Below the pieces are notes generated by a model. The model was not told the origin of the DNA. It worked only from the letters and a program-made list of their open reading frames with translations, and did not search any database. A DNA stretch of 64,000 nucleotides, taken from the IMG/VR virus record IMGVR_UViG_3300013099_000019; one strand, 5' to 3'. This document shows positions 1 through 64,000 of this stretch, one piece after another. This stretch comes from a virus. Lineage: Duplodnaviria > Heunggongvirae > Uroviricota > Caudoviricetes. The translations under genes were made by a program, and so were the position numbers. Within the stretch, counting starts at the first letter, position 1. Every line of letters starts with the position of its first letter.

Positions 1-246
1 GACTGTACTATTTTTAAAAAGATTAGAAGGAAAGTGACTAAAACATATGGAGACCCCGTAACAGAACTTTTTGAAATCAAGGAAAATTAATATGACTACA
101 TCTGAAATAGGATTAAAACTATTTATGTTTATATTTGTAGTATTACCAGTGATTTTAGCAGGAACTTTAGCTATAATAATAACAACTTTAATTTGTCCAA
201 CGTTACTTTTTAAAAATAAGCACTAAAATATTTAAGGAGGAAAATC

Positions 247-438
247 ATGCATGAAAAAATATTAAAAACTATAGACACACTTGCAAAAGAACAAAATGTG
301 TCTAAAGATGTATTTCAATGGCGTCCTCTTTTTTCTTGGCTTAAATTTATAGAATATTCATACCACTGGAAAAAATATAAATATTTTAGTACTGATTGGA
401 AACTTGTTAGAATTTACAGACTTAGGAGAAATAAATGA
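247..438 (+). CDS. hypothetical small protein
   Basis: ORF has an AGGAGG RBS at about 231-238. It starts the + strand gene train. Confidence 0.4.
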   Translation: MHEKILKTIDTLAKEQNVSKDVFQWRPLFSWLKFIEYSYHWKKYKYFSTDWKLVRIYRLRRNK

Positions 439-620
439 AAGGATACACTTTTATACATAATAATGTTAAACATGAAATTATTTCAGAACCTTTAGTAATA
501 CGAAGTACTATTGAAGATGGGCCTGACTATACAGTGGTTTTTATTAGAAATTGTCAAAATGGACTCCTTAAAAAAATAAGTACTGATTTTATTAAAGGTC
601 CTATAGATAAGGTAAAATAA
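435..620 (+). CDS. hypothetical protein
   Basis: ORF overlaps the upstream stop (ATGA), which fits translational coupling. Confidence 0.35.
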   Translation: MKGYTFIHNNVKHEIISEPLVIRSTIEDGPDYTVVFIRNCQNGLLKKISTDFIKGPIDKVK

Positions 621-1141
621 TGAAAGAGTTTAAAGATGTTAAATATAAAGTAGAACGTAAGGGCGATCCTACTATAAATCATTGTTTATTATTAGCAGGA
701 AATAAAAGTGTAGTAGCCATTGATGTGGATATTGAAGAAAAACATTGTACTATTGCTTACACTGGGGCTAATGGAGATACACCTTTAATTGGACTTTTAA
801 AAGCTAGTTCTGACGATAAAAAGTATAACCCAACAGAAATAATTTTTCCAGAATATAGAGGTTGGTCACTTTGGACAGCAAATATTAGTAGATATACAGT
901 AGCCATTTGTCTTATAAATCTTGACTACCTTAATAAAGAGGATTCTAAAAAATTACAGCTTATTAAAGAAGAACTTATAGGTAAAGAAGTGTGTATCTAT
1001 AATAAAAAAGTAATGACACATGGTAAATTAGGAACTGTAGTTAAGTACTTAAAAGAAAAATCCAAGTATAAAGTAAAATTTGAAGCTTCTTGGATAGGTT
1101 ATTACAAAAGAGAAGAATTAAGAACTCTAGAGGAAAAATAA
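620..1141 (+). CDS. hypothetical protein
   Basis: 173-aa ORF that abuts its neighbours directly. Confidence 0.45.
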   Translation: MKEFKDVKYKVERKGDPTINHCLLLAGNKSVVAIDVDIEEKHCTIAYTGANGDTPLIGLLKASSDDKKYNPTEIIFPEYRGWSLWTANISRYTVAICLINLDYLNKEDSKKLQLIKEELIGKEVCIYNKKVMTHGKLGTVVKYLKEKSKYKVKFEASWIGYYKREELRTLEEK

Positions 1142-1144
1142 ATT

Positions 1145-1354
1145 ATGGCACTACTTAAATTAGACTGTGTACATTCTGAAAATTTTAGAAGAACTTACTT
1201 GCTTAAAGCAGACAAAGAAGAAGACTTTTTAGAAGATTTATGCAAAAATTTAATGGAAAAATGGGAATGGATAACTGTAAGTAATTCCATGCCAGTTATT
1301 ATGGAACACTATCTTTTTTATACAGTAACAGTTACTGCAGGAATGTTGGTATGA
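1145..1354 (+). CDS. hypothetical protein
   Basis: 69-aa ORF in the packed gene array. Confidence 0.35.
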   Translation: MALLKLDCVHSENFRRTYLLKADKEEDFLEDLCKNLMEKWEWITVSNSMPVIMEHYLFYTVTVTAGMLV

Positions 1355-1884
1355 ACTACTTTTTCTCTTCGGACCATCATTTTTTCCATACAAACGTGCT
1401 TAAATTTTGTAACAGGCCTTTTAAAAATGTAGAAAAAATGAATTCAGAATTAATACTACGTCATAATGCAGTTGTCGGAAAAGAAGACGTAGTAGTAATT
1501 GTTGGAGATTTTTCTTTTGCTGATAAAAAGAAGACTTATGAAGAAGTAATTTCAAAGATGAATGGACAACTTATTTTTCTTCGTGGAAGTCACGATAAAT
1601 GGATGGGTAAAAGGGGAGCAGGTTTTCATGAAATTTGGGAGAAAAAATTAGGTAACTATTACATAGTAGCATGTCATTATGCAATGGCAAGTTGGCCAAG
1701 AAGTCACTATAATAGTTATCAATTATATGGACATCATCATGGAAGTCTTTCTTTTCCAAATAAATCTATGGATGTAGGTGTAGATACTAATAATTTTTAT
1801 CCTTATTCTTTGGATAATATAATAGAAATTTTAAATAAAAAACCGGAAACATCCGGATTAATTAAAAAAGTATTTGGTGAATAA
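1351..1884 (+). CDS. calcineurin-like metallophosphoesterase
   Basis: Carries the SDHHF (DxH), VGDFSF (GDxx) and GSHD (GNH[DE]-like) motifs in the canonical order. Confidence 0.65.
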   Translation: MNYFFSSDHHFFHTNVLKFCNRPFKNVEKMNSELILRHNAVVGKEDVVVIVGDFSFADKKKTYEEVISKMNGQLIFLRGSHDKWMGKRGAGFHEIWEKKLGNYYIVACHYAMASWPRSHYNSYQLYGHHHGSLSFPNKSMDVGVDTNNFYPYSLDNIIEILNKKPETSGLIKKVFGE

Positions 1885-1886
1885 AA

Positions 1887-2678
1887 ATGAAAAAAATAAC
1901 ATTTTTAGATAAAGGTATGTATAGTATAGATACAAATGAGTGGGCTTTTGTTAAACAAATAAAAGGTGGTTATGTAACTTTAGGTGATACTCAAACTTGT
2001 AAAGATTATACTCATGAAGCTATTTGTAATTCAATACATAAAAATAAAATAAAATCATTTTGTGGTTATAACGGTAATGCTGGAGTAGTTGTAGATAAAT
2101 TACAATTTGTAATGTTTTTTAGTAGTGATGATGATACTAAAAAAAGAGTAATTAGCACTAAACGTATGTTAAATTATATTGAAAGAAAAAATGGTTTACC
2201 TACTACAACAATTACTGAAGTTAAGATTGTAAGTAAAAATCATATAGAAAAAAATAAATTAAAAAGTGCTTTTGTATTTACTGCAGATAAAACATATATA
2301 GAATCTCCTGCACTTATGCATGGAATGTTTGCTTTTTTAAGAACAATGCATCTATATGGAAAGAACATAACGTATAAAAATACTCTTAAAATTTTAAAAA
2401 GTAAAAACATTAAAGATGCAGCAGTGTTAAAATATGTTTTAACTAATGATATTATGGGAATTCTTATTAGGAACCATCCAGCAATTATTAAAGGATTAAA
2501 TCTTAAACGTATTTACCCTAAAAAAGTTACTAATATTGTAAAAGGTAAAGGTGTAGCCTCATATCACGGTGGTTTTGGTATGGGAGCCTTAAGTATACAG
2601 CGTTTTGCCGTTAAAGTGTATGCAAAAAGAGTCTTAAAAGTACTTGATGATAATAAAATACAAAAAATAAAATGGTAA
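1887..2678 (+). CDS. hypothetical protein
   Basis: 263-aa ORF with no recognisable motifs. Confidence 0.5.
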   Translation: MKKITFLDKGMYSIDTNEWAFVKQIKGGYVTLGDTQTCKDYTHEAICNSIHKNKIKSFCGYNGNAGVVVDKLQFVMFFSSDDDTKKRVISTKRMLNYIERKNGLPTTTITEVKIVSKNHIEKNKLKSAFVFTADKTYIESPALMHGMFAFLRTMHLYGKNITYKNTLKILKSKNIKDAAVLKYVLTNDIMGILIRNHPAIIKGLNLKRIYPKKVTNIVKGKGVASYHGGFGMGALSIQRFAVKVYAKRVLKVLDDNKIQKIKW

Positions 2679-2693
2679 ATTTAGGAGTTTCTA

Positions 2694-2990
2694 ATGAATG
2701 CACAACAAAAAGATTTGTACAATTCTTATATAGCAGAGTTTAATAAGGCTTTTATGGCTACTGATCTTAAATATCTAAGGTTTGGTCAAGCTTTTTATAA
2801 TTGTTTTTATGGTTCCATTTATACTAAACCTAAGCCAGAATTATTTTACGAAGAAGACCGTACAAAAATAATTAAAATTATCTGCGCTGATATTGAAAAG
2901 TACATTCTTACAGGAAAAGCTGGAAATCCTGTTACAATTATGAAATTGCCAGAGGCTTCTTATGTCCAAAAAAAGAAAGAAAAAGGATAA
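2694..2990 (+). CDS. hypothetical protein
   Basis: 98-aa ORF with an AGGAG RBS. Confidence 0.45.
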   Translation: MNAQQKDLYNSYIAEFNKAFMATDLKYLRFGQAFYNCFYGSIYTKPKPELFYEEDRTKIIKIICADIEKYILTGKAGNPVTIMKLPEASYVQKKKEKG

Positions 2991-3086
2991 AAAAATAAAA
3001 TTTAGGATACCTGTACCTCCTCCTAATCAGACACATAAAGATAAAAATAAATATGATAGAAAGAAAAAACATAAGAAATTAACTAA

Positions 3087-3362
3087 TTGTTTTTAAATAT
3101 TATGGAAAAAGAAATACTATCAACTAAAGTAACACGTATAGGGAAAAAATTCCATTGTCGCCTGTACAATAAAGAAACTATACTTGACGAAATGGCTTGT
3201 AATAGTAAAAAAGACATTGGTTTTTGTATAGCATATATGTTGAAGTGGTACGACAAACTTGGAGGAAATAGTCAGATGGCCATGAAATCCCGTTCACGGC
3301 AAAGAAGTAAGTCCTCTGAAACTTTTGGTAAAATTTGGTATAAAAAAGATTTGGAGAAATAA
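3087..3362 (+). CDS. hypothetical basic protein
   Basis: 91-aa ORF with a Lys/Arg/Ser-rich C-terminus. Confidence 0.4.
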   Translation: MFLNIMEKEILSTKVTRIGKKFHCRLYNKETILDEMACNSKKDIGFCIAYMLKWYDKLGGNSQMAMKSRSRQRSKSSETFGKIWYKKDLEK

Positions 3363-3527
3363 ATGCAGTTATTTATGGCAATAATGGCTTTATGTTTAGT
3401 AGTTTTAATGTGTCTATTCTTTATAGGAGTAGTATTACAACTATTAGGTGTAATGTTATCTGCACCGGTATGGGTTTATATAGTAATAGCTATTGGATTT
3501 GTACTATTTCCAAAAATAAAAAAATAA
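3363..3527 (+). CDS. small hydrophobic membrane peptide (54 aa)
   Basis: I translated an ORF MQLFMAIMALCLVVLMCLFFIGVVLQLLGVMLSAPVWVYIVIAIGFVLFPKIKK. It is absent from the ORF track because it is under 60 aa. It is strongly hydrophobic and fits the inter-ORF gap. Confidence 0.35.
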   Translation: MQLFMAIMALCLVVLMCLFFIGVVLQLLGVMLSAPVWVYIVIAIGFVLFPKIKK

Positions 3528-3536
3528 AGGAGAATT

Positions 3537-3917
3537 ATGTACACGCCAATAGTAGAAAATTTAAAAGGCATGGCTTATGTAGAAGATCTAGATGCCTTTG
3601 AAAATTTCGTTATGGATTTTTATATCATTGATAATGCTGTTTTTGAAACTATAGAAGATTGGTATGCTTTCTTTTGTGAAGGAGAAGATAATTTTAATTT
3701 TTTAAGCAATGACTTTGACATCCTTCAATTAATTGAAGATTTGAATGAAGATATAGTTCCAAAATCTTTTCCAGCTATGATTATGTTTGATTTTGAGGAG
3801 TATTCCATAATACACACAATGAGAGATGAAGTGTTATTTAAGTCTGTTTCTATGGCCGAATTAGATATTAAAAAAATAGAAGTAAGAGAAAATAGCTATT
3901 CTGTAGCTTTTGTTTAA
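3537..3917 (+). CDS. hypothetical acidic protein
   Basis: 126-aa Asp/Glu-rich ORF with a GGAG RBS. Confidence 0.45.
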   Translation: MYTPIVENLKGMAYVEDLDAFENFVMDFYIIDNAVFETIEDWYAFFCEGEDNFNFLSNDFDILQLIEDLNEDIVPKSFPAMIMFDFEEYSIIHTMRDEVLFKSVSMAELDIKKIEVRENSYSVAFV

Positions 3918-3981
3918 AGGTTAATTATGAAAACTTTATCTGAATTACAAAGTAAAATAGAACAAGAATTTAAATTAACAC

Positions 3982-4206
3982 TTGAATTTAAATTTAAAAA
4001 AAAATACTAAAGATTCAAGTAAAAAAATGTTAGACAATTTTATCAATAACTATCCTAAGTACGATGTAGTAAAACTTTTAATTTTTTATGGTTGGCATGG
4101 AAACAATACAAGTCTTGTTATAAAATCTGAAATGAGAGATAATTGTACAGATTGTGCTCTTGACTTTATACATAAATTTTCAAATAATTTAATATTTAAT
4201 TTATAA
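3982..4206 (+). CDS. hypothetical protein
   Basis: 74-aa ORF. Confidence 0.3.
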   Translation: MNLNLKKNTKDSSKKMLDNFINNYPKYDVVKLLIFYGWHGNNTSLVIKSEMRDNCTDCALDFIHKFSNNLIFNL

Positions 4207-4214
4207 GGCTATTT

Positions 4215-4625
4215 ATGGAAACAAAACAAGTTATAGTAGTAAGAAAAGATTTAAATATGCGAAAAGGTAAGATGTGTGCTCAGGTTGCACACGCATCTTT
4301 TGGAATATTTCATTCAATAATGACAGTTTCTTCTTGGGGACCAAAAGAAAGTAAGTGGAGAGACTATAGTTTTAAAGTTAAAGAAGACGAAGACATTGAA
4401 CATTGGTTGCTCACAGGTACAAAAAAGATAGTTGTAAGTGTAAATTCAGAAAAGGAGCTTTTAGAGCTGTACAACAAAGCTCTTGAAGAAAATATACTTG
4501 CTTATCTTGTAGTAGACGCAGGATTAACCGAATTTAAAGGTGTTTCTACAAAAACTTGTGTAGCTATAGGACCAGCTGAAGAATGGAAAATAGACAACAT
4601 AACAAAGCATTTAAAGTTACTTTAA
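4215..4625 (+). CDS. PTH2-family peptidyl-tRNA hydrolase
   Basis: N-terminal block VIVVRKDLNMRKGKMCAQVAHAS matches the PTH2 signature (VVRxDLxMxxGKxxAQxxHA). Confidence 0.65.
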   Translation: METKQVIVVRKDLNMRKGKMCAQVAHASFGIFHSIMTVSSWGPKESKWRDYSFKVKEDEDIEHWLLTGTKKIVVSVNSEKELLELYNKALEENILAYLVVDAGLTEFKGVSTKTCVAIGPAEEWKIDNITKHLKLL

Positions 4626-4635
4626 GGAGTAAGTA

Positions 4636-5001
4636 ATGAATGTAGAAAGTCCATCAAGTTGTATACATTTAGTAGAAGATAGTTATATAACAGTAGACAA
4701 AGAAAAAGTATATAGAACTGTATGTAACCATAAAAATTATTTTAAAAGTTTTAAAGATGCTTATTATCACAATTGAAAAGTAACCAAAAAAATAGTAACA
4801 TGTAAGCGTTGTCTTGCTATAAATAAAGAAACTATATTATACAGTGATACACAATTACTTGATTTTTTAGAAAAATTAGTTACTAATTTTAATGATATTC
4901 ATTTAGCAAAAGATAAAGAGGGATTCTATTTATACAATAAGCTTTGGATTAATGATAATAATTTACGTAATATTTTAACTAATTTAAAAAATAGAGAATA
5001 A
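4636..5001 (+). CDS. Cys-rich small protein interrupted by an in-frame TGA (readthrough, recoding or pseudogene)
   Basis: ATG at 4636 follows the RBS AAGGAG. An in-frame TGA sits at 4774-4776. The same frame then continues open to a TAA at about 4999-5001, one base before the next gene at 5003. The downstream half (KVTKKIVTCKRCLA...) has no start codon of its own. Confidence 0.3.
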
Positions 5002-5002
5002 C

Positions 5003-5802
<800 letters not shown>

Positions 5803-5803
<1 letters not shown>

Positions 5804-6159
5804 TGTCTATAAAAGATAGTATAAACGAAGTAGTACTTGAACTTTTGATTTTTTCTGTATTTGCTTTTATGCCTAATAATTTATTTTGTTATTATATAGC
5901 TATACTGCTTATTACATTATTAATAGGAGTTTGTATTTTTGATATGACTTTTGTTCCAATAATACAAAATATGGATGAAGATACACCCTTATTTTTAAAA
6001 ATTATTTCAAAAATTATACTATATAGTATTTTTATTATTTTGATTTACACAAAAGAATACGCTATGCTAACTTTTTTAACACTAGCTTGTTTATACATAA
6101 CTCTAACTTTAAAAATTGAGAGAAAAAGCCATGGAAATAGTACAACACCAAGTAATTAA
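5803..6159 (+). CDS. hypothetical multi-pass membrane protein
   Basis: Several hydrophobic stretches; starts on an ATGA overlap with the upstream gene. Confidence 0.45.
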
Positions 6160-6367
6160 TTTGACTTCCCGTAGTAAAAAAGGTAAAGAAAGGCTTAAAC
6201 GAGATGGAGAAAAACAATGGTATGTTTTAGGCATTGAAGATAGCGTACTATTTTCTACAGAAAAAGGGCCCTGGTTACATCTTGTAAAAGTTGGAGCTTT
6301 TAAAGCTAATACAGCACGTTGGGTTCATCAAACAAATGATCCAGATTTTAAAATTGTAAAAGAGTAA
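6116..6367 (+). CDS. hypothetical protein, tandem paralog A
   Basis: Shares K[EG]RLKRDG.K.W.VL....VLFS.EKGPWL....NDP.F.IV with the next ORF. The start may instead be the ATG at 6131. Confidence 0.45.
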   Translation: MREKAMEIVQHQVINLTSRSKKGKERLKRDGEKQWYVLGIEDSVLFSTEKGPWLHLVKVGAFKANTARWVHQTNDPDFKIVKE

Positions 6368-6370
6368 AAT

Positions 6371-6610
6371 ATGAAAATATTACGAAACCATATTTTAAAT
6401 CTAAAAACAAAAAACAAAAAAAGTAAAGAACGTTTAAAACGTGATGGAACTAAAGGGTGGCGTGTCCTTGAAGTAAAAAACACAGTATTATTTTCTTTAG
6501 AAAAAGGTCCTTGGTTACGTATCGAAAAAATTAAAAAAAATAATATTAGAATTACTCGTTGGATACATCAATATAACGATCCTAACTTTGGTATAGTTGA
6601 TGAAATTTAA
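6371..6610 (+). CDS. hypothetical protein, tandem paralog B
   Basis: Clear sequence similarity to the ORF at 6116-6367, indicating a tandem duplication. Confidence 0.45.
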   Translation: MKILRNHILNLKTKNKKSKERLKRDGTKGWRVLEVKNTVLFSLEKGPWLRIEKIKKNNIRITRWIHQYNDPNFGIVDEI

Positions 6611-6845
6611 CCAGTGTAAAGGTAACAGACTACATAAGCAATTTATATGGATAACTACTTTTAGTAATCTTTGGTGGAGTTATAAAGCTGACATGTGGGT
6701 AAAAGACCCTGTAGATTGTGTGTATAGTTCTACAAAAAGATGTAAAAGTTTAAAAGCTTTTAAAAGACACTTACGAAAACATCCTGAAATTAGAAGTAAA
6801 GCATTACTTGTTTCTAAATTTAAAGGGTATGATATTGAGGGGTAA
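6597..6845 (+). CDS. hypothetical protein
   Basis: 82-aa ORF. Confidence 0.35.
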   Translation: MMKFNQCKGNRLHKQFIWITTFSNLWWSYKADMWVKDPVDCVYSSTKRCKSLKAFKRHLRKHPEIRSKALLVSKFKGYDIEG

Positions 6846-6848
6846 TAA

Positions 6849-7037
6849 ATGCGAAGACAAGAAATGATGAATGCTTGTCCAGAAGAATTTAAAGAAGAAT
6901 TTGAAGAAATATTAAATTCTATCGAAAGCAGGGTAGTAGAAATACATGAAGGGCTGGAAATTAAAGGCGTAGAAGATTTACATCAAATTGAAAATGCTAA
7001 AACTCTTTGTGGAGACTTAGCCACAGATTTATATTAA
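6849..7037 (+). CDS. hypothetical protein
   Basis: 62-aa ORF. Confidence 0.3.
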   Translation: MRRQEMMNACPEEFKEEFEEILNSIESRVVEIHEGLEIKGVEDLHQIENAKTLCGDLATDLY

Positions 7038-7047
7038 AGGAATTAAA

Positions 7048-7611
7048 ATGCAAGAAATTATGAACATTAAAGATTTACCTAAAGAATGTATGTTTTTTGG
7101 CTATGGAAGTCTCATGTATTATTCAGGTATTAATGGTAGAGGCTTATGGCATCTTTATCGTAGTAATAAAGAATTAATACCTGTAACAGTAGAGGGTTTA
7201 AAAAGAACAATGTCTGCTGAAGCAGTAGTTAATCATTTTGGAGATACTGCTCGTTTTTATAGTGTTAGTATAAATAAAAAAGAAAAAGTATTCGGAACTA
7301 TCTTTAAAGTACACTCATTGTTTGATCTTAAAGCATTACTTTACAATGAAGGTGCCAGACCTATGCATAAATTTGGGCATTATCATTTATATGATATTAC
7401 AAAGCATGTTAAATTAGGAAAAGATAATAACTTAAGAGTATTTACATTAGTTTGTGAAGAACTTAAAGATGATCCTAAAAAATACTATCCTGGCTATATA
7501 GCAAGAGTGTATAAAAGTATGCCTAAAAAATATAGAGATGAATTTACCAAAACTGGGGGTATTCATCCAGATGCAATAGCTAAAGTTAATAATTATTATA
7601 TGTATGGATAA
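7048..7611 (+). CDS. gamma-glutamyl cyclotransferase-like (GGCT/ChaC-like) protein
   Basis: N-terminal MFFGYGSLM matches the YGSL motif of the GGCT/ChaC/AIG2 fold. Confidence 0.5.
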   Translation: MQEIMNIKDLPKECMFFGYGSLMYYSGINGRGLWHLYRSNKELIPVTVEGLKRTMSAEAVVNHFGDTARFYSVSINKKEKVFGTIFKVHSLFDLKALLYNEGARPMHKFGHYHLYDITKHVKLGKDNNLRVFTLVCEELKDDPKKYYPGYIARVYKSMPKKYRDEFTKTGGIHPDAIAKVNNYYMYG

Positions 7612-7614
7612 AAT

Positions 7615-7836
7615 ATGAAAATAAATAAATGGTTAAGTATTAAAAAAGAAAAAGAATATCCATGGCCATGTAAGGCTGAATCTGAAAGAACAATACTTTT
7701 ATTTAAGGATGATGTGTTAACAAAAAATGAAGAAGGTACTTACACAAAACATACTGGTTTATGTTGTTTTGGTATAGAAATTCCTGATAAAGACATTGTC
7801 AAACATGTTAAACCAGCACATTTAGTATTAATTTAA
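7615..7836 (+). CDS. hypothetical protein
   Basis: 73-aa ORF. Confidence 0.3.
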   Translation: MKINKWLSIKKEKEYPWPCKAESERTILLFKDDVLTKNEEGTYTKHTGLCCFGIEIPDKDIVKHVKPAHLVLI

Positions 7837-7850
7837 CTACAGGTAAAGTA

Positions 7851-8042
7851 ATGTTTGGAATTAATTTTGAAGAAAATACAAAAAATATTTGTGACGAAAT
7901 TAAAAAACAAAATGATGCTACCACTTCATTTGTTAAAGAAGTTAAAGAGTACTTTGAAGCTGTTCCGCCATGGTTTGTATGGGATGATAAATCAGATGCT
8001 TTAAGGACAAATATTTTAAATAAAATTGATACTTATTTATAG
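7851..8042 (+). CDS. hypothetical protein
   Basis: 63-aa ORF. Confidence 0.3.
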   Translation: MFGINFEENTKNICDEIKKQNDATTSFVKEVKEYFEAVPPWFVWDDKSDALRTNILNKIDTYL

Positions 8043-8063
8043 GACTAAAATATTTAAAAAAAA

Positions 8064-8128
8064 TAGACTTTACAACTGGTAGTTGTTCCTTAAAAATAAG
8101 GAGGTTGGTTCAATCCCAACAGGTCTAA
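8064..8128 (+). ncRNA. degenerate tRNA-like element (acceptor + D + T arms, aberrant anticodon arm)
   Basis: 5' tagactt pairs with 3' aggtcta (7 bp, one G-U). The T arm gttgg-ttcaatc-ccaac is identical to the T arm of the tRNA-like gene at 42823. The D stem is caac/gttg. The anticodon region (tcctt aaaaat aagga) has a 6-nt loop and the variable region is only 1 nt. Confidence 0.4.
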
Positions 8129-8144
8129 AAGAAAGAGGAAAATA

Positions 8145-9494
8145 ATGATAGAACAAGAAATAACATCAAAACTTGAAGAAGCAGGTTTTGAAGTATATAT
8201 TGTAGGTGGAGCAGTACGTGACTTTATTTTAGGAGAAATTCCTAAAGATTATGATTTTGCTACAAATGCTAAACCAAATGAAGTTATTAGAATTTTTAAT
8301 GATAAAAAAATATGTGTTGTAGGTAAGTCTTTTAAAGTAGTATTAGTTAATGATGTAGAAATTGCTACTTACAGGAAAGATTTACAGGAAGTAATGTTTA
8401 ACCCTAAACATTGTAAGCCTGAATATGCTAAAAATATTACAGAAGATCTTGAACGTAGAGACTTGACTATAAATGCAATGGCTATACAAGTGCATAAAAC
8501 GCTCCTAAATGAAAGAGTTATACTTGACCTACATGGTGGTATAAATGATTTAAATAATGGTGTTATACGCCTTGTAGGTGATCCTTACACTCGTTTAAAT
8601 CAAGATCCGTGTCGTATATTAAGAGCTTGTAGATTTCTTGCTAAAATAGAAGGAACATTTGAAGCAGAAACTTTTAAGGCTTTACAAGATTGTGCTCATT
8701 ATATTAAATCTTATGTTGAGCCAGAACGTATCCGTATAGAAATACTTAAAGCTATGGAACTTAAAGTACCTTCTTTATTTTTTAGTGCTCTACACTTAAT
8801 TGGTGGTTTAAAATATATTTTTCCAGAGTTAGACAAATGTTTTCAACATGATCACGGTAAATATCATAAAGAAAATATAGGCGAACATTGTATGCATGCA
8901 GGAGATGTAGTATCTTCTAGATTTCCTTTACTTCGCTTGGCCGCTTTTTTACATGATGTTGGAAAACCTAAAGCATTTAAGAAACAAGGTGATGGAAGTT
9001 TTATATGTCATGAACTTTATGGAGAAAAAATTGTTATAGAAAGATTACAAAATTTAAAATTTTCTAATAAAGAAGTAGCAACTATAGCCAATCTTGTAGG
9101 TTCACATATGCTTCAATGCAGAAGTTTAAAAGCTAAAGGTATTAGACGCTTACATAAAAAATTAGCAGATAAAAAAGTAGATTCACGTTCCTTTATCCGT
9201 TTAAAACTTGCGGATAGATCTTCTAATATGGCTAAAGATGCTAGTCGTTTTACACCAATTAAAGAATTAATAGTAAATGCCGGAATTCGTGGCTATAAAG
9301 AAGAAATACCTTTTACTGTGAAGGAATTAACAATTTCTGGTGGAGAATTAATTGATTATTTTAATCTAATACCTGGACCTATAGTAGGTAATCTTCAAAA
9401 ATATCTTTTAAACTATGTAATAGAAATGGGAGAAGAGTTTAACACTAGAGATATTCTATTAAAAGAAGCAAAATTAATATTAAAAACTATATAA
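8145..9494 (+). CDS. cca: tRNA nucleotidyltransferase (CCA-adding enzyme) with HD domain
   Basis: N-terminus YIVGGAVRDFILG...DYDFAT is the class-II nucleotidyltransferase head. Downstream HD-type His/Asp motifs (HDVGK) follow. Length is 449 aa. Confidence 0.8.
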   Translation: MIEQEITSKLEEAGFEVYIVGGAVRDFILGEIPKDYDFATNAKPNEVIRIFNDKKICVVGKSFKVVLVNDVEIATYRKDLQEVMFNPKHCKPEYAKNITEDLERRDLTINAMAIQVHKTLLNERVILDLHGGINDLNNGVIRLVGDPYTRLNQDPCRILRACRFLAKIEGTFEAETFKALQDCAHYIKSYVEPERIRIEILKAMELKVPSLFFSALHLIGGLKYIFPELDKCFQHDHGKYHKENIGEHCMHAGDVVSSRFPLLRLAAFLHDVGKPKAFKKQGDGSFICHELYGEKIVIERLQNLKFSNKEVATIANLVGSHMLQCRSLKAKGIRRLHKKLADKKVDSRSFIRLKLADRSSNMAKDASRFTPIKELIVNAGIRGYKEEIPFTVKELTISGGELIDYFNLIPGPIVGNLQKYLLNYVIEMGEEFNTRDILLKEAKLILKTI

Positions 9495-9501
9495 AGTAAT
9501 T

Positions 9502-9951
9502 ATGAACTATTTAATACTGACTTTAGTTGTACTTAATTTGTCCTCAAATTTTACTGATATAAATACTATTAATATTGAAACAGAGTTGGAATGTTTAACA
9601 AAAAATATATATTTTGAGGCGAGAGGAGAAGTAGAGGAAGGACAAACAGCTGTAGCACAAGTAACTCTTGAAAGAGTACGTTCCAAAACATATCCAAATA
9701 CTATTTGTGGTGTGGTTAAAGATCCAGGACAATTTTCCTGGTTATGGGATAAAAAATCAGATATAATGACAAATGAAAAAGCTAAAAAACAAGCTTACTC
9801 AATAGCTGTTGATACTTTACTTGGTAAATATCAAAATAAAGTTGTAGGAGCTCAATCTTATCATAATACTTCTGTAAAACCTTATTGGACAAAAAGTATG
9901 GTAAAAGTAGCACAAATAAATAATCATATTTTTTATAAAAAAAGAAAATAG
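9502..9951 (+). CDS. SleB-like cell wall hydrolase (candidate endolysin), secreted
   Basis: N-terminal hydrophobic signal. NIYFEARGE...GQTAVAQVTLERV...TICGVVKDPGQFSW matches the Hydrolase_2/SleB core. Confidence 0.65.
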   Translation: MNYLILTLVVLNLSSNFTDINTINIETELECLTKNIYFEARGEVEEGQTAVAQVTLERVRSKTYPNTICGVVKDPGQFSWLWDKKSDIMTNEKAKKQAYSIAVDTLLGKYQNKVVGAQSYHNTSVKPYWTKSMVKVAQINNHIFYKKRK

Positions 9952-9984
9952 TAGTGAATTAATTTAAATTTATAAGGAGATTTT

Positions 9985-10398
9985 ATGGAAATATTCTGGT
10001 TCCTACTTTTGGGACATCTTGTAGGGGATTATCTTTTACAAACATCTGTTATGGCTTATAATAAAAAAATACAGTTTTTACCTTGTTTTAATCATTGTGT
10101 AGTTTATACTCTAACTGTTAGTATAGCATTAGTAGTTTGTCCAGCAATAAATACAGTACCAATTTCTTTAATGTTTTGGATTTTTATGTCACACTGGATT
10201 CTTGATAGGTATGAATTACTTGATTGGTGGTTTAAACACTTAAATGTTAGATCTTGGAATAGTATAGATGCTAAATTAGATGATACAACTTTGGTACATC
10301 AAGCTGTAGCTATATCTTTTGGCTCTATCGTATATACTGTTGCTGATAACACTCTACATCTTATAATGATGACAGGTTTACTATATTGGTACTACTAA
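9985..10398 (+). CDS. hypothetical membrane protein
   Basis: Three or four hydrophobic segments. The GHLVGDYLLQ motif is typical of small phage membrane proteins. Confidence 0.45.
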   Translation: MEIFWFLLLGHLVGDYLLQTSVMAYNKKIQFLPCFNHCVVYTLTVSIALVVCPAINTVPISLMFWIFMSHWILDRYELLDWWFKHLNVRSWNSIDAKLDDTTLVHQAVAISFGSIVYTVADNTLHLIMMTGLLYWYY

Positions 10399-11141
10399 TG
10401 AAAGATATTATAGATACATCAAATTGTTATGTTTTAGGGGATATACATGGAGAATGGAAACATTTAAATACTTTTATTAATAAAAAACAACCAACTACAA
10501 TACTTCAAGTAGGAGATTTAGGCTTCTGGCCAGCTTTTCATAATAAAACTACTTTAGGTGATAGAGTAATGACTTCTAGTGGTATTATAAAAAAGAAATG
10601 GTACCAAGATGGAATGAAAATGGGAAGTACAAATCTTTATTGGTGTGACGGTAATCATGAAGATCATTGGGCACTTAGGGAAATTGTTGATAAGAATCCT
10701 GATGATATAATGTATGAAGTGTGTCCTAAAATATTTTATCTGAAAAGAGGAAGTATTGTAGGGACTACTGACGGAAGAAATATACTATTTATGGGAGGTG
10801 CTACATCTATTGATAAAAATTCTAGGACTTTGGGGTTTGACTGGTTTCCAGGAGAAGTGATTACTCAAAATGATATTTATAACCTTGAAGATAAAAAAGT
10901 TGATATAGTTATTTCACATACTTGTCCAAGAGAATTTTTGCCTGAAGTACTTAAGTCTGACTTAAGAAAATATAATGATTCTTGTTATGATGCTTTATCT
11001 TATATTTTACAAAAGTATAATCCTAAATTATGGTATTTTGGTCATTTTCATCATAATATTTCTGGCTTTTATAATAATACAAGTTGGTTCTGTTTAAATA
11101 TGGCAAAACACAGTGGATGGTTTGAAAAATTATTAAAATAA
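10386..11141 (+). CDS. Ser/Thr phosphatase-like metallophosphoesterase
   Basis: Carries GDIHG, VGDLGFW and DGNHEDH, matching the lambda-phosphatase-type GDxHG/GDxxDRG/GNHE motifs. Confidence 0.65.
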   Translation: MVLLMKDIIDTSNCYVLGDIHGEWKHLNTFINKKQPTTILQVGDLGFWPAFHNKTTLGDRVMTSSGIIKKKWYQDGMKMGSTNLYWCDGNHEDHWALREIVDKNPDDIMYEVCPKIFYLKRGSIVGTTDGRNILFMGGATSIDKNSRTLGFDWFPGEVITQNDIYNLEDKKVDIVISHTCPREFLPEVLKSDLRKYNDSCYDALSYILQKYNPKLWYFGHFHHNISGFYNNTSWFCLNMAKHSGWFEKLLK

Positions 11142-11151
11142 AGGTATTAAA

Positions 11152-11622
11152 ATGTTAAAAGAAGAATTTTATAAAATAAAATTAGGTGCTACAGTAGTAT
11201 GTTTTAAAGAAGAATGGGATATGAATTTTGGTTGGGAAGATGACATGTCTGACATGTTAGGTATAAACTTAATAGTTTTAGATATAGTTAAAACTCCTGA
11301 TAATTTGTTAGGTCTTACTCTTGAACATCCAGATACAGGTAGTAGATTTACTTTTGATTACAGAATACTAAATGTTATTGAAGAAAAAAAATACGGCCCT
11401 TTTATAGTTAATGGCTTTAAATATCAACAAAAAATAAAACTATCCTTTTCTAATTTATCTAATCACACTTTAGATCCTGATTTTGAGATTTTAAAAAAAA
11501 TGTATAAAAATGAAACACATGTAGTAATTAATAAGAATATTTATTTACAGATAAAAAAAGAGTGTCCAAGAATAATAGGTGTATTACTTGGTAATAATTT
11601 TTTAATCAAAACTAAGAATTGA
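11152..11622 (+). CDS. hypothetical protein
   Basis: 156-aa ORF. Confidence 0.45.
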   Translation: MLKEEFYKIKLGATVVCFKEEWDMNFGWEDDMSDMLGINLIVLDIVKTPDNLLGLTLEHPDTGSRFTFDYRILNVIEEKKYGPFIVNGFKYQQKIKLSFSNLSNHTLDPDFEILKKMYKNETHVVINKNIYLQIKKECPRIIGVLLGNNFLIKTKN

Positions 11623-11632
11623 GTGATTTAAC

Positions 11633-12430
11633 ATGGAAATTATAAAAGAAACAGAAAAAATTTTGAACCACAGTTGGGAACATGGGCATCATGAAGTAAC
11701 TTGGAGACTACATACATCTAAAAATAAAATTAGAGTTACAGATAGACTTGATATACGAAATATGAATACAGGTAAGTATCATAGTTCTATTTGTTATTCA
11801 GGTCTTAAACACCCTATAACTGCTAAATTTTATTCACATTTGACCACAGTTATACCTATAGATGAAAAAACTAGAAAAGTTTTAACTAAAAAAGAAATGA
11901 TTGATTGGTTAATACTTTCAAAAAAACATAAAATGTTACCCCATTATGTAGCTCCTACAAAAATTGTAACTAAAAAAGATTTAAATGTTACGTTTAAGTT
12001 AAGATCTGTAGTAAATATGCAACAATTGTATGTTTATTTAGCCACTGTTCGTTATACTAAAGAAGATCCTGGTTTTGTTAAAATCATGTTACATCTTGTA
12101 AATAATTTAAAAATGGACTATTTTTTAGCTATATGTGTCAGTACTTACCATGCCGCCCCACAAAAAGGTCATAACATACTTCCTATGAGTGCTGGTTACC
12201 CAGTGTCTGAAAAAGTAGATATTCATAAGTACGATGTTACATTAGCAAAAGCTCTTAAACTTTTTATAAATAATCCAAAAAAATATAATAAATATAAAAT
12301 ATTACAAGATGACTCTTGGAATATGCATGGCATGCTTGAAAATATTAAAGTAGGAGATAGGCTAACTTTAGCATTTAAAGAGCTTGATAATAAAAATATT
12401 AAAAAACACCTTACTGTCGAGGAAAAATAA
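11633..12430 (+). CDS. hypothetical protein; paralog of 5003-5803
   Basis: Shares the block LYVYLATVRY...DYFLA with the ORF at 5003 and has a similar length (265 vs 266 aa). Confidence 0.5.
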   Translation: MEIIKETEKILNHSWEHGHHEVTWRLHTSKNKIRVTDRLDIRNMNTGKYHSSICYSGLKHPITAKFYSHLTTVIPIDEKTRKVLTKKEMIDWLILSKKHKMLPHYVAPTKIVTKKDLNVTFKLRSVVNMQQLYVYLATVRYTKEDPGFVKIMLHLVNNLKMDYFLAICVSTYHAAPQKGHNILPMSAGYPVSEKVDIHKYDVTLAKALKLFINNPKKYNKYKILQDDSWNMHGMLENIKVGDRLTLAFKELDNKNIKKHLTVEEK

Positions 12431-12627
12431 TGGTAGAAGATACTCAATACGACAAAAAAATGAAATATAAAAATAAAGATGGTGAAAAAAAAGCCAGGCC
12501 TATTAAATTTAGTAAAAAAAATAAGCAACGAATAAAAATTGGACTGAATAATACAGATTTTAGCAGTTTACATGGGTCTCTCAAAGATATTGATAATGTA
12601 GATGATTTTTATTGGGATGAGGACTAA
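12430..12627 (+). CDS. hypothetical basic protein
   Basis: 65-aa Lys-rich ORF. Confidence 0.3.
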   Translation: MVEDTQYDKKMKYKNKDGEKKARPIKFSKKNKQRIKIGLNNTDFSSLHGSLKDIDNVDDFYWDED

Positions 12628-12628
12628 A

Positions 12629-13012
12629 ATGAAACAAATATTTATATTTGAATCTGCTTATCAAGATTTTAAACGTGAAATTGCTCTTCAGAGACAGAAT
12701 GGTTTTGCACATGTAACTGGCTCTACCTATATAAAATCAATAGAAACAGGTGCACCTGAAAAAAATAAAACTGCTGAATTAAATGATGTTTTAGAGTTTT
12801 ATTCTGTAAATTTGCATAATAATTATGGTGAGGAAAAATTAACTGTGCAAAATGATCCTGACAATTTTTATAATTTAGTTACTGAGTATTTAGAAAAAGA
12901 ATTTGAGGTAACCACAGGTTCTATATATATTGAAACTATTAAATTGGATGGATATTCAGATATTAAAAGATGCTATGCTACTTGGTTTTGTTGTGTGATG
13001 TATAAAAATTAA
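12629..13012 (+). CDS. hypothetical protein
   Basis: Internal ATG (MKQIFIF) chosen as the start to avoid overlapping the upstream gene. Confidence 0.4.
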   Translation: MKQIFIFESAYQDFKREIALQRQNGFAHVTGSTYIKSIETGAPEKNKTAELNDVLEFYSVNLHNNYGEEKLTVQNDPDNFYNLVTEYLEKEFEVTTGSIYIETIKLDGYSDIKRCYATWFCCVMYKN

Positions 13013-13061
13013 AATAATCTACCTTTATTATAATAGAGACTAAATTATAATGGAGGTAGTT

Positions 13062-13412
13062 ATGCATGCAACAGATAAATTAAGTTTGATGGCAGAACTC
13101 AGTAATGAAAATTGTAAATTAAGTCATGGTCCAGGTATTGATACTTCTAAAATACCAGCCATAAATTGGTTAATCATTCCACTCGGAGATTTAAAAACAC
13201 AAAAAGAAACAGACAAATTTGCTGTACCTATTTGTCAAGAATGTCAAGACGGAATAGAAGATACTAATTGGGTACTTCTTTACTGTATAGATTGTTTAAA
13301 ATCACAATGGGTGTATAAACCAGCATCAAAAATAAAATATGCTAAAAATATAGTATTAATTTCAGGCTGTCCAAAATGTAGTCGTAAGGCTGGCTCTGTT
13401 TTTTTAATATGA
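13062..13412 (+). CDS. Cys-rich (zinc-ribbon-like) protein
   Basis: Two CxxC pairs (CQEC...CIDC...CPKC). GGAGG RBS lies before the ATG at 13062. Confidence 0.45.
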   Translation: MHATDKLSLMAELSNENCKLSHGPGIDTSKIPAINWLIIPLGDLKTQKETDKFAVPICQECQDGIEDTNWVLLYCIDCLKSQWVYKPASKIKYAKNIVLISGCPKCSRKAGSVFLI

Positions 13413-13423
13413 CGAGGAATTAA

Positions 13424-13858
13424 ATGTTTAAGTGTTTAACAGATTTTGAAAAAGAGTATATGTTTAAAAATACAGCTATACGAATTTCAAAAAGAAATCC
13501 TAATGATAAAGCACGTTTATGGTTATCTGTTTATGATAAAGAAGATGTCAATAAAATTACTCATAATATATTATCATTTACAAGGTCCAGTAACTCTGAT
13601 GCTGTAGTAGTTTCTAGTTTAAAAAAAGCAGATTCTGGCATATCAGATATAAAAGATATATATGTAGCTATATGTGAGCAGGCTATAGAAAGATTTACAA
13701 AACTTGCTATGTTAAAAAAAGTAAGCAGACTTACTATTTTTACAGTAGACCCTTTTATTCAAGAAATAATGTTAGAAAAAGGTTTTTGTCTATCAAAAAC
13801 AGATAGTAATAATATAAATGAACAAAGTATTGTGGGTACTTTAACTATCAAGAATTAA
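13424..13858 (+). CDS. hypothetical protein
   Basis: 144-aa ORF. Confidence 0.45.
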   Translation: MFKCLTDFEKEYMFKNTAIRISKRNPNDKARLWLSVYDKEDVNKITHNILSFTRSSNSDAVVVSSLKKADSGISDIKDIYVAICEQAIERFTKLAMLKKVSRLTIFTVDPFIQEIMLEKGFCLSKTDSNNINEQSIVGTLTIKN

Positions 13859-13870
13859 GTAGGTAATAAA

Positions 13871-15526
13871 ATGCAAAAAATTAAAAAATTTAAAGTTTAC
13901 GATAAAGTACAATCTTTAAATGAAATTTATCAACAATCAGGCATGCGTTTTGCTTTAATGTCTGCTCCAAAAGATGGTAATTTACAAAGCTGTCCTTGGG
14001 TTAAGTGTCGTGATTATTTACATGATGCTTTTAGAGCTTTTATACATAAAAATTCATGTAAAATTTATGGTTTTAGTTATAATTATGAAACTGATCCTCC
14101 AATTGATACAAGACGTATTAGACTTTTAGTTAAAAATGAAAGTATTGAACTTAAAGACTTAGCTTTAGACGTTATACATGGAGTACGTCTTATAAATCAT
14201 TATGAAAATATTGCAGGTATTAAATTAAGAACAAAAAAGTATGAAGTTAATCCTGGAATTTGGGTAATTAATGGTCCTAATTTTTGGTTTAAATCTCCTG
14301 TATTAACCACTATGTTCACTTTCTTACTTCGTTTAGGTGAATTACGTATAAAATTTAAAGATACTTATGATTTAGAATTACAATTGAAAAAACATGCTGA
14401 TCCTGAAGGTAATAATGATGCTAAGTATCTAAAAGATACTTGGAATAAAATGTCTTTAATAGCGCAATACTACGATGAAATATTTCTAAATGGTAAACGT
14501 TATGAAAAATGTATTAGACAAAAGAAAAATGATATTACTGTATATGATTACCATAATTACATGGGTATAGTATCTTTATGTAAAAATAATTATAAATACG
14601 CACCTTCTTCAGTTAATTTTCAAAAACTTGTAAAAAAACATTTAAAAATACAAGAAAAAGAATTACCTGAAAAAATTGAACCTCTAGTTGAAAAAGTAAA
14701 ACCTAAGCCAAAAAAATTACTTAGAGTAGTTACACAATACAGTGTGCCAATATATAATAATTATGACGCTTCTTCTTTTGAAGCTTCTATCGTGTCTTCT
14801 GCCAAAGAAGGTAGGCGTCAATGTTTTTCTTTTACACAATGTAGAGAACATATGATAGCTTCTATTCGAGCTGGTTTATCTGATAATTGCGACAAAAAAA
14901 TTGCTTTTGCCTATAGAAAGGGTAATACTGCAAAAATAGATACTACAAAAACAAGACTTGTAGTACAAGTTGTTGGAGTTAATGAAGGCAAAGGAAAGTT
15001 GCATAAAGCTTGGCAAGAATTGTTTTTTGCTAAAAGAGTTTTAAATGCTTACGAACATGCATACGGTTTAGAAAAAAGTACAATTTCCACTGTAAAACTT
15101 AAACATCCAGAAGATTTAAGCACTGCTTGGTTATTTACAAGTTCTGCAGAGTGGATGGCAAATCCAGTAATGTTTAGCATATATGTACTTATTATTAGAG
15201 CTGCAAAAAATGCTGCTGCAACTATTGGGACTATAGATGCTATTTCTCCTATTAAACTTGGAAAATATTGGGAGAAATTTTATAATTATATTAAAGATGA
15301 TTCACATCAAAATGTATACATACATAAAAAACATAAGTCTATATGTAATGTTATAAATCTACGTAAAGATTTATTCATCAAAACTCCTGAACAAGCTTTC
15401 TTTGCTGATAATGGGGATCAAGATATAGATTTTTATAAAAAAGTAGGAATTACCTCTTTACTTGATAAAAAACATATGGATAAAGACTTAATAAATAAAG
15501 CAAAAAAACTTAATATACTACAATAA
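13871..15526 (+). CDS. hypothetical protein (551 aa)
   Basis: Long ORF with no motif I recognise. Confidence 0.55.
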   Translation: MQKIKKFKVYDKVQSLNEIYQQSGMRFALMSAPKDGNLQSCPWVKCRDYLHDAFRAFIHKNSCKIYGFSYNYETDPPIDTRRIRLLVKNESIELKDLALDVIHGVRLINHYENIAGIKLRTKKYEVNPGIWVINGPNFWFKSPVLTTMFTFLLRLGELRIKFKDTYDLELQLKKHADPEGNNDAKYLKDTWNKMSLIAQYYDEIFLNGKRYEKCIRQKKNDITVYDYHNYMGIVSLCKNNYKYAPSSVNFQKLVKKHLKIQEKELPEKIEPLVEKVKPKPKKLLRVVTQYSVPIYNNYDASSFEASIVSSAKEGRRQCFSFTQCREHMIASIRAGLSDNCDKKIAFAYRKGNTAKIDTTKTRLVVQVVGVNEGKGKLHKAWQELFFAKRVLNAYEHAYGLEKSTISTVKLKHPEDLSTAWLFTSSAEWMANPVMFSIYVLIIRAAKNAAATIGTIDAISPIKLGKYWEKFYNYIKDDSHQNVYIHKKHKSICNVINLRKDLFIKTPEQAFFADNGDQDIDFYKKVGITSLLDKKHMDKDLINKAKKLNILQ

Positions 15527-15565
15527 GTATACTTTCGGAAAAGAAGAAAATAGTTAGAGTTCTTG

Positions 15566-15598
15566 GGGATGATTGTTTAAATGATTATCCTTTTTTTT
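15566..15598 (+). terminator. putative rho-independent terminator
   Basis: Imperfect hairpin ggatgattg...tgattatcc followed by T8, directly after the 551-aa gene. Confidence 0.4.
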
Positions 15599-15623
15599 AT
15601 TAAATTTTTAGGAGAATTAACAA

Positions 15624-16511
15624 ATGAGTATTGGAACAGATCCCGAGTTCTTTATTAAAGATAAAGAAACTGGCAAATTTTTAAATGCCGAAACAATGTT
15701 CCCAGGCACAAAAGAGGAACCATTTATTATGAAAAGTGGTGCCGGTCTTCAAACAGACAATGTATGTGTAGAATTTGCAAGTCCTGTTGCAGAAGATGGA
15801 AAAGACATGGTTAATAAGTTAAAAGCTGTATTTGGAGAACTTATGTCTATGTTGCCTGAAGGTACAGATATTGATGTATCACCATCGGCAAATTTTGATA
15901 AAGATCAACTTCAATCAGATCAAGCTCAATTGTTTGGTTGTTCTACTTCTTATGATGCTTGGGAATTAAAAGCTAATGATCCTGCTGACGCCTCAACTAC
16001 TAATCTTAGAAGTTGTGGCGGACATATCCACATAGGCAAAAATGAAGATGATGGTAATGATTTTCTTTATGATCCATATGGAAAAGTTGATGTTGTAAAA
16101 ATGTGTGACACTTTCCATGGTATTATAAGTGTTATTCTTGATAACTCCGAAGCTTCTGTGGAAAGACGTAAAATTTATGGAAAAGCAGGAGATCATAGAG
16201 GAACTCCTTATGGTGTTGAGTATAGAACGTTAAGTTCCTTTTGGTTGAAATCACCAAGTCTTGTAATGCTTATTGCAAGTCTTACACAAAATATTCTTGG
16301 TATTATTAGAGAAAACAAGAATGAGGCAATTATTAAAACTATCGGTGCTGCTAAGATTCAAAACACTATCAACACAGGAGATGTAAAAGTTGCAAAAGAA
16401 ATTTTAGATAATTTTTTGATGGAACATTTATCTGAAGATTCTAAGTATTACTTAGCAGAATGTATGAAAATTGAGTATGATTTTAAAAAAGAATGGTCTT
16501 TATCTGTATAA
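15624..16511 (+). CDS. GCS2 / glutamine-synthetase-like amidoligase, paralog 1
   Basis: N-terminal GTDPEFF (the GS/GCS2 G.[DE]PE[FL]F motif) and a downstream CGGHIHIG (HxH metal site). It has three paralogs in this window. Confidence 0.55.
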   Translation: MSIGTDPEFFIKDKETGKFLNAETMFPGTKEEPFIMKSGAGLQTDNVCVEFASPVAEDGKDMVNKLKAVFGELMSMLPEGTDIDVSPSANFDKDQLQSDQAQLFGCSTSYDAWELKANDPADASTTNLRSCGGHIHIGKNEDDGNDFLYDPYGKVDVVKMCDTFHGIISVILDNSEASVERRKIYGKAGDHRGTPYGVEYRTLSSFWLKSPSLVMLIASLTQNILGIIRENKNEAIIKTIGAAKIQNTINTGDVKVAKEILDNFLMEHLSEDSKYYLAECMKIEYDFKKEWSLSV

Positions 16512-16545
16512 ATAAAATTAAATGTATTAAGAGAGGAATATTTAA

Positions 16546-17298
16546 ATGAAAATCGGAATTCCAGTAGCAAAAAGTAAAACTCAAGTATTTATTAATCAGG
16601 CTTATGTTAATTTTGTTAGTGAGTCAGGCTTTGATCCAATACTTATCAATGACTATAATGACATCACTTTTATGGCGCAAATTTGTGATGGTTTGCTTTT
16701 GCCTGGTGGTATTGATCTTGAACCTACTTTTTATGGAGAAGATAATGTAGGAAGTATAGGCTCTGATCCTGAACGTGATGATTTTGAACGTCAGGTTCTT
16801 CAAGCTTTTATCCTCGCTGGAAAAAAAGTATTTGGTATTTGTAGAGGCTTCCAATTAATGGTAAGAGAGTTTATTATTGGTCATGAAATAAAATGTGCAG
16901 TATTTCATCAACATGTTAGTAATCACTCTCTAGCTAGTGATAGAAATGCTAAAAGAAGTACTCCTACACATAGTGTTTACGCAAACATGCAAGAATTGTA
17001 TGGAGAAAAAAATCATACAGATATGTTTGTAAATAGTATGCATCATCAAGCACTTATTGCTACAAAAGTACTTAATATTGAATTTAAAAATGGAAATACA
17101 ATTAAAGAAACTGCCCAAACTATTTTTGGTCTTAAGACTAAAAATGTAAAGGAACATATTGTAGAAGCAGTAGATATTACTATAAATGGTTGTAAATTAA
17201 GAGGAGTTCAGTGGCATCCAGAAGAGCTTAATGATGTTAAATTACTGCAAACATTTTTTGCAGAAAATAATAAGGTTTTACAACATGGAAAAGGCTGA
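16546..17298 (+). CDS. class-I glutamine amidotransferase / peptidase C26 (gamma-glutamyl hydrolase-like)
   Basis: Catalytic GICRGFQLM (nucleophile Cys), then HHQAL and GVQWHPE, in the PuuD/C26 arrangement. Confidence 0.7.
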   Translation: MKIGIPVAKSKTQVFINQAYVNFVSESGFDPILINDYNDITFMAQICDGLLLPGGIDLEPTFYGEDNVGSIGSDPERDDFERQVLQAFILAGKKVFGICRGFQLMVREFIIGHEIKCAVFHQHVSNHSLASDRNAKRSTPTHSVYANMQELYGEKNHTDMFVNSMHHQALIATKVLNIEFKNGNTIKETAQTIFGLKTKNVKEHIVEAVDITINGCKLRGVQWHPEELNDVKLLQTFFAENNKVLQHGKG

Positions 17299-17533
17299 TA
17301 CAAAAAAAGCAAAATGGTTAAGTACCGTAACTTTTACTAATGGTGTTGCTATAAAACAGCATATTTTTTCAAAAGATATAGCTAATTTTATAAAGACTAG
17401 CAAAATAACATTACATTTAGAACTTGATAAAATACACTCTTATGTATTTCCTTATTTATTAAATGAAGCTAAAAAACAAATCTATGAAGTAAAAAAAATA
17501 GAGGTAACAATTTTAGACAATGAAAACAAATAA
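17295..17533 (+). CDS. hypothetical protein
   Basis: Internal start MEKADTKK chosen; the ORF overlaps the upstream stop. Confidence 0.35.
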
Positions 17534-17909
17534 ATTTTTTGTGTACGGTACTTTAAAAGTTGGAGGTCGTTTTGCAACCAAATTTGATGGTCATAGAACT
17601 TCTGTAAAAAAAGCTACTGCAAACGGCTCCATGTATTCTGTAGGTAATGGTAATTTTCCAGCAGTAATGTTCAATACTAACAATAAAATTTTTGGAGAAA
17701 TACACGAATATAAAAATGAAGAAGAAATACAGAAAGCTTTTAACCGTATAGAAGGTTTTTATGGTGAAGGTGACTCTGACAATTTATATAATATATTAAA
17801 AATAAAAGTAAAAGATACTGATGGAAATACTGTAGAGTGTTTAACTTATGAGTTTAATCATAGTGTAGATTGTCTACCAAAAATAGACTCAGGTATCTGG
17901 GAGATTTAA
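17520..17909 (+). CDS. AIG2-like gamma-glutamyl cyclotransferase
   Basis: N-terminal FFVYGTLKVGG is the AIG2/GGCT YGTL signature. Length is 129 aa. Confidence 0.6.
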   Translation: MKTNKFFVYGTLKVGGRFATKFDGHRTSVKKATANGSMYSVGNGNFPAVMFNTNNKIFGEIHEYKNEEEIQKAFNRIEGFYGEGDSDNLYNILKIKVKDTDGNTVECLTYEFNHSVDCLPKIDSGIWEI

Positions 17910-17912
17910 ATA

Positions 17913-18206
17913 ATGGAAATTATAAGTCTTGTAAGACAAAGTAATGATGTAGCACCTGAAACTTTTATTGTAGGTCAAAGTCCTATGAAAAATATTCAGG
18001 ATATGGGAGGACCTAAAATTTCTAAAATTAAATATTGGGCTATAAGTACTGTATATGATAAAGTATTTAGAGGTCCTGTATATGTAATAGAATTTAAAGA
18101 CTCTACCATAAAAAGAGTAATTCCTGCAGATTCTGGCATAATTGATATTGCTGTAGAGACTGCTATAAAACAAAAAGAAGCTGAGCTTCCAAATTTACCG
18201 GAGTAA
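17913..18206 (+). CDS. hypothetical protein
   Basis: 97-aa ORF. Confidence 0.4.
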   Translation: MEIISLVRQSNDVAPETFIVGQSPMKNIQDMGGPKISKIKYWAISTVYDKVFRGPVYVIEFKDSTIKRVIPADSGIIDIAVETAIKQKEAELPNLPE

Positions 18207-18208
18207 AA

Positions 18209-18910
18209 ATGAAAAAGAAAATTCTTGTAGTAAATGGTAATTATTATGTAAATGCTATTACAGCACTTGGAAATAAAGAAGATTTTGTATTTGATATTGA
18301 TATATTTATGCAAAATCCAAAAGATTTTAAACTTGTAATGTTTACTGGTGGAGCAGATGTAAGTCCTAGTTTGTATAACCATACAAGTCCTAAAGGTTTG
18401 TGTGGTACAAATGCTGCTAGAGATGCAGAAGAAGTACCTATCTATGAAATTGCCCTTAATTTAGGCATTCCCATGACAGGTATTTGTCGTGGTAGTCAGC
18501 TCTTAAATGTACTTAGTGGTGGTACCATGATTCATCATCTTGATAGTCATGGAATTGGTGGAGAACATGGTGCTATGTCAAACACCTCTAAAGAAGCATT
18601 TAACGTAACATCTACACACCATCAAATGAGTATTCCGGGGGAAAAAGGGTACGTAGTTGCATGGGCTTCTCCTAAACGTGCAACAATGTATGTAGGAGAC
18701 AAAGATAAACCTTACGCCTATTCTGGACCAGAAGTAGAAGCTATTTACTATCCAGAACATAAGGTATTTGCTGTACAATACCACCCAGAATATATGAATA
18801 AAGATAGTGCAGGTTATAAATGGTATGAGCAAGGTGTAAAAGACTTGCTTGAACTTTCTACTGAAGATTTTACAAAAAAGTATGTCTCTACACAAGTAGC
18901 AACTGTTTAA
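18209..18910 (+). CDS. class-I glutamine amidotransferase / peptidase C26, paralog 2
   Basis: GICRGSQLLNV, HHQMS and VQYHPE form the same catalytic triad arrangement as the ORF at 16546. Confidence 0.7.
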   Translation: MKKKILVVNGNYYVNAITALGNKEDFVFDIDIFMQNPKDFKLVMFTGGADVSPSLYNHTSPKGLCGTNAARDAEEVPIYEIALNLGIPMTGICRGSQLLNVLSGGTMIHHLDSHGIGGEHGAMSNTSKEAFNVTSTHHQMSIPGEKGYVVAWASPKRATMYVGDKDKPYAYSGPEVEAIYYPEHKVFAVQYHPEYMNKDSAGYKWYEQGVKDLLELSTEDFTKKYVSTQVATV

Positions 18911-18954
18911 ATCTTTTAGGGATTTTTGGGGTAGAGGTACTGTTTAATGACAAT

Positions 18955-18985
18955 TAATAAGTGCTCTTATGTAAATGTAAGGGCA
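18955..18985 (+). other. 11-bp near-perfect hairpin (aagtgctctta...taagggcactt) in intergenic region
   Basis: Inverted repeat with one mismatch and no trailing T-run. Confidence 0.4.
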
Positions 18986-18999
18986 CTTAAAGGTATGAT

Positions 19000-19518
19000 A
19001 TGACACTATTAGAAGAAGAAATTGGGAAAGAAGTTTATATAGGAGGTAGTAATGTAGACAACTTTACACCAATGTCAGTATTTATTGAAAAAAGTTTATT
19101 TGCTTTTAAAAATAAAATAGAAAAAATAGAAGTAGATATAACTGAAGAACTTATAGCAGCTCATGGTATTTTAACTACTGCTTTGAGTATTCCAAATAGT
19201 ATACCAGAAGATACTTCAATATTTATAATTCTTCCTGATGCAGATGAAGAAAGTAATAGTTATATTTTAGAAGTAGAATCTATATACCTATTACAAAAAA
19301 TTGTCGAAGCTTTAGTGGATAAACATGTAACCGAAAAAGATGCAGAAAATGTATCTGACTATATTTTAAATTTAAAAAATCAAAATATAGAAGATATTTT
19401 TATACTTTACGGTTATAACATAACACTATCCTATAGAATTATGGATACAACTTTAGAACAGTTAGTAAAAGAAAAAAATCATGCTTGTTTACAAAGTATT
19501 GTAAGGAGTCAAATATGA
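19000..19518 (+). CDS. hypothetical acidic protein
   Basis: 172-aa ORF. Confidence 0.45.
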   Translation: MTLLEEEIGKEVYIGGSNVDNFTPMSVFIEKSLFAFKNKIEKIEVDITEELIAAHGILTTALSIPNSIPEDTSIFIILPDADEESNSYILEVESIYLLQKIVEALVDKHVTEKDAENVSDYILNLKNQNIEDIFILYGYNITLSYRIMDTTLEQLVKEKNHACLQSIVRSQI

Positions 19519-19871
19519 AAAAGGTAGAGCTTACCTATTATTTAGAAAAAACAAAAACATATCAGGGCAGACTACTTGGACTTATAGATAAAGAACAATT
19601 TGCACATATTTATAATAGAGCTTCAGATGTTACTAGTAAAGTAAGTACTTGTCGAACAATAAATTTAACAGAGCTTAATAAAGCTAGTTATTTAAATAGA
19701 AGAATTGTTATGGCTGTTAAAAGTAAAAAAAACTCTGGTTTATTTATTTCAAGACCTTTAGCTGAAATTTATAACTGTATCATGACTCAAGAAGGTACAG
19801 AAAATAAAGAAGTAGAAAGTATAAGTTTTCTTGATAATGAAGATAATTGGTTAACTTTAGAATTAGTATAG
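19515..19871 (+). CDS. hypothetical protein
   Basis: Start set at the ATGA overlap (MKKVELTYY). Confidence 0.4.
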   Translation: MKKVELTYYLEKTKTYQGRLLGLIDKEQFAHIYNRASDVTSKVSTCRTINLTELNKASYLNRRIVMAVKSKKNSGLFISRPLAEIYNCIMTQEGTENKEVESISFLDNEDNWLTLELV

Positions 19872-19878
19872 GTACTAT

Positions 19879-20634
19879 ATGATTTATACAAATTTTCTTC
19901 CTGGTTATGAATTTAAAGTAAGAGATGACTTTCCTATAAAAAATTATGGTGCCTTACTTCCAAATTCAAAAGGGTTTGTAGCTTATTCTAACAACATGTT
20001 TGGTTTTAATACAGGAAATATATCAAGTAAAAATAAATTGGTATTAACCAGAAAAGGCAAAAAAGGAAAAGATAGACTTGAAATTATATCTTTAACCTCG
20101 CCTATTATATATGACGATGCATTTGCAAAAGAAGAACCGGAAATTTTTAAAAAAGTATACAAACAAAATACAGTTTTAAAAACAAATATTATTGTAACAA
20201 ATATTTTAGAAATGTCTAATTTATCTTTTATAGCTTGGTGTACAGCTTATAGATTATTTATTATTAACAGTTTTAATGCAAGTAATTATAATTTAAAAAG
20301 GTTACCAAAAAAAGAAAGTCATGCTTTTAATAAAATTAAAAATATTGGACATATTTTTAATATCGATCGTACAGCAGCTATATTACAAGTATCTGAAAAA
20401 ATTCAAAGACGTATTATTGTACAAGGATTAAGAGAAGTAGAAAGATTACTTTTTAATCATTTTATAAAAAATTTATTAGCAATTTCTTTTATGGATGAAC
20501 GGCCTGTGTTAAATTTATTAAATTATTATAAGCATGTAAGTGCATCAAAAAAAGCAATAAAAGAAGTAGAAATTTTAAAAAATATTATAGTTAAAGATGG
20601 TTTAAAAGCAATTGAAAAACACATAGACTTTTGA
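19879..20634 (+). CDS. hypothetical protein
   Basis: 251-aa ORF. Confidence 0.5.
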   Translation: MIYTNFLPGYEFKVRDDFPIKNYGALLPNSKGFVAYSNNMFGFNTGNISSKNKLVLTRKGKKGKDRLEIISLTSPIIYDDAFAKEEPEIFKKVYKQNTVLKTNIIVTNILEMSNLSFIAWCTAYRLFIINSFNASNYNLKRLPKKESHAFNKIKNIGHIFNIDRTAAILQVSEKIQRRIIVQGLREVERLLFNHFIKNLLAISFMDERPVLNLLNYYKHVSASKKAIKEVEILKNIIVKDGLKAIEKHIDF

Positions 20635-20641
20635 GGCAAAA

Positions 20642-21442
20642 ATGTTTTATATAGGGTCTGAAATTATAATTATAAGTTCAAATATAAAAAGAAAAAGTGG
20701 ACCAAGAGTAGGTAGTATAGGTACTGTTATAGGTGTTAAAAAAATACTTAATTACAAAAAAGATTTACATATACAACCTTTAAAAGTACTTTTTACACGC
20801 TATGGTTATGAAAAAAATAAAAGATTTGAAATTAAACGAATATATGTAAATACTCCAGATATGTTCTTAAATATAAATAATTTAAATTTTAATTATAAAA
20901 AATTTATAAATAAACTAAGTAGACAAGCCATTAAAAATGATTTTAGAGAGCCTTGTGTAGTAGCTTCTCCAATAAATGTTTTTAATAATGATGTAATTAA
21001 ATATTTATTTGTTTATCTTAAAAATAATAGTGTAAGAAATGAGTTAAATATTATAGCTTATGCAAGACATAAGGAGTATAAAAATATAATTAAAAATACC
21101 CCACCTTTAGTAAGAGAAATTATACGTAGATTATTACGTGATTTAGATAATAAAGCCCTTATGCTTAGGTTACACGATCTCCCTGAATCTGCTATACTAG
21201 ATCTTTTAAAACTTATACATTTACTTACAGCTTTATACACTAGAAATGAGAATTTGAATAGTAAATTTATGGATCATATATCTTCAAATTCAATTTGTAA
21301 AAATTTATTTATGGAGGTAGAGTATAATAATCTAAAAAATAATTTTAAAGGGCTGTATAATGCTTCTTTTAAATTTGCTGATACGTTTAAAAAAGTAGTA
21401 ATAAAACAAGGACAGTTAGTCTATAAAGCACATCAGGAGTAG
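20642..21442 (+). CDS. hypothetical protein
   Basis: 266-aa ORF. Confidence 0.5.
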   Translation: MFYIGSEIIIISSNIKRKSGPRVGSIGTVIGVKKILNYKKDLHIQPLKVLFTRYGYEKNKRFEIKRIYVNTPDMFLNINNLNFNYKKFINKLSRQAIKNDFREPCVVASPINVFNNDVIKYLFVYLKNNSVRNELNIIAYARHKEYKNIIKNTPPLVREIIRRLLRDLDNKALMLRLHDLPESAILDLLKLIHLLTALYTRNENLNSKFMDHISSNSICKNLFMEVEYNNLKNNFKGLYNASFKFADTFKKVVIKQGQLVYKAHQE

Positions 21443-21444
21443 TT

Positions 21445-24400
21445 ATGTCGGAGTTAGCAATAGAGTTGATGATTAAAAATATAAAAGCTGAATTTACTAA
21501 TCGTGTTATATTTAGTTATCTTAGATTTAATCCTGAACAAACTGGTGGTATTGAAGTAGATGTAAATGAAAAAAGTATAAATATAAATTTAACATTTAAC
21601 AATGAAATCAGTACTATTTATATACCTATTCCTTATATTCTAAATGGTGTAGAATTTCTTAATAAAAATGATGTTGTACGTCCTACTTGTAAATATCTGC
21701 ATAAAGAACTAAATAAAGAGTTTAGTTACTTAGAAATAATCAATGAAATATTTCTAGGAAGTGTAGATTTATTTTTACCAGAAATATACTGTAAAAGTAA
21801 AGCTAATACTATGCAATTAATTAAGTATGGTTATGAAAATAATAGCCTTGCTTATACAGTATACACTATTCAAAAACAAATTAATTATTTTGTTAATCTT
21901 CTACCTTTACATAATACTTTTATGAATTCTTGGGTAATGAATAAAAGAATTACTATTATAGACCCTAATTTTGATGAGATTCATGATCCAGAAAAACAAT
22001 ATGAATACCAAGTAGAAAAAAATAGACTTTATTTTGATAAAGGTTGGACATCTTTAGGCCTATCAGATGGAAGTTTAGCAAGTCATAATTATATATTATC
22101 TTATGACGTCCGTAATCTTACACCTTTTGGTCAAAAATTTCATAATCCTCAACGTAATTTATATTCTACTTTTGGTATGAAAGGCAGTGAACAGCCACTA
22201 TTACAAACACAATCTATGAAAAATTTGGCTGATGCTGGTATAAGTAGGACAGGTTGGAATTTACTCACTGTATTTGTAGATATACCTGATGTTTGGGAAG
22301 ATCAGATAATGGTAGATATATCTCATGCAGATAAATTTACTGAAGCAACAAAAAAGTATATTTGTTACGGTAAAACTAAAGCAGTAAAAGGAGATAAACC
22401 TTGGTATAATTCTATTTTATATACAGACCCTGAGGATAAAAAAGTAAGGTTTGATATAGTATGTGATGAGGCTACCGTAACTGATATAAAAGATAGTAAA
22501 TCTGTAGTAGGTGGTGTAGTATATGATGTAAAAGAAATTGTTGTTACGTATAAACGCTTTTTAAAAGATGGTGCTAAAATAACAAATTTAGCAGCTAATA
22601 AAGGAATTATACGTCTTAAAAAATTAGGTTATGCTATTCACCCAATTACAGGAGAAAAACAAAAAATAGACGTAATTGTTTCAAGTAAAGCTGTATTAAA
22701 ACGTAAAAATTATACACAAATACTTGAAGCACTACTTAATACTGTTAATGATAATTCTCCTATAATAATAGATGACTATGCTGAAACATCTGAAGCAGAA
22801 ATCAAAAGTACTATGAAAAGTAAAGGTTACAATGAAGAAGGTGTTTGGAAATGTAGTACTTACGCTGGAGAATATAAATGTGTTTGTGGTAAAGTATTTT
22901 GGGGAACAACTCATGATGCAGATGATACTACATGGACAAAAGAAAGACTCAATAAAACCAATACTCGTGGGCATAGAAGTTCAGGTTTAAAATTTTCAAC
23001 TATAGAATTTAGAGCATTAAACACTAGATTTGGTAATAATAATGCCATAGAAAAAGAAATTCTATCTTATGCTAGTGGTGCTAAAGACATAAGAGAATGG
23101 ATAAATGTACTCCGTTCAAAACTTGGAAAATTTATTTATAACTCTGGAACAATAGACATATATGATATTAAGCCTGCAATTACTAATGGCGTACTATATT
23201 CAAAAGAACAACTTAAAGATACCATTGCTGATTCAAATAAACATTTGGAAGGTTTTTATCTTAAGTTACCAGTAAAATATCAACTTGTTTTAAGTGAAGC
23301 TGGTGAGGTATTATCTGATGGATTTCCAAGTTCTGTAGGAGAGACCATTAATGGAATACCTGTTAAAGAAAAGATTGTTATTGACAAAATATATGTTCCG
23401 TATTATAATCTAAGAAAAAGTTGGAATCACTCTGTAGGTAAATACGGTTTAAGTGATACAAGTAATTTGCTTAATATTTTAATAACAATGTGTCATCGTT
23501 ATAAAGATGATCCAGAATCAGGCGTAGGATTATCACTTATCTATAAAGCTATTTATAATTACTTTAATTGTGTCAAAGAAAGAGTAAATTCAAAAAAAGG
23601 TGATATAAATAAATTAGGTATGTCTGTTCGTTATCCTTATTCAGTAAAAGCTGTTGCAACTTTAAGTAATAGTATACCTAAAAATACTGTTCAAATACAT
23701 AAAGATATGGCAAACAGTTTGAATGTTAAAGAGGGAGACGTAGTTTTAGTAGAAAGATTCCCTTGTTTAGGTTTTATGTCTATTCGTCCTCAAAAAATAA
23801 CTATAACTTCTGATAAAAGTTGTAAATTTACTATAAGGGCAAGTGGTAATAGTTTAGGATCTCTTACTCTTGACTTTGATGGTGATGTTATCTATTTAGC
23901 CTCATTCCATAGTCCTGCGGCAAAAAAGCTTTTAGTAAGTGAGTGGAATAATCCTAATAAGTATTGCATAGACTATATAAATAAATTTAATGCAAAAATG
24001 GGACATCCAAGAACAAAAGAGATGTCTCTATCTGATTACGACATTAAAATTTTTGAACCTTTAACAGTAGATTCTCATGCCGAAATTATAGGAAAGCTTA
24101 CAGGAGTAAAAAGTTTTACAGGTCCTATTGTAGCACTTGCTTATAATTTATTACGTATTATGGAAAATTCTCCTATTGAACACACAGATAAAGTAAAAGC
24201 TGGTATAGAAGTATTTATTGATACGGTTGCAAATTCTGTATTTAAACAAAAACATGGTAAAGAATCTTTACATAAAATAGTAATGGATGCAGTATGTACA
24301 GCAGATGAACAAGTACTTGTTGATAATGGTTTTGAACCCGAAATAGTACAAGTTGTGTGCTCAACTATTAGAAAAAGGGCAGTTGAACGTAAAATAACTG

Positions 24401-24729
24401 ACCTTTTAAGATACCATGCATACATACAAAAAATGGGTGGTTCTAACATTATTAACAGGATTGTTAGGGAAGAAAATAAACTTTATTTTGCTAGTCGTTC
24501 TAGTGTAGATTTAACAGTAGCATTAGATAGTATAGATAAATTTAAAGTAGTAGATATTCCAAGTAGTATTTTTTATAAGATTATGTCTTGTAAGTATAGT
24601 AATACTAAAACACAGCTTGATAAATTTAAAGAAGCTAGAATGTTAAAGGCTTTACATTACTATAATACTATGGAATATAGTATGGTTAAAGAGTTATTTC
24701 AATGTGTGGATAAAATGTTCACTACGTAA
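21445..24729 (+). CDS. single-chain multisubunit-RNAP-like polymerase (beta-prime-type DFDGD motif)
   Basis: 1094-aa ORF. The motif LTLDFDGDVIY near residue 810 resembles the Mg-binding DFDGD of a double-psi beta-barrel (DPBB) domain, as in the YonO/crAss-like phage RNAP group. Confidence 0.5.
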   Translation: MSELAIELMIKNIKAEFTNRVIFSYLRFNPEQTGGIEVDVNEKSININLTFNNEISTIYIPIPYILNGVEFLNKNDVVRPTCKYLHKELNKEFSYLEIINEIFLGSVDLFLPEIYCKSKANTMQLIKYGYENNSLAYTVYTIQKQINYFVNLLPLHNTFMNSWVMNKRITIIDPNFDEIHDPEKQYEYQVEKNRLYFDKGWTSLGLSDGSLASHNYILSYDVRNLTPFGQKFHNPQRNLYSTFGMKGSEQPLLQTQSMKNLADAGISRTGWNLLTVFVDIPDVWEDQIMVDISHADKFTEATKKYICYGKTKAVKGDKPWYNSILYTDPEDKKVRFDIVCDEATVTDIKDSKSVVGGVVYDVKEIVVTYKRFLKDGAKITNLAANKGIIRLKKLGYAIHPITGEKQKIDVIVSSKAVLKRKNYTQILEALLNTVNDNSPIIIDDYAETSEAEIKSTMKSKGYNEEGVWKCSTYAGEYKCVCGKVFWGTTHDADDTTWTKERLNKTNTRGHRSSGLKFSTIEFRALNTRFGNNNAIEKEILSYASGAKDIREWINVLRSKLGKFIYNSGTIDIYDIKPAITNGVLYSKEQLKDTIADSNKHLEGFYLKLPVKYQLVLSEAGEVLSDGFPSSVGETINGIPVKEKIVIDKIYVPYYNLRKSWNHSVGKYGLSDTSNLLNILITMCHRYKDDPESGVGLSLIYKAIYNYFNCVKERVNSKKGDINKLGMSVRYPYSVKAVATLSNSIPKNTVQIHKDMANSLNVKEGDVVLVERFPCLGFMSIRPQKITITSDKSCKFTIRASGNSLGSLTLDFDGDVIYLASFHSPAAKKLLVSEWNNPNKYCIDYINKFNAKMGHPRTKEMSLSDYDIKIFEPLTVDSHAEIIGKLTGVKSFTGPIVALAYNLLRIMENSPIEHTDKVKAGIEVFIDTVANSVFKQKHGKESLHKIVMDAVCTADEQVLVDNGFEPEIVQVVCSTIRKRAVERKITDLLRYHAYIQKMGGSNIINRIVREENKLYFASRSSVDLTVALDSIDKFKVVDIPSSIFYKIMSCKYSNTKTQLDKFKEARMLKALHYYNTMEYSMVKELFQCVDKMFTT

Positions 24730-24749
24730 AATTAAACGGAGGAAGGTGT

Positions 24750-25145
24750 ATGGCTAAAATTTTAGGACTCAGTGTAAATCGTTGGGCTGGGCTCGGAAGA
24801 GTTATGGGAAATCCAGAAATGACTGGGGAATGGTGTCGTTTGTACTTTAAAACAGTTGTTCCTGAAAATAACAATGGAGAATGGTCAGAAATAGAGTGTA
24901 TTGTACCACTTATGACTAGTAATCCTAAAACTATTAACACATTGCAACAGTTTGTTCAAGATGAACGACAGTTGTATGTTGAGGGTTATGTAAAAGGCTG
25001 GCAAGAACAGAATGGAACATTTAATTGTGGAGTTATTATTAATTCCATTAAACTTGGTTCCAAAACAATGTTTGATCCAGATGCTCAAGCAAGTCAAGGA
25101 GGCGGTAGTCCCCAAAGTAACATGCCTGGGTTTCCAGCAGGCTAA
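24750..25145 (+). CDS. SSB-like OB-fold single-stranded DNA-binding protein
   Basis: NRWAGLGRVMGNPEM resembles the SSB N-terminus (LIGRLGRDPEL). LYVEGYVKGW resembles the SSB core strand. The C-terminal tail is Gly/Gln-rich. Confidence 0.5.
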   Translation: MAKILGLSVNRWAGLGRVMGNPEMTGEWCRLYFKTVVPENNNGEWSEIECIVPLMTSNPKTINTLQQFVQDERQLYVEGYVKGWQEQNGTFNCGVIINSIKLGSKTMFDPDAQASQGGGSPQSNMPGFPAG

Positions 25146-25160
25146 TATTTAAAAAATTAA

Positions 25161-25186
25161 GGGCGTCTATAAGGCGCCCTTTTTAT
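25161..25186 (+). terminator. rho-independent terminator
   Basis: GC stem gggcg...cgccc followed by TTTTTATTT, directly after the SSB-like gene. Confidence 0.75.
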
Positions 25187-25203
25187 TTGGAGGTTTTGTA
25201 AGT

Positions 25204-25611
25204 ATGAGTGCACAAACACAAAAAATTGTAGATATAAAAGCAAATCCTACTAATATGCAAGAAGAAGTAGCAGATATGCGTTTTAAACTTGAGGCTATTA
25301 ATGAGATGTTTTATGCTTTAAGAAAACGTTTCAGAAAAAAGAACAAAAGTGAACAAAATATTGAAAAAGCAGAGGATATTTTTAATAAAGATGGTATACC
25401 TTTAAATAGTAGCTTTATAGGTTTTACAAAAAAATCTGTGTACCCTTTTGTACTTATAGTTGATGAAAACGGTCTTTATAAAGTAGGAAGTAAAAAATTT
25501 AAATCTTTATCCTCTTCTGCTGAATTTGTAAGTGGTGTAAGAAGAAGTGGTTGGACTTTTTGGAAACTATTTGATGGTAGAAATCTAAAAGAAGTATACA
25601 AGGTAAAATAA
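25204..25611 (+). CDS. hypothetical protein
   Basis: 135-aa ORF with a GGAGG RBS. Confidence 0.45.
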   Translation: MSAQTQKIVDIKANPTNMQEEVADMRFKLEAINEMFYALRKRFRKKNKSEQNIEKAEDIFNKDGIPLNSSFIGFTKKSVYPFVLIVDENGLYKVGSKKFKSLSSSAEFVSGVRRSGWTFWKLFDGRNLKEVYKVK

Positions 25612-26033
25612 TGCTAAAATTTGAAGAATTTAAACAAAGTATTTGTACAGTATGTAAGCATTGCCATGATTACCAATTAAATAGAGCCACTTCTACATTT
25701 TGTTATGAGGCTTATAAAATAAACAGCTCTATATTTATACAACATATTTATCAAAAATTAAGAAAATTACCTAATTGGCCAGTAGCTTACTACAAAGAAG
25801 AAGAGTGCTTTACTAATGTGTTTTGTAAATCTAAATTGTGTGGTAATACAGAAGGACAAGAATGTAAAAATTTTAAAAGTTGTTTAGATATTTTTACTTC
25901 TACACACGTTTCTTATGTTATTAAAGTTGTTAATTATAATACTTTACCTTTTAAAATTAAAATAGATAAACCTGCTATTATTTTTGGAGGAAGTGAAAAC
26001 TGGATAAAAACAGTTAAAAAAATGGGGGAGTAG
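25611..26033 (+). CDS. Cys-rich hypothetical protein
   Basis: CTVCKHCHDY plus further Cys residues; starts on an ATGA overlap. Confidence 0.4.
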   Translation: MLKFEEFKQSICTVCKHCHDYQLNRATSTFCYEAYKINSSIFIQHIYQKLRKLPNWPVAYYKEEECFTNVFCKSKLCGNTEGQECKNFKSCLDIFTSTHVSYVIKVVNYNTLPFKIKIDKPAIIFGGSENWIKTVKKMGE

Positions 26034-27433
26034 TGGAAATACTTATTGATAATACTATACAAATTAGTAATGAACATGAATTTATAGCTAAATTTATAGC
26101 TAAAGAACTTACTTTTCCTAATCCAAAATTTGAAGAAGCAGTAGCATCAGGTAGATCTACTTGGGGCTTACCTCCAGTAATAAAAAATTTCTTTATTGAT
26201 AATTCAGGTATAGCAAATTTACCTCGTGGTTATATTGATCGTTTAAAAGAAATTTTAAATTATAATAAAATATCGTACAACTTAATTAATACTTGTAGTA
26301 CAGTTCCTGTAAAGCCTTTATATGAGCATACAATCCAATTAAGAGACTATCAATACTTGGCCTTACAAAATCTTGCAAAACACACTGAAGGTGTCTTAGT
26401 GGCCCCAGCAGGTAGTGGTAAAACTATTATGGGTATAGGCATTACTATAATGTCTAATCAGAAGCTATTATGGATAACTCATACAAAAGTTTTGGCTAAT
26501 CAATTTATAGACCGTGCAAAACAATTTATAACAAATTTTGATGCAGACGATATAGGTTATATAGGAGCAGGTGATTGGTTAATAGGTGATAAAATAACAG
26601 TTGGATTGGTACAAACATTAATACGTTCGCCAGAAAAATTAAAAGAAATATCTAATGATTTCGGTATAGTAATTGTAGATGAAACACATCATATTGCAGC
26701 AGTTACATTTACTGAAGTAGTAAGACAATTTAATCCTTATTACTTATATGGTTTAACAGCTACACCCACAAGAAGGGATGGTTTACAAAGTCTTCTTTTT
26801 CAAAATATCGGTCCTATACGGCACACTGTGCCAAGAGAGGCCGTAGCTAAAGGTAATCGTGTTGTCACTCCTACAGTAATCCCTGTAGAGTTAAATACTC
26901 CTATAACTCATCTTGAAAATTACCAAAAGATATTAAAATTTTTGGTAGAAGATGAAGTTAGAAATAATACTATTATAAATGACATAGTAACTGAATACAA
27001 TAAGGGTAATGTGTGTATTGTAGTTACTGATAGAAAAGCTCATGCAGAAATACTACTTGAACTTTTAAAAAAATTAGAAGTTAAGGTTGGTATAGCTACA
27101 GGGCATTATAATGATAAATTTAGAAAAACCACACTTAAAGCTTTAGAAAATAAAGAAATTAGTGTTTTAGTTTGTACTACACATTTACTTGGTGAAGGGT
27201 TTGATCATGCACCGTTAAATCGTCTTTTTATATGTTTACCTTTTAGAGATGAAAATAAATGTGAACAAATTGTTGGTAGAGTACAAAGATCTTGCGAAGG
27301 AAAAAAAGATGCTTTTGTATTTGATTACGTAGATATACTACACGGTCTTACCAGACATCAATTTAGAAATCCTGGAATAAAAGGTTGTAGATATAATGTG
27401 TATAAAAAATTAAAATGTAACATTAAGGCTTAA
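26033..27433 (+). CDS. superfamily-2 (DEAD/DEAH-like) helicase
   Basis: Walker A APAGSGKT, DExH-type box IVIVDETHH, and C-terminal helicase motifs (TATPTRRDG...VGRVQR). Confidence 0.7.
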   Translation: MEILIDNTIQISNEHEFIAKFIAKELTFPNPKFEEAVASGRSTWGLPPVIKNFFIDNSGIANLPRGYIDRLKEILNYNKISYNLINTCSTVPVKPLYEHTIQLRDYQYLALQNLAKHTEGVLVAPAGSGKTIMGIGITIMSNQKLLWITHTKVLANQFIDRAKQFITNFDADDIGYIGAGDWLIGDKITVGLVQTLIRSPEKLKEISNDFGIVIVDETHHIAAVTFTEVVRQFNPYYLYGLTATPTRRDGLQSLLFQNIGPIRHTVPREAVAKGNRVVTPTVIPVELNTPITHLENYQKILKFLVEDEVRNNTIINDIVTEYNKGNVCIVVTDRKAHAEILLELLKKLEVKVGIATGHYNDKFRKTTLKALENKEISVLVCTTHLLGEGFDHAPLNRLFICLPFRDENKCEQIVGRVQRSCEGKKDAFVFDYVDILHGLTRHQFRNPGIKGCRYNVYKKLKCNIKA

Positions 27434-27496
27434 AAATATATTTCGGAAAAGACGAAGTATTGTAGTGAGTTCTAGTACTTAATCTTGGAGGTATAT

Positions 27497-28597
27497 ATGA
27501 TAGTAATAAAATCAAACATAATGAGTGGTAGATGGTTAGAGTACAAACTTGCCAGAATGTCCTTGAAGCTTAGAAAAGAATTAAATGTTAATTTAGGAGA
27601 ATTTATTAGGTTTAAAAATGATACTATTTTACAAGTAGATAGAGCATTTAATGAAGATATTTTAAAATACGGAGAAGATAAAATATTTGTTACCTCAGAT
27701 ACTTTTAATCTTATTGACAATAATAATGACATAGAAATTGTAGATACAATAACTATGGGTTGTGACCCAGAATTATTTATTGTTAATAGGTATAGTGGAA
27801 AACTTATACCGTCTTCTAATTTTTTTAAAAAATGGGATTCTATAGGTTATGACGGTTTATTATGCGAATTAAGACCTAATCCACATATAAAACCTGAAAT
27901 TGTAACTAACACTTTATTTGGTATGATTAATACTATACAAAATAAATATATCGAACAAGGACTTACACAACTAATGTCTTATGCCTCTTCTGCAGCTTTT
28001 GGGCTTACCGCAGGATTTCATTGTCATATGGGCATACCAAAAAATTTACTTAATAAACGTTCACCTAATTACCAAACATATGTAAATATGTTAGTAAAAA
28101 CTTTAGATTATTACGTGGGTGTTTTATCTATAATTCCTGAAGGTACAGCAGAAAATCAAAGAAGATGTGCACCTTTTGTAAGTTATGGTAAAGTATCTGA
28201 TTATAGAATAGATAATCGTACTTTAGAATATAGAGTACCAGGAGGAGCACTATTAAAATCTCCAGCATTGGCTTGTGGACTCATGAGTTTATGCTCATTA
28301 GTATCAACAGATGTTATATCTAAATTAAAAGATTATACAAATGATTTTAAACATACACAAATACCTGCCGAAAAAATATTACTAAAAGAATTATATCCGA
28401 ATGTACCAGAAATAAAAGAGTTGTACCAATTAATTTGTGTACCTGATACCACAAGTGCTGTAAAAATTTCAGAATCTATATTTGATGAATTATCCAACAT
28501 GTTGGATTATAAAAAACATAAAAAAAACGTTGTTGCTTTTAAAGATAGTATTTATAAAAATACAAGTAATGATATTTGGAATAATTGGAAAGAATAA
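27497..28597 (+). CDS. GCS2 / glutamine-synthetase-like amidoligase, paralog 2
   Basis: MGCDPELFIV and GFHCHMGIP give the same G.DPE[FL]F plus HxH architecture as the ORF at 15624. Start moved to the ATG that follows the GGAGG RBS. Confidence 0.5.
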   Translation: MIVIKSNIMSGRWLEYKLARMSLKLRKELNVNLGEFIRFKNDTILQVDRAFNEDILKYGEDKIFVTSDTFNLIDNNNDIEIVDTITMGCDPELFIVNRYSGKLIPSSNFFKKWDSIGYDGLLCELRPNPHIKPEIVTNTLFGMINTIQNKYIEQGLTQLMSYASSAAFGLTAGFHCHMGIPKNLLNKRSPNYQTYVNMLVKTLDYYVGVLSIIPEGTAENQRRCAPFVSYGKVSDYRIDNRTLEYRVPGGALLKSPALACGLMSLCSLVSTDVISKLKDYTNDFKHTQIPAEKILLKELYPNVPEIKELYQLICVPDTTSAVKISESIFDELSNMLDYKKHKKNVVAFKDSIYKNTSNDIWNNWKE

Positions 28598-28607
28598 TGG
28601 GGGCAGT

Positions 28608-30209
28608 ATGCGTAATAACAAATGGGTATTTTTCCAGGTACCTTCAAAACCAGCCTTAAGTCTAGAAGAAGTAAGATATTGGAAAAATAATCTGGCTAAA
28701 ATTTTAAAAGTAGGGCTTGAATTTGAATTTAATTTACCTAATAAAAAAGGTTCTTGTAAAGGTACAAGTAATCATTGTCCTTGTATTCATAAAGTAGATG
28801 AAAATGATTGTTGGGAAAAATGTGTAAGAGAACCTATATGTAGAAAAGAATTCGGCGACAAATTTGAAGAAGAATGTTCACAACAATTATGCACAGGTTA
28901 TATAATGTACTGTGCTGTTTGTAAAAATTTTACACTTGATTGTGAAACTTGTGAGTTTCGATATGATCCAGAAAAAGACCCAGATAATATTAGAAATCGT
29001 TTAAGAGATGATTTTATGCCATCACAAAATTATGGAAGAATTAACGCTTCTGGTGTTCATGATGTTGTTTGTGATGGTTCTTTACTGGGTAAAGGGGCTG
29101 AAGGTAGAGGAGCTGAAGTTATTACTACTGGCCGACGTATAGATTATTGGGAATTTTTCAAAATGATTACAAAAATTATGAAAGATTCTTCCGCTAAAGG
29201 CGCTTATTTTAATGAACGTTGTTCTATACATGTCCATATATTAGCTAGTTATTACGGTAGTGAAGGTTTAGGTGGAGGACGTGCAATGTCTGAACTTGAA
29301 AAACCTTTACCTGAGATAGTTATGGCTAATTTTCATCAACTTTGTCGTAAATATCAAAATGCTATTACTTGGATGAGTGCAGGTTTAGATGATTATGAGT
29401 ATTTTACTCGTTGGGAAAAATTTAGACAGTCCATTTTAAATGTCTCACCTGTTAGTAATAGTATGCCATCAGTAATTAATATTATGGAAGAAAAAACAGG
29501 TAAATCCCGAGGTAAATATGGTTGGGTAAATTACATGTTTTGTAGATTTAATGATGATAATGATTTAACTAAATTTCATCTTGAAATGCGTTCATTGGAT
29601 GGTATCATGTCTCCGAGTGCTGTAACAGCTATGTCTTGTTTATTTTATGCTATGGTAATTAAAGCTATTGAAATATCAAGATACGGGTTATTAGAAGTAG
29701 GTGATGAAAAATGGATGAAAAATGCTGTGAGTGTTAAAAGCAGACTTCTAAATGGTAATGGTAGTTATGATAGTGCTAGACTTTCTTGTACAGCAGATTT
29801 AACGGAAGAAGATTTTGATTATTTAAAAAGAGAATCTTATGAACTTAATAATCAATTAAAACATATTCTTTTAAAATTAGGCCCTGTATACGAAGTTATT
29901 GAAAAATTAGCATATTCGCCCGCAGCTATAAGAAGGTGTGCTGGTAAATCTTGGAAAGAAATTGAAGAAGAGCTATCTGTATATATTCCAAAAGAAACAC
30001 AGCTTGAAAAATTACTTGCATCTCATATTGATATGCGTACTTTTGTTAAATGTGCAAATGAAAAAGAATGGTGTATCAATGTTATTAAAGATATATCAAA
30101 AGAAGAAAAAGAGGACGTATCAGAAGCTTTACAAACTATCGTTACTGCTAATAAAAGTGACGGTGAATACATTTGGTCTGATAACCTTGGAACAATGCTA
30201 AAAGTATAG
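28608..30209 (+). CDS. amidoligase-like protein, paralog 3, with Cys-rich insertion
   Basis: VGLEFEFNL (ExE) and ERCSIHVHILAS (HVH) recall the GCS2 core. A Cys-rich segment of roughly 80 aa lies between them. Confidence 0.45.
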   Translation: MRNNKWVFFQVPSKPALSLEEVRYWKNNLAKILKVGLEFEFNLPNKKGSCKGTSNHCPCIHKVDENDCWEKCVREPICRKEFGDKFEEECSQQLCTGYIMYCAVCKNFTLDCETCEFRYDPEKDPDNIRNRLRDDFMPSQNYGRINASGVHDVVCDGSLLGKGAEGRGAEVITTGRRIDYWEFFKMITKIMKDSSAKGAYFNERCSIHVHILASYYGSEGLGGGRAMSELEKPLPEIVMANFHQLCRKYQNAITWMSAGLDDYEYFTRWEKFRQSILNVSPVSNSMPSVINIMEEKTGKSRGKYGWVNYMFCRFNDDNDLTKFHLEMRSLDGIMSPSAVTAMSCLFYAMVIKAIEISRYGLLEVGDEKWMKNAVSVKSRLLNGNGSYDSARLSCTADLTEEDFDYLKRESYELNNQLKHILLKLGPVYEVIEKLAYSPAAIRRCAGKSWKEIEEELSVYIPKETQLEKLLASHIDMRTFVKCANEKEWCINVIKDISKEEKEDVSEALQTIVTANKSDGEYIWSDNLGTMLKV

Positions 30210-30246
30210 TGAATAGGTTATAACAACCCTATTTTTAGGAGAATTC

Positions 30247-31530
30247 ATGAATATTAAAGATTTATTAACAGCAAAATACACTATTTGTAATAAAGCTGAC
30301 CCAAATGATTATATCATTCAAGGAACTTTAAAAACGAATGGTGTACCTGTTCTATTATCTAAAAATAAATATGTTAAAGGCGAGATTGTAACTTGTGTAA
30401 GACGTATGCCTCAAAAACTAGGAAAACCTTGGAAGATACAAAAATGTCGTAATAATATGATAAGTGTACCTTCTATTGAACCTTACTTACAACCTGTAAC
30501 TGTTTCAAATAAAGTTTTAAGTGTTTGGGATATGTATACATCAACTATGCATTACGGTTCCCATTCTTTTGTATTTTTAGATAAATTTACTTTTTTAAAA
30601 TCGTTTAAAAATATAGAAGGTTTATCTAAAAAGTTTAAATATAATACTTGTTTTGAACCTGGAGCAGATTATGGAGGTTTAGAATTTATTTTATCTGTAA
30701 ATCCAAAAGATGTTTATTTTATAATAACTATTCATAATATTAAATCTTTTTGTCCTATATTTAATGCTAAAAATGTAGATGGTTTAGGTATAGCAGTAGA
30801 AGTTATTAATATAAAAAAATGTCGTTATAAAAAAAGACCCTCTTTTAAACAAAATCTTTATTATATTTTAAGTAATTATAAAGATAATTTATTTTATGTA
30901 GACGGTGTAAATTTACAAGTAATAAATAAAAATTTAGGTATTATCCAATATCATGAAATTTACACGACTGTGTTTAAAAAAGCAGAGAATGCTTATAATA
31001 ATTCTAAATTAACATCACGTAATGATAAAAAAGTATTTACAGCAGTAGGTTCTATTAAAGCAGCTAAACCTACTGCAATACCAAAACAGGCAGGTACTTT
31101 TTACGCTAAATACCTTGAGTCAGAATCTGTAGGAGAAGATGTAGTAAATGTTGCTAGTCCAACACTACATAGTGTTAATGAACAAAAAGAATGGTCACAA
31201 AAAAAAGATATATGGGTTACAGCACGAACAAAAATGGGAGAAGATAAAAATAATGAAAAATACAGAAAACTTGCAAAACAGTACTCTGCTACAATAGATT
31301 TTAGTAGTGTAGAAGCAAGAATGCTTAAAACTTCTTATTATGAAATAGAAGAAGAGGTAGCTGATAAAGTTTGTTCTCCAATTCCTAAAATTAAATTTAA
31401 AACAAAAAACAGTTCAAAAGATTTACATTATATACCAGGAAAAAGAAAATTAGTAAATAAATCAAAAATTTCAGATATAGAGCCTCCATTGGAAAATGAA
31501 AAAGTATCTGATTCATGGTTGCCCTATTAA
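30247..31530 (+). CDS. hypothetical protein (427 aa)
   Basis: Long ORF embedded in the amidoligase island. Confidence 0.5.
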   Translation: MNIKDLLTAKYTICNKADPNDYIIQGTLKTNGVPVLLSKNKYVKGEIVTCVRRMPQKLGKPWKIQKCRNNMISVPSIEPYLQPVTVSNKVLSVWDMYTSTMHYGSHSFVFLDKFTFLKSFKNIEGLSKKFKYNTCFEPGADYGGLEFILSVNPKDVYFIITIHNIKSFCPIFNAKNVDGLGIAVEVINIKKCRYKKRPSFKQNLYYILSNYKDNLFYVDGVNLQVINKNLGIIQYHEIYTTVFKKAENAYNNSKLTSRNDKKVFTAVGSIKAAKPTAIPKQAGTFYAKYLESESVGEDVVNVASPTLHSVNEQKEWSQKKDIWVTARTKMGEDKNNEKYRKLAKQYSATIDFSSVEARMLKTSYYEIEEEVADKVCSPIPKIKFKTKNSSKDLHYIPGKRKLVNKSKISDIEPPLENEKVSDSWLPY

Positions 31531-31554
31531 CACAAGGTTAGAGAGGAAAAATAA

Positions 31555-33303
31555 ATGTGTGGAATTGTAGGAATATTTCCGTTTAATAATTTACAAGATA
31601 AACAAGAACAAGCAAGAAAAGAAGCTGCTTTATTTTTATTTACTGAGCTTTTACAGACTACCAGTGCCAGAGGAGAAGATGCTACAGGTGTAACTACATT
31701 ATTTGAAAATGGGGATTACATGATTCAAAAAATGGGTATCTCTTCTCCTAAATTTATTAGCCGTTTTGGAAATAAGGCAAGTGACTTTGAAGGCTATACA
31801 AGTTTATGTTTAAAAAATGAAAAACGTATAAAAGCTTTGATAGGTCATTGTAGAAAAAGCTCGGTTGGTAATACTTATGATAATGAAAATAACCATCCAA
31901 TTAAAGCAGGAGAAATTGTAGGTATCCATAATGGTACACTTAAAAATCATAATAAAATCTTTAAAAATTTAGAATGTGAAAGAGATGGTGTAGTAGATAG
32001 TGAAGCTATTTTTAGACTGATACAGCATTTCACTAATGATTGTAAAGAACCTCTTACACTTAATATTCTTGAAGAAACTGTACGTCGTTTGGATGGTTCT
32101 TACAGTTGTTTAACTTATAATGCTAATATTCCATATCAAATTGGTATTTTTAGAGATGCAAGACCTATGGAATTTGCTTTAATTAAAGGTTTAAACCTGT
32201 TAGTTGTAGCTTCAGAAAAGAAATTTATTGATAAAGCATTATATGATTACAATAAGTATGCTAAATTATATAAAACAAGTTTTAAAATGATTAAAGCTGC
32301 TGATGTGTCAAATGCTTCTTTTCTTAATAATTATGTGGGTATTATAGATCTTACCCAAAAAATTAATAAAGATACAATTATAAATGATTTAATAATTAAA
32401 AAAGATGTTTTTAAAACTGAAAAAATCTGGAAAAGTACTGATGTATATGATTATTATAATAGACGCAAACAAGTAAAAAATATTAATACAAAAAGTACTA
32501 ATGTAACCACTACTAAAACTACTGGTGTTACCGAAAAAAAGTCGGGTTTGACCTCCACTAGTTTTGCGGAGGGAGATACTACAAAACAAAGTGGTATTGA
32601 AGGAAAAATATTCTGTAAAGAGCTTAATAAGTATATTGATCCTGAATCTGTAGAGTATACTTCAAAAATAGGTTGTGTAGAAATTGCTAATACAGGTAAA
32701 AAAGTATTAAGAATTGAAGAAAATCCTATTATTGACGCTGAATTTATGAAAGTAGCTGATGTGACTCCTCCAAAGATTACTACTAAAGAAGTTGATTTAA
32801 ATGTAGATACAGATATAATTGAGGGTTCAAAAAATTCTAATGACTCTTTATTAAAATATAAAAGTAACGAAGATTTAGCAGAAGATATTGAAGCGAATGA
32901 TGTTAAATCCGTAGAAGCACTTCCAGCTTTCGCTCTAGCAAATAGGATAAGAAAACATGCTTATGAAGCTGCTTTTATAGACGGCGCAACTTTTTATAAA
33001 AAATTAGATGTTAATACTAAATTGGATAAACTGCAAAAAATCCTTAAGTTTTCTAAAAAAATTATAAGAATTTTAGCTTTAAACACTGAATTACGTTCTA
33101 TAAACAATAATAATGATCAATCTAAAAAGTATTGTATGGAAGAGTGTGTAAGAGAAGAAGATACTAAAAAAGAATTAACTACAGAAGATTTAAATAAACT
33201 GGTTTCTACAGGGGATAAAACTGATTGTAAATCTTTAATACTTTTAGAAAAAGCAATAAAAGAGGTTAATGATGGAAAGGCACATACTGCTGGTAAAATC
33301 TAA
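31555..33303 (+). CDS. class-II (Ntn) glutamine amidotransferase domain protein with long low-complexity C-terminal region
   Basis: N-terminal MCGIVGI has the Cys nucleophile at position 2, as in PurF/GlmS/AsnB, followed by ...GHCRKSSVG...HNG. The C-terminal half is Lys/Thr/Asp-rich. Confidence 0.65.
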   Translation: MCGIVGIFPFNNLQDKQEQARKEAALFLFTELLQTTSARGEDATGVTTLFENGDYMIQKMGISSPKFISRFGNKASDFEGYTSLCLKNEKRIKALIGHCRKSSVGNTYDNENNHPIKAGEIVGIHNGTLKNHNKIFKNLECERDGVVDSEAIFRLIQHFTNDCKEPLTLNILEETVRRLDGSYSCLTYNANIPYQIGIFRDARPMEFALIKGLNLLVVASEKKFIDKALYDYNKYAKLYKTSFKMIKAADVSNASFLNNYVGIIDLTQKINKDTIINDLIIKKDVFKTEKIWKSTDVYDYYNRRKQVKNINTKSTNVTTTKTTGVTEKKSGLTSTSFAEGDTTKQSGIEGKIFCKELNKYIDPESVEYTSKIGCVEIANTGKKVLRIEENPIIDAEFMKVADVTPPKITTKEVDLNVDTDIIEGSKNSNDSLLKYKSNEDLAEDIEANDVKSVEALPAFALANRIRKHAYEAAFIDGATFYKKLDVNTKLDKLQKILKFSKKIIRILALNTELRSINNNNDQSKKYCMEECVREEDTKKELTTEDLNKLVSTGDKTDCKSLILLEKAIKEVNDGKAHTAGKI

Positions 33304-33307
33304 TAGT

Positions 33308-34579
33308 ATGGATAATAATAAGAAGGAGGGTAGACAAGAAAATACCCTTCTTCGTGCAGCAAATACTACTAGAGATTACTTAAAACTAGACGCTGATGTT
33401 GTAAAAAATATTCATAGTTCAAAAAATGAATATTCTGATGACTTGTATCCTTTTAAAGCTTATGCTAGAGATATTAAAAGAGTAAAAGAACTACAAGAAG
33501 CAGGTATAATTAAAGAAAAAGATTTAAATAAAGTATGCTTCGTAACAACTAGTACTTTTAATAAATTTACAAAACAGCCTGAAAAACAATTTATTACTGC
33601 AATTTTAGATAAAAATTTTGATAAATTACTTATAGGAACAGACCCAGAATTACTTTTAATGCATAATAACGAAGTAGTTCATGCAAGTAATATACCTAAT
33701 TTCTCAAAACTTTCAAAATTCGGTAGTGACGGTGCCATGGCAGAATTACGCCCTGATCCAGCATTTACATCTAAAGGCCTTGTAGAAAATATACGTAAAT
33801 TATTAACAGATAATGAATTAACAGCTAGCATTAAAAAATATGATTGGTTATCTGCATGTTATTTTGAAAATGCTAATAGAGATTTTCCTGTAGGAACTCA
33901 TTTACATTTTGACAATCCTACAAAAATAAAAAATATTGATATGATGCAAAGAAAACGTTTATTTGCAGTAACCAATAAAATTATTGACGAACTACTTACA
34001 GTACCTATGATACGTTTAGATGGCCTTTCTGGACATAATAGAAGAGCTAAATGTAAAATGAGTCAGGTGGGCGGTTTTGGAAATAACTACGGTGTCGGTT
34101 ATGGATTTTTTGGAGAGTGGCGTGTCTGTGAAGGAAGATTAGAACACAGAAGTTTATCTGGATTAGTAATTTCTGATCCAAAAATTTGTGAGGCTGTGTT
34201 CGGTGTTGGACAAGCTATTGTTGAAGCAGTATACAAAGAAGCCATCAATAACGATTTAAACTCAGAATTTATTTTGCCCAAAAATTTTGATTCTAACACT
34301 ATATATTCAAAACTTTTTAAAGACTGGCAAAAAATTCCGCTAGCAAAGACTTTTAATTGTACAAAAACAACTAATTTTATGCGTAATATTATGGATAAAA
34401 GTTCCAGAGTAGATATTAGTGTTGAGTACATAAAAAGATGGTTAAAAAATATTAGAAAATTACCTACTTACGGAAAATATGAACACAGTGTAGAGTTTTT
34501 AGGAGAATTGTTATCTAAAAATTCAAAATCACTTGATAAATTAGATAAAAACATTAAACATAATTGGGGAATAATATGA
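33308..34579 (+). CDS. GCS2 / glutamine-synthetase-like amidoligase, paralog 4
   Basis: IGTDPELLLMH and VGTHLHFDNP. Start set at the ATG just after the upstream stop. Confidence 0.5.
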   Translation: MDNNKKEGRQENTLLRAANTTRDYLKLDADVVKNIHSSKNEYSDDLYPFKAYARDIKRVKELQEAGIIKEKDLNKVCFVTTSTFNKFTKQPEKQFITAILDKNFDKLLIGTDPELLLMHNNEVVHASNIPNFSKLSKFGSDGAMAELRPDPAFTSKGLVENIRKLLTDNELTASIKKYDWLSACYFENANRDFPVGTHLHFDNPTKIKNIDMMQRKRLFAVTNKIIDELLTVPMIRLDGLSGHNRRAKCKMSQVGGFGNNYGVGYGFFGEWRVCEGRLEHRSLSGLVISDPKICEAVFGVGQAIVEAVYKEAINNDLNSEFILPKNFDSNTIYSKLFKDWQKIPLAKTFNCTKTTNFMRNIMDKSSRVDISVEYIKRWLKNIRKLPTYGKYEHSVEFLGELLSKNSKSLDKLDKNIKHNWGII

Positions 34580-35625
34580 AAAAGACTTATGTATGGTATT
34601 CAGCAGCGACAGATGTTACAGGTAAAAAACTTGCAGAAGAGTTAGGGTGTGAGAGTGGTACTGCACGCCCTGCCGCAAAATTTGATAAAGTTATTTGTTG
34701 GGGAACAAAAACTAAAGATAATGTAAATTTGGCTCCAAAAAAAGTATTTAATCATCCAAATAATATTCAAGTAAACCGTAACAAATTAAGCGCTCTTGTA
34801 AAAATGAAAGATGTAAACTGTAACGTAGCTAGATTTTCTAAAAATGTAGCAGACCTTGAATTTCCTATGATTGCTCGTACAAAATATCATCAGGGCGGTG
34901 CAGGTTTCTGGCTTTGTTTAAATAAAACTCAAGTAACTCAAGCTGCAAAAGAAGGTGCCCAATATTATCAGAAATATATTGATATAAAAGATGAATATCG
35001 ACTACATGTAGTTGATGGTAAAGTAATTTATGCAGTAAAGAAGGTTGCACGTAAAAATCTTAAAGATGCTTTTGTAAATCATTATACAAATTACATTATT
35101 AATTATGCAGGTAAAAATAATATTAATGTAGATGCTGATTCACTTGCTTTTATTCTTAAAAGACTTGCACGTAAAATGGCTACAGGTGTTGATATGATCG
35201 TAAGATCTAACACTCGTGGTTGGAAATTTAGCAAAATTAATATTGAAAATCTTCCTGCTAACTTAAAGGCACAAGCACTTAAAGCTGTAGAAGCTTTAGG
35301 TCTTGACTATGCGGCAGTAGATTGCTGTATTACTGATGCTGATGATGCGTATATTATTGAATGCAATACTGGGCCTGGTCTTGAAGGAAGTTCTTTTGAT
35401 GCTTGGGTAAAAGCACTTATTAAGTTGATAAAACCTAAGGCTGATGCTAAAAAAGTTGTTTTGGCAAAGAAGAAGGTAGTTGGTGTTGGTAAGGAAATAG
35501 CAAAAGATGTTGTTAAAGGAAAACTTAAAGCCAAAGCTAAAATGATGGAAGCTATGGTAGATGCGGCTGATAACGCTCAACTTGAAGCATTAGAAAATCT
35601 TTGGAAAAAAATGGGTATGGCTTAA
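34576..35625 (+). CDS. ATP-grasp ligase (RimK/glutathione-synthetase-like)
   Basis: EYRLHVVDGKVIYAVKK (central ATP-grasp strand), then YAAVDCCITDADDAYIIECNTGPGLEG (the E-x-N Mg/ATP motif), then a Lys/Ala-rich tail. Confidence 0.6.
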   Translation: MKKTYVWYSAATDVTGKKLAEELGCESGTARPAAKFDKVICWGTKTKDNVNLAPKKVFNHPNNIQVNRNKLSALVKMKDVNCNVARFSKNVADLEFPMIARTKYHQGGAGFWLCLNKTQVTQAAKEGAQYYQKYIDIKDEYRLHVVDGKVIYAVKKVARKNLKDAFVNHYTNYIINYAGKNNINVDADSLAFILKRLARKMATGVDMIVRSNTRGWKFSKINIENLPANLKAQALKAVEALGLDYAAVDCCITDADDAYIIECNTGPGLEGSSFDAWVKALIKLIKPKADAKKVVLAKKKVVGVGKEIAKDVVKGKLKAKAKMMEAMVDAADNAQLEALENLWKKMGMA

Positions 35626-35644
35626 TATTTGATAGGGGTGTAGT

Positions 35645-36106
35645 ATGTGTAAATTTACTGTAGCTATAAATACAGAAAGTGTTGCAAAACAAGTAGCTAT
35701 ATTATTAAATAATAATAACAAATTAACCACTCATTACACTCCTTCAAAAATATTAAATAGCAGTACTTCTTATTGTTTAGAATATGGCGGATTTAATGAA
35801 AGAATTAAAGATGGTAGTAGAAAAGTAATAGGCGTAGTAGGTTACTCCTATTTATCTGAAGAAGTCACTTTAATTAAACATTTATGTATTGACAACATAT
35901 ACAGAAATAAAGGTGCAGCTACATCTTTAGTTAAAAAAGTTATAAGTATTTGTCCGACAATGTATGTACAAATGCATGTTAGAAGTAATAATAATGCTTG
36001 TTTATATTTAACTGAAAAACTTGGATTTATGTATATTTATCATAAAACAATGAGTAATTATTATATATTAGTGTTAGGGAGGGAAACGAGTGCTACGAAA
36101 AATTAA
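35645..36106 (+). CDS. GNAT-family N-acetyltransferase-like protein
   Basis: IDNIYRNKGAATSLVKKVI fits the GNAT motif A (R/Q-x-x-G-x-G/A). Length is 153 aa. Confidence 0.45.
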   Translation: MCKFTVAINTESVAKQVAILLNNNNKLTTHYTPSKILNSSTSYCLEYGGFNERIKDGSRKVIGVVGYSYLSEEVTLIKHLCIDNIYRNKGAATSLVKKVISICPTMYVQMHVRSNNNACLYLTEKLGFMYIYHKTMSNYYILVLGRETSATKN

Positions 36107-36125
36107 CTATGTAGAAGTAGAAATA

Positions 36126-36794
36126 ATGTCTACTAGTAATTTAAATTTTGAAAAAAAAGGTTTGCTAACAGGTTTAACAATAGATAATACAAAGGTGTAT
36201 GTTAGAATTTTAGAAAATGCAGTATCTAATTTATATTTTAACACAAGACATTATAGTGTAAAACGTTTAAAAATTGTTCATACTGAAGGTACAGAACAAA
36301 CTTTTTATATGTTAAATAAAAAGGATCAAACAAATGCTGTTAATAATATAAAAGATGTTATTTTAGAAATGCGTGAAAGCGGTCAAGTAGATAGAGAAGG
36401 AGCAGTTATTATGACTAAATATAATGGTTTACCCTCACAATACTTATCTGAAAGGGCAGAAAATTTTAAGAAAAAAACTAATGTATTTGGTCTTAACAAT
36501 CAATTACCTGCAACTACTAAACCTATTTTACCTGCTAAAACTATATATAATACAAAAATATACCAACCTCCTGTAAAAAAAGTTACCTATATTAGAAGAA
36601 AAACTAAGAAGCCTTCTGAAAAATTCTTAGTCTCTATGAAAAAAAAGGTTGCAAAAATTACTGAAGGTATGTATAAAGAAAAGAAATTACCAAAAACAGA
36701 TGAAGTGTATGAACATGTAAAATCTGTAGGACAAAGTATGTATGATGCTGATGATTATGAGTATATGGATGAAAGTAATAGGTTTTACGATTGA
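36126..36794 (+). CDS. hypothetical protein
   Basis: ORF next to the GNAT gene; the start is uncertain (36090 or 36126). Confidence 0.45.
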   Translation: MSTSNLNFEKKGLLTGLTIDNTKVYVRILENAVSNLYFNTRHYSVKRLKIVHTEGTEQTFYMLNKKDQTNAVNNIKDVILEMRESGQVDREGAVIMTKYNGLPSQYLSERAENFKKKTNVFGLNNQLPATTKPILPAKTIYNTKIYQPPVKKVTYIRRKTKKPSEKFLVSMKKKVAKITEGMYKEKKLPKTDEVYEHVKSVGQSMYDADDYEYMDESNRFYD

Positions 36795-36795
36795 A

Positions 36796-37794
36796 ATGGG
36801 GGATACGGTGGGTATTATAGGAAATAAAAATATGAAAAAGCAGATAGATGTAGCAATCGCTTCTGCTAAACAACGTAATACTGCACCTCCCCATATGTTA
36901 TTTTCAGGTCATGCAGGTTGTGGAAAAACATCTATGGCTAAAGAAGTATCTAAAATTTTAGGAGGAGATTTTATATCTGTAATACCAGAAGATATTAAAA
37001 ATCAAAAAACAGTTTTAAATTTATTAGATGCTCTTAATTATGAAGGTTACGACAATAAAGGTAATAGAAAAAATGACATAAAACCCACCGTTATTTTTTT
37101 AGATGAGTGTCATCGATTACCTATGTTTGGACAAGAAAAATTAGGTATAGCTATGGAAAATTTTACTATGGAAACTGGTCAAGCAAATAAATTGTTTTGG
37201 CTTCCTTATTTTACTATAATAGGTGCAACTACAATTGCTGGAGAATTGTCCAAACCATTTCTTGATAGATTTAAACTTAACTTTTTTTTTAATCCTTACG
37301 ATGAAAAAGAATCGTGTAGTATTGTCAAGTACCACGCTAATAAACTTGAAATAGACATAACAAATAAAGCAATACTGGATGTAGCTATAAGAGGTAGAGG
37401 CGTTCCAAGAGTAATGCTTAGGTATCTTGAGTGTTGTAGAGATATGATGTTTGCTGTAAATAGTAAAGTTATTACTAGTGGTTTATCTAGAATTACTTTT
37501 GATAATATGAGAATAGATAAAAAAGGTTTTAATATTGTTGAACTTAAAATATTGAAATCATTATATAATTCAGATAAAGCTGTAGGTTTAGAAACACTAT
37601 CTTTAATAACAGGTGAATCTGCTAAAACAATAAAAAATGAAATTGAAACCTATCTAATAAGAAATGAATACATGGTAAGATCTGGGGCAGGAAGAAGCAT
37701 TACTGCTAAAGGTAGAATGTATTTAGAAGAACAAGGTTATGTAGGTGTAAAGAACGGAAGAGAAACAATTACTGCTAATTATGAGAGGTATTAA
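36796..37794 (+). CDS. RuvB-like AAA+ ATPase (Holliday-junction helicase-like)
   Basis: Walker A GHAGCGKT, Walker B IFLDECHRL, and TIIGATTIAGELSKPFLDRF matching the RuvB sensor region (LIGATTRAG..L..PLRDRF). Confidence 0.7.
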   Translation: MGDTVGIIGNKNMKKQIDVAIASAKQRNTAPPHMLFSGHAGCGKTSMAKEVSKILGGDFISVIPEDIKNQKTVLNLLDALNYEGYDNKGNRKNDIKPTVIFLDECHRLPMFGQEKLGIAMENFTMETGQANKLFWLPYFTIIGATTIAGELSKPFLDRFKLNFFFNPYDEKESCSIVKYHANKLEIDITNKAILDVAIRGRGVPRVMLRYLECCRDMMFAVNSKVITSGLSRITFDNMRIDKKGFNIVELKILKSLYNSDKAVGLETLSLITGESAKTIKNEIETYLIRNEYMVRSGAGRSITAKGRMYLEEQGYVGVKNGRETITANYERY

Positions 37795-38140
37795 GGTGTT
37801 AACTCCTAAAATAGGGTACTTTGCCAAATATAAAGGTAAATGGCATGAAATTTTAAGATTTGATGAAGATTTAGGTACTCAATTACTTAATTTTAAATGG
37901 GTTTGTGCTTCTAAATTTACAGCTATAAAAAAAGCAAAACCTTACGCTTGTCCTGTTTGTGGAAGTCAAATAAAAGTAGACAGAATAGATGACGGAGAAA
38001 CTCATTACATTGTAGATAAAACTACTGGGTTACTCGTAGAAGAGGATAATTGTTCAGACGGATATACAAAAGTATTTTGCGGCAAAGAAGAATCACATGA
38101 ACTTGGAGACCTGGAAGATGGTATTCTTGATCAAATTTAA
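37781..38140 (+). CDS. zinc-ribbon protein
   Basis: CPVCGSQ plus a second Cys pair; 119 aa. Confidence 0.45.
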   Translation: MRGIKVLTPKIGYFAKYKGKWHEILRFDEDLGTQLLNFKWVCASKFTAIKKAKPYACPVCGSQIKVDRIDDGETHYIVDKTTGLLVEEDNCSDGYTKVFCGKEESHELGDLEDGILDQI

Positions 38141-38293
38141 TTAAATATATAGACATGTATTTTTACCATCAAAACTAATTACTAAGTACCGTCATAGATG
38201 AGGAAAAGAATTAGTTAAAAACATAAACATACGTTATAGTCAAGGGTAGTACGCTAACTTTATTTATACAAAAAATCCTATTTTTTAATACCT

Positions 38294-38302
38294 TGGTATA
38301 AT
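38294..38302 (+). promoter_or_regulatory. putative extended -10 promoter element (tggtataat) inside the 386-nt non-coding region
   Basis: TGnTATAAT-like element; no clear -35 box found. Confidence 0.3.
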
Positions 38303-38526
38303 AGGTTGGTAACCTCTCCATCATTGAAAAGAGGGCATATTATTTCTGACAACTATCAGGTAATATGTTAATTTGGTTTTGTTTAGTAGTTAATGTTTAT
38401 CCTAAAAATAGAAACTATTTATAAATAAAGATAGGGAATAATGTTCGAGTCATTATTGTTTATAGGTAAAAAACAGACCCAGTGTGGGGAGGGAAATATC
38501 CCTGCATACCAAAGGAGATTTAAAAA

Positions 38527-38898
38527 ATGCGTTATATTTATTTCGGAAAAGAGAATATTGGAAAAAAACACGGTGTTATCTGTGTCGGTTATAAATTTGA
38601 AGGAGAGCGTGGGCTTAAACTAAGTTTTTGTTTTTGTAGCCCTTTAGACATCTTTTCTAAAAAGAAAGCTCATGCAATTATTGAAGGTCGTATGGAAAAA
38701 GGAAACTCCATTACTGTAAATACTGAGGGTCCCGAAAAACTTAAGTACGAAGAGATTGCTAATATTGCAAAAGATGTTCTTAATGATGCTATGCCTTATG
38801 GTGTACCAAATGTTCGAGCCTATGTAGAAAGTGTTGAGCACAAGAGCACACCGGAAGTTGGTAATGTTAAACTACCCTGGTGGTTTACAGGTATTTAA
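38527..38898 (+). CDS. hypothetical protein
   Basis: AAGGAG RBS 8 nt upstream; 123 aa. Confidence 0.5.
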   Translation: MRYIYFGKENIGKKHGVICVGYKFEGERGLKLSFCFCSPLDIFSKKKAHAIIEGRMEKGNSITVNTEGPEKLKYEEIANIAKDVLNDAMPYGVPNVRAYVESVEHKSTPEVGNVKLPWWFTGI

Positions 38899-38905
38899 TG
38901 TTTAA

Positions 38906-38988
38906 GCAGGCGTGTTGGAATTGGTATACATCGGTGCCTTAGAAGCATCGGCCTATTAGGATTGGGAGTTCGACTCTCCCCGCCTGCA
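38906..38988 (+). tRNA. tRNA-Leu(UAG), type II with long variable arm
   Basis: Acceptor gcaggcg/cgcctgc (7 bp). Anticodon stem ggtgc/gcatc with loop cttagaa (anticodon TAG). Variable arm contains the cct-att-agg hairpin. T arm gggag-ttcgact-ctccc. The D arm is weak. Confidence 0.65.
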
Positions 38989-39011
38989 AAAATTTAATAA
39001 AGGAGTAAAAA

Positions 39012-39416
39012 ATGATTTATGATAAAATAAAAAAAGATATGGTTCAGGCTATGAAGGATCATAATAAGAGTCTTCAAAGTCTTTTAAAAGTTTTAGTATC
39101 AGATATTAATCGTGATCCTAATAAAGATTATTCTGATGTAAAAGCTATTAAAGTAATTAAACAAACTTCTGGAATGCTTTATAGTAATTATGACGCTTTA
39201 GGTATTAGTCAAGATTTAATTGATGCTGAGTATCTTGAACGTGTTTATCTTCCAGCTCAAATTTCAGATGAAGCTATAATTACATTTTTAGATACACTTG
39301 ATTTTTCAAAATTTAAAAATAAAATGCAAGCTATCAGTAAAGTAAAGGCTAATTTTCCTGATGGATCTATTGATGGAGAGGTAGTTAAAAATATTGTACT
39401 AAAGTATGAGTGTTAA
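39012..39416 (+). CDS. hypothetical protein
   Basis: 134-aa ORF with an AGGAG RBS. Confidence 0.45.
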   Translation: MIYDKIKKDMVQAMKDHNKSLQSLLKVLVSDINRDPNKDYSDVKAIKVIKQTSGMLYSNYDALGISQDLIDAEYLERVYLPAQISDEAIITFLDTLDFSKFKNKMQAISKVKANFPDGSIDGEVVKNIVLKYEC

Positions 39417-39985
39417 AAATGGAAGATTTTAAAAAAGAAACTACATTTACGCATTTAGAAATTTGTGAAAAATTAGGTAAAGCTTTAGTTGATCTTAATG
39501 CTGATCAAATAGCTTCTTTATACAATAAAATTTTTATGTCTTATAGTGATTTTGAGTATAAAGGTGATGATAAATATGTTTTAACTGAATATGCTCCTAT
39601 GAAAAAAGGTGAAGGAGACCACATAGTTGTTGGGGCTTATTATGAATTACCTAATGGAAAAATTGCTTATATCTACGGGTATCATGGGTTAAAAAGAGTT
39701 GTATCTTACTACTTTGATGATAATCAAGGTGGAAGAAGTATAAGCTTTGAAAAAGTAAAAAGCTGGAAAAAAAGAAATAAGTTGAAGGATTTTCCTAATG
39801 CTAAAGACCCAAAATTACCTTATGTTTTTGATTTGTTCTGGGATATTAAACATTATTCAGAACTTAAAAATTTAATAGCTGAACACAGTGAAGATTGGTT
39901 AGAACATGAAGGTGTTATTGAAGAAATTGTTAAAAATAAATTGTCAAATAAATTTTTAAGTAATAAAATTATTGACAATTTGTAA
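39410..39985 (+). CDS. hypothetical protein
   Basis: 191-aa ORF overlapping the upstream stop. Confidence 0.45.
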   Translation: MLKMEDFKKETTFTHLEICEKLGKALVDLNADQIASLYNKIFMSYSDFEYKGDDKYVLTEYAPMKKGEGDHIVVGAYYELPNGKIAYIYGYHGLKRVVSYYFDDNQGGRSISFEKVKSWKKRNKLKDFPNAKDPKLPYVFDLFWDIKHYSELKNLIAEHSEDWLEHEGVIEEIVKNKLSNKFLSNKIIDNL

Positions 39986-40006
39986 AAAAAGTAGTATAAT
40001 AAAGTT

Positions 40007-40084
40007 TAGAGATGGTGTATAGTACAGTTACTTCAACTTGTAAATTGACCTGTAAAACTGTACTAGTTTGTTCCTCTCTATTTT
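40007..40084 (+). ncRNA. conserved extended hairpin element, copy 1 (terminator-like; candidate small ncRNA / Y-RNA-like)
   Basis: tagagatgg-tgtat-agtacagt-tacttca...actgtact-agtttgtt-cctctcta-tttt. Two helices (tagagaNgg/cctctcta and agtacagt/actgtact) flank an internal loop. The element is near-identical to the copy at 44317. Confidence 0.6.
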
Positions 40085-40119
40085 ATATAATAAATTAACT
40101 AGGATAAAAGGTAATTAAG

Positions 40120-40314
40120 ATGGCTAAAAAACGAACTGGACCAAAACCTATTACAACTGCTAACATTAAAGATAAATCTTTTATTAAGAAAAAGAAAAAG
40201 ATTAATACTTATACTGTAAAAGAACTTATAGCTTTTGTAGCTTTTCTTAGCAGTAGTTGTCCTAATTCAAAAGTACATATTTCGGCAAAGAAGAGATTAG
40301 CTGAATTGGTGTAG
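40120..40314 (+). CDS. hypothetical basic protein
   Basis: 64-aa ORF. Confidence 0.35.
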   Translation: MAKKRTGPKPITTANIKDKSFIKKKKKINTYTVKELIAFVAFLSSSCPNSKVHISAKKRLAELV

Positions 40315-40316
40315 TA

Positions 40317-40505
40317 ATGATTGTAAAAATTATAGAAACAAACAAAGTGGAATTACATTTTAAATCTTCATGTGAAAATTGTGGAGGTATTACTGCTGGT
40401 GTTGATAATGTAAGTATAACTGATTTAATTGATACTGGTGTACCTATATGTCAAGAATGCGGTGATGATCTTGAACTTAAAGACTTATGTAAAATTAATA
40501 TTTAA
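40317..40505 (+). CDS. zinc-ribbon protein
   Basis: CENCGG...CQECGDD; 62 aa. Confidence 0.35.
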
Positions 40506-40511
40506 AATTAA

Positions 40512-40588
40512 GCGCCCATAGCTCAGCTGGATAGAGCAACGGCCTTCTAAGCCGTAGGTCGCAGGTTCGAATCCTGCTGGGCGTACCA
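40512..40588 (+). tRNA. tRNA-Arg(UCU) with encoded CCA
   Basis: Cloverleaf gcgccca / gctcagctggatagagc / acggc-cttctaa-gccgt / gcagg-ttcgaat-cctgc / tgggcgt-a-cca. Anticodon is TCT. Confidence 0.8.
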
Positions 40589-40742
40589 GTAGTATCATAG
40601 TCATAAAGTATTTTTTAATGAAAATTAATACTTGTAAAAGGCACTTGTAGTGCATGAACAGTAACTACATTAGTGAAAGTAGTACGTATTTCATAGTGAA
40701 ATTTAAAATTTGGCTTAACTCAACTAAATTTTATACTACTTA

Positions 40743-40812
40743 GAATATATAGCTCAATTGGAAGAGTGATAGGCTTTCCCCTATGACGTAGGTTCAATTC
40801 CTACTATATTCT
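40743..40812 (+). tRNA. tRNA-like gene with non-canonical anticodon arm (possibly Glu-UUC-like)
   Basis: Acceptor gaatata/tatattc (7 bp), D arm gctc..gagt, T arm gtagg-ttcaatt-cctac. The anticodon stem atagg/cctat only pairs if the loop is 6 nt (ctttcc). The variable region is 3 nt. Confidence 0.45.
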
Positions 40813-40822
40813 GAACAAACAT

Positions 40823-41151
40823 GGGCGTGTGGCGGAACGGCAGACGCATGGGAGGACCAGAAAGTCAGTCCCCTTTTATTAGAAATAGTAATCGAAAATT
40901 GGATGAATTCAAGGAAGGCTAAACCTAACTATTAGGTATGCTAACCCTGAGCGAAGCCTTAAGTACACTTAAGGAACGTGCAGAGACTACCTGAGAGATA
41001 TAGTTCTCTTAATAACAGGCAAGAGCGTCCGATACCTTAACAAATAAAGTTGCAGGTAATGAGATAGTCCATGCTACTATGAAAATAGTAGACACACAGC
41101 TTAAAATCCCTTGATCTTATGATCGTGAGAGTTCGAATCTCTCCATGCCCA
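40823..41151 (+). tRNA. tRNA-Leu(UAA)-like gene interrupted by a ~246-nt group-I-like intron
   Basis: 5' part gggcgtg-tg-gcg-gaacggcaga-cgc-a-tggga (Leu-type D arm). 3' part cttaaaa-tccct-[tgatcttatgatcgt]-gagag-ttcgaat-ctctc-catgccc-a. Acceptor gggcgtg/catgccc is fully paired. Confidence 0.6.
40854..41099 (+). other. group-I-like intron (IA-type R and S elements) within tRNA-Leu
   Basis: R-like cagagactac and S-like gagatagtcc match T4-type group IA consensus (UCAGAGACUACA / AAGAUAUAGUCC). A P9-like hairpin ctacta..tagtag is present. The intron ends with G (41099) directly before the anticodon loop cttaaaa. Confidence 0.5.
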
Positions 41152-41174
41152 AATTATTTTAAGTAGGAGTTTAT

Positions 41175-41360
41175 GTGAGAAGATTAAAATACTTAGAAAC
41201 ATCCACAATGAAAGTTGTTCTTTGTGATTGTCATCATACAACAGGTTTTGATAATTGTTTATTAACTAAAATAAAAAGCTTGCCTAAATTTGCTAATTGT
41301 GGTAGAGTACTATATATTAAAAGGTACTTTAAAAAATTAATGGTTTTGTGTAAAGATTGA
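41175..41360 (+). CDS. hypothetical small Cys/His-containing protein
   Basis: 61-aa ORF between tRNA genes. Confidence 0.3.
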   Translation: MRRLKYLETSTMKVVLCDCHHTTGFDNCLLTKIKSLPKFANCGRVLYIKRYFKKLMVLCKD

Positions 41361-41473
41361 CATAAGTGACTACATGACCCTCTCCATGTATGTCTGTATA
41401 GGAGCTGGCTGTCCCTACAAATTCGGTCTACGAATAACAGTTTTATTTTAAAATTTAATTAAAGGTAATTATT

Positions 41474-41590
41474 ATGACACCAGAATTTTTAAATGAAATT
41501 TCTTGGTATATAACCAGTGTTACATTTGCATTAGGTACATTTGTTATAGGTTTTGCTTTTGGTTACTGGGCAAAAAAACAAGAATATTAA
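41474..41590 (+). CDS. small single-pass membrane peptide (38 aa)
   Basis: I translated MTPEFLNEISWYITSVTFALGTFVIGFAFGYWAKKQEY. Confidence 0.3.
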   Translation: MTPEFLNEISWYITSVTFALGTFVIGFAFGYWAKKQEY

Positions 41591-41597
41591 GTATTAT

Positions 41598-41676
41598 AGG
41601 GTGATATTCTAACGGTAAGGAGCCAGGTTTTGATCCTGGTGCGAAAGCTCTGCAGGTTCGAATCCTGCTCACCCTG
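41598..41676 (+). tRNA. tRNA-Gln(UUG)-like with unusually long (12-nt) variable region
   Basis: Acceptor agggtga/tcaccct. Anticodon stem ccagg/cctgg with loop ttttgat (anticodon TTG). T arm gcagg-ttcgaat-cctgc. Confidence 0.55.
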
Positions 41677-41686
41677 AATAAAAAAT

Positions 41687-42003
41687 TTCTAATCTGGAAG
41701 GTTGGCTTAGAAGCAGCAATCCTTTAAAGAGTAGAGCAAGTACGGATCGCAAACGATGAAGCTACGAGTTGCCCAAAACACTTGTAGTGGAGATGAAGTT
41801 GGGCCAGAGTAATAAGTAAATGACGTCATACTTATAAGAGGTGATGCCTGTCTATACTACGACAAGACAACATAAAAGTATATAGATGGTAGATGCAGTC
41901 CTGCTCCTGATGAGGCGAACGAGTTGTACATGGTAAGTAGTGAAGTACCCCAGAAATGGTAAGGCGGCACTCTCTTTTGGCGTAATAGCACACCAGATTA
42001 GAA
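41687..42003 (+). ncRNA. candidate ~315-nt structured non-coding RNA in tRNA cluster
   Basis: No ORF on either strand. GC-enriched relative to flanks. An 11-bp terminal inverted repeat (ttctaatctgg / ccagattagaa) would close the domain. It lies between two tRNA genes. Confidence 0.45.
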
Positions 42004-42023
42004 TTTATTTTAAGGAGAATTAA

Positions 42024-42572
42024 ATGTTAATAACAGCATATATTGAGGAAGACTTTTTAAGTTTAGATTCAAAAAAATATGTAAATAAAAAAGAAACTGT
42101 GGTACAAGTATTACCTACAAAAAAAATGTTTGACCGGGTACAACAATTACAAATAGCTGTTAAAAATGTAAATGCAATGTACATAGATGATTTTAATTAT
42201 GCTCCTAAATGGGAAGAATTATATTTAGAAGACTCTAAAATTATCCCTGACATAGCAAGAATTGTTGTAGATAAAAGTACTATACATTGGACTTGTATTG
42301 TAAAACATACTAATATTATTGTAAGAACAGAAGTGGTAGATATTAATAAATTTTTTTCTAAATTTATTAATAAAGATGTAAAAAAGATTACTGGTACAAA
42401 TAATACTACGCCTTATGAAAAACTTAAAAGTATAGCTAATTTTGCTGTGGACGACTTAGATATTGAAGGTTTACAAGAATTATCTTATACAAGTATTCTT
42501 AATTTTCTTGATGACTGTACTAATGAGCAAATTGAACAGCAAATTGAATTTTATGGATATCCAACAAATTAA
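42024..42572 (+). CDS. hypothetical protein
   Basis: 182-aa ORF with a GGAG RBS. Confidence 0.5.
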   Translation: MLITAYIEEDFLSLDSKKYVNKKETVVQVLPTKKMFDRVQQLQIAVKNVNAMYIDDFNYAPKWEELYLEDSKIIPDIARIVVDKSTIHWTCIVKHTNIIVRTEVVDINKFFSKFINKDVKKITGTNNTTPYEKLKSIANFAVDDLDIEGLQELSYTSILNFLDDCTNEQIEQQIEFYGYPTN

Positions 42573-42582
42573 GGAGTTTTTT

Positions 42583-42804
42583 ATGTGTGATACTTGTAAA
42601 GAATTATTTAAATTATTAGAAGAATGTATAGAGTCATCTTGTGATGAGTGTAATTATCATGAGTACTCTACAGTTGCAATATCTGATTACTGTACAAATG
42701 ATGCCAGTCCTAAAAGTGCTGGATGGATGAGCGGTTCTTATGGGTGTAGTCATCATTCAAAGATAAAACAATTAAAAGAAAAATACTTGACATTAATTGA
42801 GTAG
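42583..42804 (+). CDS. Cys-rich small protein
   Basis: MCDTCKELFK...CDECNYHEY...CTND; start follows an AAGGAG RBS. Confidence 0.45.
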   Translation: MCDTCKELFKLLEECIESSCDECNYHEYSTVAISDYCTNDASPKSAGWMSGSYGCSHHSKIKQLKEKYLTLIE

Positions 42805-42806
42805 TG

Positions 42807-42815
42807 TGTTATAAT
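42807..42815 (+). promoter_or_regulatory. extended -10 promoter element (tgttataat) immediately upstream of tRNA-like gene
   Basis: TGnTATAAT lies 8 nt before the 5' end of the tRNA-like gene at 42823. Confidence 0.4.
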
Positions 42816-42822
42816 ACAAATA

Positions 42823-42953
42823 TTGGAAGTAGCTCAGTGGTAGAGCCTCAGCCCCCAAAAAATCTCTTTTCGCTTATTCCCTTAACTGTGGTGTAGAATA
42901 GAGATACTTCATACTCAAGCTGATGGTCGTTGGTTCAATCCCAACCTTCCAAT
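42823..42953 (+). ncRNA. tRNA-like gene with 66-nt conserved structured insert replacing/expanding the anticodon loop (insert family member 1)
   Basis: Acceptor ttggaag/cttccaa (7/7). D arm gctc-agtggta-gagc. Anticodon stem tcagc/gctga encloses 66 nt. T arm gttgg-ttcaatc-ccaac. The insert carries the TGCTTATTCC and GGTGTAGAATAGAGATACTTCA blocks. Confidence 0.55.
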
Positions 42954-42960
42954 TAAAATG

Positions 42961-43134
42961 TTAGAGATGGCGAAACTGGTATACGCGCTGGTAAAAAAAG
43001 CCTTTATTTGCTTATTCCCTTTATATGTAACCGTCTAGGATGGTTGCTATTTCAGTGGTGTAGAATAAAGATACTTCAAATGGGAACCGGTTAGGTTAAT
43101 CCTAGTGTAGGTTCGAGTCCTACTCTCTAGCCCA
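42961..43134 (+). ncRNA. tRNA-like gene (type II, CCA encoded) with 93-nt conserved insert (insert family member 2)
   Basis: Acceptor ttagaga/tctctag (t-g at 1:72). D arm gcg-aaactggtata-cgc. Stem ctggt/accgg encloses the insert. Variable hairpin tagg-ttaat-ccta. T arm gtagg-ttcgagt-cctac, then c-cca. The insert contains TGCTTATTCC and GGTGTAGAATAAAGATACTTCA. Confidence 0.5.
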
Positions 43135-43330
43135 TAAAAATTATTTATCGTTAGTAAGGAGCGAAACTAATGTACTTGTTGTCAAACCCTGGCAAGTATA
43201 CCGAACATATCCAATGTTTTTAAACTGGAGATATGGTACTTGAAGAATCTAGCGGTTCAAAACACCCAAGAGTAAAGGGATGTGAGGAGTGTTACGATAA
43301 ATATCTTAGTATTACTAAAAGGAAAAATAT

Positions 43331-43468
43331 ATGCCTGATACAAAAGACTTTTACTGTGTATTTAGTATTATGGGTTTAGTTTTTATAGCTACTACTGTAT
43401 GTGCTTGGGAAATTATAAAATTTGTATTTAAATTTATTGTAGCACATGTGTCAATTATATTTATGTAA
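43331..43468 (+). CDS. small hydrophobic peptide (45 aa)
   Basis: I translated MPDTKDFYCVFSIMGLVFIATTVCAWEIIKFVFKFIVAHVSIIFM. Confidence 0.25.
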   Translation: MPDTKDFYCVFSIMGLVFIATTVCAWEIIKFVFKFIVAHVSIIFM

Positions 43469-43542
43469 AGGAGTACAAATGAAACTATATCAAGAGTATG
43501 ATACCAAATAAGGAAATTTAAAAACTTATTAAGAGGTCATAC

Positions 43543-44115
43543 ATGAAAAATCAATTTTTTGTTTATACTAAAGAAGGAATTTATAAATCTTTTGTACATT
43601 ATTATCATTTACTTAATTTTTTAAGACTACGTAATTGGGGCAAATTTGGACATTCTTTTAAAGATAAACGTAGGGTCACAATAAAAGTTAAAGATACTTG
43701 GTCCTATAAGGGTAATGTATTTTTAATGGGTCCTACAAAACTTATAAAAATAAAATATATAGCTAAAGATATAAACGGTAAAGTACTTAATTGTAAAAAA
43801 CTTGAAGATGATGCTTATTACGCTGAAAATTTTAAACCTGATTATTCTAAAATAAGATATATAGGTTGGAAAGCAAGACATCAAAATTATCCTGGCTTTA
43901 GAAAAGGTCCTGTACCTTATACAGGTGGTTGGGGTAGATATTGTTGGTTAAGACATATTAAAACTACTCAAGAAAGAAGACTTAATTGTACTTATAAAAA
44001 GTATGTAAGAGCTAAAAGAAAAAATTTGCCAAGTTATTGGGACGATATAAAACGTTCAGACACAAATCGTACACAATCTTGGAAAAGAAGTAAAAAATGT
44101 AAACAATGGATGTAA
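43543..44115 (+). CDS. hypothetical basic (Lys/Arg/Trp-rich) protein
   Basis: 190-aa ORF with high pI, possibly nucleic-acid binding. Confidence 0.45.
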   Translation: MKNQFFVYTKEGIYKSFVHYYHLLNFLRLRNWGKFGHSFKDKRRVTIKVKDTWSYKGNVFLMGPTKLIKIKYIAKDINGKVLNCKKLEDDAYYAENFKPDYSKIRYIGWKARHQNYPGFRKGPVPYTGGWGRYCWLRHIKTTQERRLNCTYKKYVRAKRKNLPSYWDDIKRSDTNRTQSWKRSKKCKQWM

Positions 44116-44127
44116 AAAATAAATTAT

Positions 44128-44304
44128 GGTATATCTTGAATTAGAAAAAGTACTTAATACTTTGGTTAAAAATGCAACTAAAGAAAGTAATTTTTATCAA
44201 ACTGCTGACGCATTTAAAAAAGTTTTTGAAGATAGAACTACTACAGCAACTGACCAAGTAAATAAAATTATAAAAATTATTAAAAATAGAACTATAAGTA
44301 ACTA
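44128..44304 (+). CDS. hypothetical small protein (58 aa)
   Basis: I translated MVYLELEKVLNTLVKNATKE.... It fits the inter-ORF gap. Confidence 0.3.
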
Positions 44305-44316
44305 AATTTGTATGTT

Positions 44317-44391
44317 TAGAGATGGTGTATAGTACAGTTACTTCACTTTTAATGAAACTAACACTGTACTAGTTTGTTCCTCTCTATTTTT
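44317..44391 (+). ncRNA. conserved extended hairpin element, copy 2 (terminator-like; candidate Y-RNA-like), adjacent to tRNA-Met and the Ro60-like gene
   Basis: Same 5' arm tagagatggtgtatagtacagttacttca and 3' arm actgtactagtttgttcctctcta-ttttt as copy 1. The apical region differs between copies. Confidence 0.6.
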
Positions 44392-44393
44392 AA

Positions 44394-44468
44394 GGGCATT
44401 TAGCTTAGCTGGCCAAAAGCCATCGGCTCATAACCGATCGATCCGGGGTTCGACTCCCTGAATGCCCA
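44394..44468 (+). tRNA. tRNA-Met/Ile2 (CAU anticodon), elongator-type
   Basis: Acceptor gggcatt/aatgccc with a paired 1:72. Anticodon stem atcgg/ccgat with loop ctcataa (CAT). T loop ttcgact. Confidence 0.65.
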
Positions 44469-44512
44469 AGTATATTTATATAATTAATAATACCTTGTAA
44501 GGAGGAATTACA

Positions 44513-45889
44513 ATGGCGAGTTTAAACAAAAAACCAGTAGTAAAATTTACACATGAAGGTGGTAAAGCAAAACATATCAATGCTGCACTTGAACTTGAAA
44601 GGACAGTTATGGCTTGTATGCTTTGGGAAAGATCTTTTTATGAGTCTGGAGAATCTATTGTAGATAGAATTCAACAACTTGTAGCTAAAGTAGCCCCTAA
44701 AAAAGTAGCTGAGCTGGCAATAAAAGCACGTTATGATATGAAACTTCGTCATGTACCTTTATTACTTGTAAGTATTATGGTAAAATTACCAGCTTACAGG
44801 CCTTATGTTTCTGATACTTTATTTCAAATTATCAATAGACCTGATGAAATGGCAGAATTTTTAGCTATGTATTGGAAAGATGGAAAATGTCCTGTAGCTA
44901 ATTCTGTTAAAAGAGGTTTGGCCTCTTGTTTTCTTAAATTTAATGAGTATCAATTTTCTAAATGGAATAGACCTAATGCTATTAAACTAAGAGATGTAAT
45001 GTTTATTTGTCATCCTAAACCTGTAAATAAAAAGCAAGAAGATATGTTCAAAAGAATTGCTGATGATACTCTTGAAGTTCCTGATACTTGGGAAGTAGCA
45101 CTTAGTTCAGGAGCAGATAAGCAAAAAACATGGACAAGATTACTAGAAGAGAAAAAGTTGGGCGGTATGGCTCTTATCAGAAATCTTCGTAACATGGAGA
45201 ATGTAGGAGTAGATAAGCAATTAGTTAAAAAAAGTATTACAGAAATAAAATCTAATTTTATTTTACCCTTTAGATACATTGCTGCAGCAAAATATGCTCC
45301 TAAATTTGAACCAGAATTAGAGTATGCTATGTTTAATTCTTTAGTTACACACGATAAATTAAAAGGAAATACAGTTCTTTTGATTGATGTTTCTGGTTCT
45401 ATGTGGCAATCTCTTTCAAGTAAATCAGATATGTTACGAATTGATACTGCTTGTGGTTTAGCTATGTTACTTAGAGAAATTTGTGAAGATATAGATATTT
45501 ATACTTTCTCATTAGAATTAAAAAGTGTAGCTCCAAGAAGAGGTTTTGCACTTAGGGATGCGATTATAAATTCTCAAGATCATAGTGGAACATATTTAGG
45601 CCATGCAGTAAAAAATATTTATGCAAAGAAGGGTAGTAGTGACAGGTTTTCTGGTTATTACAGGGGACACCTTACGTTTAAAGGCCAAGGACTAAGTCCA
45701 GAACGTCTTATTGTTATAACTGATGAACAGTCCGCAGATAAAGTACCTAATCCAAAAGGTAAAGGTTATATGATGAATGTAGCCTCTTATCAAAATGGTG
45801 TAGGGTATGGCGCTTGGACACATATTGATGGTTTTAGTGAGTCATGTGTGAAATGGTTACAAGCTATGGAAAATTGTGCATTTTTATAA
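44513..45889 (+). CDS. Ro60-like (TROVE domain + vWA domain) RNA-binding protein
   Basis: The N-terminal ~300 aa resemble the Ro/TROVE fold (ERSFYESGESIVDRIQQLV...KLRHVPLLLVSIM). The C-terminus has the vWA MIDAS motif VLLIDVSGSMW. A TROVE+vWA pair is the Ro60/Rsr architecture. AGGAGG RBS is present. Confidence 0.55.
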   Translation: MASLNKKPVVKFTHEGGKAKHINAALELERTVMACMLWERSFYESGESIVDRIQQLVAKVAPKKVAELAIKARYDMKLRHVPLLLVSIMVKLPAYRPYVSDTLFQIINRPDEMAEFLAMYWKDGKCPVANSVKRGLASCFLKFNEYQFSKWNRPNAIKLRDVMFICHPKPVNKKQEDMFKRIADDTLEVPDTWEVALSSGADKQKTWTRLLEEKKLGGMALIRNLRNMENVGVDKQLVKKSITEIKSNFILPFRYIAAAKYAPKFEPELEYAMFNSLVTHDKLKGNTVLLIDVSGSMWQSLSSKSDMLRIDTACGLAMLLREICEDIDIYTFSLELKSVAPRRGFALRDAIINSQDHSGTYLGHAVKNIYAKKGSSDRFSGYYRGHLTFKGQGLSPERLIVITDEQSADKVPNPKGKGYMMNVASYQNGVGYGAWTHIDGFSESCVKWLQAMENCAFL

Positions 45890-46074
45890 AAATTAATTTA
45901 ATTAATAATTTATTGTAAGTTCTGTAAGCCGAAGATTACGGAGCTTAAAGTCTTTATTAGTATACTGTATATTTTTTACAACTAGACATGGGACTAATAC
46001 AAATTATAATACTAAGTATTTAATTATTATTAAACCATAAATGTTTGTGTTTATATACATTATATGAAGGCGAA

Positions 46075-46100
46075 AGGTTGAATGGGAAGGGGTGGGCTAG
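46075..46100 (+). repeat. G-rich motif AGGTTGAATGGGAAGGGGTGGGCTAG, copy 1
   Basis: Repeated at 46566 with 2 substitutions; lies upstream of the strong promoter. Confidence 0.6.
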
Positions 46101-46133
46101 TTATTAATTAAATAAATAAAAGTAAAAAAAAGA

Positions 46134-46162
46134 TTGACAAAATATTTTTAATGTGTTATAAT
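46134..46162 (+). promoter_or_regulatory. strong sigma70-type promoter (TTGACA-17-TATAAT with TGn)
   Basis: ttgaca(46134-39), a 17-nt spacer, then tataat(46157-62) preceded by tgt. The RBS AAGGAGG and the GTG start of the ORF at 46190 follow. Confidence 0.7.
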
Positions 46163-46189
46163 ATGTATATTAAAAATTAAGGAGGTTAC

Positions 46190-46462
46190 GTGTTAGATTT
46201 GTGTGATATGTTTGAAAGTAATGAAATTAAAGCAGTACAAGGAGTTGAAGATAGAAATCCTTTAGACTTTGCTGAAGCAGTAGGTTTAGCAGAAGCTATG
46301 ATGGACACGAGAGATGTAAATTTTGAAGATGTTGAAACTTTGTTTGATAATGATGAAGAAACACATCAAAAAGCAGAATTAGTAAGTTTAAATACAAGAC
46401 ATAATAAACAAAACATACCTCCTTTTGAACGTATGGTAATGCGCAAATGTGGATTACTTTAA
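46190..46462 (+). CDS. small acidic protein (GTG start)
   Basis: 90-aa Asp/Glu-rich ORF 6 nt after AAGGAGG. A candidate early gene expressed from the host-RNAP promoter. Confidence 0.45.
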   Translation: MLDLCDMFESNEIKAVQGVEDRNPLDFAEAVGLAEAMMDTRDVNFEDVETLFDNDEETHQKAELVSLNTRHNKQNIPPFERMVMRKCGLL

Positions 46463-46565
46463 TTTAAAAGGAAGTGTAATACTAACTATTTTAAGAGTAT
46501 GCTTTCGCGCTGCGATGACTAAAATATTTAGAATGTAAGAATGAAAGATCTTACAAGGTTGAATG

Positions 46566-46592
46566 GGTAGGGGTGGGCATAGTTTATTATGG
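46566..46592 (+). repeat. G-rich motif AGGTTGAATGGGTAGGGGTGGGCATAG, copy 2
   Basis: Near-identical to the copy at 46075; followed by tggtataac (an extended -10-like element). Confidence 0.6.
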
Positions 46593-46616
46593 TATAACAT
46601 TAAAGAAGAGATTAAA

Positions 46617-46826
46617 ATGCCAATTTATGAATATGAATGTTTAACATGTGGTACTATTTTTGAAGCACAATCTTCAATTAAAAATAGAAACACTAGAGAA
46701 TATGGCTGTACAAAATGTAAAGGCATAGGAAAACGTATTATTTCTAAATCTAGTTTTATTTTAAAAGGTTCAGGTTGGGAAAAAGACGGTTATTCGGGCA
46801 TTTCAAATAGAAGTAAATCAAAATAG
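46617..46826 (+). CDS. FmdB-family zinc-ribbon protein
   Basis: MPIYEYECLTCGTIFE...CTKCKG is the FmdB-type CxxC...CxxC N-terminus. Start chosen after the RBS rather than at 46563. Confidence 0.55.
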   Translation: MPIYEYECLTCGTIFEAQSSIKNRNTREYGCTKCKGIGKRIISKSSFILKGSGWEKDGYSGISNRSKSK

Positions 46827-46860
46827 TTTATATTAAACTAACTGTATATAGGTAAATCAA

Positions 46861-47268
46861 ATGAGAAAAAGAGTAGTTTGCTTATTGTTAGTCGTGTATT
46901 TAAGCCTTAGTGTCTTTGGTTGTTCTGAAAAACAGGTAAAGGTATCCGAGGGTTATGATTTTAAAATGTTTGGTAATGGTATAGAAGTTTATACGGAACT
47001 ATTATATAGTAATATTTATTTAAGTATTACTAATTCTAACAAAGTTTACTATCAAGCTTGGTTAGAGCATAAGTACAATAGTGACACTAAAAAAGGAAAC
47101 GAAAGACAACTTATATACAAAGGTAATAGTCATAATTACAATATTGTAATAACACTTCCAGATGATACTACCGATACTGAACATAAGTTTAAAATAAGAA
47201 TATTAAACAGTAATGGTACACTTTTGTATAAAACTCCATTACTAAATTTTAAAAAAAGGAGAAAATAG
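46861..47268 (+). CDS. lipoprotein
   Basis: Signal peptide MRKRVVCLLLVVYLSLSVFGC with a lipobox (VFGC). Confidence 0.55.
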   Translation: MRKRVVCLLLVVYLSLSVFGCSEKQVKVSEGYDFKMFGNGIEVYTELLYSNIYLSITNSNKVYYQAWLEHKYNSDTKKGNERQLIYKGNSHNYNIVITLPDDTTDTEHKFKIRILNSNGTLLYKTPLLNFKKRRK

Positions 47269-47269
47269 T

Positions 47270-47800
47270 ATGAAAAAAGTTTTAGTAGTACTTGCAGGAC
47301 TTGCTATGCTAGCCTGTTCTAGTGTAGTAGGAGCAGTAGAAAACCAACAGGATGAGTTCTACATCTCTGGTAATGTGGGTATCAACTTTGATACCGGAAC
47401 AGATGCCGGAGACATTAATTTTGATGAAGGTTGGCAAGGAAATCTTGCTATTGGTAATCGTATTCAAGAGCACATCAGACTTGAAGGTGAGTACCAGTAT
47501 CTTGATACTGATAATCTTTTGAAAGTTAACTCTCTTATGGCAAATGTTTATTACGATTTTCATAATTGGAACGGCTGGACCCCTTATGTAACTACAGGTA
47601 TTGGTATTGGTTGGTTTGATTACACCGATTCTAACGTATCTGGTGACGATCACTCATTTGTATGGAAACTTGGTGCCGGAATTGATTATGATATTAATGA
47701 CAACTGGAAATTAGGTGTTAGATACACTTATATGGATGCAGTTGATAACATCGACTGGGACAGTAATCTTGTAGGTGCTGTTGTAACTTATAATTTCTAA
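47270..47800 (+). CDS. 8-strand outer-membrane beta-barrel protein (OmpX/Ail/Lom-like)
   Basis: Signal peptide MKKVLVVLAGLAMLACSSVVGA. Alternating amphipathic strands rich in Tyr/Gly/Asp. C-terminal ...VVTYNF ends in Phe as in OMP barrels. About 155 aa mature. Confidence 0.6.
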   Translation: MKKVLVVLAGLAMLACSSVVGAVENQQDEFYISGNVGINFDTGTDAGDINFDEGWQGNLAIGNRIQEHIRLEGEYQYLDTDNLLKVNSLMANVYYDFHNWNGWTPYVTTGIGIGWFDYTDSNVSGDDHSFVWKLGAGIDYDINDNWKLGVRYTYMDAVDNIDWDSNLVGAVVTYNF

Positions 47801-47945
47801 TTAACAGGTATTATATGGAACGAAGGGGAGAAATTTTTCTGTTAGGGTGCTTTGTAAAGTTACAAAGTGGTCATCGTCCATATATTTTTTATAAAAGAGT
47901 TTCATATAGAAGCTCTAATTTATTAAATCTTATGGAGGATTTAAA

Positions 47946-48830
47946 ATGAAGAAAGTAATTTGTTTGGCAGCTGTCGCTGCAATGGTAGCTTGTGGAAGTG
48001 TAGCAATGGCTGACAGTTTTACTGTAGGAGTTGCTGGTAATATTCAAGACCAGTCTCAAGTAATGGGAGGAGTAGATCTTGGAGCTAATGGAGGCATTTC
48101 TGGTATCAACCAGACTCAAGCTGGTATTGGCGGTTCTGCTGCAATGGCAGGTTCTGCTGGTGCAGAAGGACAAGTACAGGGCGAAAATACTACTGTTTCT
48201 GCCACAAATGGTTTCGCTACGCATTCTTATAATTCAACTGCCGTAACTTTTGGCGGATCAGCTGCTGTAAATGGTGGCGTCGGCGCACAAGTTGAAGCAC
48301 AGTCTGTAGATGGTGGTATTGCAACTGTTGGTGATGGTTTAGGTACAGGTTCTATTTCTGGTTCTGCAATGCAGATTGATCAGGGAGCTGCTGCAGGTGG
48401 TTTAGGTTTTGCTGGTGGCGCTTCAGGTGCTGTAGCTGATTATAATTCTGATTACACTTACACAAATACTGGCGCAACTTCTAGTATTAGTCAGGCAGGT
48501 TCTCAGAATGCTATCATGGCTACTGGTGCTGGTGGAACTAACGGTGGTGGAATTGCTGGACTAGAGGCAACTCAAGTAGGTGGAACTGCTGCTACTAATA
48601 ACGGTGTCGGAACTTCTATGGCGGGCGCTGGAGCCTCTGCCGGTTCTATTGAAACAGCTAATGCTACTGCAACAGGTGCTGGTGGGACTGCTGCTGCTGG
48701 TTCTATTGGTCAACAAACACAAACTCATAGTTATACTCAGAGTGCTTCTAACGGCGCACAGTCACAATGGGCTGCTGGCTCTGTTATGACTGGCAATGCT
48801 GTTCTTGATGGTTCTGTTGTTCTTCCTTAA
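47946..48830 (+). CDS. secreted Gly/Ala/Ser/Thr-rich low-complexity protein
   Basis: Signal peptide MKKVICLAAVAAMVACGSVAMA, then about 270 aa of G/A/S/T/Q/N-rich sequence. Local GC is clearly higher than the rest of the window. Confidence 0.55.
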   Translation: MKKVICLAAVAAMVACGSVAMADSFTVGVAGNIQDQSQVMGGVDLGANGGISGINQTQAGIGGSAAMAGSAGAEGQVQGENTTVSATNGFATHSYNSTAVTFGGSAAVNGGVGAQVEAQSVDGGIATVGDGLGTGSISGSAMQIDQGAAAGGLGFAGGASGAVADYNSDYTYTNTGATSSISQAGSQNAIMATGAGGTNGGGIAGLEATQVGGTAATNNGVGTSMAGAGASAGSIETANATATGAGGTAAAGSIGQQTQTHSYTQSASNGAQSQWAAGSVMTGNAVLDGSVVLP

Positions 48831-48862
48831 GTAAAAAGAACAATAGTTAGGTAATAATGGGT

Positions 48863-48896
48863 GGGACAAGTAATGTGTACTTGTCCCATCTATTTT
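48863..48896 (+). terminator. rho-independent terminator
   Basis: 10-bp stem gggacaagta/tacttgtccc with loop atgtg, followed by atctatttt. Confidence 0.65.
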
Positions 48897-48922
48897 ATAA
48901 GAAGTACAGTAAGGAGGTTATA

Positions 48923-49456
48923 GTGAAAAAAAATATAATATTTATCACTGTACTTGGCTTAATGTTTGTTAGTTCTAATAGTATGGGTGATGGATTCACA
49001 TCATCCGAAGTTATAAACGCACAAAGACAAAACCAAGTATCAGTACCTATTCCTGTAGGTAATAGTAATAGTATATCCATAGGAATTCAAATGCAACAAC
49101 AAGTAGGTGTAGGTGCCAGTGATGTTAATAGTGTAGTAGGTGACGGCCAAGTTCAAAATAGTACCACAAATGGTTCATCTTTAACAGCTTATGCTGGTGG
49201 AGCATCCAATGGTGGCAATTATAGATATATGAATGAACAAGCTGCTATTACAGTTGATGCTACACTAGTTCAACCAAATTCAACACAGGAAGTATCTGGC
49301 GTTGTAGGTGGAATGGGCGCAATAACACATACAAATGGTAATGCCATATCTATTGCCGGAGGTGTGCTAGAAAATAATGGTTGGAGTATGTCCAATCAAG
49401 CTAATTCACAATTAAATCCGACAGCTGTTAATATTGATGGGTTTATTACATATTAA
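48923..49456 (+). CDS. secreted Asn/Gly/Ser-rich protein (GTG start)
   Basis: AAGGAGG RBS then GTG. Signal-like VKKNIIFITVLGLMFVSS. The ATG at 48857 lies within the terminator and was rejected. Confidence 0.5.
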   Translation: MKKNIIFITVLGLMFVSSNSMGDGFTSSEVINAQRQNQVSVPIPVGNSNSISIGIQMQQQVGVGASDVNSVVGDGQVQNSTTNGSSLTAYAGGASNGGNYRYMNEQAAITVDATLVQPNSTQEVSGVVGGMGAITHTNGNAISIAGGVLENNGWSMSNQANSQLNPTAVNIDGFITY

Positions 49457-49465
49457 GGAGGTACA

Positions 49466-50278
49466 ATGTATAAATTAATAAATGTTATTTTAATAACTAT
49501 GCTTATTTTTAGTGCAGGTGTAGTATTAGCTGCTGAAGTACCTTATAATACTTATGCAAATTCTTCTGCTGACCAAGCGCAGGGACAAGCACAAGAATTA
49601 ACAAATTCGGGTAATTCTGCAGTAGTATTTGAAAATTCTTTTAATGGCTCTCAACCTATTCGTTACTTGCCTGTAACAAGTGGTGTGTCTTATCAAGGCA
49701 TGTCACCTCAAATGTTTTCTAGGCCTCAACAAGATAAAGGAGAGAATTTTGTTTCTGCTTCTAATCTTATTTCAATGATGGGAGCTTGGAATTTAAATAA
49801 TCTTGCCGATGCTGATTTTAACCTTAAAGATGTAAAAATAGATATTACTACAGTAAATCTAGCTTCAACTGAAAAAACAAGCATTAAAAGACTTGGTACT
49901 AGAGATATGAGTAGAGTTAGTTTTAGTATTCAAGGATCAGATGTTGCAAAAAAGCTCAGATCAGCTCAAAGTAATCGTAGAGTACTCGCTTTAGGTACTA
50001 TAAAAAGTGATGATGATGATATCAACTCTTTTGAACTTTTTTATGCACTAGCAAAGAAAGCAAAAGAGATTGGTGGTACTAATATTATACTTATTGGTGA
50101 AGGTGTTAAGATTGAATTAAGTTCTAGTGGTTGGGGATTAGGTCTATCTTACAATATGGCAACAGTTAATTCAGATGCTTATGGTTCAGGACAAGTAGGT
50201 GCAGGTGGTACTGGTATTTCTGGTGGTTCCGCTTCTTATTCTAAAATGCCTTACTTATCTTTTGCTATTGTAGAATAA
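49466..50278 (+). CDS. secreted protein
   Basis: Signal peptide MYKLINVILITMLIFSAGVVLAA and a Gly-rich C-terminus. Confidence 0.5.
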   Translation: MYKLINVILITMLIFSAGVVLAAEVPYNTYANSSADQAQGQAQELTNSGNSAVVFENSFNGSQPIRYLPVTSGVSYQGMSPQMFSRPQQDKGENFVSASNLISMMGAWNLNNLADADFNLKDVKIDITTVNLASTEKTSIKRLGTRDMSRVSFSIQGSDVAKKLRSAQSNRRVLALGTIKSDDDDINSFELFYALAKKAKEIGGTNIILIGEGVKIELSSSGWGLGLSYNMATVNSDAYGSGQVGAGGTGISGGSASYSKMPYLSFAIVE

Positions 50279-50356
50279 TTTAAATATGATATAGCAGATG
50301 GCATTCATACATTCAATGTTCTTGGTGTTATGTGTTATATCGTTTTAATTTTAGTA

Positions 50357-50391
50357 GGATGTTAGGTGCAAACCTTACGTCCTATTTTTTT
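50357..50391 (+). terminator. rho-independent terminator
   Basis: Hairpin aggatgt...acgtcct followed by T8. Confidence 0.65.
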
Positions 50392-50455
50392 GTCTACAAT
50401 TATCGTGGTCTAAAAGTATTTTTTGTCGCAATTTAAAAAGTAAAATCGGTGTCTT

Positions 50456-50629
50456 ATGTGTAAAAAAACAGATGTTAGAATTGAATGTATTAAGTGTGGT
50501 TATCCTTATTCTGAAGCTCGTTACCCTGACAATTTAAATAATCCTTTACCTTGTAATGCTAGTAAAGAAGTTTTATTAGCACATATTAAAAAAGTTAAAA
50601 AGGAATTTGAAGAAGATGAAAGCATGTAA
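50456..50629 (+). CDS. small zinc-ribbon protein (57 aa)
   Basis: I translated MCKKTDVRIECIKCGYPYSE...PCNAS... Confidence 0.3.
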   Translation: MCKKTDVRIECIKCGYPYSEARYPDNLNNPLPCNASKEVLLAHIKKVKKEFEEDESM

Positions 50630-50810
50630 GTACTGCCAAACCCAAGAGGTAGAGTTAAAAAGTGGATATAGTGGCAGTTGGTGTAAAAAATTTAAAGGTT
50701 ATTATGTTTTTTGTCCTTTTTGTTACGCTAGCGGTCCTATTAGGCCTAAACAAGTAGAAGCCATTCAATTATGGGATGGTGAAAAAATACTTATAAAAAA
50801 TAAATCTTGA
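50607..50810 (+). CDS. small zinc-ribbon protein
   Basis: CKYCQT...CPFCYASG. Confidence 0.4.
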   Translation: MKKMKACKYCQTQEVELKSGYSGSWCKKFKGYYVFCPFCYASGPIRPKQVEAIQLWDGEKILIKNKS

Positions 50811-50833
50811 CATATTAAAATTTATATGTCAAG
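50806..50833. promoter_or_regulatory. perfect 10-bp inverted repeat cttgacatat-N8-atatgtcaag (operator-like / hairpin) overlapping a TTGACA box
   Basis: Palindrome directly upstream of the tRNA-like gene at 50850. A similar cttgacat also precedes the tRNA-like gene at 51375. Confidence 0.45.
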
Positions 50834-50849
50834 ATATATATATATACAT

Positions 50850-50974
50850 TGCGCTGTGATGTAATTGGTAACATGGAAAATCTCACTTTTTGCTTATTCC
50901 TCTTTTAGATGGTGTAAAAAAGTGTTACTTCATATCATAAATGGCCTCTCCAGGTTCGAGTCCTGGCGGCGCAA
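50850..50974 (+). ncRNA. tRNA-like gene with ~70-nt conserved insert (insert family member 3); anticodon stem not identifiable
   Basis: Acceptor tgcgctg/cggcgca. D arm atgt-aattggta-acat. T arm ccagg-ttcgagt-cctgg. The internal region carries TGCTTATTCC and GGTGTAAAAAAGTGTTACTTCA, with helix cacttttt/aaaaagtg. Confidence 0.5.
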
Positions 50975-51004
50975 AATAAAAGTTGTACTCAAGGAGTTAA
51001 ATTT

Positions 51005-51364
51005 ATGCAACACATAAAACCTGTAAATTATTTTTATAAAGGTGGTTATACTAGCACTACTATATGTACTGCTTGTGGAAAAATACGTATTTATGTAGAT
51101 CAACACCCGGACGGCCCTTGCAACTACTGTGGAGGAAAAATAAAAAATAATTGTGCTATGTGGTGGAGTGATAAAGATAGTTGTTGGCATTCTACAGGTA
51201 CTCCTGAAAATTATAGAAAACCCCCTAAACCAAAAGAGGAAGTTGTAAAATTAAAAAGAAAAGTATCTCCAGATATTAGTATAGAAAGATTACAAATCGT
51301 AATATTTGTATTTTGTATGCTTAGCTTTATTATGTGTTTTGTATTAGGAAAAATAAGTACTTGA
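51005..51364 (+). CDS. Cys-rich protein with C-terminal membrane anchor
   Basis: CTACGK...CNYCGG zinc-ribbon; hydrophobic C-terminus. Confidence 0.45.
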   Translation: MQHIKPVNYFYKGGYTSTTICTACGKIRIYVDQHPDGPCNYCGGKIKNNCAMWWSDKDSCWHSTGTPENYRKPPKPKEEVVKLKRKVSPDISIERLQIVIFVFCMLSFIMCFVLGKIST

Positions 51365-51374
51365 CATCTTACAT

Positions 51375-51482
51375 GGTAGTATAGGCATAAAATAACTCAA
51401 TTAATGAGTTGTACGGAGAGGATAGTACCGAAACCGTAGGAGTAATGTCGTACTGATACAGGTTCGAGTCCTGTTACTACCG
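51375..51482 (+). ncRNA. atypical 108-nt tRNA-like gene
   Basis: Acceptor ggtagta/tactacc (7/7). T arm acagg-ttcgagt-cctgt. The internal 76 nt include hairpin aactca-attaa-tgagtt and helix gtacg...cgtac. There is no canonical D/anticodon layout. Confidence 0.4.
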
Positions 51483-51506
51483 AATAAAAAATTTAAGGAT
51501 TAAAAT

Positions 51507-51713
51507 ATGAATATATCTAATTGTAGATTTCAACCACAAGCAAAACCAAAAGTATATTCTTCTTTTGTTATTATGGGTCCTAGCTATAGTAGTATTGAAC
51601 CAGCAATAAAAAAATGTAAGGAACTTGTTGATTACTGTAATACTACTAAGGTACTAATAATAAAAACAGAAACTACTGTAATTACACAAGAAGACTTAAG
51701 TATAGGAGAATAA
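51507..51713 (+). CDS. hypothetical protein
   Basis: 68-aa ORF. Confidence 0.35.
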   Translation: MNISNCRFQPQAKPKVYSSFVIMGPSYSSIEPAIKKCKELVDYCNTTKVLIIKTETTVITQEDLSIGE

Positions 51714-52019
51714 ATGGAAAAAAGAGACGGTGGTACAATAAAAAATTGGCAAGTACATAACTTATCTTTTACTAAAAAACAGCTTGAAGCTGTATATCCT
51801 GGAATGAATCTTAAACCACAAGTAGTTACTGGAACAGTAGTACATGATCCAGCAGGTAGATGGGAACCTGGACACCATATGCGTAGTTCTTTAATTGTAC
51901 AAATAGATAGGAAAAATAAAATACTAGAGACTAAAAATACTATCTATAAACTTGCAGGCAAAGAAGGTACAGATATGTTTAAAGATTCTGGTGATGCTGT
52001 TTTAAAATTATTTTATTAA
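51714..52019 (+). CDS. hypothetical protein
   Basis: 101-aa ORF. Confidence 0.4.
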   Translation: MEKRDGGTIKNWQVHNLSFTKKQLEAVYPGMNLKPQVVTGTVVHDPAGRWEPGHHMRSSLIVQIDRKNKILETKNTIYKLAGKEGTDMFKDSGDAVLKLFY

Positions 52020-52078
52020 TATGAATAGATTAGAAGATCAATGCAATATGATCCTGATAATAATATTATAGAAGTACA

Positions 52079-52372
52079 ATGAAAAATATAATTAAAAAAA
52101 TTAAAGAAGAGGTTATTTCTTGTATTAAACACACTGTAAAGAATACTTGTGAACCTCACCTTGAAAAAGACTGTTGGTTTGAATTAGTAACAATAGAACT
52201 TGGCAGTATAGACATAAATTTTTGGTCAGAGGATGGTATTACTTACCACATAAACTTGTATGATATAAAATTTGAACAAGGTCATGAGGTAACAAATTTA
52301 AAACCCTGTCTAACTATTTTTTCCGGAAAAAAAGATACTCTTGAAAAGTGGATGCAAGAAGACTACAGTTAA
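52079..52372 (+). CDS. hypothetical protein
   Basis: 97-aa ORF. Confidence 0.4.
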   Translation: MKNIIKKIKEEVISCIKHTVKNTCEPHLEKDCWFELVTIELGSIDINFWSEDGITYHINLYDIKFEQGHEVTNLKPCLTIFSGKKDTLEKWMQEDYS

Positions 52373-52381
52373 GGTGTAAAA

Positions 52382-52582
52382 ATGCAAAATTTTAAAAATG
52401 ATTTTAAGGTAAAAGAAGATTCAAATTGTAATAAGGAAGATACTTGTAAACACGAACCAGACTGGACAACTCTAGTAGTAAATTATGATAAAGGTATTAT
52501 TTATGTAGATGTAAATTGTATTAATTGTGGAACAAATGGTTGTGTAACTATGGTGTCTGATCCAGTAAATATTTCTTGGTAA
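52382..52582 (+). CDS. Cys-rich small protein
   Basis: 66-aa ORF with CINCGTNGC. Confidence 0.35.
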   Translation: MQNFKNDFKVKEDSNCNKEDTCKHEPDWTTLVVNYDKGIIYVDVNCINCGTNGCVTMVSDPVNISW

Positions 52583-52588
52583 TACTTT

Positions 52589-52936
52589 ATGAATAAAGAA
52601 GATATAGTATACAGATTAAGAAAAAGATCTGAGATACGCAAACAAATTAAAACACGTAAAAGTGTACAAGATGGTCAGCCAGACAGGCTTTGTGAGTTAT
52701 TAGAAGAAGCTGCTAATAAAATTATTGAATTAAAACATGAAACTAATACTATAAGTATAGATGTAGAAAAGGTAGCCCTAATGATGGTAGATACCTACGG
52801 GTATAATCCAAAAAGTGATGACTTTGAAGGATACACCTATGCACTAGTAGATGCATTAGAAAAGTTATACACACTTGAAACAGCAGTAACTAAACAATTA
52901 AAAGAAGGTATTCAAATTACAACATTAAAAAAGTAG
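52589..52936 (+). CDS. hypothetical protein
   Basis: 115-aa ORF. Confidence 0.4.
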   Translation: MNKEDIVYRLRKRSEIRKQIKTRKSVQDGQPDRLCELLEEAANKIIELKHETNTISIDVEKVALMMVDTYGYNPKSDDFEGYTYALVDALEKLYTLETAVTKQLKEGIQITTLKK

Positions 52937-52961
52937 TTTACACTTTATAATAAGGAGGGCT

Positions 52962-53261
52962 ATGATAGCGTACAAATTAATAAAGGAGAGAAAAGATGGT
53001 ACTTTAGGTCCTCTTTTTATAAATGCTAGACTTAGGGTGCCATATAACCAATGGATGCCTGCTGAACTTCATCCTAAAAAAGGTTATAAAATAAGAAAAG
53101 GTTGGCACTGTACTGCTAAGCCTGTAGCACCCCACTTAAGTATGAAAGGTAGAATTTGGATTAAAGTAGAAATTAAAGACTATATTGAACTTAAAAGACC
53201 TGAACATCAAGGCGGTCTATGGTACCTTGCCCAAGAAATGAAAGTTTTGGAGAAAATATAA
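52962..53261 (+). CDS. hypothetical protein
   Basis: 99-aa ORF with a GGAGGG RBS. Confidence 0.4.
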   Translation: MIAYKLIKERKDGTLGPLFINARLRVPYNQWMPAELHPKKGYKIRKGWHCTAKPVAPHLSMKGRIWIKVEIKDYIELKRPEHQGGLWYLAQEMKVLEKI

Positions 53262-53636
53262 ATGAAACAAGCAATTAACAATACATACACACTGTTATCT
53301 ACTATACTTGCAGCTTTTCTGTTTATATATGTTTGTATATTTATTTTATATTATGTAAAATCTTCAGTAATATTTATAGATTTTGATACTACACCTAAAA
53401 TATTTGCTGAATTTAAATATATTATTCCTATTTTTATATTAACTATTTCAAATACTTTATACTTAGGTAAATGTGCAGCTATAGATAATTTAAAAACTTT
53501 AAACTATAATTATATAAAAGCAATTGACGCAAAAAAACAAGAGTTAATTCGTTATATAGAATTATCAAGGATACTATCTAAAAAGAATACTGAAGACTTA
53601 ATACAAAATTTTATAAAAGATTTAGATAAGGGTTAA
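53262..53636 (+). CDS. hypothetical membrane protein
   Basis: Two hydrophobic segments. Confidence 0.4.
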   Translation: MKQAINNTYTLLSTILAAFLFIYVCIFILYYVKSSVIFIDFDTTPKIFAEFKYIIPIFILTISNTLYLGKCAAIDNLKTLNYNYIKAIDAKKQELIRYIELSRILSKKNTEDLIQNFIKDLDKG

Positions 53637-53638
53637 AT

Positions 53639-53947
53639 ATGTCTGCAAGAATGATATGGAGTTGTTTGCCTGAAGGTGTTGATCCTGATTGGAAAAAATT
53701 TGAATCTTTAGAAGTAGCAACATGTCAGCGAGAAAAAGAAGGTAACAATATTTTCTGGCAAAGAATTAAACAATTAGAAGCAGGAAAAGAAGTTATCCAT
53801 ACTATCTATGGACGGTATAAAAGAAATTTTGGTGGAGAAGTAATAGCTTTACATGATACAGAAACAGTTAAAGACTGCTTACGTAGAGTGGGAATTATTA
53901 TACGTAAAAATAAAAATCTTAAGTTTTATAACCACTTGATCTATTAA
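53639..53947 (+). CDS. hypothetical protein
   Basis: 102-aa ORF. Confidence 0.4.
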   Translation: MSARMIWSCLPEGVDPDWKKFESLEVATCQREKEGNNIFWQRIKQLEAGKEVIHTIYGRYKRNFGGEVIALHDTETVKDCLRRVGIIIRKNKNLKFYNHLIY

Positions 53948-53958
53948 AGGAGAATTAA

Positions 53959-55194
53959 ATGGGCTGTTTTAATGTAGCATGTTCTATTAGTAATTTAAGT
54001 ATAAGTCATAGAGAAGATGTAGTTTTTATCCCTCTTACCCCTCCTGTAAATAAGCATTTAGGTTTTGAAAATAGGATTATAACAGATTTACCTGGCTCAA
54101 ATGCTTCTATGCTTATCTATACTAATTGTTTTTATGATCCTTTTTGTCTGCCTATTTTTGGTGAATACAATGATTACGGATCACTTGAAAACATCAAAGA
54201 GGACGCTAATACAAAAGCTATAGAAAAATTTACTGGCTTAGAGGTAGAAGATTTCTTGAACATTGTAACTGAATCAAGGGGTGTTAATGATTACTTTAGT
54301 AATTTATTTAAACATTTTGCTTTAGAAAAAAAATCATTATCAAATACAAAAATTGAATTTGGTGCTATATTTCTTGAAAAAATTGGTTTTGAAGCTTTAG
54401 CTACAAAAAATTGGTATGATTATAAGTATAAAAATATTGATTGTTTGTTGCATGTTGAACGAACAGATGAAAATTGTGTATATTCTTTTGTATCTTCTAC
54501 CGGAAAAACTTTTTCTAATAACGCAGCAACTTACTCAGGTAAAGGACAATTTTTAAATGACTTTTTTAAATTTACAGGCTACCATCCTAATGTTGCAAAT
54601 AATAAGCAACAAATAGTTAATATTCTTAATAGTATGGCTGGTATGTTCATAAATAAAAAGGTTTATACTGCTATGATTCAAGTAGATCCTATAAGAATAT
54701 TTAATACTAATAGATATTTTAAAAATCTTACCAAAAATTTTAAAACTGCCCAAGAAAAAATTAAAAAAATAAAAGATAAAGAAGCTAATAACGAGTATTG
54801 TTTTATTAGTACTTATGATCTTAGAAATGAATTATTTGATGGCTACTTCAGAGATTGTTTCTTTTTTATGGATATTTACGAAGATGCCATTCTAAATGGT
54901 AGTATAGAACAACATATTAGTGACTTTCTAAAATTTAAAGTTATAATGATGTCTTCAAACCATTTCTTTTTTCCAGCCATGAACGGTGAGCAACATGGAA
55001 ATATAGAAGCTTCTAAAGTAGTAAGTGATATTACTTCTAAGATTATATATAAAAAAGTTCACACCTGTTCAGAATGTGAAGAATTTGCACAGACAGGTAC
55101 TGAGGTTAAAAATGAACACATGATTGGTAAAGATAAATACATATATACAAGTTATATTTGTGATAAATGTATTAAGTTTGACTATGGGCATTAA
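53959..55194 (+). CDS. hypothetical protein with C-terminal zinc-ribbon
   Basis: 411 aa; CSECEE...CDKC near the end. Confidence 0.5.
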   Translation: MGCFNVACSISNLSISHREDVVFIPLTPPVNKHLGFENRIITDLPGSNASMLIYTNCFYDPFCLPIFGEYNDYGSLENIKEDANTKAIEKFTGLEVEDFLNIVTESRGVNDYFSNLFKHFALEKKSLSNTKIEFGAIFLEKIGFEALATKNWYDYKYKNIDCLLHVERTDENCVYSFVSSTGKTFSNNAATYSGKGQFLNDFFKFTGYHPNVANNKQQIVNILNSMAGMFINKKVYTAMIQVDPIRIFNTNRYFKNLTKNFKTAQEKIKKIKDKEANNEYCFISTYDLRNELFDGYFRDCFFFMDIYEDAILNGSIEQHISDFLKFKVIMMSSNHFFFPAMNGEQHGNIEASKVVSDITSKIIYKKVHTCSECEEFAQTGTEVKNEHMIGKDKYIYTSYICDKCIKFDYGH

Positions 55195-55290
55195 AATAAA
55201 TTGTATCTATAATGATATGGGTACCTGGTGTACTAATAAAAATATTAAAACAGATTTACATGTAATAACATTAAATAAGGAGAATTAAAT

Positions 55291-56619
55291 ATGGAATTTT
55301 TTTCAGCAACAATGATTAGTATTGCAGTAGTCAGTATTGCAGTAGCACTTTGTATAACAATTTTAATAGCATCATTTATTTTTAGAGTAGTCGTTCCTAC
55401 TAATAAAGTACATACTGTACAATCAAAAAAGAAAACTACTTCTTACGGTAAAGGTTTAGATTATGGAAATGTATATTATCGTTGGCCTTCTTGGGTACCT
55501 ATTGTAGGTATTACCCGTATTATTATGCCTACGTCAATTTTTGATATTAATCTCAATGATTATAGTGCGTATGATCAGGACAGACTACCTTTTGTTGTAG
55601 ATGTAATGGGATTTTTTCAAGTAGATACTCCTGAAGTAGCAGCACAAAGAGTAGACAATTTTGAAGAGCTTTATAAGCAGCTTGAAAATATTTTAAAAGG
55701 TGCTATTAGAACTATCCTTGCTAACTCCCCACTTGAAAATATTTTGGGCAATCGTGGAGAATTTGGTGAATCTTTTACAGCAGAAGTTGAAGGGCAACTT
55801 TCAGCTTGGGGTGTCAAATCTGTTAAGAATATTGAACTTATGGATATTAGAGACGCTAGAGAGTCAAATGTTATTGACAATATTATGGCCAAAAAGAAAT
55901 CTGAAATTGAACGTGAAAGTCGTATTGAAGTAGCAAACAATCATAAAGAAGCAGAAATGGCTGAGATTGATGCTAAAAAAGAAGCAGATGTACGAAAACA
56001 AGAGGCCTTAAAAATTGTAGGAGAAAAGGCTGCTGAAAAAGAAAAAGCTGTAGGTATTGCTCAAGAAATTGCAGAACAAGAAATTAAAACACAGTCTAAG
56101 ATTACTGCAGAAAAAGACATGGCTGTTCTTAAAGTAGAACAAGAAAAACAGGCAGATATTGATAAGAATGTTGCTATTATCAATGCTGAAAAAGACAAAG
56201 AAGCTAAACGTCTTTCTGCTGAAGCTGATCTTATCCAACAAGAAAAAGAAGCTGAAGGTATCTTTGCTATAGGTAAGTCAGAGGCTGAAGCAGAAAAACT
56301 TATGCTTATGGCACCTGTAGAGGCACAGATTACTCTTGCACAAGAGATTGGTAGTAATGAAGGTTACATGGATTACTTACTTGGAACAGAAGGTATTAAA
56401 GCTGGACAGATAGTAGGTGAAGCTAAAGCAGAAGCTATGGCTACAGCAGACCTGAAAATTATTACTAATGCTGGCACTACTGAAGGTGGTATTAACAAAA
56501 TGATGGATGTGTTTTCAGCTAAAGGCGGTACAGAGCTAGGAAGCATGCTTGAAACACTAAGCCAAACTCCAGTGGGTAAGGCTGTTATGGAAAAATTGGT
56601 AGGTAAAAATATAAAATAA
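55291..56619 (+). CDS. SPFH/band-7 (flotillin/YqiK-like) membrane protein
   Basis: N-terminal TM helix. SPFH core (FVVDVMGFFQVDTPEVAAQRVDNFEELYKQLENILKGAIRTILANSPLENILGNRGEF...WGVKSVKNIELMDI). Long Glu/Ala/Lys coiled-coil tail. Confidence 0.6.
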   Translation: MEFFSATMISIAVVSIAVALCITILIASFIFRVVVPTNKVHTVQSKKKTTSYGKGLDYGNVYYRWPSWVPIVGITRIIMPTSIFDINLNDYSAYDQDRLPFVVDVMGFFQVDTPEVAAQRVDNFEELYKQLENILKGAIRTILANSPLENILGNRGEFGESFTAEVEGQLSAWGVKSVKNIELMDIRDARESNVIDNIMAKKKSEIERESRIEVANNHKEAEMAEIDAKKEADVRKQEALKIVGEKAAEKEKAVGIAQEIAEQEIKTQSKITAEKDMAVLKVEQEKQADIDKNVAIINAEKDKEAKRLSAEADLIQQEKEAEGIFAIGKSEAEAEKLMLMAPVEAQITLAQEIGSNEGYMDYLLGTEGIKAGQIVGEAKAEAMATADLKIITNAGTTEGGINKMMDVFSAKGGTELGSMLETLSQTPVGKAVMEKLVGKNIK

Positions 56620-56698
56620 CTTTTTACCTAGTAGCCTAGTAGTATAAGTACTACTAGGCTATCATGGTCAAAAGATATTTTTGAGAGGGATTTAAAAA

Positions 56699-57286
56699 AT
56701 GAATGTTGAACAAACTATTATACACAGTATTTTAGACCATCCACAACTTTATAAAGATACAAATTATAAATACTCAAAAGAAAAAGTACTTAATCATTTA
56801 TTTTTTACTAATGGTAATGGTTATGAGTGGGAAAACGGAGAACTTGTATGTCTTACAGAAGATATAGAAGGCATTGATAAAAAAATACCTGAAGATTACT
56901 TTAATATTCCTATAATGTCTGAAGAAAAAGATGAAACCAAATTTATGCGTGATTGGAGAATTGAAGATGGAGAACCGTTTACTCCTTATGAAATAAAATC
57001 TAACACAGCAGAACATCTTTATCCTATATGTGAATACGCTAAAATAATGAATCTTCCTAGTAATATTAAAAAAGATTGGTTGACATTAGCAGAAGAAGTT
57101 GTTACGATGGGTTTTGAATATTGGCATAACCCTTATAAACATGCTAATGATACTTACATTAGGGAATGGGTACAAAAAAGAAGATACGAGTCCATAAATA
57201 AATATACTGTGGAGCAACTTGGTTACCTAACTGGTGCTAAAAAAAGAATAAAACAACTTAAGGAGAAGTTGCATGAAACAGTATAA
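56699..57286 (+). CDS. hypothetical protein
   Basis: 195-aa ORF. Confidence 0.45.
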   Translation: MNVEQTIIHSILDHPQLYKDTNYKYSKEKVLNHLFFTNGNGYEWENGELVCLTEDIEGIDKKIPEDYFNIPIMSEEKDETKFMRDWRIEDGEPFTPYEIKSNTAEHLYPICEYAKIMNLPSNIKKDWLTLAEEVVTMGFEYWHNPYKHANDTYIREWVQKRRYESINKYTVEQLGYLTGAKKRIKQLKEKLHETV

Positions 57287-57650
57287 AGTATATGAAAAAT
57301 CTCAAAATCAATATGAAGCAGTTAAACAGGGCTTTTCTTGGCCTGGATTTTTCTTCTCGTTTTGGTGGTGCTTATTTAAGAAACTCTGGGTAATAGCTGT
57401 AATACTTGTAGGAAGTCTCCTTTGTTTAGGAATACTAGTAAATATAGTTGGATTAAATGCTACAGCTTCTAGTGCCGTAATTAATTTAGCTAGTGTAGGT
57501 ATTTCTTTTTATTTTGGATTTAAAGGTAATGAATTAAGAACTGATGATATTTATAACCGTGGAGGTAAGTTACTTACTACTATAACAGCCTCTAACCCTA
57601 GAAGTGCCATAACACTTGCTCTAATAAGAAAACATAGTAGTATAGTTTAA
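57273..57650 (+). CDS. small two-TM membrane protein
   Basis: GFSWPGFFFSFWWCLFKKLWVIAVILVG... has two hydrophobic helices. Confidence 0.45.
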   Translation: MKQYKVYEKSQNQYEAVKQGFSWPGFFFSFWWCLFKKLWVIAVILVGSLLCLGILVNIVGLNATASSAVINLASVGISFYFGFKGNELRTDDIYNRGGKLLTTITASNPRSAITLALIRKHSSIV

Positions 57651-57745
57651 TATGTATTACATACTTATAATTATTGCAACAATTATAGCAGTATATTTTA
57701 TAATATATAAATTGATTCCTTATTTATTTTATTTAATGTATACAA

Positions 57746-58861
57746 ATGGAGATAAATAAAATGAAATATAAAAAGATTCAAATTATAGGTGGTACATTTT
57801 CAAGAGATGTTAATAAACGTAAGGAATCCTCTATAGTAACAAAACTTAATTATTATTTAGGAGAAATATTTGAAGACGCTATACTTACTTACGGAGCAAA
57901 TGGTGGCGGATTAAAGGAGCTCGCAGAATTATCTAATAATATTAATTCTGATCTTTCTCTCTGGCTGCCTAATGTTTCTAACGAAGAATTAAAAATTTAT
58001 CCTAGAAAACCTGTAGGTAGTATTCTTATATGCTCTAAAGTACTTAGAAAAAATAGAACTATTTATGACGCAGTGGATAGAATTTTTAAGATGCATGGTA
58101 ATGCTGTATTAGCTATTGAAAAAGTTAATGATAGATTTGTTTTTACTTTATTAGACGCTCTTGGTAATGGTTGGGTAAGAACTTCTGATCTTAGAACTTT
58201 AGCTAAAGCTATTTTTAGATTTTATACTTGGACACAAAGTGTTAAGAGAATAGGAAGCACTTATACTGATTTAAAACATTCTATGTTACCAGAAGAGTAT
58301 GCAGATCTTAGACAGTTCTGTAAGCTTAATACTTTGGTAGCAGATAAAGTAGAAAATGGAAGCACTAACCGTTATTTTGGAAATTGTTCTACTCGTTGTG
58401 CTTTAATGTTTCCAAGTGTTCGAGCTGATAATGGACGTATCCTTGTATCAAGACGTAACAGTAACAAAAAACGTTTGGAAGCATCTGATATGGTTGTAGT
58501 TTATAAATCAAGTAAGATGGATACAATAAGATATGAGGGTGTTAAACAAATTAAACCAAGTGTTGATACACCTATTCAATTAGAGTTATATAATAAATTT
58601 CCAAAAATTAATTATATGATTCACGGGCATGCTTACATAGATGATAAGTACTCAATGATTCCTTTTACAAGTTCTTATTTTTCTTGTGGAGATTTAAGAG
58701 AAGCAGAAGAAGCATCCGAATATATAAAGAATGTTCCAGCTTATGCGATCAATCTTCGAAACCATGGTTTTCTATTGTATGCTGAAACTCTTATTGATCT
58801 TAAAAATTTTATAGATAAAGTAAATTTTATACCTAAAGAAGTAGGTAAAGAATTTATATAA
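57746..58861 (+). CDS. hypothetical protein (weak class-II aldolase/adducin-like C-terminal motif)
   Basis: MIHGHAYID...IPFTSSYFSCGDLREAEEA resembles the HxH...G..ELA pattern. Low certainty. Confidence 0.35.
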   Translation: MEINKMKYKKIQIIGGTFSRDVNKRKESSIVTKLNYYLGEIFEDAILTYGANGGGLKELAELSNNINSDLSLWLPNVSNEELKIYPRKPVGSILICSKVLRKNRTIYDAVDRIFKMHGNAVLAIEKVNDRFVFTLLDALGNGWVRTSDLRTLAKAIFRFYTWTQSVKRIGSTYTDLKHSMLPEEYADLRQFCKLNTLVADKVENGSTNRYFGNCSTRCALMFPSVRADNGRILVSRRNSNKKRLEASDMVVVYKSSKMDTIRYEGVKQIKPSVDTPIQLELYNKFPKINYMIHGHAYIDDKYSMIPFTSSYFSCGDLREAEEASEYIKNVPAYAINLRNHGFLLYAETLIDLKNFIDKVNFIPKEVGKEFI

Positions 58862-58872
58862 GGAGAATAGTT

Positions 58873-59079
58873 ATGGCCTTTAGTGATCTTACACCTATAC
58901 TTACTGTTATAAAAAATAATACAATTAACTCAGCAAAAATATTTAAATCAGCAGAGGAATTAGAAGAAGCATTTACAAAAGAATGTTCTGATCATGGAGT
59001 TGAGCCTAACGAAGCTAATTTTGATGATGGCTACTTAGAACTGGAAGATACTACTTCTATTAATATGACTTGGGCTTGA
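58873..59079 (+). CDS. hypothetical acidic protein
   Basis: 68-aa ORF. Confidence 0.35.
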   Translation: MAFSDLTPILTVIKNNTINSAKIFKSAEELEEAFTKECSDHGVEPNEANFDDGYLELEDTTSINMTWA

Positions 59080-59083
59080 TATT

Positions 59084-59290
59084 ATGTATGCTGATAAATC
59101 TGTATGTAAATACTGTGGAGAAGACAAATTAAATATACAAGGTGAAGGTTGGACTTGTTTAAATGAAACTTGTCCACAGTATTCAAAAGTTATAATTGTG
59201 GACAAGTTTGCTTCTCCAAAAGATGTTATATCTGAAGTATTATTTGACTTAGAAGAGGCTTTGAATAAAAATGGAAAAAAACATACTTAA
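59084..59290 (+). CDS. zinc-ribbon protein
   Basis: CKYCGE...CLNETCPQ. Confidence 0.35.
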   Translation: MYADKSVCKYCGEDKLNIQGEGWTCLNETCPQYSKVIIVDKFASPKDVISEVLFDLEEALNKNGKKHT

Positions 59291-59666
59291 AGTCTTACCT
59301 TTTAAAGCTCTAAATGAAAGACACAAAGCTTTAATAATAAGAGAAGGTAACAAGTACTATACTAAAATAACACCTAAGATAGGTAAAGATGGTTGGTACT
59401 ACAATAGGCATGAAGGTATAGCTTGGAAAGAATTAGACGGACAAGCCTGGTTGGATTCAAGGGTAGATGATTTTTTATACAACTTAGAATTATTAAATCA
59501 TAGACCATTACTACTTAAAGAAAAGAAAGCTTTAGTACTTTTAAAAAGAAATAAATTAACTTCTAAAGAACAGAATAGAATGCTTTACATAGACAACTGT
59601 ATAGCGGAGCTTAGAGATATTACTATACGAACTGTTTTGTTTAGAAAAAAAGTTATTAGTAAATAA
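59271..59666 (+). CDS. hypothetical protein
   Basis: 131-aa ORF. Confidence 0.4.
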   Translation: MEKNILKVLPFKALNERHKALIIREGNKYYTKITPKIGKDGWYYNRHEGIAWKELDGQAWLDSRVDDFLYNLELLNHRPLLLKEKKALVLLKRNKLTSKEQNRMLYIDNCIAELRDITIRTVLFRKKVISK

Positions 59667-59677
59667 AAGGAGTGTAG

Positions 59678-60175
59678 ATGTTTATAAAAAGATTTAAAAA
59701 TTACATAAATAATTTAGTAGAAATTAAATGTAATGACTATAAATTACGTATAGAAAAATTAGAAGCTAGATTTAATGACTTAGAACCTTTATTAGAAGAC
59801 AAAAAATTTATAATTAAAACATCCAATAAAATAATCGCGGCTGATAAGGGTGTAAACTTATTAAAAAAAGTACTAAAACATTTAGGTCATAAAAAAATAT
59901 ACGAAGCTAAACTTTCTTATCGTTCACATAAAAGTATACCTATGCCCCTAATTGTTTTAAAAAATGATAATTGCAAGGGATTAAATAAAAAATTTAAAGA
60001 CATTATACATGATAGCGGTACACCTATGTTTTCCAGTATTAATGATGAATATTATGTTTATTCTAATACTTCTACAAAAGTTAAGATGAGTATTATAGAG
60101 GACATACATTTTGAATTTGATATTGATTACGAAGTACTTAAGTATCAAGTCATAGAAAAAATTAAACAGAGATAA
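59678..60175 (+). CDS. hypothetical protein
   Basis: 165-aa ORF. It is the last + strand gene; its 3' end overlaps the end of the minus-strand map gene. Confidence 0.45.
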   Translation: MFIKRFKNYINNLVEIKCNDYKLRIEKLEARFNDLEPLLEDKKFIIKTSNKIIAADKGVNLLKKVLKHLGHKKIYEAKLSYRSHKSIPMPLIVLKNDNCKGLNKKFKDIIHDSGTPMFSSINDEYYVYSNTSTKVKMSIIEDIHFEFDIDYEVLKYQVIEKIKQR

Positions 60176-60908
60176 TTTCAGCATAATCTTTATGTATAAT
60201 TACTTGATGTTCAAAATGGGCTGAGTTGTTGCCGTTATAAGTAACAACTTCCCAACCATTATCTAAGGTTATATTTGTAGATGATTCAAAAACAAGCATA
60301 GGTTCTATACAAATACACATACCAGTAGTAAGTATTAAACCTTCTTCTACTTTACCATAGTTTTGTATTTGAGGAAACTCATGTAACTCTCTACCTATTC
60401 CATGCCCGACATAATTTTTTACCACATCAAAACCAGAAGCATTAGCAGTAGTTTCTATTATATTACCTAATGCTCCTGTAGTAGTACCCTCTTTAGCAAT
60501 ACCTATTGCTTCTATAAGACAGCTTTCTGTTGTCTTTACTAACAATGTATCAATCTTATTGTTAGCTTCCCCAACGATCATTGTAAAAGCTGCATCTCCG
60601 TGAAGGCCATTATAAGCCCCTACATCAAAACTTACTACATCCCCTTCTCGTAATACATATTTAGAAGGAAAACCATGTACGATACCCTTATTGATTGAAA
60701 TACAAGTAGTATAAGGGTAACCTTTGTATCCTTTAAAAGAAGGTATACAATTGTTACTAAAAATTATTTCATTTGCTACTTCTTCTAGTGCCAGGGTTTG
60801 TACTCCAGGTTTTATTATTTTCTTTACTTCCCTGTGTACTTCTCCTACTACCCTAGCACTAATTCTAAGTAAGTCTAAATCACTACTTGTATGTACTACT
60901 CCTAACAT
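60162..60908 (-). CDS. map: type I methionine aminopeptidase
   Basis: KPGVQTLALEEVANEII...CIPSFKGYKGYPYTTCISINKGIVHGFP...GDVVSFDVGAYNGLHGDAAFT...HGIGRELHEFP...ICIEPM matches the MetAP-1 pita-bread metal-ligand pattern. Confidence 0.8.
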   Translation of the reverse strand: MLGVVHTSSDLDLLRISARVVGEVHREVKKIIKPGVQTLALEEVANEIIFSNNCIPSFKGYKGYPYTTCISINKGIVHGFPSKYVLREGDVVSFDVGAYNGLHGDAAFTMIVGEANNKIDTLLVKTTESCLIEAIGIAKEGTTTGALGNIIETTANASGFDVVKNYVGHGIGRELHEFPQIQNYGKVEEGLILTTGMCICIEPMLVFESSTNITLDNGWEVVTYNGNNSAHFEHQVIIHKDYAEIISV

Positions 60909-60957
60909 TTTTTACTTCCTCTACTTTTAGTATACCTACTTGAACGAGAGCGCTAGA

Positions 60958-60976
60958 CTACTATAGACTATAGTAG
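60958..60976. promoter_or_regulatory. near-perfect palindrome ctactatag-a-ctatagtag upstream of map (operator-like)
   Basis: 9-bp arms separated by 1 nt, about 50 nt upstream of the map start on the minus strand. Confidence 0.35.
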
Positions 60977-61059
60977 TTGTTCTTTAATATGTATTTAAAA
61001 TTTTTTTGGGGCGAAGCGAGCCGTCTTATGAACCGCGACCTCATTTATTTCTGTGATGT

Positions 61060-62004
61060 TTACATATCAAATAAGTAGCTTAAACTATGTTCATTATGAA
61101 TACCTTTTATAGCTTCAGCGAATAATTCTGCTGCTGGCAATACAAAAATTTTACTTGTGTCCCTAACTCTTGGGTTATCTATTGTATCTGTAACGTATAA
61201 TTTTTTTAAGTCAGAGTTATTTAAATTATCTATAGCAGCACCACTAAGTATAGCATGTGTACAGTAAGCTTCTACTGACGCTGCACCATAAGTCATAACT
61301 AAATCTGTAGCTTTACAAATTGTTCCGCAACTATCTGCCATATCATCTACTATAATACAACTCTTGCCTGCTACTTCACCAATCAAATTCATTTCTTTGA
61401 TTTCGCCAGGAGCAGAACGGTTCTTGTAAATCATAGCTACTTCACAACCCAACCTACCAGCATACATCTTGGCAGCTTTAACACTACCTGCATCTGGAGC
61501 TACTATACATATATTATTGTTTGGGTACTTTTGTTTAATAAAAGGAAGGAATACTCTACTCATGTGAAGATTATCCACAGGCACATCAAAAAAGCCACTA
61601 ATTTGTGGGCTGTGTAACTCGGCAGTTAAAAACCTATCTGTACCTGAGGTTTGAATTAAATTTGCTACAAGTTTAGCTGAAATTGGAACTCTACTTTTTA
61701 TTTTTCTATCCTGTCTTGCATAAGGGTAGTTAGGCATAACAGTAGTAACTCTGTAACAACTTGATCTTTTTAAAGTATCAAGTATTAAAAATAATTCCAT
61801 TAAATGATCATTAGTTTGTTCGTTACTTGAAGATTGTATTACAAATACATCTTTATTTCTAACAGTTTCATTTAGTTCTATTTGTCTTTCACCATTACCA
61901 AAAGTTATCATACTTGAAGTTACAGGTTCTATATTTAATTCCTTACATATTTTCCTTCCTAAAATTTCATTAGAACTACCCAAAATTACAGCTATATTTT
62001 GCAT
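61060..62004 (-). CDS. prs: ribose-phosphate pyrophosphokinase (PRPP synthetase)
   Basis: VFVIQSSS, NYPYARQDRK (the PRPP synthetase signature), and IVDDMADSCGT (PRPP-binding loop). Length is 314 aa. Confidence 0.8.
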   Translation of the reverse strand: MQNIAVILGSSNEILGRKICKELNIEPVTSSMITFGNGERQIELNETVRNKDVFVIQSSSNEQTNDHLMELFLILDTLKRSSCYRVTTVMPNYPYARQDRKIKSRVPISAKLVANLIQTSGTDRFLTAELHSPQISGFFDVPVDNLHMSRVFLPFIKQKYPNNNICIVAPDAGSVKAAKMYAGRLGCEVAMIYKNRSAPGEIKEMNLIGEVAGKSCIIVDDMADSCGTICKATDLVMTYGAASVEAYCTHAILSGAAIDNLNNSDLKKLYVTDTIDNPRVRDTSKIFVLPAAELFAEAIKGIHNEHSLSYLFDM

Positions 62005-62043
62005 AACTACCCCTTAAACTTTTAGTTTTAAAAAATGTCATTT

Positions 62044-62175
62044 TATTTCTTAAGTTTTTTCTTTGCCTTTTTCTTTTTCTTTAATGCATACTTGGGTGTT
62101 CTCTTATCAAAAATAGAAGGGCCACAAGGACCCATACTACATTCATCACACGATTTTCCTTGTCCACACATTATA
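62044..62175 (-). CDS. small Cys-rich peptide (43 aa) with poly-Lys tail
   Basis: I translated the reverse strand: MCGQGKSCDECSMGPCGPSIFDKRTPKYALKKKKKAKKKLKK. A GGAGG RBS lies 7 nt upstream. Confidence 0.3.
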
Positions 62176-62195
62176 ATAACCTCCTGTATATGATG

Positions 62196-62438
62196 TTAAA
62201 AACTTATCAAATGCCCAGTACACTTAGTTTCCCCACAAGTAGCTTTAAAATCAAAGTACTTGCTTTTCTCCCAAAAAGCACATACCCAAAAACACACTTT
62301 AAGCCCTTGTATTGTAAGAGTATTTTCCATTTCTGCTCCAACGTATGTGCTATCTGACTCATCGTACAGTTCAATAGCCATAGATTCAGCAGCTTTTCGT
62401 ATTAAGTTTTGTTCTTGTTCATTAAAAGTACTCGCCAT
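62196..62438 (-). CDS. hypothetical protein
   Basis: 80-aa minus-strand ORF consistent with neighbour orientation. The two + strand ORFs overlapping it were judged spurious. Confidence 0.4.
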   Translation of the reverse strand: MASTFNEQEQNLIRKAAESMAIELYDESDSTYVGAEMENTLTIQGLKVCFWVCAFWEKSKYFDFKATCGETKCTGHLISF

Positions 62439-62441
62439 AAG

Positions 62442-63131
62442 CTACTCCTTATCATAATCTAATCTTTTGTGGTACATGTCTTTTATTTCTGTTATTAGTA
62501 CATTCTTTATGGTACGTAACTCTCCTAGTTTTAAAATGTCTAACTGTTCCCCATCCATAAGTTCATTAATTAAAGTGTCTACTAAAGCTTTATGGTCGTC
62601 TAGTTTTCCAGCATTATGCATAGCTCTGCTGGCACTTTCTACTACATCAGCGCACATAAGTATAGCTGCAGAAACACTTGAAGGTTTTACTGATTTATAC
62701 CTATAGTGATCTTCCACTGTACTTCCATTATATACATCTTTAGCTTTTTGATATATAGACTTTATTAAAGTGTCCCCATGATGCTCACTTACTATATGTA
62801 TAACCTCACTTGGCATACCTAGTTGAACTAATCTGAGTACACTATCAGAAACATGCCTAGAAATAAGTTGATAGGATATCTTAGGATCAAAATCGTCATG
62901 AGGATTTTGATCATCTCCTAAATTTTCAAAAAAGTACATTGGATTATTACATTTACCTATATCATGTAACGTAGCAGATACCACAAGCATCTCGTTATCA
63001 ACATCTAATTCTCTCCCAATACTCTCAGCCAGACTTGCTACAGCTAAACAATGATTATAAGTACCAGGTGTTACCTCTTTAAATCTTTCCATAAGAGGAC
63101 TTGAACTATTTATAATCTCTTTTAACTCCAT
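62442..63131 (-). CDS. HD-domain (HDIG-type) phosphohydrolase
   Basis: H...LHDIGK...D metal-binding signature, with a later SEHHGD. Confidence 0.65.
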   Translation of the reverse strand: MELKEIINSSSPLMERFKEVTPGTYNHCLAVASLAESIGRELDVDNEMLVVSATLHDIGKCNNPMYFFENLGDDQNPHDDFDPKISYQLISRHVSDSVLRLVQLGMPSEVIHIVSEHHGDTLIKSIYQKAKDVYNGSTVEDHYRYKSVKPSSVSAAILMCADVVESASRAMHNAGKLDDHKALVDTLINELMDGEQLDILKLGELRTIKNVLITEIKDMYHKRLDYDKE

Positions 63132-63231
63132 AATATTCTCCCTTTTTTACAAAAAAAGTATAATACCTAAACCGAAAGAGCATTATACTTTATTTTACAT
63201 TACTTGTCAACATTTAACATGTTATTTTATT

Positions 63232-63765
63232 CTAATTTGTAAAGTCTGAATAAATATCCGAGTCATTCCTGATTAAAGAGCACTCTAACGCATTATCAGT
63301 AAACGTATTAACTAATTGATTAAAAACGTTCCTTCTAAAAGTTTCATCTGTATCCCTAACACCGTCCTCCACATTGTAATTAAAATGATCTATATCTAAA
63401 AGATATAGTTTATGATAATATTTTTTTATATGTTCCACTAAAAATTTTTCTAAGTACGTGTAAGTCCAATGAGTACCTGGCTTATCTAGAACTTTGCCAT
63501 AACAAAAAGCATCTAAAACACTTCTATCTGTTATAACATACTCATACTTATCCATTAGTTCAAGTTCTCTTACTACTTGTTTGCATTGTAGCCATACCTG
63601 TGTATTATCATCTGCACCAGTATTAATAGTAAAAGGAGATTCTCTAGCTAATTCATCTAGAACAATGACATTCTTGCCTTGTTTCTTTAGGAAGATACAC
63701 AAATTGTAAGCTAAAAAAGTTTTACCTGTACCATGTGTGCTACTTATAGCAATTATTTTCTTCAA
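63232..63765 (-). CDS. P-loop NTPase (predicted small ATPase/kinase)
   Basis: Walker A ISSTHGTGKT near the N-terminus, Walker B-like VIVLDE; 177 aa. Confidence 0.5.
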   Translation of the reverse strand: MKKIIAISSTHGTGKTFLAYNLCIFLKKQGKNVIVLDELARESPFTINTGADDNTQVWLQCKQVVRELELMDKYEYVITDRSVLDAFCYGKVLDKPGTHWTYTYLEKFLVEHIKKYYHKLYLLDIDHFNYNVEDGVRDTDETFRRNVFNQLVNTFTDNALECSLIRNDSDIYSDFTN

Positions 63766-63957
63766 TTACTTTCCTATTTTTACTTCTATATTAGTTGAGT
63801 CACATTTGTCACATCTAATATGTTCGCCAAATATTTTATTCATTCTAGGCATAACATTCCCACAATCTAAGCAAATTGTTTGCTCAGTAGTTTCTTTACT
63901 TGCTGTTACTTTGTTAGGTTTTAATCTACCATTAGCACTAAACATTATTTTCTCCAA
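63766..63957 (-). CDS. zinc-ribbon protein
   Basis: CLDCGN...CDKCDS; starts on an ATGA overlap with the upstream gene. Confidence 0.4.
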   Translation of the reverse strand: MEKIMFSANGRLKPNKVTASKETTEQTICLDCGNVMPRMNKIFGEHIRCDKCDSTNIEVKIGK

Positions 63958-64000
63958 ATAGTTGTTTTATTTTTTTATTTTTTAGCCGTTTAAATCTACC

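What the first reader, a model, noticed from the sequence alone, without database searches (positions are those of the whole stretch)
15624..36106. Large island of amide-bond-forming and gamma-glutamyl enzymes: four GCS2/GS-like amidoligases, two C26 class-I GATases, a class-II Ntn-GATase, an ATP-grasp ligase and a GNAT, plus two GGCT-like cyclotransferases (one inside, one at 7048)
The genes are contiguous and co-oriented. The four amidoligase paralogs share G.[DE]PE[FL]F / ExE and HxH motifs. Two C26 hydrolases (GICRG.Q / HH / WHPE) mirror the PuuA/PuuD logic of gamma-glutamylation followed by hydrolysis. One GGCT-like cyclotransferase (17520-17909) lies inside the island; a second GGCT/ChaC-like gene (7048-7611) lies about 8 kb upstream, outside it. 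This matches the phage 'amidoligase' gene neighbourhoods predicted computationally but never characterised experimentally, and the paralog dosage here is unusually high. Candidate roles: gamma-glutamyl/peptide tagging of a virion or host protein, manipulation of glutathione or polyamines, or synthesis of an amino-acid or polyamine-type DNA base hypermodification. All three are inference.
Basis: partly seen in the sequence, partly recalled or inferred. Interest (0 to 1): 0.88.

Follow-up and report, generated by a model that had tools for sequence, protein, structure and literature searches.

The report
Expanded phage amidoligase gene system
An uncultivated giant phage carries an enlarged, two-part version of a widespread phage gene set that makes and trims amide bonds; this gene set was predicted by computer in 2009, and I found no experimental test of it in the literature I could search.

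Summary

The island is not contiguous. About 8.6 kb of unrelated genes (nine ORFs, including a fused RNA polymerase subunit and a helicase) splits it into 15.6-18.9 kb and 27.5-36.1 kb. The two halves still form one system: a cyanophage carries the same families in a single array, and phiEco32, LUZ24-like phages and a metagenomic podovirus carry the same core.

New here:
- AL2 and AL4 have an N-terminal CDC48-N/AbrB-like barrel.
- AL3 has a 12-cysteine insert and an acidic winged helix.
- A large unannotated protein family (13871-15526) travels with the system in three phage lineages.

The chemistry is probably gamma-glutamyl-type conjugation to an amine, followed by extension, capping and removal. 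The target is unknown.

Verdict: new variant of a known, uncharacterised kind. Interest 0.6.

The parts
13871..15526 (+). X-family protein: a tandem duplication of a ~265-aa unit of unknown fold.
   Evidence: The internal repeat corresponds to two separate genes in L006 and L009. Homologues sit inside the amidoligase arrays of Lbo-JY46 and of podovirus MW202697. The family has 939 cluster representatives, no Pfam hit and no PDB hit.
15533..15548 (+). Copy 1 of the shared intergenic motif TTTCGGAAAAGA.GAA, 6 nt after the upstream stop codon.
   Evidence: Exact copies occur only here and at 27441. Only 0.26% of random segment pairs of the same sizes share an exact 12-mer.
15624..16511 (+). AL1: COOH-NH2 ligase type 2, with no accessory domain.
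   Evidence: PF14395 9.5e-13. phrog_3815 5e-55. Homologues in 318 GenBank phage records.
16546..17298 (+). C26a: PuuD-like class-I GATase-fold gamma-glutamyl hydrolase.
   Evidence: Peptidase_C26 1e-27. Nearest solved proteins: Lin1909 1e-14 and PuuD 1e-7.
17285..17533 (+). orfX: small ORF (82 aa), conserved in position only.
   Evidence: An 83-89-aa ORF follows C26a in L006 and L009. Similarity is not significant.
17520..17909 (+). GGACT/AIG2-like gamma-glutamylamine cyclotransferase.
   Evidence: PF06094 5.5e-15. YGTL and LEG motifs present. Present in most related loci.
17913..18206 (+). u97: conserved small protein with an acidic P.LP[ED]-type C-terminal tail.
   Evidence: Homologues lie immediately upstream of C26b. 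13 of 19 distinct upstream ORFs end in E or D.
18209..18910 (+). C26b: second PuuD-like C26 hydrolase.
   Evidence: Peptidase_C26 1.5e-21. C93, H192 and E194 invariant. 52 related metagenome loci.
27441..27456 (+). Copy 2 of the shared intergenic motif, 7 nt after the helicase stop codon.
27497..28597 (+). AL2: COOH-NH2 ligase type 2 with an N-terminal CDC48-N/AbrB-like barrel domain.
   Evidence: PF14395 8.7e-16. The N-domain profile hits double-psi barrel chains at 7e-5. Start fixed by the GGAGG site and by orthologues.
28608..30209 (+). AL3: divergent Amidoligase_2-like GS/GCS2-fold ligase with a 12-Cys insert (residues 50-115) and a C-terminal acidic winged helix.
30247..31530 (+). u427: fast-evolving protein, conserved in position. 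It has a ~250-aa N-terminal domain and a basic, low-complexity, variable-length tail that is probably disordered.
31555..33303 (+). Class-II (Ntn) glutamine amidotransferase domain plus a variable linker and a conserved C-terminal helical region of unknown function.
   Evidence: MCGIVG N-terminus. GATase_6 1e-11. Weak EgtC hit 1.7e-5. C-terminal region compared.
33269..34579 (+). AL4: COOH-NH2 ligase type 2 with an N-terminal CDC48-N/AbrB-like barrel domain (basic).
   Evidence: PF14395 5.3e-15.. No tblastn match in GenBank phages.
34576..35625 (+). RimK-like ATP-grasp ligase with a Lys-rich linker and a conserved C-terminal helix.
   Evidence: RimK 1.2e-12. phrog_2599 5.7e-34. rimK_fam 1e-8..
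35645..36106 (+). GNAT N-acetyltransferase.
   Evidence: Acetyltransf_1 6.5e-8. Weak rimI hit 2.7e-6. Conserved in L001-L003.
36090..36794 (+). u234: conserved neighbour of unknown function; membership uncertain.
   Evidence: Homologues at the same position in L001-L003.
7048..7611 (+). Distal GGCT/ChaC-fold cyclotransferase.
1887..2678 (+). Distal single-unit paralogue of the X family.
   Evidence: phmmer 4e-8 to 13871-15526.

Best explanation
This is an enlarged, two-part copy of the phiEco32/LUZ24-type phage amidoligase system, carried by an uncultivated AT-rich giant phage.

Shown: the gene content, the folds, intact catalytic motifs, and conservation of both clusters.

Inferred mechanism:
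1. The four GS/GCS2-fold ligases use ATP to activate a carboxylate, most likely the gamma-carboxyl of glutamate as in GS, GCL, PuuA and PafA. They join it to an amine on a target.
2. The RimK-like ATP-grasp extends the adduct at its free alpha-carboxylate.
3. The GNAT can cap its free alpha-amine.
4. The Ntn-GATase either supplies ammonia for amidation or, like EgtC, hydrolyses a gamma-glutamyl amide.
5. The two PuuD-like C26 hydrolases and the two cyclotransferases (GGACT, GGCT), which need a free alpha-amino gamma-glutamyl group, remove or recycle the adduct.

Three of the four ligases carry non-catalytic recognition modules. These are the CDC48-N/AbrB-like barrel on AL2 and AL4, and the Cys-rich insert plus acidic winged helix on AL3. 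For that reason I favour a protein or protein-bound target. That preference is weak, and the target has not been identified.
For: - Families and folds.
- Catalytic residues invariant across AL1, AL2 and AL4, in AL3 and in C26b; GATase N-terminal Cys.
- One system, not two: Lbo-JY46 has C26, GGCT, AL1-like, C26, ATP-grasp, GATII, Amidoligase_2 and C26 in one array. The same core occurs in phiEco32, in LUZ24-like phages and in MW202697.
- Conservation: cluster 2 is syntenic at 35-48% identity in contigs of 238 and 269 kb. Cluster 1 recurs in related metagenome loci.
- Genes are tightly spaced or overlapping. An exact motif is shared by the two leader regions.
- Recognition modules.
Against: - No substrate, product or target has been identified. 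Every chemical step is inferred from family membership.
- Cyclotransferases and PuuD-like hydrolases are best known on small molecules. AL1 has no recognition domain.
- A strong terminator-like hairpin and about 8.6 kb of unrelated genes separate the clusters, so a single operon is excluded.
- GGACT is missing from that position in L006.
- The barrel-domain assignment rests on weak profile hits (7e-5 to designed barrels; Pfam 0.01 to 1e-4), not on a structure.
- The shared motif was found post hoc.
Confidence: 0.55

Rival explanations
1. Small-molecule pathway. The enzymes gamma-glutamylate, extend, acetylate and then release a free amine such as a polyamine, or they make or destroy a glutathione-like gamma-glutamyl peptide. 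This would change host polyamine or thiol pools during infection.
For: - C26a and C26b are nearest to PuuD and SpuA-type gamma-glutamyl-GABA hydrolases.
- The cyclotransferases need a free gamma-glutamyl alpha-amine (established knowledge of GGCT/GGACT).
- The distal enzyme is nearest to GGCT and ChaC, which degrade glutathione-type peptides.
- GCL (GS-like) plus GshB (ATP-grasp) plus GGCT is the canonical gamma-glutamyl cycle.
- SpeG-type polyamine acetylation is a GNAT reaction.
- AL1 has no accessory domain.
Against: - The ligases are not PuuA/GS (PF00120) or GshA families.
- All hits to PuuD and GshB-like models fall far below the curated cut-offs.
- No oxidase or dehydrogenase partner of the Puu pathway was seen.
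- Barrel, winged-helix and Cys-rich modules on three ligases are unexpected for small substrates.
Confidence: 0.28
2. DNA or nucleotide hypermodification. The ligases and amidotransferases elaborate an amino-acid or polyamine adduct on a phage DNA base.
For: - Lee et al. (PMC8989533) report genes with amidoligase and glutamine-amidotransferase-type Pfam domains co-associated with 5-HMUDK/aGPT-Pplase thymidine-hypermodification clusters in viral contigs.
- In several phages the module sits beside replication or transcription genes (here RNAP, helicase and a RuvB-like gene).
- The X family often comes as a paralogous pair, as aGPT-Pplases do.
Against: - No hydroxymethylase, 5-HMUDK, aGPT-Pplase, TET/JBP or DpdA hit in any of the 63 window ORFs scanned with Pfam.
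- The X family gives no Pfam hit, even at E=10.
- AL3's winged helix is acidic, mean net charge -5.5.
- Only 64 kb of a larger genome was seen, so absence from the genome is not shown.
Confidence: 0.12
3. Cell-wall precursor modification. The enzymes amidate or extend peptidoglycan stem peptides to block superinfection. This is the suggestion attributed to Iyer et al. 2009.
For: - The attribution is quoted in PMC10580990.
- ATP-grasp D-Ala-D-Ala-ligase-like hits are weak.
- C26a gives a weak hit to lipid II isoglutaminyl synthase GatD, E=0.0023.
Against: - No Mur-ligase-type partner, signal peptide or membrane protein is in either cluster.
- The hits are marginal.
- The module occurs in phages of very different hosts: proteobacteria, cyanobacteria, and the unknown host here.
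Confidence: 0.05
4. Unrelated, individually acquired accessory genes with no common function.
For: - The clusters are split by unrelated genes and a terminator-like hairpin.
- Content varies between relatives: GGACT is absent in L006, L001 and L002 have an extra GATase, and other relatives have an extra nucleotidyltransferase-like ORF.
Against: - The same families co-occur in at least four unrelated phage lineages.
- Order is conserved at 37-53% identity in related metagenome loci.
- GC content is uniform.
Confidence: 0.02

Closest known systems
phiEco32 / LUZ24-type phage amidoligase neighbourhood (predicted by Iyer, Abhiman, Burroughs and Aravind, Mol Biosyst 2009; paper not held, cited from my own knowledge and through)
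   Same: COOH-NH2 ligase type 2, an Amidoligase_2-type ligase, a class-II GATase with an N-terminal Cys, a RimK-like ATP-grasp and an AIG2/GGACT cyclotransferase. All lie on one strand among early or middle genes next to nucleic-acid enzymes.
   Different: - Four ligases instead of two.
- AL2 and AL4 carry an N-terminal barrel domain and have no tblastn match in GenBank phages.
- AL3 has a 12-Cys insert and a winged helix.
- Two C26 hydrolases, a GNAT and a second GGCT are added.
- The set is split into two clusters.
- The ~180-200-aa ORF between the two ligases (phiEco32 gp85) is absent.
Leptolyngbya phage Lbo-JY46 array (PP438436, 20.8-30.3 kb)
   Same: C26, GGCT, AL1-like (1.4e-42), C26, ATP-grasp, class-II GATase, Amidoligase_2, C26 and an X-family protein.
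   Different: It is one contiguous array. It has no barrel-fused ligases and no GNAT. PncB- and PrsA-annotated genes lie directly upstream.
PuuA/PuuD (PauA/PauD) gamma-glutamyl polyamine catabolism
   Same: The logic of ATP-dependent gamma-glutamylation by a GS-superfamily ligase, followed by a C26 hydrolase. PuuD and SpuA are among the nearest solved relatives of C26a and C26b.
   Different: The ligases belong to the PF14395 and Amidoligase_2 families, not to GS type PF00120. No PuuB or PuuC is present. PuuD model scores are 38 and 22 bits against a cut-off of 266.
Pupylation (PafA ligase, Dop depupylase, Pup)
   Different: There is no Pup_ligase Pfam hit and no Pup-like GGQ/GGE terminus. The u97 tail is only partly conserved. 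There is no proteasome and no Mpa.
Amino-group carrier protein systems (LysW with the LysX RimK-family ATP-grasp) and butirosin BtrJ/BtrG
   Same: A RimK-family ATP-grasp, plus gamma-glutamyl used as a removable handle. BtrG/YkqA-type cyclotransferases are among the fold hits of the distal GGCT.
   Different: No LysW-like zinc-finger carrier with an EDWGE terminus. No ACP.

Membership tests
phiEco32/LUZ24-type phage amidoligase system | COOH-NH2 ligase type 2 (PF14395) | tested here: met
   AL1, AL2 and AL4 score 48-58 bits against a cut-off of 25. AL1 is homologous to phiEco32 gp86 at 4e-22.
phiEco32/LUZ24-type phage amidoligase system | Amidoligase_2 (PF12224)-type ligase | tested here: inconclusive
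phiEco32/LUZ24-type phage amidoligase system | Class-II GATase with an N-terminal catalytic Cys | tested here: met
   MCGIVG start. GATase_6 45.5 bits against a cut-off of 27.
phiEco32/LUZ24-type phage amidoligase system | RimK-like ATP-grasp | tested here: met
   RimK 48.3 bits against a cut-off of 21. Homologous to phiEco32 gp80 at 1.9e-14.
phiEco32/LUZ24-type phage amidoligase system | AIG2/GGACT cyclotransferase | tested here: met
   PF06094 56.4 bits against a cut-off of 22.8. Homologous to phiEco32 gp77 at 1.2e-6.
phiEco32/LUZ24-type phage amidoligase system | All components in one uninterrupted co-oriented array | tested here: not met
   The genes are co-oriented, but 19000-27433 (RNAP, helicase and others) splits them. 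The split is conserved in L006.
PuuA/PuuD gamma-glutamyl-polyamine pathway | PuuA-type GS (Gln-synt_C) ligase | tested here: not met
   No ligase hits PF00120.
PuuA/PuuD gamma-glutamyl-polyamine pathway | PuuD equivalog | tested here: not met
   NF008471 scores 37.8 and 22.4 bits against a cut-off of 266. Only the family-level C26 assignment holds.
Pupylation | PafA/Dop family ligase and a Pup with a C-terminal GGQ/GGE | tested here: not met
   No Pup_ligase hit. There is fold similarity only. u97 tails end in E or D in 13 of 19 cases and have no GG.
Thymidine hypermodification clusters (5-HMUDK, aGPT-Pplase) | 5-hmU DNA kinase, aGPT-Pplase, and a dUMP hydroxymethylase or TET/JBP nearby | tested here: not met
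   None was found among the 63 window ORFs scanned with Pfam. The rest of the phage genome was not available.
GGCT/ChaC family (for 7048-7611) | GGCT fold with a YGS[LN] motif and a catalytic Glu about 80 residues downstream | tested here: met
GS/GCS2 carboxylate-amine ligase superfamily (for AL3) | GS-like fold with acidic metal and ATP ligands, His and Arg | tested here: met

The most novel reading that the evidence does not exclude
The system is a phage-encoded, Pup-like but non-homologous conjugation machine for proteins or other macromolecules.
- Writers: four GS-fold ligases, three of them with dedicated target-recognition modules.
- Extender: the ATP-grasp.
- Capper: the GNAT.
- Erasers: two C26 hydrolases, two cyclotransferases and the Ntn-GATase.
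- A previously unrecognised enzyme family (X, at least 939 sequence clusters, with near-invariant Cys, Asp, Asp, Glu, Arg and His).

Together these would install a reversible gamma-glutamyl or peptide mark on host or phage proteins during takeover.
Probability: 0.2. Interest if true: 0.88.

Novelty: new variant of a known kind. Interest (0 to 1): 0.6.

Why it matters
Genes of this system occur in hundreds of sequenced phages. AL1 homologues are in 318 GenBank phage records, including therapy-relevant Pseudomonas and E. coli phages. They also occur in many metagenomic giant phages. I found no experimental test of their function in the literature searched.

This window gives the richest version seen in this analysis, and it adds three handles for experiments:
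- recognition domains fused to the ligases, which can be used for pull-downs;
- a co-travelling unannotated protein family with enzyme-like conserved residues;
- a clear split between writers and erasers.

If the target turns out to be a protein or DNA, this would be a new type of viral covalent modification. If it is a small amine, it would be a new route by which phages rewire host polyamine or thiol pools.

Tried and rejected
- Nucleotide and protein searches of GenBank phages with the island, AL3, the RNAP ORF and AL4 found nothing.
- Sequence or profile searches of the PDB found nothing usable for AL3, the distal GGCT, the ATP-grasp and the X family.
- The X family has no Pfam hit, even at E=10, across 6 + 61 members. 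It shows no relation to phiEco32 gp87 or gp88. The idea that it is an aGPT-Pplase is therefore unsupported.
- u427 has almost no detectable homologues and no family hit.
- I tested whether u97 is a carrier or tag protein with an obligatory C-terminal Glu. The acidic P.LP[ED] tail recurs, but the last residue is E or D in only 13 of 19 cases. I keep this only as a lead.
- AL3's winged helix as a DNA binder: disfavoured, because the domain is acidic.
- The Lys-rich tail of the ATP-grasp as a DNA binder: only a terminal helix is conserved.
- Sigma-70-like promoters are no commoner than in shuffled sequence.
- The near copies of the shared motif at 38541 and 40280 lie inside ORFs and are probably chance.
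- Looking up the source contig by exact protein failed.
- Iyer et al. 2009 could not be read.


Full report
CONTEXT

The window is AT-rich (about 29% GC, uniform). It is transcribed almost entirely from the + strand up to about 60 kb. It carries tRNA genes. It has no nucleotide or protein match in GenBank phages for the island, the RNAP ORF, AL3 or AL4. Homologues lie on uncultivated viral and metagenomic contigs of 238-325 kb. The source is therefore an uncultivated giant phage lineage. An outer-membrane beta-barrel gene (47270-47800) suggests a Gram-negative host.

CHECKING THE OBSERVATION

Pfam, PHROGs and NCBIfam confirm the following:
- AL1 15624-16511: PF14395; phrog_3815 5e-55.
- C26a 16546-17298 and C26b 18209-18910: Peptidase_C26.
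- GGACT 17520-17909: PF06094.
- AL2 (true start 27497) and AL4 33269-34579: PF14395.
- A class-II GATase, 31555-33303, beginning MCGIVG.
- A RimK-like ATP-grasp (true start 34576).
- A GNAT, 35645-36106.

Start codons were reassigned from ribosome-binding sites and orthologue alignments.

Two claims lacked sequence-level support, so I tested them by structure.

AL1, AL2 and AL4 are mutual paralogues (about 1e-8). They share invariant G-D-(P)-E, D...E, G-H-x-H and E-x-R residues across 12 sequences.

The error is the word 'contiguous'. 19000-27433 holds four unknown ORFs, a 1094-aa ORF combining RNAP beta (Rpb2_6) and beta' (Rpb1_2) domains, three small ORFs and an SF2 helicase. The only strong terminator-like hairpin in the region lies at 25159-25181.

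ONE SYSTEM OR TWO?

- Leptolyngbya phage Lbo-JY46 carries C26, GGCT, an AL1 homologue (1.4e-42), C26, ATP-grasp, class-II GATase, Amidoligase_2 and C26 as a single array.
- phiEco32 has gp86, gp84, gp83, gp80 and gp77 in the same roles.
- LUZ24-like phages have the same set (PMC3890496).
- Podovirus MW202697 has gatase1, COOH.NH2 ligase, a hypothetical gene, amidoligase, GATII and ATP-grasp directly upstream of its DNA polymerase and DnaB genes.

The two window clusters are therefore two halves of one recurrent system.

Within the giant-phage clade the split layout is itself conserved. L001 and L002 keep RNAP, helicase, AL2, AL3, (a small GATII), an unknown gene, GATII, AL4, ATP-grasp, GNAT, an unknown gene and RuvB at 35-48% identity. 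L006 keeps the whole order from the X genes to AL3. A metagenome scan seeded on C26b returned 52 loci, and where enough flank is present they show the recurrent order X, AL1, C26a, GGACT, u97, C26b, u172, u118.

Genes within each cluster are separated by 2-37 nt or overlap. Both clusters are preceded, 6-7 nt after the upstream stop codon, by an exact shared motif, TTTCGGAAAAGA.GAA. This motif occurs exactly nowhere else in the window. Only 0.26% of random segment pairs of the same sizes share an exact 12-mer. This is suggestive of common regulation, but it was found post hoc and its function is unknown.

NEW ANATOMY

1. AL2 and AL4 share an N-terminal domain of about 90-120 aa that AL1 and the phiEco32, Lbo-JY46 and MW202697 ligases lack. 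Its profile hits designed 'DPBB' (double-psi beta-barrel) proteins in the PDB at 7e-5. From my own knowledge, these designs derive from the VCP/CDC48 N domain. Individual members hit CDC48_N (3 of 8) and MazE/AbrB (1 of 8). This is a cradle-loop barrel, a module that binds proteins or DNA in its known contexts. AL4 has no match in GenBank phages.
3. The 551-aa ORF directly upstream of AL1 (13871-15526) is a tandem duplication of a ~265-aa unit.
   - It has a paralogue at 1887-2678.
   - It exists as two separate genes in L006 and L009.
   - It has homologues inside the Lbo-JY46 and MW202697 arrays.
   - The family has 939 cluster representatives.
   - It has no Pfam or PDB relative.
   - Cys, Asp, Asp, Glu, Trp, Ser, Arg, His and Gly are near-invariant.
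   - I regard it as a probable additional component, so the system starts at 13871.
4. u427 (30247-31530) is conserved in position but evolves fast. It has a ~250-aa domain and a variable, basic, low-complexity tail.
5. u97 is a conserved small protein with an acidic P.LP[ED]-type C-terminal tail. The terminal residue is E or D in only 13 of 19 homologues, so a Pup- or LysW-like obligatory C-terminal Glu is not supported.

HOW IT PROBABLY WORKS (INFERENCE)

GS/GCS2-fold enzymes activate a carboxylate as an acyl phosphate and couple it to an amine. In GS, GCL, PuuA and PafA the carboxylate is the gamma-carboxyl of Glu.

Ligating free Glu to an amine gives a gamma-glutamyl amide with a free alpha-amine and a free alpha-carboxylate. 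That product fits the rest of the gene set:
- GGACT and GGCT need exactly this, since they cyclise it to 5-oxoproline.
- PuuD-like C26 enzymes hydrolyse it.
- RimK-type ATP-grasps can extend it at the alpha-carboxylate.
- A GNAT can block it at the alpha-amine.
- The Ntn-GATase has no recognisable synthase domain and a weak EgtC resemblance. It may donate ammonia or act as another gamma-glutamyl amidase.

This writer, extender, capper and eraser logic accounts for every enzyme present. It does not depend on the target.

For the target I weakly favour a protein or protein-bound amine. The reasons are the recognition modules, the RimK/RimI-like pair, and the PafA/Dop-like fold. Next comes a small amine (polyamine or glutathione-like), then DNA, then the cell wall.

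The DNA idea has literature support in other viral contigs (PMC8989533). No partner gene for it was found here.

COMPARISON AND NOVELTY

The system is a member of the phiEco32/LUZ24-type amidoligase neighbourhood by gene content. It fails only the 'single array' feature, and AL3 is an Amidoligase_2 by fold but not by sequence threshold. It is not a Puu, Pup, LysW or thymidine-hypermodification system by their defining features (see the membership table).

I found no experimental characterisation in eight full-text searches. A 2023 paper still lists the function as unexplored.

Verdict: a new variant of a known, uncharacterised kind. Interest is 0.6: moderate surprise for a specialist, but a good entry point to an open question that dates from 2009.

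Noticed in passing
window 40742-41091 (+): A group I intron (RF00028, 79 bits) lies at 40819-41091. It directly follows a tRNA-like gene that ARAGORN reads with an aberrant 2-nt anticodon (40742-40813). The arrangement may be an intron-associated tRNA gene.
   Followed up: no
window 44513-45889 (+), with tRNA-Met at 44394-44468 and the ORF-poor stretch 40.6-43.5 kb: A TROVE/Ro60-like protein lies next to tRNA genes and several long non-coding gaps. This could be a phage Ro/Y-RNA-type RNA quality-control module. No Rfam Y RNA reached threshold.
   Followed up: partly
window 21445-24729 (+): A single 1094-aa ORF carries both an RNAP beta (Rpb2_6) and a beta' (Rpb1_2) domain. It is conserved at about 45% identity in the 238- and 269-kb contigs. 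It has no tblastn match in GenBank phages.
   Followed up: partly
window 26033-27433 versus L001 6303-8804 and L003 6353-8824: The SF2 helicase is 466 aa here. Its orthologues are 823-833 aa; in L003 the orthologue carries an intein with a LAGLIDADG endonuclease (Pfam). L006 also has an HNH endonuclease gene inserted between AL1 and C26a.
   Followed up: partly
window 60162-63765 (- strand): A strand switch occurs at about 60.1 kb. The block that follows holds a methionine aminopeptidase, a PRPP-synthetase-like gene, an HD-domain protein and an AAA_28 (NadR-kinase-like) protein. Lbo-JY46 has genes annotated PncB and PrsA directly upstream of its amidoligase array. Both may be NAD-salvage or counter-defence genes.
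   Followed up: no
window 4215-4625, 8145-9494, 39012-39416: The window holds a set of translation-related genes: peptidyl-tRNA hydrolase PTH2, a CCA-adding/poly(A) polymerase-type enzyme with an HD domain, and a YqeY-like protein. At least five tRNA genes are also present.
   Followed up: no
L009 3799-5265 (and a gap of the same size in L011, L012, L019, L022, L028, L029, L032, L033): In L009 a 488-aa ORF lies between C26a and GGACT. It has a GGAVRD motif and a weak match to CCA-adding enzymes (E=0.027). Several other relatives have a gap of matching size at that position, which I did not inspect. The ORF is absent from the window.
   Followed up: partly
L001 11707-12561 and L002 11688-12500: The more distant relatives carry an extra stand-alone class-II GATase of 270-284 aa (starting MCSIFG or MCAIFG) between AL3 and the u427 homologue. 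It is missing from the window and from L003.
   Followed up: partly
window 25159-25181 (+): A strong terminator-like hairpin (10-bp stem, 6 GC pairs, followed by a T run) sits in the 58-nt gap before 25204. It is the only convincing one between 13 and 41 kb.
   Followed up: no
window 9502-9951 and 47270-47800: A SleB-type cell-wall hydrolase and an outer-membrane beta-barrel (OmpA/PagL-like) protein are encoded by the phage. The second implies a Gram-negative host.
   Followed up: no
L004 11593-13623 (phiEco32 gp83) and L007 12316-13551: The class-II GATases of phiEco32 and of podovirus MW202697 end in CxxC-rich, zinc-ribbon-like segments. In the window clade the GATase lacks these, while the amidoligase AL3 has a 12-Cys insert.
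   Followed up: no

Follow-up and report, generated by a model that had tools for sequence, protein, structure and literature searches.

The window analysed here is a 64,000-nucleotide stretch of DNA from a tailed virus (IMG/VR record IMGVR_UViG_3300013099_000019). It is AT-rich (about 29% GC) and phage-like, and nearly all of its genes lie on the plus strand. Two hairpin elements, designated Y1 and Y2, three tRNA-shaped genes, T1 to T3, and a gene for a TROVE-domain protein are the subject of this analysis (Table 1). A near-identity search of positions 38000-46000 against 50,697 phage records returned tRNA-Arg matches only, from which we conclude that a close cultured relative is absent. Scanning IMG/VR with the exact two-arm pattern of the hairpins gave 0 matches, so the sequence of Y1 and Y2 is unique and the module alone is common to others. 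Two identical copies of the window DNA in public assemblies yielded no microdiversity.

Table 1. Features of the window and of related loci. Coordinates are those of the window unless a locus (L) is named; R1 is a covariance model described in the text, and its E-values rest on a shortened calibration and are rough.
Feature	Coordinates	Strand	Remarks
Promoter of sigma-70 type, perfect, 5' of Y1	39972..40000	+	12/12 consensus (TTGACA, 17 nt, TATAAT)
Y1, predicted hairpin-type Y RNA	40007..40084	+	R1 match 40007-40080, full length, 60.1 bits, E 3.4e-14
Y1 lower stem	40007-40012/40075-40080	+	
Y1 bulged U	40013	+	
Y1 GG / CC	40014-15 / 40073-74	+	
Y1 internal loop UGUA / GUUUGUU	40016-19 / 40066-72	+	
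Y1 upper stem	40020-28/40057-65	+	
Y1 UUACUUCA element	40028-35	+	between upper stem and apical hairpin
Y1 apical hairpin		+	UCAA-CUUGUAAA-UUGA
Y1 U-run	40081-84	+	
Promoter of sigma-70 type, perfect, directly 5' of T1	42787..42815	+	extended -10 TG
T1, tRNA-shaped RNA, Y module in anticodon region	42822..42954	+	Rfam tRNA 50.2 bits with insertion
T1 module, first half	strand a 42863-71; GCUUAUUCC 42872-80	+	closing loop follows
T1 module, second half	GGUGUA 42890-95; strand b 42896-904; ACUUCA 42906-11	+	
T2, class-II (tRNA-Leu-like) tRNA-shaped RNA with Y module	42961..43134	+	
T2 module	strand a 43001-09; GCUUAUUCC 43010-18; GGUGUA 43057-62; strand b 43063-71	+	
Y2, second predicted hairpin-type Y RNA	44317..44391	+	R1 match 44317-44386, full length, 67.1 bits, E 4e-16
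Y2 tip hairpin		+	UUCA-CUUUUAA-UGAA; 7-nt loop, anticodon-loop-like
Y2 U-run	44387-91	+	
tRNA-Met(CAU)	44394..44468	+	starts 3 nt after Y2 U-run
Ro60/Rsr orthologue, 458 aa	44513..45889	+	TROVE ring and vWA domain; Pfam, PHROGs and PDB profile matches
T3, solitary tRNA-shaped RNA with Y module	50850..50974	+	
T3 module	strand a 50883-91; GCUUAUUCC 50892-900; GGUGUA 50911-16; strand b 50917-24	+	
T-type gene in IMG/VR	L057:5542-5669		
T-type gene in IMG/VR	L060:13625-13751		
T-type gene in IMG/VR	L062:4088-4214		
T-type gene in IMG/VR	L080:1843-1969		
T-type genes in GTDB-genome contigs	L122, L160, L186		

The 5' arm of the hairpins, GGTGTATAGTACAGTTACTTCA, occurs at exactly two sites in the window (40014 and 44324), as does the 3' arm, ACTGTACTAGTTTGTTCCTCTCTA (40057 and 44363); 0 matches to the arms are expected from shuffled sequence. 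Y1 and Y2 are identical from the GTT before the stem to the TTTT after it, the tips excepted, which are unlike in sequence and in length (21 vs 17 nt). The first-pass annotation had described a two-copy element of this kind, at 40007 and 44317, with two helices separated by an internal loop; the copies are real and the predicted minimum-free-energy fold, common to both, agrees with that layout. Outermost is a 6-bp lower stem (UAGAGA/UCUCUA), followed by a single bulged U, two GG/CC pairs, an asymmetric internal loop (UGUA / GUUUGUU), a predicted 9-bp upper stem (UAGUACAGU/ACUGUACUA) and a small apical hairpin, with a U-run 3' of the lower stem. Folding-energy z-scores of -2.8 and -2.0 for the two copies are only mildly unusual, so folding energy alone cannot settle the matter and the real support comes from comparative data.

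The ORF at 44513-45889 starts 123 nt downstream of Y2, beyond tRNA-Met, while the end of Y1 lies 4.4 kb upstream of it, with all three on the plus strand. Its product has a Pfam TROVE match at 1.9e-18 and a match to phrog_850, 'RNA-binding protein', at 6.8e-39; among solved structures, the nearest relative is Thermus phage phiLo Ro60 (9KOP/9L5Y; 6.6e-22 with the single sequence). A family profile of 17 members matched 9KOP at 1.1e-46, the RO60 entry 9NEN at 1.2e-9 and 1YVP (60-kDa SS-A/Ro) at 1.6e-7. The MIDAS motif of the vWA domain, DxSxS (D292, S294, S296), is invariant across the family. The TROVE domain, the MIDAS and the matches to Ro60 structures together identify the product as a Ro60/Rsr orthologue. 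In the systems studied so far, the small Y RNAs to which Ro60 binds have their genes next to that of Ro60 (PMC4201824, PMC12135203). The product of 44513-45889 is the predicted protein partner of Y1 and Y2.

Using this protein as the query, we scanned IMG/VR and obtained 51 contigs with relatives at 41-63% amino-acid identity. The 330 nt upstream of each relative TROVE gene hold one to six tandem copies of the module. A covariance model, R1, was built from an alignment (A1) of 30 short hairpins taken from foreign TROVE-linked loci only and containing no window sequence; in the window it matched Y1 and Y2, on the plus strand only. Across the 51 loci, R1 gave 147 matches at E <= 1e-3 by the same rough calibration, and 147 of 147 lie on the strand of the TROVE gene. 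At least one match is present in 48 of the 51, and the remaining three loci have less than 140 nt of upstream sequence. The first-pass annotation had held that absence of the motif from related genomes would count against the element; what a search of such genomes returned is the module, beside the TROVE gene and on one strand only. As a negative control, 46 loci (384 kb in all) were searched with R1 at E <= 0.01: the 42 without a TROVE gene, which make up most of the 384 kb, gave no match, and matches were confined to three loci that do carry one.

Among the relatives, the module takes two shapes, either a short hairpin, as in Y1 and Y2, or a classic YrlA, in which the tip gives way to a hairpin, a T arm, an acceptor stem closed by a loop, and a D arm. 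Classic YrlA with the same stem module is found at L047:9123-9253, at L001:1974-2109 and in many other relatives, and the relatives' elements are mostly without a U-run. Apparent pairings of a 3' strand with a following 5' strand in other loci, such as L037, were rejected as mispairing of adjacent tandem copies.

The family consensus runs, in its 5' half, from the lower stem through a bulged U, GG and Y-G-W-A to the upper stem, (U)UACUUC and a variable tip, and, in its 3' half, from the 3' strand of the upper stem through G-Y-U-U-R-U-U and CC back to the lower stem. The first pair of the upper stem is usually G-C, and the spacing from GGYGWA to ACUUC is constant at 10 nt in the relatives and in the window. 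Variants of the 5'-strand motif (GGCGAAG, GGCGUAG, GGUGAAG and GGUGUAG) occupy the same position and structure. The window motif GGUGUAU, with U-A where G-C is usual after the motif, is the far end of this series; the same form also occurs beside the TROVE gene of another phage (L052, a 269-kb contig). In bacterial Y RNAs, Chen et al. (2014; PMC4201824) placed the likely Rsr-binding motif, GNCGAAN0-1G, close to the 5' end and described a conserved YUAY further along the RNA. Judged by sequence, the UUAC of UUACUUC is the apparent counterpart of the published YUAY, and GGUGUA is an apparent variant of the Rsr-binding GNCGAA. Measured against GNCGAAN0-1G, GGUGUAU shows two or three departures (U in place of C and of A, and U in place of G, the last with a compensating A opposite); the strict bacterial form and the vertebrate GGUCCGA are absent from the window copies, which carry the family-level variant. 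The N of the motif covaries with its 3' partner (GG/CC, GC/GC, GU/AC).

In the A1 alignment, 93.7% of cells are paired, a figure that is partly circular because the seeds were chosen by a pairing filter, and changes on both sides occur in 16 of 17 pairs. A larger alignment, A4, comprises 113 distinct R1 matches and has 92.2% of cells paired and double changes in 17 of 17 pairs; since it was fitted to the model, the pair-type counts and the slid-partner controls are the less affected measures. Its covariation score is 0.847, compared with 0.213 for shuffled alignments and at most 0.153 with slid partners.

From R1 membership, covariation, TROVE linkage and the motif variant, we conclude that the hairpins are very probably short, hairpin or 'YrlB-like', phage-encoded Y RNAs, and we regard Y1 and Y2 with high confidence as genes for Y RNAs partnered with the adjacent Ro60. 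Having neither a D arm nor a T arm, they fall outside YrlA, which is recognised by a permuted tRNA-like domain. That they are odd tRNAs was considered and rejected, as ARAGORN made no call and no cloverleaf could be drawn. An Rfam search of 39900-44600 returned no Y RNA or other family at the elements, even at E <= 10. A gathering-threshold Rfam scan of 12 related loci with clear YrlA-type RNAs also gave tRNA matches only, and the library thus seems not to cover this clade. The first-pass annotation did not name a Y RNA and overlooked the TROVE gene 123 nt from the second copy; two of its suggestions nevertheless appear to have pointed in the right direction, a small stable RNA, in that the elements look to be a structured-RNA family tightly linked to Ro60/TROVE genes, and a protein recognition site, in that the bulged helix seems to match the published Ro60/Rsr-binding region.

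If the linkage to Ro60 were a coincidence of co-location in the tRNA cluster, the elements might be cis sites for some other phage factor, such as an RNase, the phage RNA polymerase or a tRNA-processing enzyme. The five copies of the module in or near the tRNA region would suit such a role, in a phage with genes for a CCA-adding enzyme and for an RNA polymerase of unusual type. The linkage, however, is to the TROVE gene itself, across contigs with little else in common, and the motif falls on the region of bacterial Y RNAs for which Rsr binding has been defined by experiment. We consider this the least probable of the three alternatives weighed in this work.

The placement of the hairpins bears on how such Y RNAs would be made. 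The perfect promoter before Y1 ends 7 nt upstream of it, with a predicted start at about 40007-40008, that is, at the first bases of Y1. Only three promoters with 12 of 12 consensus positions occur in 38500-51500, one before Y1, one before T1 and one before ORF 46190. With this promoter and its own U-run, Y1 has the look of a self-contained transcription unit. Y2, by contrast, has no convincing promoter; it is squeezed between ORF 44126-44305 and tRNA-Met and may therefore be cut from a longer transcript, in the manner of YrlA and YrlB of M. smegmatis, which are processed out of a single precursor (PMC4201824). RNase P cutting at the 5' end of tRNA-Met could free the 3' end of Y2, and the U-run may help to terminate transcription of Y1 and Y2.

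Both copies start 12-22 nt past stop codons (ORFs 39410-39985 and 44126-44305; 12 nt in the case of Y2) and are followed by 4-5 U, an architecture of stem and U-run that would also be that of two long intrinsic terminators or attenuators ending the upstream ORFs, with no role as free RNA. A scan for consensus terminators, however, reports neither copy. The stem adjoining the U-run is AU-rich and the hairpin is 74 nt long with an internal loop; homologues in the relatives mostly have no U-run and form tandem arrays of 2-6 upstream of the TROVE gene. A perfect promoter aimed straight into Y1 would be senseless for a pure terminator, and the conserved internal-loop sequence, the fixed 10-nt spacing and the covarying stems are not terminator features. 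Termination as the sole function is therefore very unlikely. The proposal of the first-pass annotation that the element is a promoter or terminator for the phage-encoded RNA polymerase is likewise not supported, given the host-type sigma-70 promoter at Y1, the usual lack of a U-run in the family, and the internal loop and covarying stems.

The module recurs in the three tRNA-shaped genes. The pattern GGTGTA-N6-20-ACTTCA has 5 matches in the window against 0.1 expected, and the five copies have a common frame, GGUGUA-N10-ACUUCA with G(C/U)UU(A/G)UUCC on the opposite strand. The bases between these fixed blocks vary among the five copies, yet pairing with the partner strand is kept. The first-pass annotation had reported the 5'-arm motif within three tRNA inserts. 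The three tRNA-like genes of Table 1 are exactly those that carry the element and the structural module is indeed in common, but the 22-nt arm motif itself is not, having no third copy in the window at up to 3 mismatches.

Each of T1, T2 and T3 closes its own 7-bp acceptor stem, and in each the module is turned inside out: the 3' strand of the upper stem, GCUUAUUCC and a short closing loop come first, followed by U, GGUGUA, the 5' strand of the upper stem and UACUUCA. The upper stems of the three are unlike in sequence but complementary within each gene (GAAUAGAGA/UCUCUUUUC, AAUAAAG/CUUUAUU and AAAAAGUG/CACUUUUU). ARAGORN reads T1 as tRNA-Trp with a 59-nt 'intron'. The closing segment of T2 has 38 nt between CC and GG with a hairpin of its own inside, and its 3' end encodes a discriminator C and CCA. 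In T3, the module is followed on the 3' side by a hairpin (UCAU-AUCAUAA-AUGG), then CCUCU, then the T arm. Since the same module lies, loop-closed, inside tRNA-like genes, T1-T3 are a circular permutation of classic YrlA. They are not YrlA topologically: the D and T arms stand in tRNA order, the acceptor stem is open and the Ro60-binding stem is capped. By analogy, they are predicted to work like YrlA.

The tandem arrangement of T1 and T2 also gives the YrlA order (strand b, T arm, spacer, D arm, strand a), and R1 finds a weak YrlA-like match across the junction (42883-43024, 28.6 bits). Read as a permuted YrlA, however, the junction leaves the lower stem and the would-be acceptor stem unpaired, and each tRNA closes its own acceptor, so this is probably not a functional fold and was rejected. 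In the model of Sim and Wolin, YrlA arose from a dimeric tRNA transcript, as relayed by Wang et al. (2018; bioRxiv 10.1101/312249). The T1-T2 gene order is the one that this model requires, and it may be a living counterpart of it.

Five copies in one genome, three of them in tRNA anticodon regions, the usual place for tRNA introns, could be taken for five landings of a mobile or intron-like insertion (MITE-like, or a small tRNA intron), of which the stand-alone copies would be excised or solo forms; the introns of 59 and 88 nt that ARAGORN reports and the inverted ends of the stand-alone copies (TAGAGA...TCTCTA) could be read in the same way. The upper stems of the five copies, however, differ by compensatory changes and are not one copied sequence, and in 48 of 51 distant contigs the module is found in synteny with a TROVE gene. 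Target-site duplication is not evident at Y1 or Y2, and removal of the insert leaves no canonical anticodon loop in T2 or T3. Group I introns are also much longer than the inserts, for which Rfam has no matching ribozyme or intron family. A group I intron in T1-T3 was rejected specifically, as the inserts measure about 50-90 nt and the core needs about 200 nt or more; the group I family RF00028 matches only 40819-41091, in tRNA-Leu(UAA). Pfam and PHROGs scans turned up no RtcB or RNA ligase in the window ORFs that they covered. To an insertion we give even less credence than to a terminator, and, taken jointly, the terminator, the mobile or intron-like element and the other-factor site are unlikely to account for these elements; Y RNAs partnered with Ro60 are the preferred reading.

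Using pattern scans followed by a pairing filter, we found the architecture of T1-T3, here called T-type, in seven further places, four in IMG/VR and three in GTDB-genome contigs. For six of these seven, a TROVE gene is present in the fetched locus and ordinary Y hairpins adjoin; the exception is L080, whose 7.4-kb locus lacks a TROVE gene. The genome scan gave 102 raw pattern matches, four of which pass a 7-of-9 pairing filter. Three pair at 8 of 9, and it is precisely these that have a TROVE gene; the remaining one, L165, with 7 of 9 pairings and no TROVE gene, was treated as noise. In all ten T-type genes, the Ro60-binding stem is closed by a stem of 2-3 bp and a loop, and, on a reading of the flanks, N73 and CCA directly follow the acceptor stem in 6 of the 10. 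A limited search of the literature reached no description of the T-type form. We consider the proposal that T1-T3 and their seven relatives are an undescribed, non-permuted class of tRNA-like Y RNA to be evenly balanced. Such RNAs may have as their scaffold a complete tRNA with an open 7-bp acceptor stem, often an encoded N73-CCA and the normal order of D and T arms, and may carry in the anticodon region a Ro60-docking arm, after which there is usually a small hairpin whose 7-nt loop is anticodon-like. RNase P and the CCA-adding enzyme could process them while they are tethered to Ro60, and they could perhaps even be charged with an amino acid in that state. The b7a-tRNA, an authentic-looking tRNA that is sometimes found beside Rsr, offers a parallel, as summarised in bioRxiv 10.1101/312249. 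A band-7 protein is also encoded in the window (55291-56619), and no homologue of it or of the CCA enzyme was found in the other loci carrying T-type genes.

Among known bacterial systems, the hairpins most resemble S. Typhimurium YrlB, M. smegmatis YrlB and D. radiodurans Yrn2 (PMC4201824): in each case a small RNA is encoded next to Ro60 on the same strand, forms a long hairpin from its paired 5' and 3' ends with a GNCGAA-type motif near the 5' end and a small tip loop, and shares its genome with a tRNA-like Y RNA. Unlike YrlB and Yrn2, the window RNAs have the motif GGUGUAU, are phage-encoded and come as two copies with the same stems and different tips; and unlike the single precursor of M. 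smegmatis, one window copy has its own consensus promoter and U-run. YrlA (PMC4201824; structure in Wang et al. 2018, bioRxiv 10.1101/312249) has a Ro60-binding stem, UUAC and D- and T-arm sequences that are also present in T1-T3. In YrlA, however, the T arm precedes the D arm, the acceptor is loop-closed with no free CCA and the two ends of the RNA lie in the Ro60-binding stem, whereas in the T-type the D arm comes before the T arm and the acceptor is open. A tRNA-like domain is missing altogether from Y1 and Y2. The permutation that relates T1-T3 to YrlA is of the same kind as that seen in circularly permuted tRNA genes (bioRxiv 10.1101/312249).

Phages with related systems have been reported. 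Sequences related to YrlA are known from 22 bacteriophages (Chen et al. 2014; PMC4201824), and in Listeria phage CKA15 abundant ncRNAs lie within 2 kb of an Rsr-like gene (PMC12282133). The available part of the phiLo report (PMC12135203; 9KOP, 9L5Y) describes a Ro60, the closest solved homologue of the window protein, that binds two Y-like RNAs, Yrl1 and Yrl2, encoded upstream of its gene. These share the stem-bulge-stem layout and a CGAA-type motif with Y1 and Y2, a likeness drawn from that description. Unlike the present system, phiLo belongs to a very different phage lineage, protein identity is low and no tRNA-embedded form is mentioned in that part of the report.

Metazoan Y RNAs (hY1, hY3, Xenopus Y3) share the overall design of Y1 and Y2. 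Their 5' and 3' ends pair in a lower stem, one pyrimidine bulges from the 5' strand, and a short helix, an asymmetric internal loop and an upper stem lead up to a variable effector loop; the 3' end carries a U-run. In hY1 and hY3 there is a GGUCCGA-like motif. Unlike these RNAs, the window copies show no detectable sequence homology and no match to Rfam Y_RNA, and their U-run is a bacterial terminator-like tail, whereas that of metazoan Y RNAs is a Pol III/La signal. Characterised Y RNAs are quoted at 80-130 nt; Y1 and Y2 are slightly shorter, at 74-80 nt.

By analogy with these systems, we propose the following scheme for the expression, Ro60 binding, effector and biological role of Y1 and Y2. 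For Y1, host RNA polymerase would start at the consensus promoter just before it and stop at the stem and U-run of Y1 itself, while Y2 would be part of a transcript leading into tRNA-Met and the Ro60 gene and would probably be released by processing. Pairing of the 5' and 3' ends would create the conserved helix with its bulge, which comprises the lower stem, the bulged U, GG/CC and the loop UGUA / GUUUGUU and is predicted to dock on the outer face of the Ro60 ring, as in Xenopus, Deinococcus, Salmonella and phage phiLo. The two unlike tips may each attract or keep out different partners, host PNPase being one example, and may thereby steer Ro60 during infection to RNAs that are structured or damaged, tRNA or rRNA for instance; gating of the Ro60 cavity and tethering of an exonuclease such as PNPase would be the corresponding activities. 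In T1-T3, the same docking module would replace or stand beside the anticodon arm, making them tRNA-like Y RNAs with a topology opposite to that of YrlA. RNA quality control, tRNA repair and counter-defence, as suggested for Bas63 gp130, are possible benefits to the phage.

Ro60 and Y RNAs are conserved from bacteria to humans, in whom Ro60 is an autoantigen of lupus and Sjogren's syndrome. Little is settled so far about what they do in bacteria and phages. In this phage a compact system combines a Ro60 gene, two probable hairpin Y RNAs and three tRNA-shaped RNAs, the five RNAs having one predicted docking arm in common, and the RNA and the Ro60 protein travel together across about 50 uncultivated phages. 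Y1 and Y2 very probably belong to a known kind, the phage Y RNAs, with a motif variant that would widen the accepted binding motif from GNCGAA to GGYGWA. Genes of this sort are currently annotated as terminators or as 'tRNAs with introns'. T1-T3 are probably a new topological variant of tRNA-like Y RNA, and a Ro60-binding module inside three tRNA-shaped genes is probably an arrangement not described before, as far as our limited literature search extends. If the tRNA-shaped form is truly undescribed, it bears on the origin of Y RNAs from tRNAs and on the purpose of the tRNA-like domain.

The predicted Ro60-docking arm (a GGUGUA-type motif, an upper stem and ACUUC) was placed in the anticodon region of ten tRNA-shaped genes, three in the window (T1 to T3) and seven on foreign contigs (see table). 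In these genes the acceptor stem is open, and N73 and CCA are encoded by six of the ten. Compared with YrlA, the known tRNA-like Y RNA in which the T arm precedes the D arm and the acceptor stem is closed by a loop, they are its circular permutation.

tRNA-shaped genes with the predicted Ro60-docking arm, and examples of the anticodon-like hairpin
Feature	Locus	Coordinates	Strand
tRNA-shaped gene T1	window	42822-42954	
tRNA-shaped gene T2	window	42961-43134	
tRNA-shaped gene T3	window	50850-50974	
tRNA-shaped gene	L057	5542-5669	
tRNA-shaped gene	L060	13625-13751	(-)
tRNA-shaped gene	L062	4088-4214	
tRNA-shaped gene	L080	1843-1969	(-)
tRNA-shaped gene	L122		
tRNA-shaped gene	L160		
tRNA-shaped gene	L186		
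Anticodon-like hairpin, Y2 tip	window	44345-44361	
Anticodon-like hairpin, T3	window	50929-50947	
Anticodon-like hairpin	L047	9145-9170	
Anticodon-like hairpin	L041	9832-9855	

A further fusion topology, with a distinct arrangement of the Ro60-binding stem and tRNA arms, was seen on a foreign contig (L035:2062-2195). Here the D arm, an anticodon-type arm and the T arm lie in natural order, all inside the predicted Ro60-binding stem, which has apparently replaced the acceptor stem; the Rfam tRNA match (2105-2166) spans model positions 6-65.

The hairpin directly 3' of ACUUC frequently carries a 7-nt loop of anticodon-loop shape (C/A-U-NNN-A-A), such as CUUUUAA, AUCAUAA, CUGCUAA, CUACGAA or CUCAUAA, the foreign examples tabulated being two among many. 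Loops of 7 nt were found in 44 of the 114 hairpins detectable among 131 motif instances examined. In YrlA-type copies xGGUC comes directly after this hairpin and the T arm after that, which puts the hairpin where an anticodon arm would stand. The anticodon-like loop may be a relic or a decoy.

At both of its ends T2 is very similar to the hairpin-type Y RNAs Y1 and Y2 in their lower stem and motif: the 5' end (42961-42975) is UUAGAGAUGGCGAA and the 3' end (43120-43134) has CUCUCUA, to be compared with UUUAGAGAUGGUGUA ... CCUCUCUA (40005-40019, 40073-40080). The Leu-type U8-G-G-C-G-A-A of T2 also constitutes a GNCGAA. These sequence likenesses hint that the tRNA acceptor/D-arm junction may have been the source of the Y lower stem.

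The other tRNA genes of the window include a tRNA-Leu(UAA) (40822-41152) with a group I intron of 246 nt in its anticodon loop (RF00028 in Rfam, 79.2 bits), and a tRNA-like gene (40742-40813; Rfam tRNA, 53.8 bits) to which ARAGORN assigned no anticodon because the anticodon loop has 6 nt. The variable region of tRNA-Gln(UUG) (41597-41677) is ~10 nt longer; directly after it lie 346 non-coding nt (41678-42023) of higher GC than their surroundings, with no Rfam match and an unremarkable folding energy (z = -0.9). Two copies of a G-rich 22-mer, GGTTGAATGGG(A/T)AGGGGTGGGC (46076-46097 and 46557-46578; 0 expected by chance), stand 480 nt apart in intergenic sequence on either side of ORF 46190-46462.

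Also encoded are a CCA-adding enzyme (8145-9494; PolyA_pol head plus HD) and a Band-7/SPFH protein (55291-56619); Band-7 has been tied in the literature to RtcB and to 'b7a-tRNA', the latter sometimes beside Rsr. Neither RtcB nor another RNA ligase turned up in the window ORFs scanned. Rpb2 domain 6 and Rpb1 domain 2 are each matched weakly by a 1094-aa ORF (21445-24729), which suggests an RNA polymerase of the multisubunit type, either fused or highly divergent. In its vicinity (15624-18910, 27485-35625) are several genes for phiEco32-like COOH-NH2 ligases, glutamine amidotransferases and ATP-grasp proteins.

As for the tRNA-shaped genes that carry the predicted docking arm, gene finders would be expected to annotate them as intron-containing tRNAs.

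Follow-up and report, generated by a model that had tools for sequence, protein, structure and literature searches.

A phage tRNA-Leu(UAA) gene interrupted at its stem/loop boundary by a group I intron with an A-U pair in place of the U·G wobble at the predicted 5' splice site

Results

The locus studied here is a split tRNA gene in a 64,000-nt stretch of Caudoviricetes phage DNA (IMG/VR record IMGVR_UViG_3300013099_000019), which we call the window and number from its first letter. The window is low in GC (about 29%) and carries nearly all of its genes on the + strand. It encodes a phage-type helicase, an RNA-polymerase-like protein, a CCA-adding enzyme (8145-9494), a RuvB-like protein (36742-37794), a TROVE/Ro60-like protein (44513-45889) and a tRNA cluster. 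A type II tRNA-Leu(UAA) gene occupies 40823-41151 on the + strand and is built of a 31-nt exon 1, a 246-nt intron and a 52-nt exon 2. Neither the 61-aa nor the 182-aa neighbour matches any Pfam family, and no candidate maturase or endonuclease lies beside the gene in the window. ARAGORN detects no second tRNA-Leu(UAA) in the window, and UUA is the commonest leucine codon of the window's large ORFs, accounting for 51% of their leucine codons.

Once joined, the two exons make a complete tRNA-Leu. Exon 1 (40823-40853, + strand) supplies the acceptor 5' strand, the D arm and the anticodon-stem 5' strand UGGGA (tRNA positions 27-31), and reads GGGCGTG TG GCGG AACGGCAGA CGC A TGGGA. Exon 2 (41100-41151, + strand) supplies the loop CUUAAAA, the anticodon-stem 3' strand, the long variable arm, the T arm, the acceptor 3' strand and the discriminator; in the DNA these follow one another as CTTAAAA, TCCCT, a GATC/GATC variable hairpin, the GAGAG/CTCTC T arm, CATGCCC and the discriminator A41151. 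In unspliced genomic sequence the gene escapes ARAGORN; given the exons ligated between 40853 and 41100, the program returns an 85-nt tRNA-Leu(taa) with a long variable arm. The drawn cloverleaf has a 7-bp acceptor stem, a 3-bp D stem with GG, a long variable hairpin, a T arm and a 7-nt anticodon loop with U33, as expected of a type II tRNA-Leu. A first-pass annotation of this DNA had already ascribed to the exons a type II fold with a Leu-like D arm, a long variable hairpin and full acceptor pairing. The ligated junction is predicted to read GCAUGGGA↓CUUAAAAUCCC (arrows here and below mark exon-intron or exon-exon boundaries). The corresponding k-mers are GACGCATGGGACTTAAAATCCCTTGATC for the spliced junction and ATGGGAGGACC for the unspliced one.

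As read at the DNA level, the intron lies unambiguously between tRNA nucleotides 31 and 32, at the boundary of anticodon stem and loop, because one canonical join exists, homologues are collinear with it and the junction does not slide. We tried 42 alternative ligations with ARAGORN. Only 40853 joined to 41100 gave a canonical tRNA-Leu with the 7-nt loop CUUAAAA on a GGGA/UCCC stem; among the other joins that were called, stems or loops were too short or too long, or the anticodon was arbitrary. Sliding is impossible, since the 5' boundary reads A↓G and the 3' boundary G↓C. Fourteen phage tRNA-Leu(UAA) genes that have no intron, all reading ..GGGACTTAAAATCCC.., align collinearly with the ligated exons, and so does the spliced form of classical, intron-bearing alleles. 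The classical 34/35 arrangement, CUU↓...G↓AAAA, is not what the window contains, as the whole CUUAAAA loop falls in exon 2. The first-pass annotation had favoured 31/32 over 34/35 and had noted a G directly before a complete loop cttaaaa; the DNA bears it out on both points, G41099 being followed by CTTAAAA from 41100.

The insert is a group I intron. It spans 40854-41099 on the + strand, starts with GGACC, ends with CACACAG and contains no ORF. Rfam Intron_gpI (RF00028) matches positions 40819-41091 at 79.2 bits (E 1.8e-18), above the family's gathering score of 50 bits. The first-pass annotation had estimated a group-I-like intron of about 246 nt and had listed this Infernal search among the checks of its proposal, and lack of a group I core fold as grounds to reject it; the length is 246 nt exactly, and the proposal passes on both points. 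The core elements it had picked out are likewise where it saw them, R (CAGAGACTAC) at 40981-40990 and S (GAGATAGTCC) at 41061-41070, both on the + strand and each containing one strand of P7. Standard pairing is present in 71 of the 72 proposed intron pairs. We aligned 10 introns, comprising that of the window and nine relatives, the S-PM2 psbA intron among them. All 63 family-invariant columns of this alignment (63/63) are present in the window intron, as are all columns conserved at 90% or more, and by this measure its core looks intact.

The helices, all on the + strand, were assigned as follows. A hairpin extending P1 (40855-40866; GAC/GUC with loop CAGAAA) comes from the MFE fold. The P2 hairpin (40876-40891; UUAUUA GAAA UAGUAA) is drawn from the Rfam alignment, the family alignment and pair counts. 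The Rfam alignment also gives the P3 5' strand (40898-40905, partner 41026-41033) and the P4-P5-P5a-P6-P6a domain (40909-40979). The P7 5' strand GACUA (40985-40989) pairs with UAGUC at 41065-41069 and is invariant across the family. Between P7 and P3' stands a 30-nt P7.1 hairpin (40990-41019), an insertion relative to the Rfam model. P8 (41034-41057) and P9 (41074-41091; CUACUAU GAAA AUAGUAG) both rest on the Rfam alignment and pair counts, and the final intron nucleotide, the omega G at 41099, lies directly 5' of tRNA C32. In the Michel and Westhof classification, P7.1 between P7 and P3' is a trait of IA introns, and absence of P7.1 is a trait of IC3 introns. The window intron is of IA type with P7.1 and is not the classical cyanobacterial tRNA-Leu intron.

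The predicted 5' splice site lacks the U·G wobble. The P1 5' strand GGGA (40850-40853, + strand) is at the same time the anticodon-stem 5' strand, and was placed by MFE fold, helix enumeration and positional homology. It pairs with UCCC (40869-72) within the internal guide sequence AGUCCC (40867-40872, + strand), in a register common to the intron's relatives. The guide opens with AG (40867-68), able to form P10 with C41100-U41101 of exon 2, and taken whole AGUCCC complements the ligated junction GGGA↓CU exactly. Where relatives have U·G, the window pairs A40853, at position -1, with U40869. The wobble is thus replaced at both partners by a Watson-Crick A-U pair, and the U(-1)·G hallmark of a group I 5' splice site is missing here as well as in L202, a diverged second copy of the gene described below. 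Exhaustive helix enumeration found no U(-1)·G P1 near the anticodon arm; the candidates for such a P1 were spurious helices inside exon 1 or P2 only.

Lack of the wobble is rare among known introns. In the largest survey of bacterial tRNA introns, the U·G wobble, U(-1)/G(omega), occurs in 98.5% of mapped introns, and the only sizeable exception to U(-1) is C(-1), the splicing of which is flagged there as needing a test (Williams 2020, 10.1101/2020.01.27.920355). The same work cites inactivation of the Tetrahymena intron by a Watson-Crick pair at the 5' splice site (Williams 2020, 10.1101/2020.01.27.920355). By analogy, the A-U pair at the cleavage site may cripple the first step of splicing in the window intron.

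Positional homology to tRNA introns with canonical sites supports both predicted splice sites. The 5' ends of the tRNA-resident relatives share one layout, consisting of four exon nucleotides, the splice site, a short loop, a 4-nt guide, a CUU (or CCU) J1/2 and P2. Their first guide nucleotide is G, which wobbles with the -1 U, and their 4-nt guides are GUGA or GCAG. The layout is UCAU↓..GUGA-CUU in L072, CUGU↓..GCAG-CUU in L111 and GCUGU↓..GCAGC-CCU in L208; that of the window is GGGA↓GGACCAGAAAGUCAG-UCCC-CUU. At the other end, relatives in which the tRNA exons fix the 3' splice site have the tails P9-ACAAACGUG↓ and P9-ACAACUG↓; the window's P9-ACACACAG↓ is homologous, and this homology places the omega G at 41099.

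The window intron belongs to a family of IA introns from phages and from tRNA genes. More than 120 IMG/VR loci of this family came up in a scan with a degenerate core pattern. BLAST finds members at 70-83% identity, and the homology runs through P2-J2/3-P3, P7-P7.1-P3', J8/7-P7 and the P9 tail. The nearest relative in annotated phage records is the S-PM2 psbA intron, at 80% over 87 nt (P6a-P7-P7.1-P3'), in a CDS annotated as spliced; introns of crAss-like phages are 70-77% identical to that of the window. All of these share the P7.1 hairpin. The S-PM2 intron resides in a protein-coding gene and has no P2, whereas the window intron resides in a tRNA gene and has one. The S-PM2 and crAss-like introns form a canonical U·G P1 (GAGCGU/GCGCUC and GGGUU/GACCC, respectively), in contrast to the A-U of the window, and ORFs overlapping or adjoining the crAss-like introns are annotated as endonuclease or hypothetical protein. 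ORF-containing versions of the family occur in L066, L157 and L163.

Other members of the family interrupt phage tRNA genes at canonical sites. They lie at 36/37 of tRNA(CAU) in L072, L078 and L085 and at 35/36 of tRNA-Asn in L111, and the 19-mer GGAACGTGCAGAGACTACC from the window retrieved more tRNA-Asn 35/36 introns in metagenomes. The latter resemble the validated IA introns at 35/36 of Patescibacteria tRNA-Asn/Asp (Nakagawa et al. 2026, PMC13011429). Introns of the window's family or of the classical type interrupt at least nine distinct tRNA genes from phages or metagenomes. The IA tRNA introns (tRNA-Asn/Asp 35/36, tRNA(CAU) 36/37) have in common with the window intron the sequence GGAACGTGCAGAGACTACC, P2, the CUU J1/2, J8/7-P7 and a P9-ACA(A/C)AC tail; all have a 4-nt exon/guide P1, measure 197-246 nt and contain no ORF. 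They part company at the host site. The IA tRNA introns sit inside the 7-nt loop after a U (UCAU↓ or CUGU↓) and use U·G, whereas the window intron sits at the stem/loop boundary (GGGA↓) with A-U, and so departs from the family's placement within the anticodon loop after U.

The classical tRNA-Leu intron resembles that of the window in its tRNA-Leu UAA host, its length of about 250 nt and its lack of an ORF. It is inserted at 34/35, whereas the window intron lies 3 nt upstream at 31/32. It is an IC3 intron without P7.1, its guide GAG pairs with the loop CUU and its cleavage-site pair is U·G; the window intron has P7.1 and IA architecture, its guide UCCC pairs with GGGA of the anticodon stem and its cleavage-site pair is A-U. 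The IC3 core, with no P7.1/P7.2 and with a CUU/GAG P1, is therefore not that of the window intron. The Leu.3Cg introns of Proteobacteria are, like the window intron, natural tRNA-Leu group I introns with a Watson-Crick pair for U·G, but their site is the classical 34/35 and their pair is C(-1):G, whereas the window intron lies at 31/32 with both partners changed to A:U (10.1101/2020.01.27.920355).

Sister phages carry a different group I intron in the same gene. We found syntenic phage contigs through homologues of the RuvB-like protein, which is 82% identical in L179 and L180 (the closest) and 70% identical in the L182-L185 group. In L179, L180 and L182-L185, a homologous tRNA-Leu(UAA) with an intron at the classical 34/35 site lies in approximately the same gene context. 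Their allele reads ..GGGACTT↓...G↓AAAATCCC, also written ..AGGGACTT↓...G↓AAAATCCCT.., with the guide UUGAG and a U34·G pair. Against Intron_gpI, the L179 intron gives 62 bits and the L185 intron 46 bits when each is scanned alone; in a 114-kb batch, the default Rfam filters overlook both. The window intron is closer in sequence to phage IA introns than to those of the sister phages. As syntenic relatives have the classical 34/35 intron, the intron of this gene has been exchanged, and on comparison of these contigs the tRNA-Leu gene of one phage lineage evidently hosts either of two distinct group I introns, at sites 3 nt apart. The related phages also encode an RNA ligase.

The split gene recurs in a diverged phage. 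The same arrangement is present in three assemblies from different pipelines and on the diverged phage contig L202, and the window's gene is 100% identical in an independent ENA assembly (L057). Given these independent copies (100% in L057, 96% in L202), the arrangement is not an assembly artefact. We reached L202, a contig from another sample, through the 188-aa upstream neighbour, the homologue of which is 70% identical. Its split tRNA-Leu gene lies at 2675-3003 and has junctions identical to those of the window. The exons agree at 82/83 positions (31/31 in exon 1, 51/52 in exon 2); the sole change falls in the variable-arm loop and leaves the tRNA helices invariant. The introns agree at 235/246 positions (95.5%). 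In the flanks, the adjacent protein genes are 69-76% identical, tRNA-Arg 83% and the spacer between tRNA-Arg and the next tRNA 66%, and the spacer abutting exon 1 has a 56-nt indel. The block of high identity extends from tRNA position 1 to a few nucleotides past the discriminator, with the adjoining spacers at 14-66%.

Differences between the two introns fall mostly where they do not disturb pairing. Of the 11, five are unpaired, two are compensatory, three keep a pair and one opens a pair. The compensatory change turns C40924-G40936 of P5a into U-A. The pair-keeping changes turn U40900·G of P3 into C-G and A-U into G·U in P5a and P9, and the opened pair is the terminal, loop-closing pair of P8. 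When 11 substitutions were placed at random 100,000 times, with the number of transitions kept as observed, at most one pair was broken in 3.9% of trials; with P about 0.04 and a structure drawn from the window sequence itself, this is a weak test. The only difference in the P1 region is in the loop (A40859 to C), and the P1 stems are identical in the two diverged copies, with no covariation at A40853:U40869. Conservation and UUA usage, in two copies with an invariant P1, are suggestive of a functional, selected gene. The 95.5% intron identity could partly reflect recent lateral gene transfer between the two phages.

We looked for further copies in several collections. Exact-pattern scans of IMG/VR with three exon strings gave no match, and megablast against INPHARED phages matched tRNA-Arg only. 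Across 51 IMG/VR loci reached through the TROVE protein (at most 60% identity), blastn, nhmmer and core-motif searches found neither the intron nor the tRNA-Leu exons, and the Leu(taa) genes that ARAGORN called in these loci are uninterrupted. The 182-aa downstream neighbour retrieved no homologue besides itself. A pattern combining the omega G, the full Leu loop and the T arm had no match in metagenome_contigs or genome_contigs, collections that evidently contain neither the window contig nor L202. Neither allele was matched by blastn in L203-L205, and contig L201, in which the neighbour is 80% identical, ends just 5' of tRNA-Leu.

Discussion

The locus is probably best explained, judging from its sequence and from its relatives, by an active intron at 31/32 with A-U as the pair at its cleavage site. 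In the precursor, GGGA (40850-53) would pair with the guide UCCC (40869-72) to form P1, and an exogenous G would attack 3' of A40853. The guide AG (40867-68) would then align C32-U33 of exon 2 in P10, and the exon-1 3'-OH would attack after omega-G41099. Following ligation, GGGA would re-pair with UCCC of exon 2 to give the anticodon stem. Because P1 would take up the whole anticodon-stem 5' strand, P1 and the anticodon stem should be mutually exclusive in the precursor, unlike in the classical Leu intron, where P1 does not consume that strand. Splicing, and with it the efficiency of splicing, is what we infer for this intron.

As to its origin, the IA intron may have replaced the classical 34/35 intron or arrived after its loss, and purifying selection would keep it because UUA, the leucine codon that the phage uses most, is the one this tRNA reads. 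Whether the locus holds a naturally selected, splicing group I ribozyme with Watson-Crick A-U for U·G, and with the whole anticodon-stem 5' strand as its P1 substrate, we put at about even odds from the sequence evidence. If it does, splicing would double as a conformational switch from P1 to anticodon stem, and two unrelated group I introns would alternate in one phage tRNA gene. The intron would then also be, to our knowledge, the first such intron at a tRNA stem/loop boundary (31/32).

The A-U pair invites readings in which the intron does not splice unaided. A real intron could be dead for splicing, having inserted at a site with no U·G or lost the wobble by mutation, with tRNA-Leu(UAA) a pseudogene and the copies alike through recent transfer of a cassette. 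A Watson-Crick pair in this place is cited as inactivating the Tetrahymena intron (10.1101/2020.01.27.920355). Two copies only are known, P1 does not vary between them and their exons are near-identical (82/83). We nonetheless hold this to be unlikely, since the identity block follows the gene's boundaries, which is unexpected for a recent neutral transfer, the 11 differences spare helices and include a compensatory pair, the core positions are all intact and UUA is the phage's main leucine codon. A functional intron might instead have its 5' cleavage assisted by a factor (a maturase-like protein or nuclease) or kept deliberately slow, gating the supply of tRNA, with the ribozyme mainly performing ligation. 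Such an arrangement would answer both to the conservation, which argues for function, and to the missing wobble, which argues against an efficient first step; Barfod and Cech reportedly found in 1989 that U·G is needed for step 1 and not for step 2. It would also suit a genome rich in RNA-handling genes (CCA-adding enzyme, TROVE/Ro60-like) with RNA ligase in related phages. No maturase or endonuclease candidate adjoins the gene in the window, however, and no specific sign of assistance is seen; the reading itself is an inference from absence, and we consider assistance or deliberate slowness quite improbable.

Readings that move the splice sites or dispense with the intron fare worse. Cleavage elsewhere, for example after G40854, and a non-canonical product, for example with an 8-nt anticodon loop (GCUUAAAA), draw on two observations: ARAGORN still calls tRNA-Leu(taa) with exon 1 ending at 40854-40856, and analogy with the crAss-type P1 (GGGUU/GACCC) makes G40854 a fifth P1 position. 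That nucleotide, however, stands opposite G40868/A40867 and is unpairable, and the 4-nt guide register of the closest relatives sets the -1 position at A40853. With P10 (AG with CU) abutting A40853:U40869 exactly and the canonical product agreeing with all homologues, other sites are very improbable. An assembly chimera, or an att-site-like duplicated tRNA 3' half beside an unrelated intron, finds a precedent in the partial 3' tRNA-Leu fragments starting at CTTAAAATCCC that exist in viral contigs (L188), and it was L188 that prompted the reading as an att-site remnant. We rejected that reading, and this whole class is effectively refuted by the recurrence of the arrangement in three assemblies and in a diverged second phage; moreover, the exons are mutually complementary, form a full 7-bp acceptor stem and flank the ribozyme exactly.

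An active intron at 31/32 with A-U at its cleavage site would bear on how group I introns choose their splice sites. The U·G wobble is held to determine the 5' splice site, and a conserved natural intron without it would be a ready-made test case that could weigh the wobble against the helix register (the "ruler") in site selection. If splicing is absent, the locus would instead exemplify a phage retaining a disabled gene. To the first-pass annotation, the present analysis adds that the U·G is lost, that the intron is of IA phage ancestry, that sister phages have the classical intron in this gene and that a second copy is conserved.

Introns of this kind may have escaped earlier surveys. The Patescibacteria pipeline has the intron boundary fall where it "starts after U" (Nakagawa et al. 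2026, PMC13011429), and the bacterial tRNA-intron pipeline scores only U or C at -1 (Williams 2020, 10.1101/2020.01.27.920355). Neither looks beyond the anticodon loop and its edges (PMC13011429; 10.1101/2020.01.27.920355). With U, or U/C, demanded at -1, an A(-1) intron would be missed or misplaced by both, which suggests that tRNA-intron surveys are biased against non-U/C sites. A 2014 review placed all phage introns then known in protein-coding genes (PMC3984707), and our full-text searches, limited to one literature collection, found no later report of phage tRNA introns. In the tRNA-Leu gene of the sister phages, the different introns 3 nt apart are a direct record of intron turnover.

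Abnormal tRNA genes beside the split tRNA-Leu

The split tRNA-Leu(UAA) gene has an unusual neighbor just upstream, a tRNA-like gene at window 40742–40813 that scores 53.8 bits against the Rfam tRNA model. Its anticodon loop comprises only 6 nt, CUUUCC, on an ATAGG/CCTAT stem, and ARAGORN reports a 2-nt 'anticodon' (tt) with the assignment Lys|Glu. The same gene is found at 2538–2609 of L202, a second, diverged phage contig with the same split tRNA-Leu arrangement, where the loop reads UUUUCC. The two copies share 94% identity, and the gene is therefore conserved despite its abnormal 6-nt loop. A further oddity is the tRNA-Gln(ttg) at window 41597–41677, whose variable region is longer than glutamine tRNAs usually have. 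It measures 81 nt, whereas its homologs in the related phages L182 and L179 span 73–75 nt.

Contigs of the independent ENA assembly break around window 41270–41291, with L057 ending at 41270 and L055 starting at 41291. The Logan contigs L056 and L058 stop short of this stretch, and the window's own assembly crosses it.

tRNA introns in related phages and beyond

Syntenic relatives carry tRNA-Leu genes with the intron at the classical site, located at L179 15223–15545, L180 about 12785–13107 and L185 9977–10302, with equivalents in L182 and L183. A 114-kb batch scan with default Rfam filters missed the classical-type introns of L179 and L185; scanned singly, these two scored 62 and 46 bits. Directly 3' of the L179 gene lies a 207-aa ORF (15619–16242) with a weak, sub-threshold match to HNH endonucleases (E 9.5e-4; 19.7 bits, cut-off 21.4), which may encode a free-standing homing endonuclease. 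The window lacks this ORF. The next one after its tRNA-Leu, 41175–41360, corresponds to L179 16375–16563.

An isolated 3' portion of tRNA-Leu(UAA), which starts with the anticodon loop and continues through the 3' end, occupies 10423–10470 of locus L188; no recognizable tRNA 5' half lies upstream, and the segment is probably an att-site-like remnant. In the related phage L181, a tRNA at 13554–13687 (Rfam 56 bits over 134 nt; no call by ARAGORN) carries an insertion of ~60 nt in its anticodon loop, TCAGA-CTCCTTAGACAC...CATTCAAA-TCTGA, a length that cannot accommodate a group I intron. The same contig encodes an RNA ligase (PF09414). Elsewhere among the relatives, manA RNA motifs (RF01745, about 92 bits) adjoin tRNA genes at L182 13340–13532, L183 12895–13087 and L185 10547–10739.

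A 2014 review knew of no phage introns in tRNA genes at that date (PMC3984707). IMG/VR holds tRNA-intron loci in L072, L078, L085, L111 and the ORF-containing L066/L157/L163, and further loci come from metagenomes and IMG/VR (L208, L215, L219 and L221/L232). In the crAss-like phage cr6_1 (L054), RAGATH-7-assoc (1229–1350) and RAGATH-9 (1–92) RNA motifs lie immediately 5' of a group I intron.

A repeated element near a TROVE/Ro60-like gene

An element of ~80 nt recurs in the window at 40004–40084 and 44314–44390, with a partial third copy at 42880–42911. The copies are roughly 89% identical overall and include two 32-nt blocks at 97–100%. This element may serve as a promoter, or it may represent a structured RNA such as a Y-RNA-like partner for Ro; one copy sits immediately 5' of tRNA-Met (44394–44468) and the TROVE/Ro60-like gene (44513–45889).
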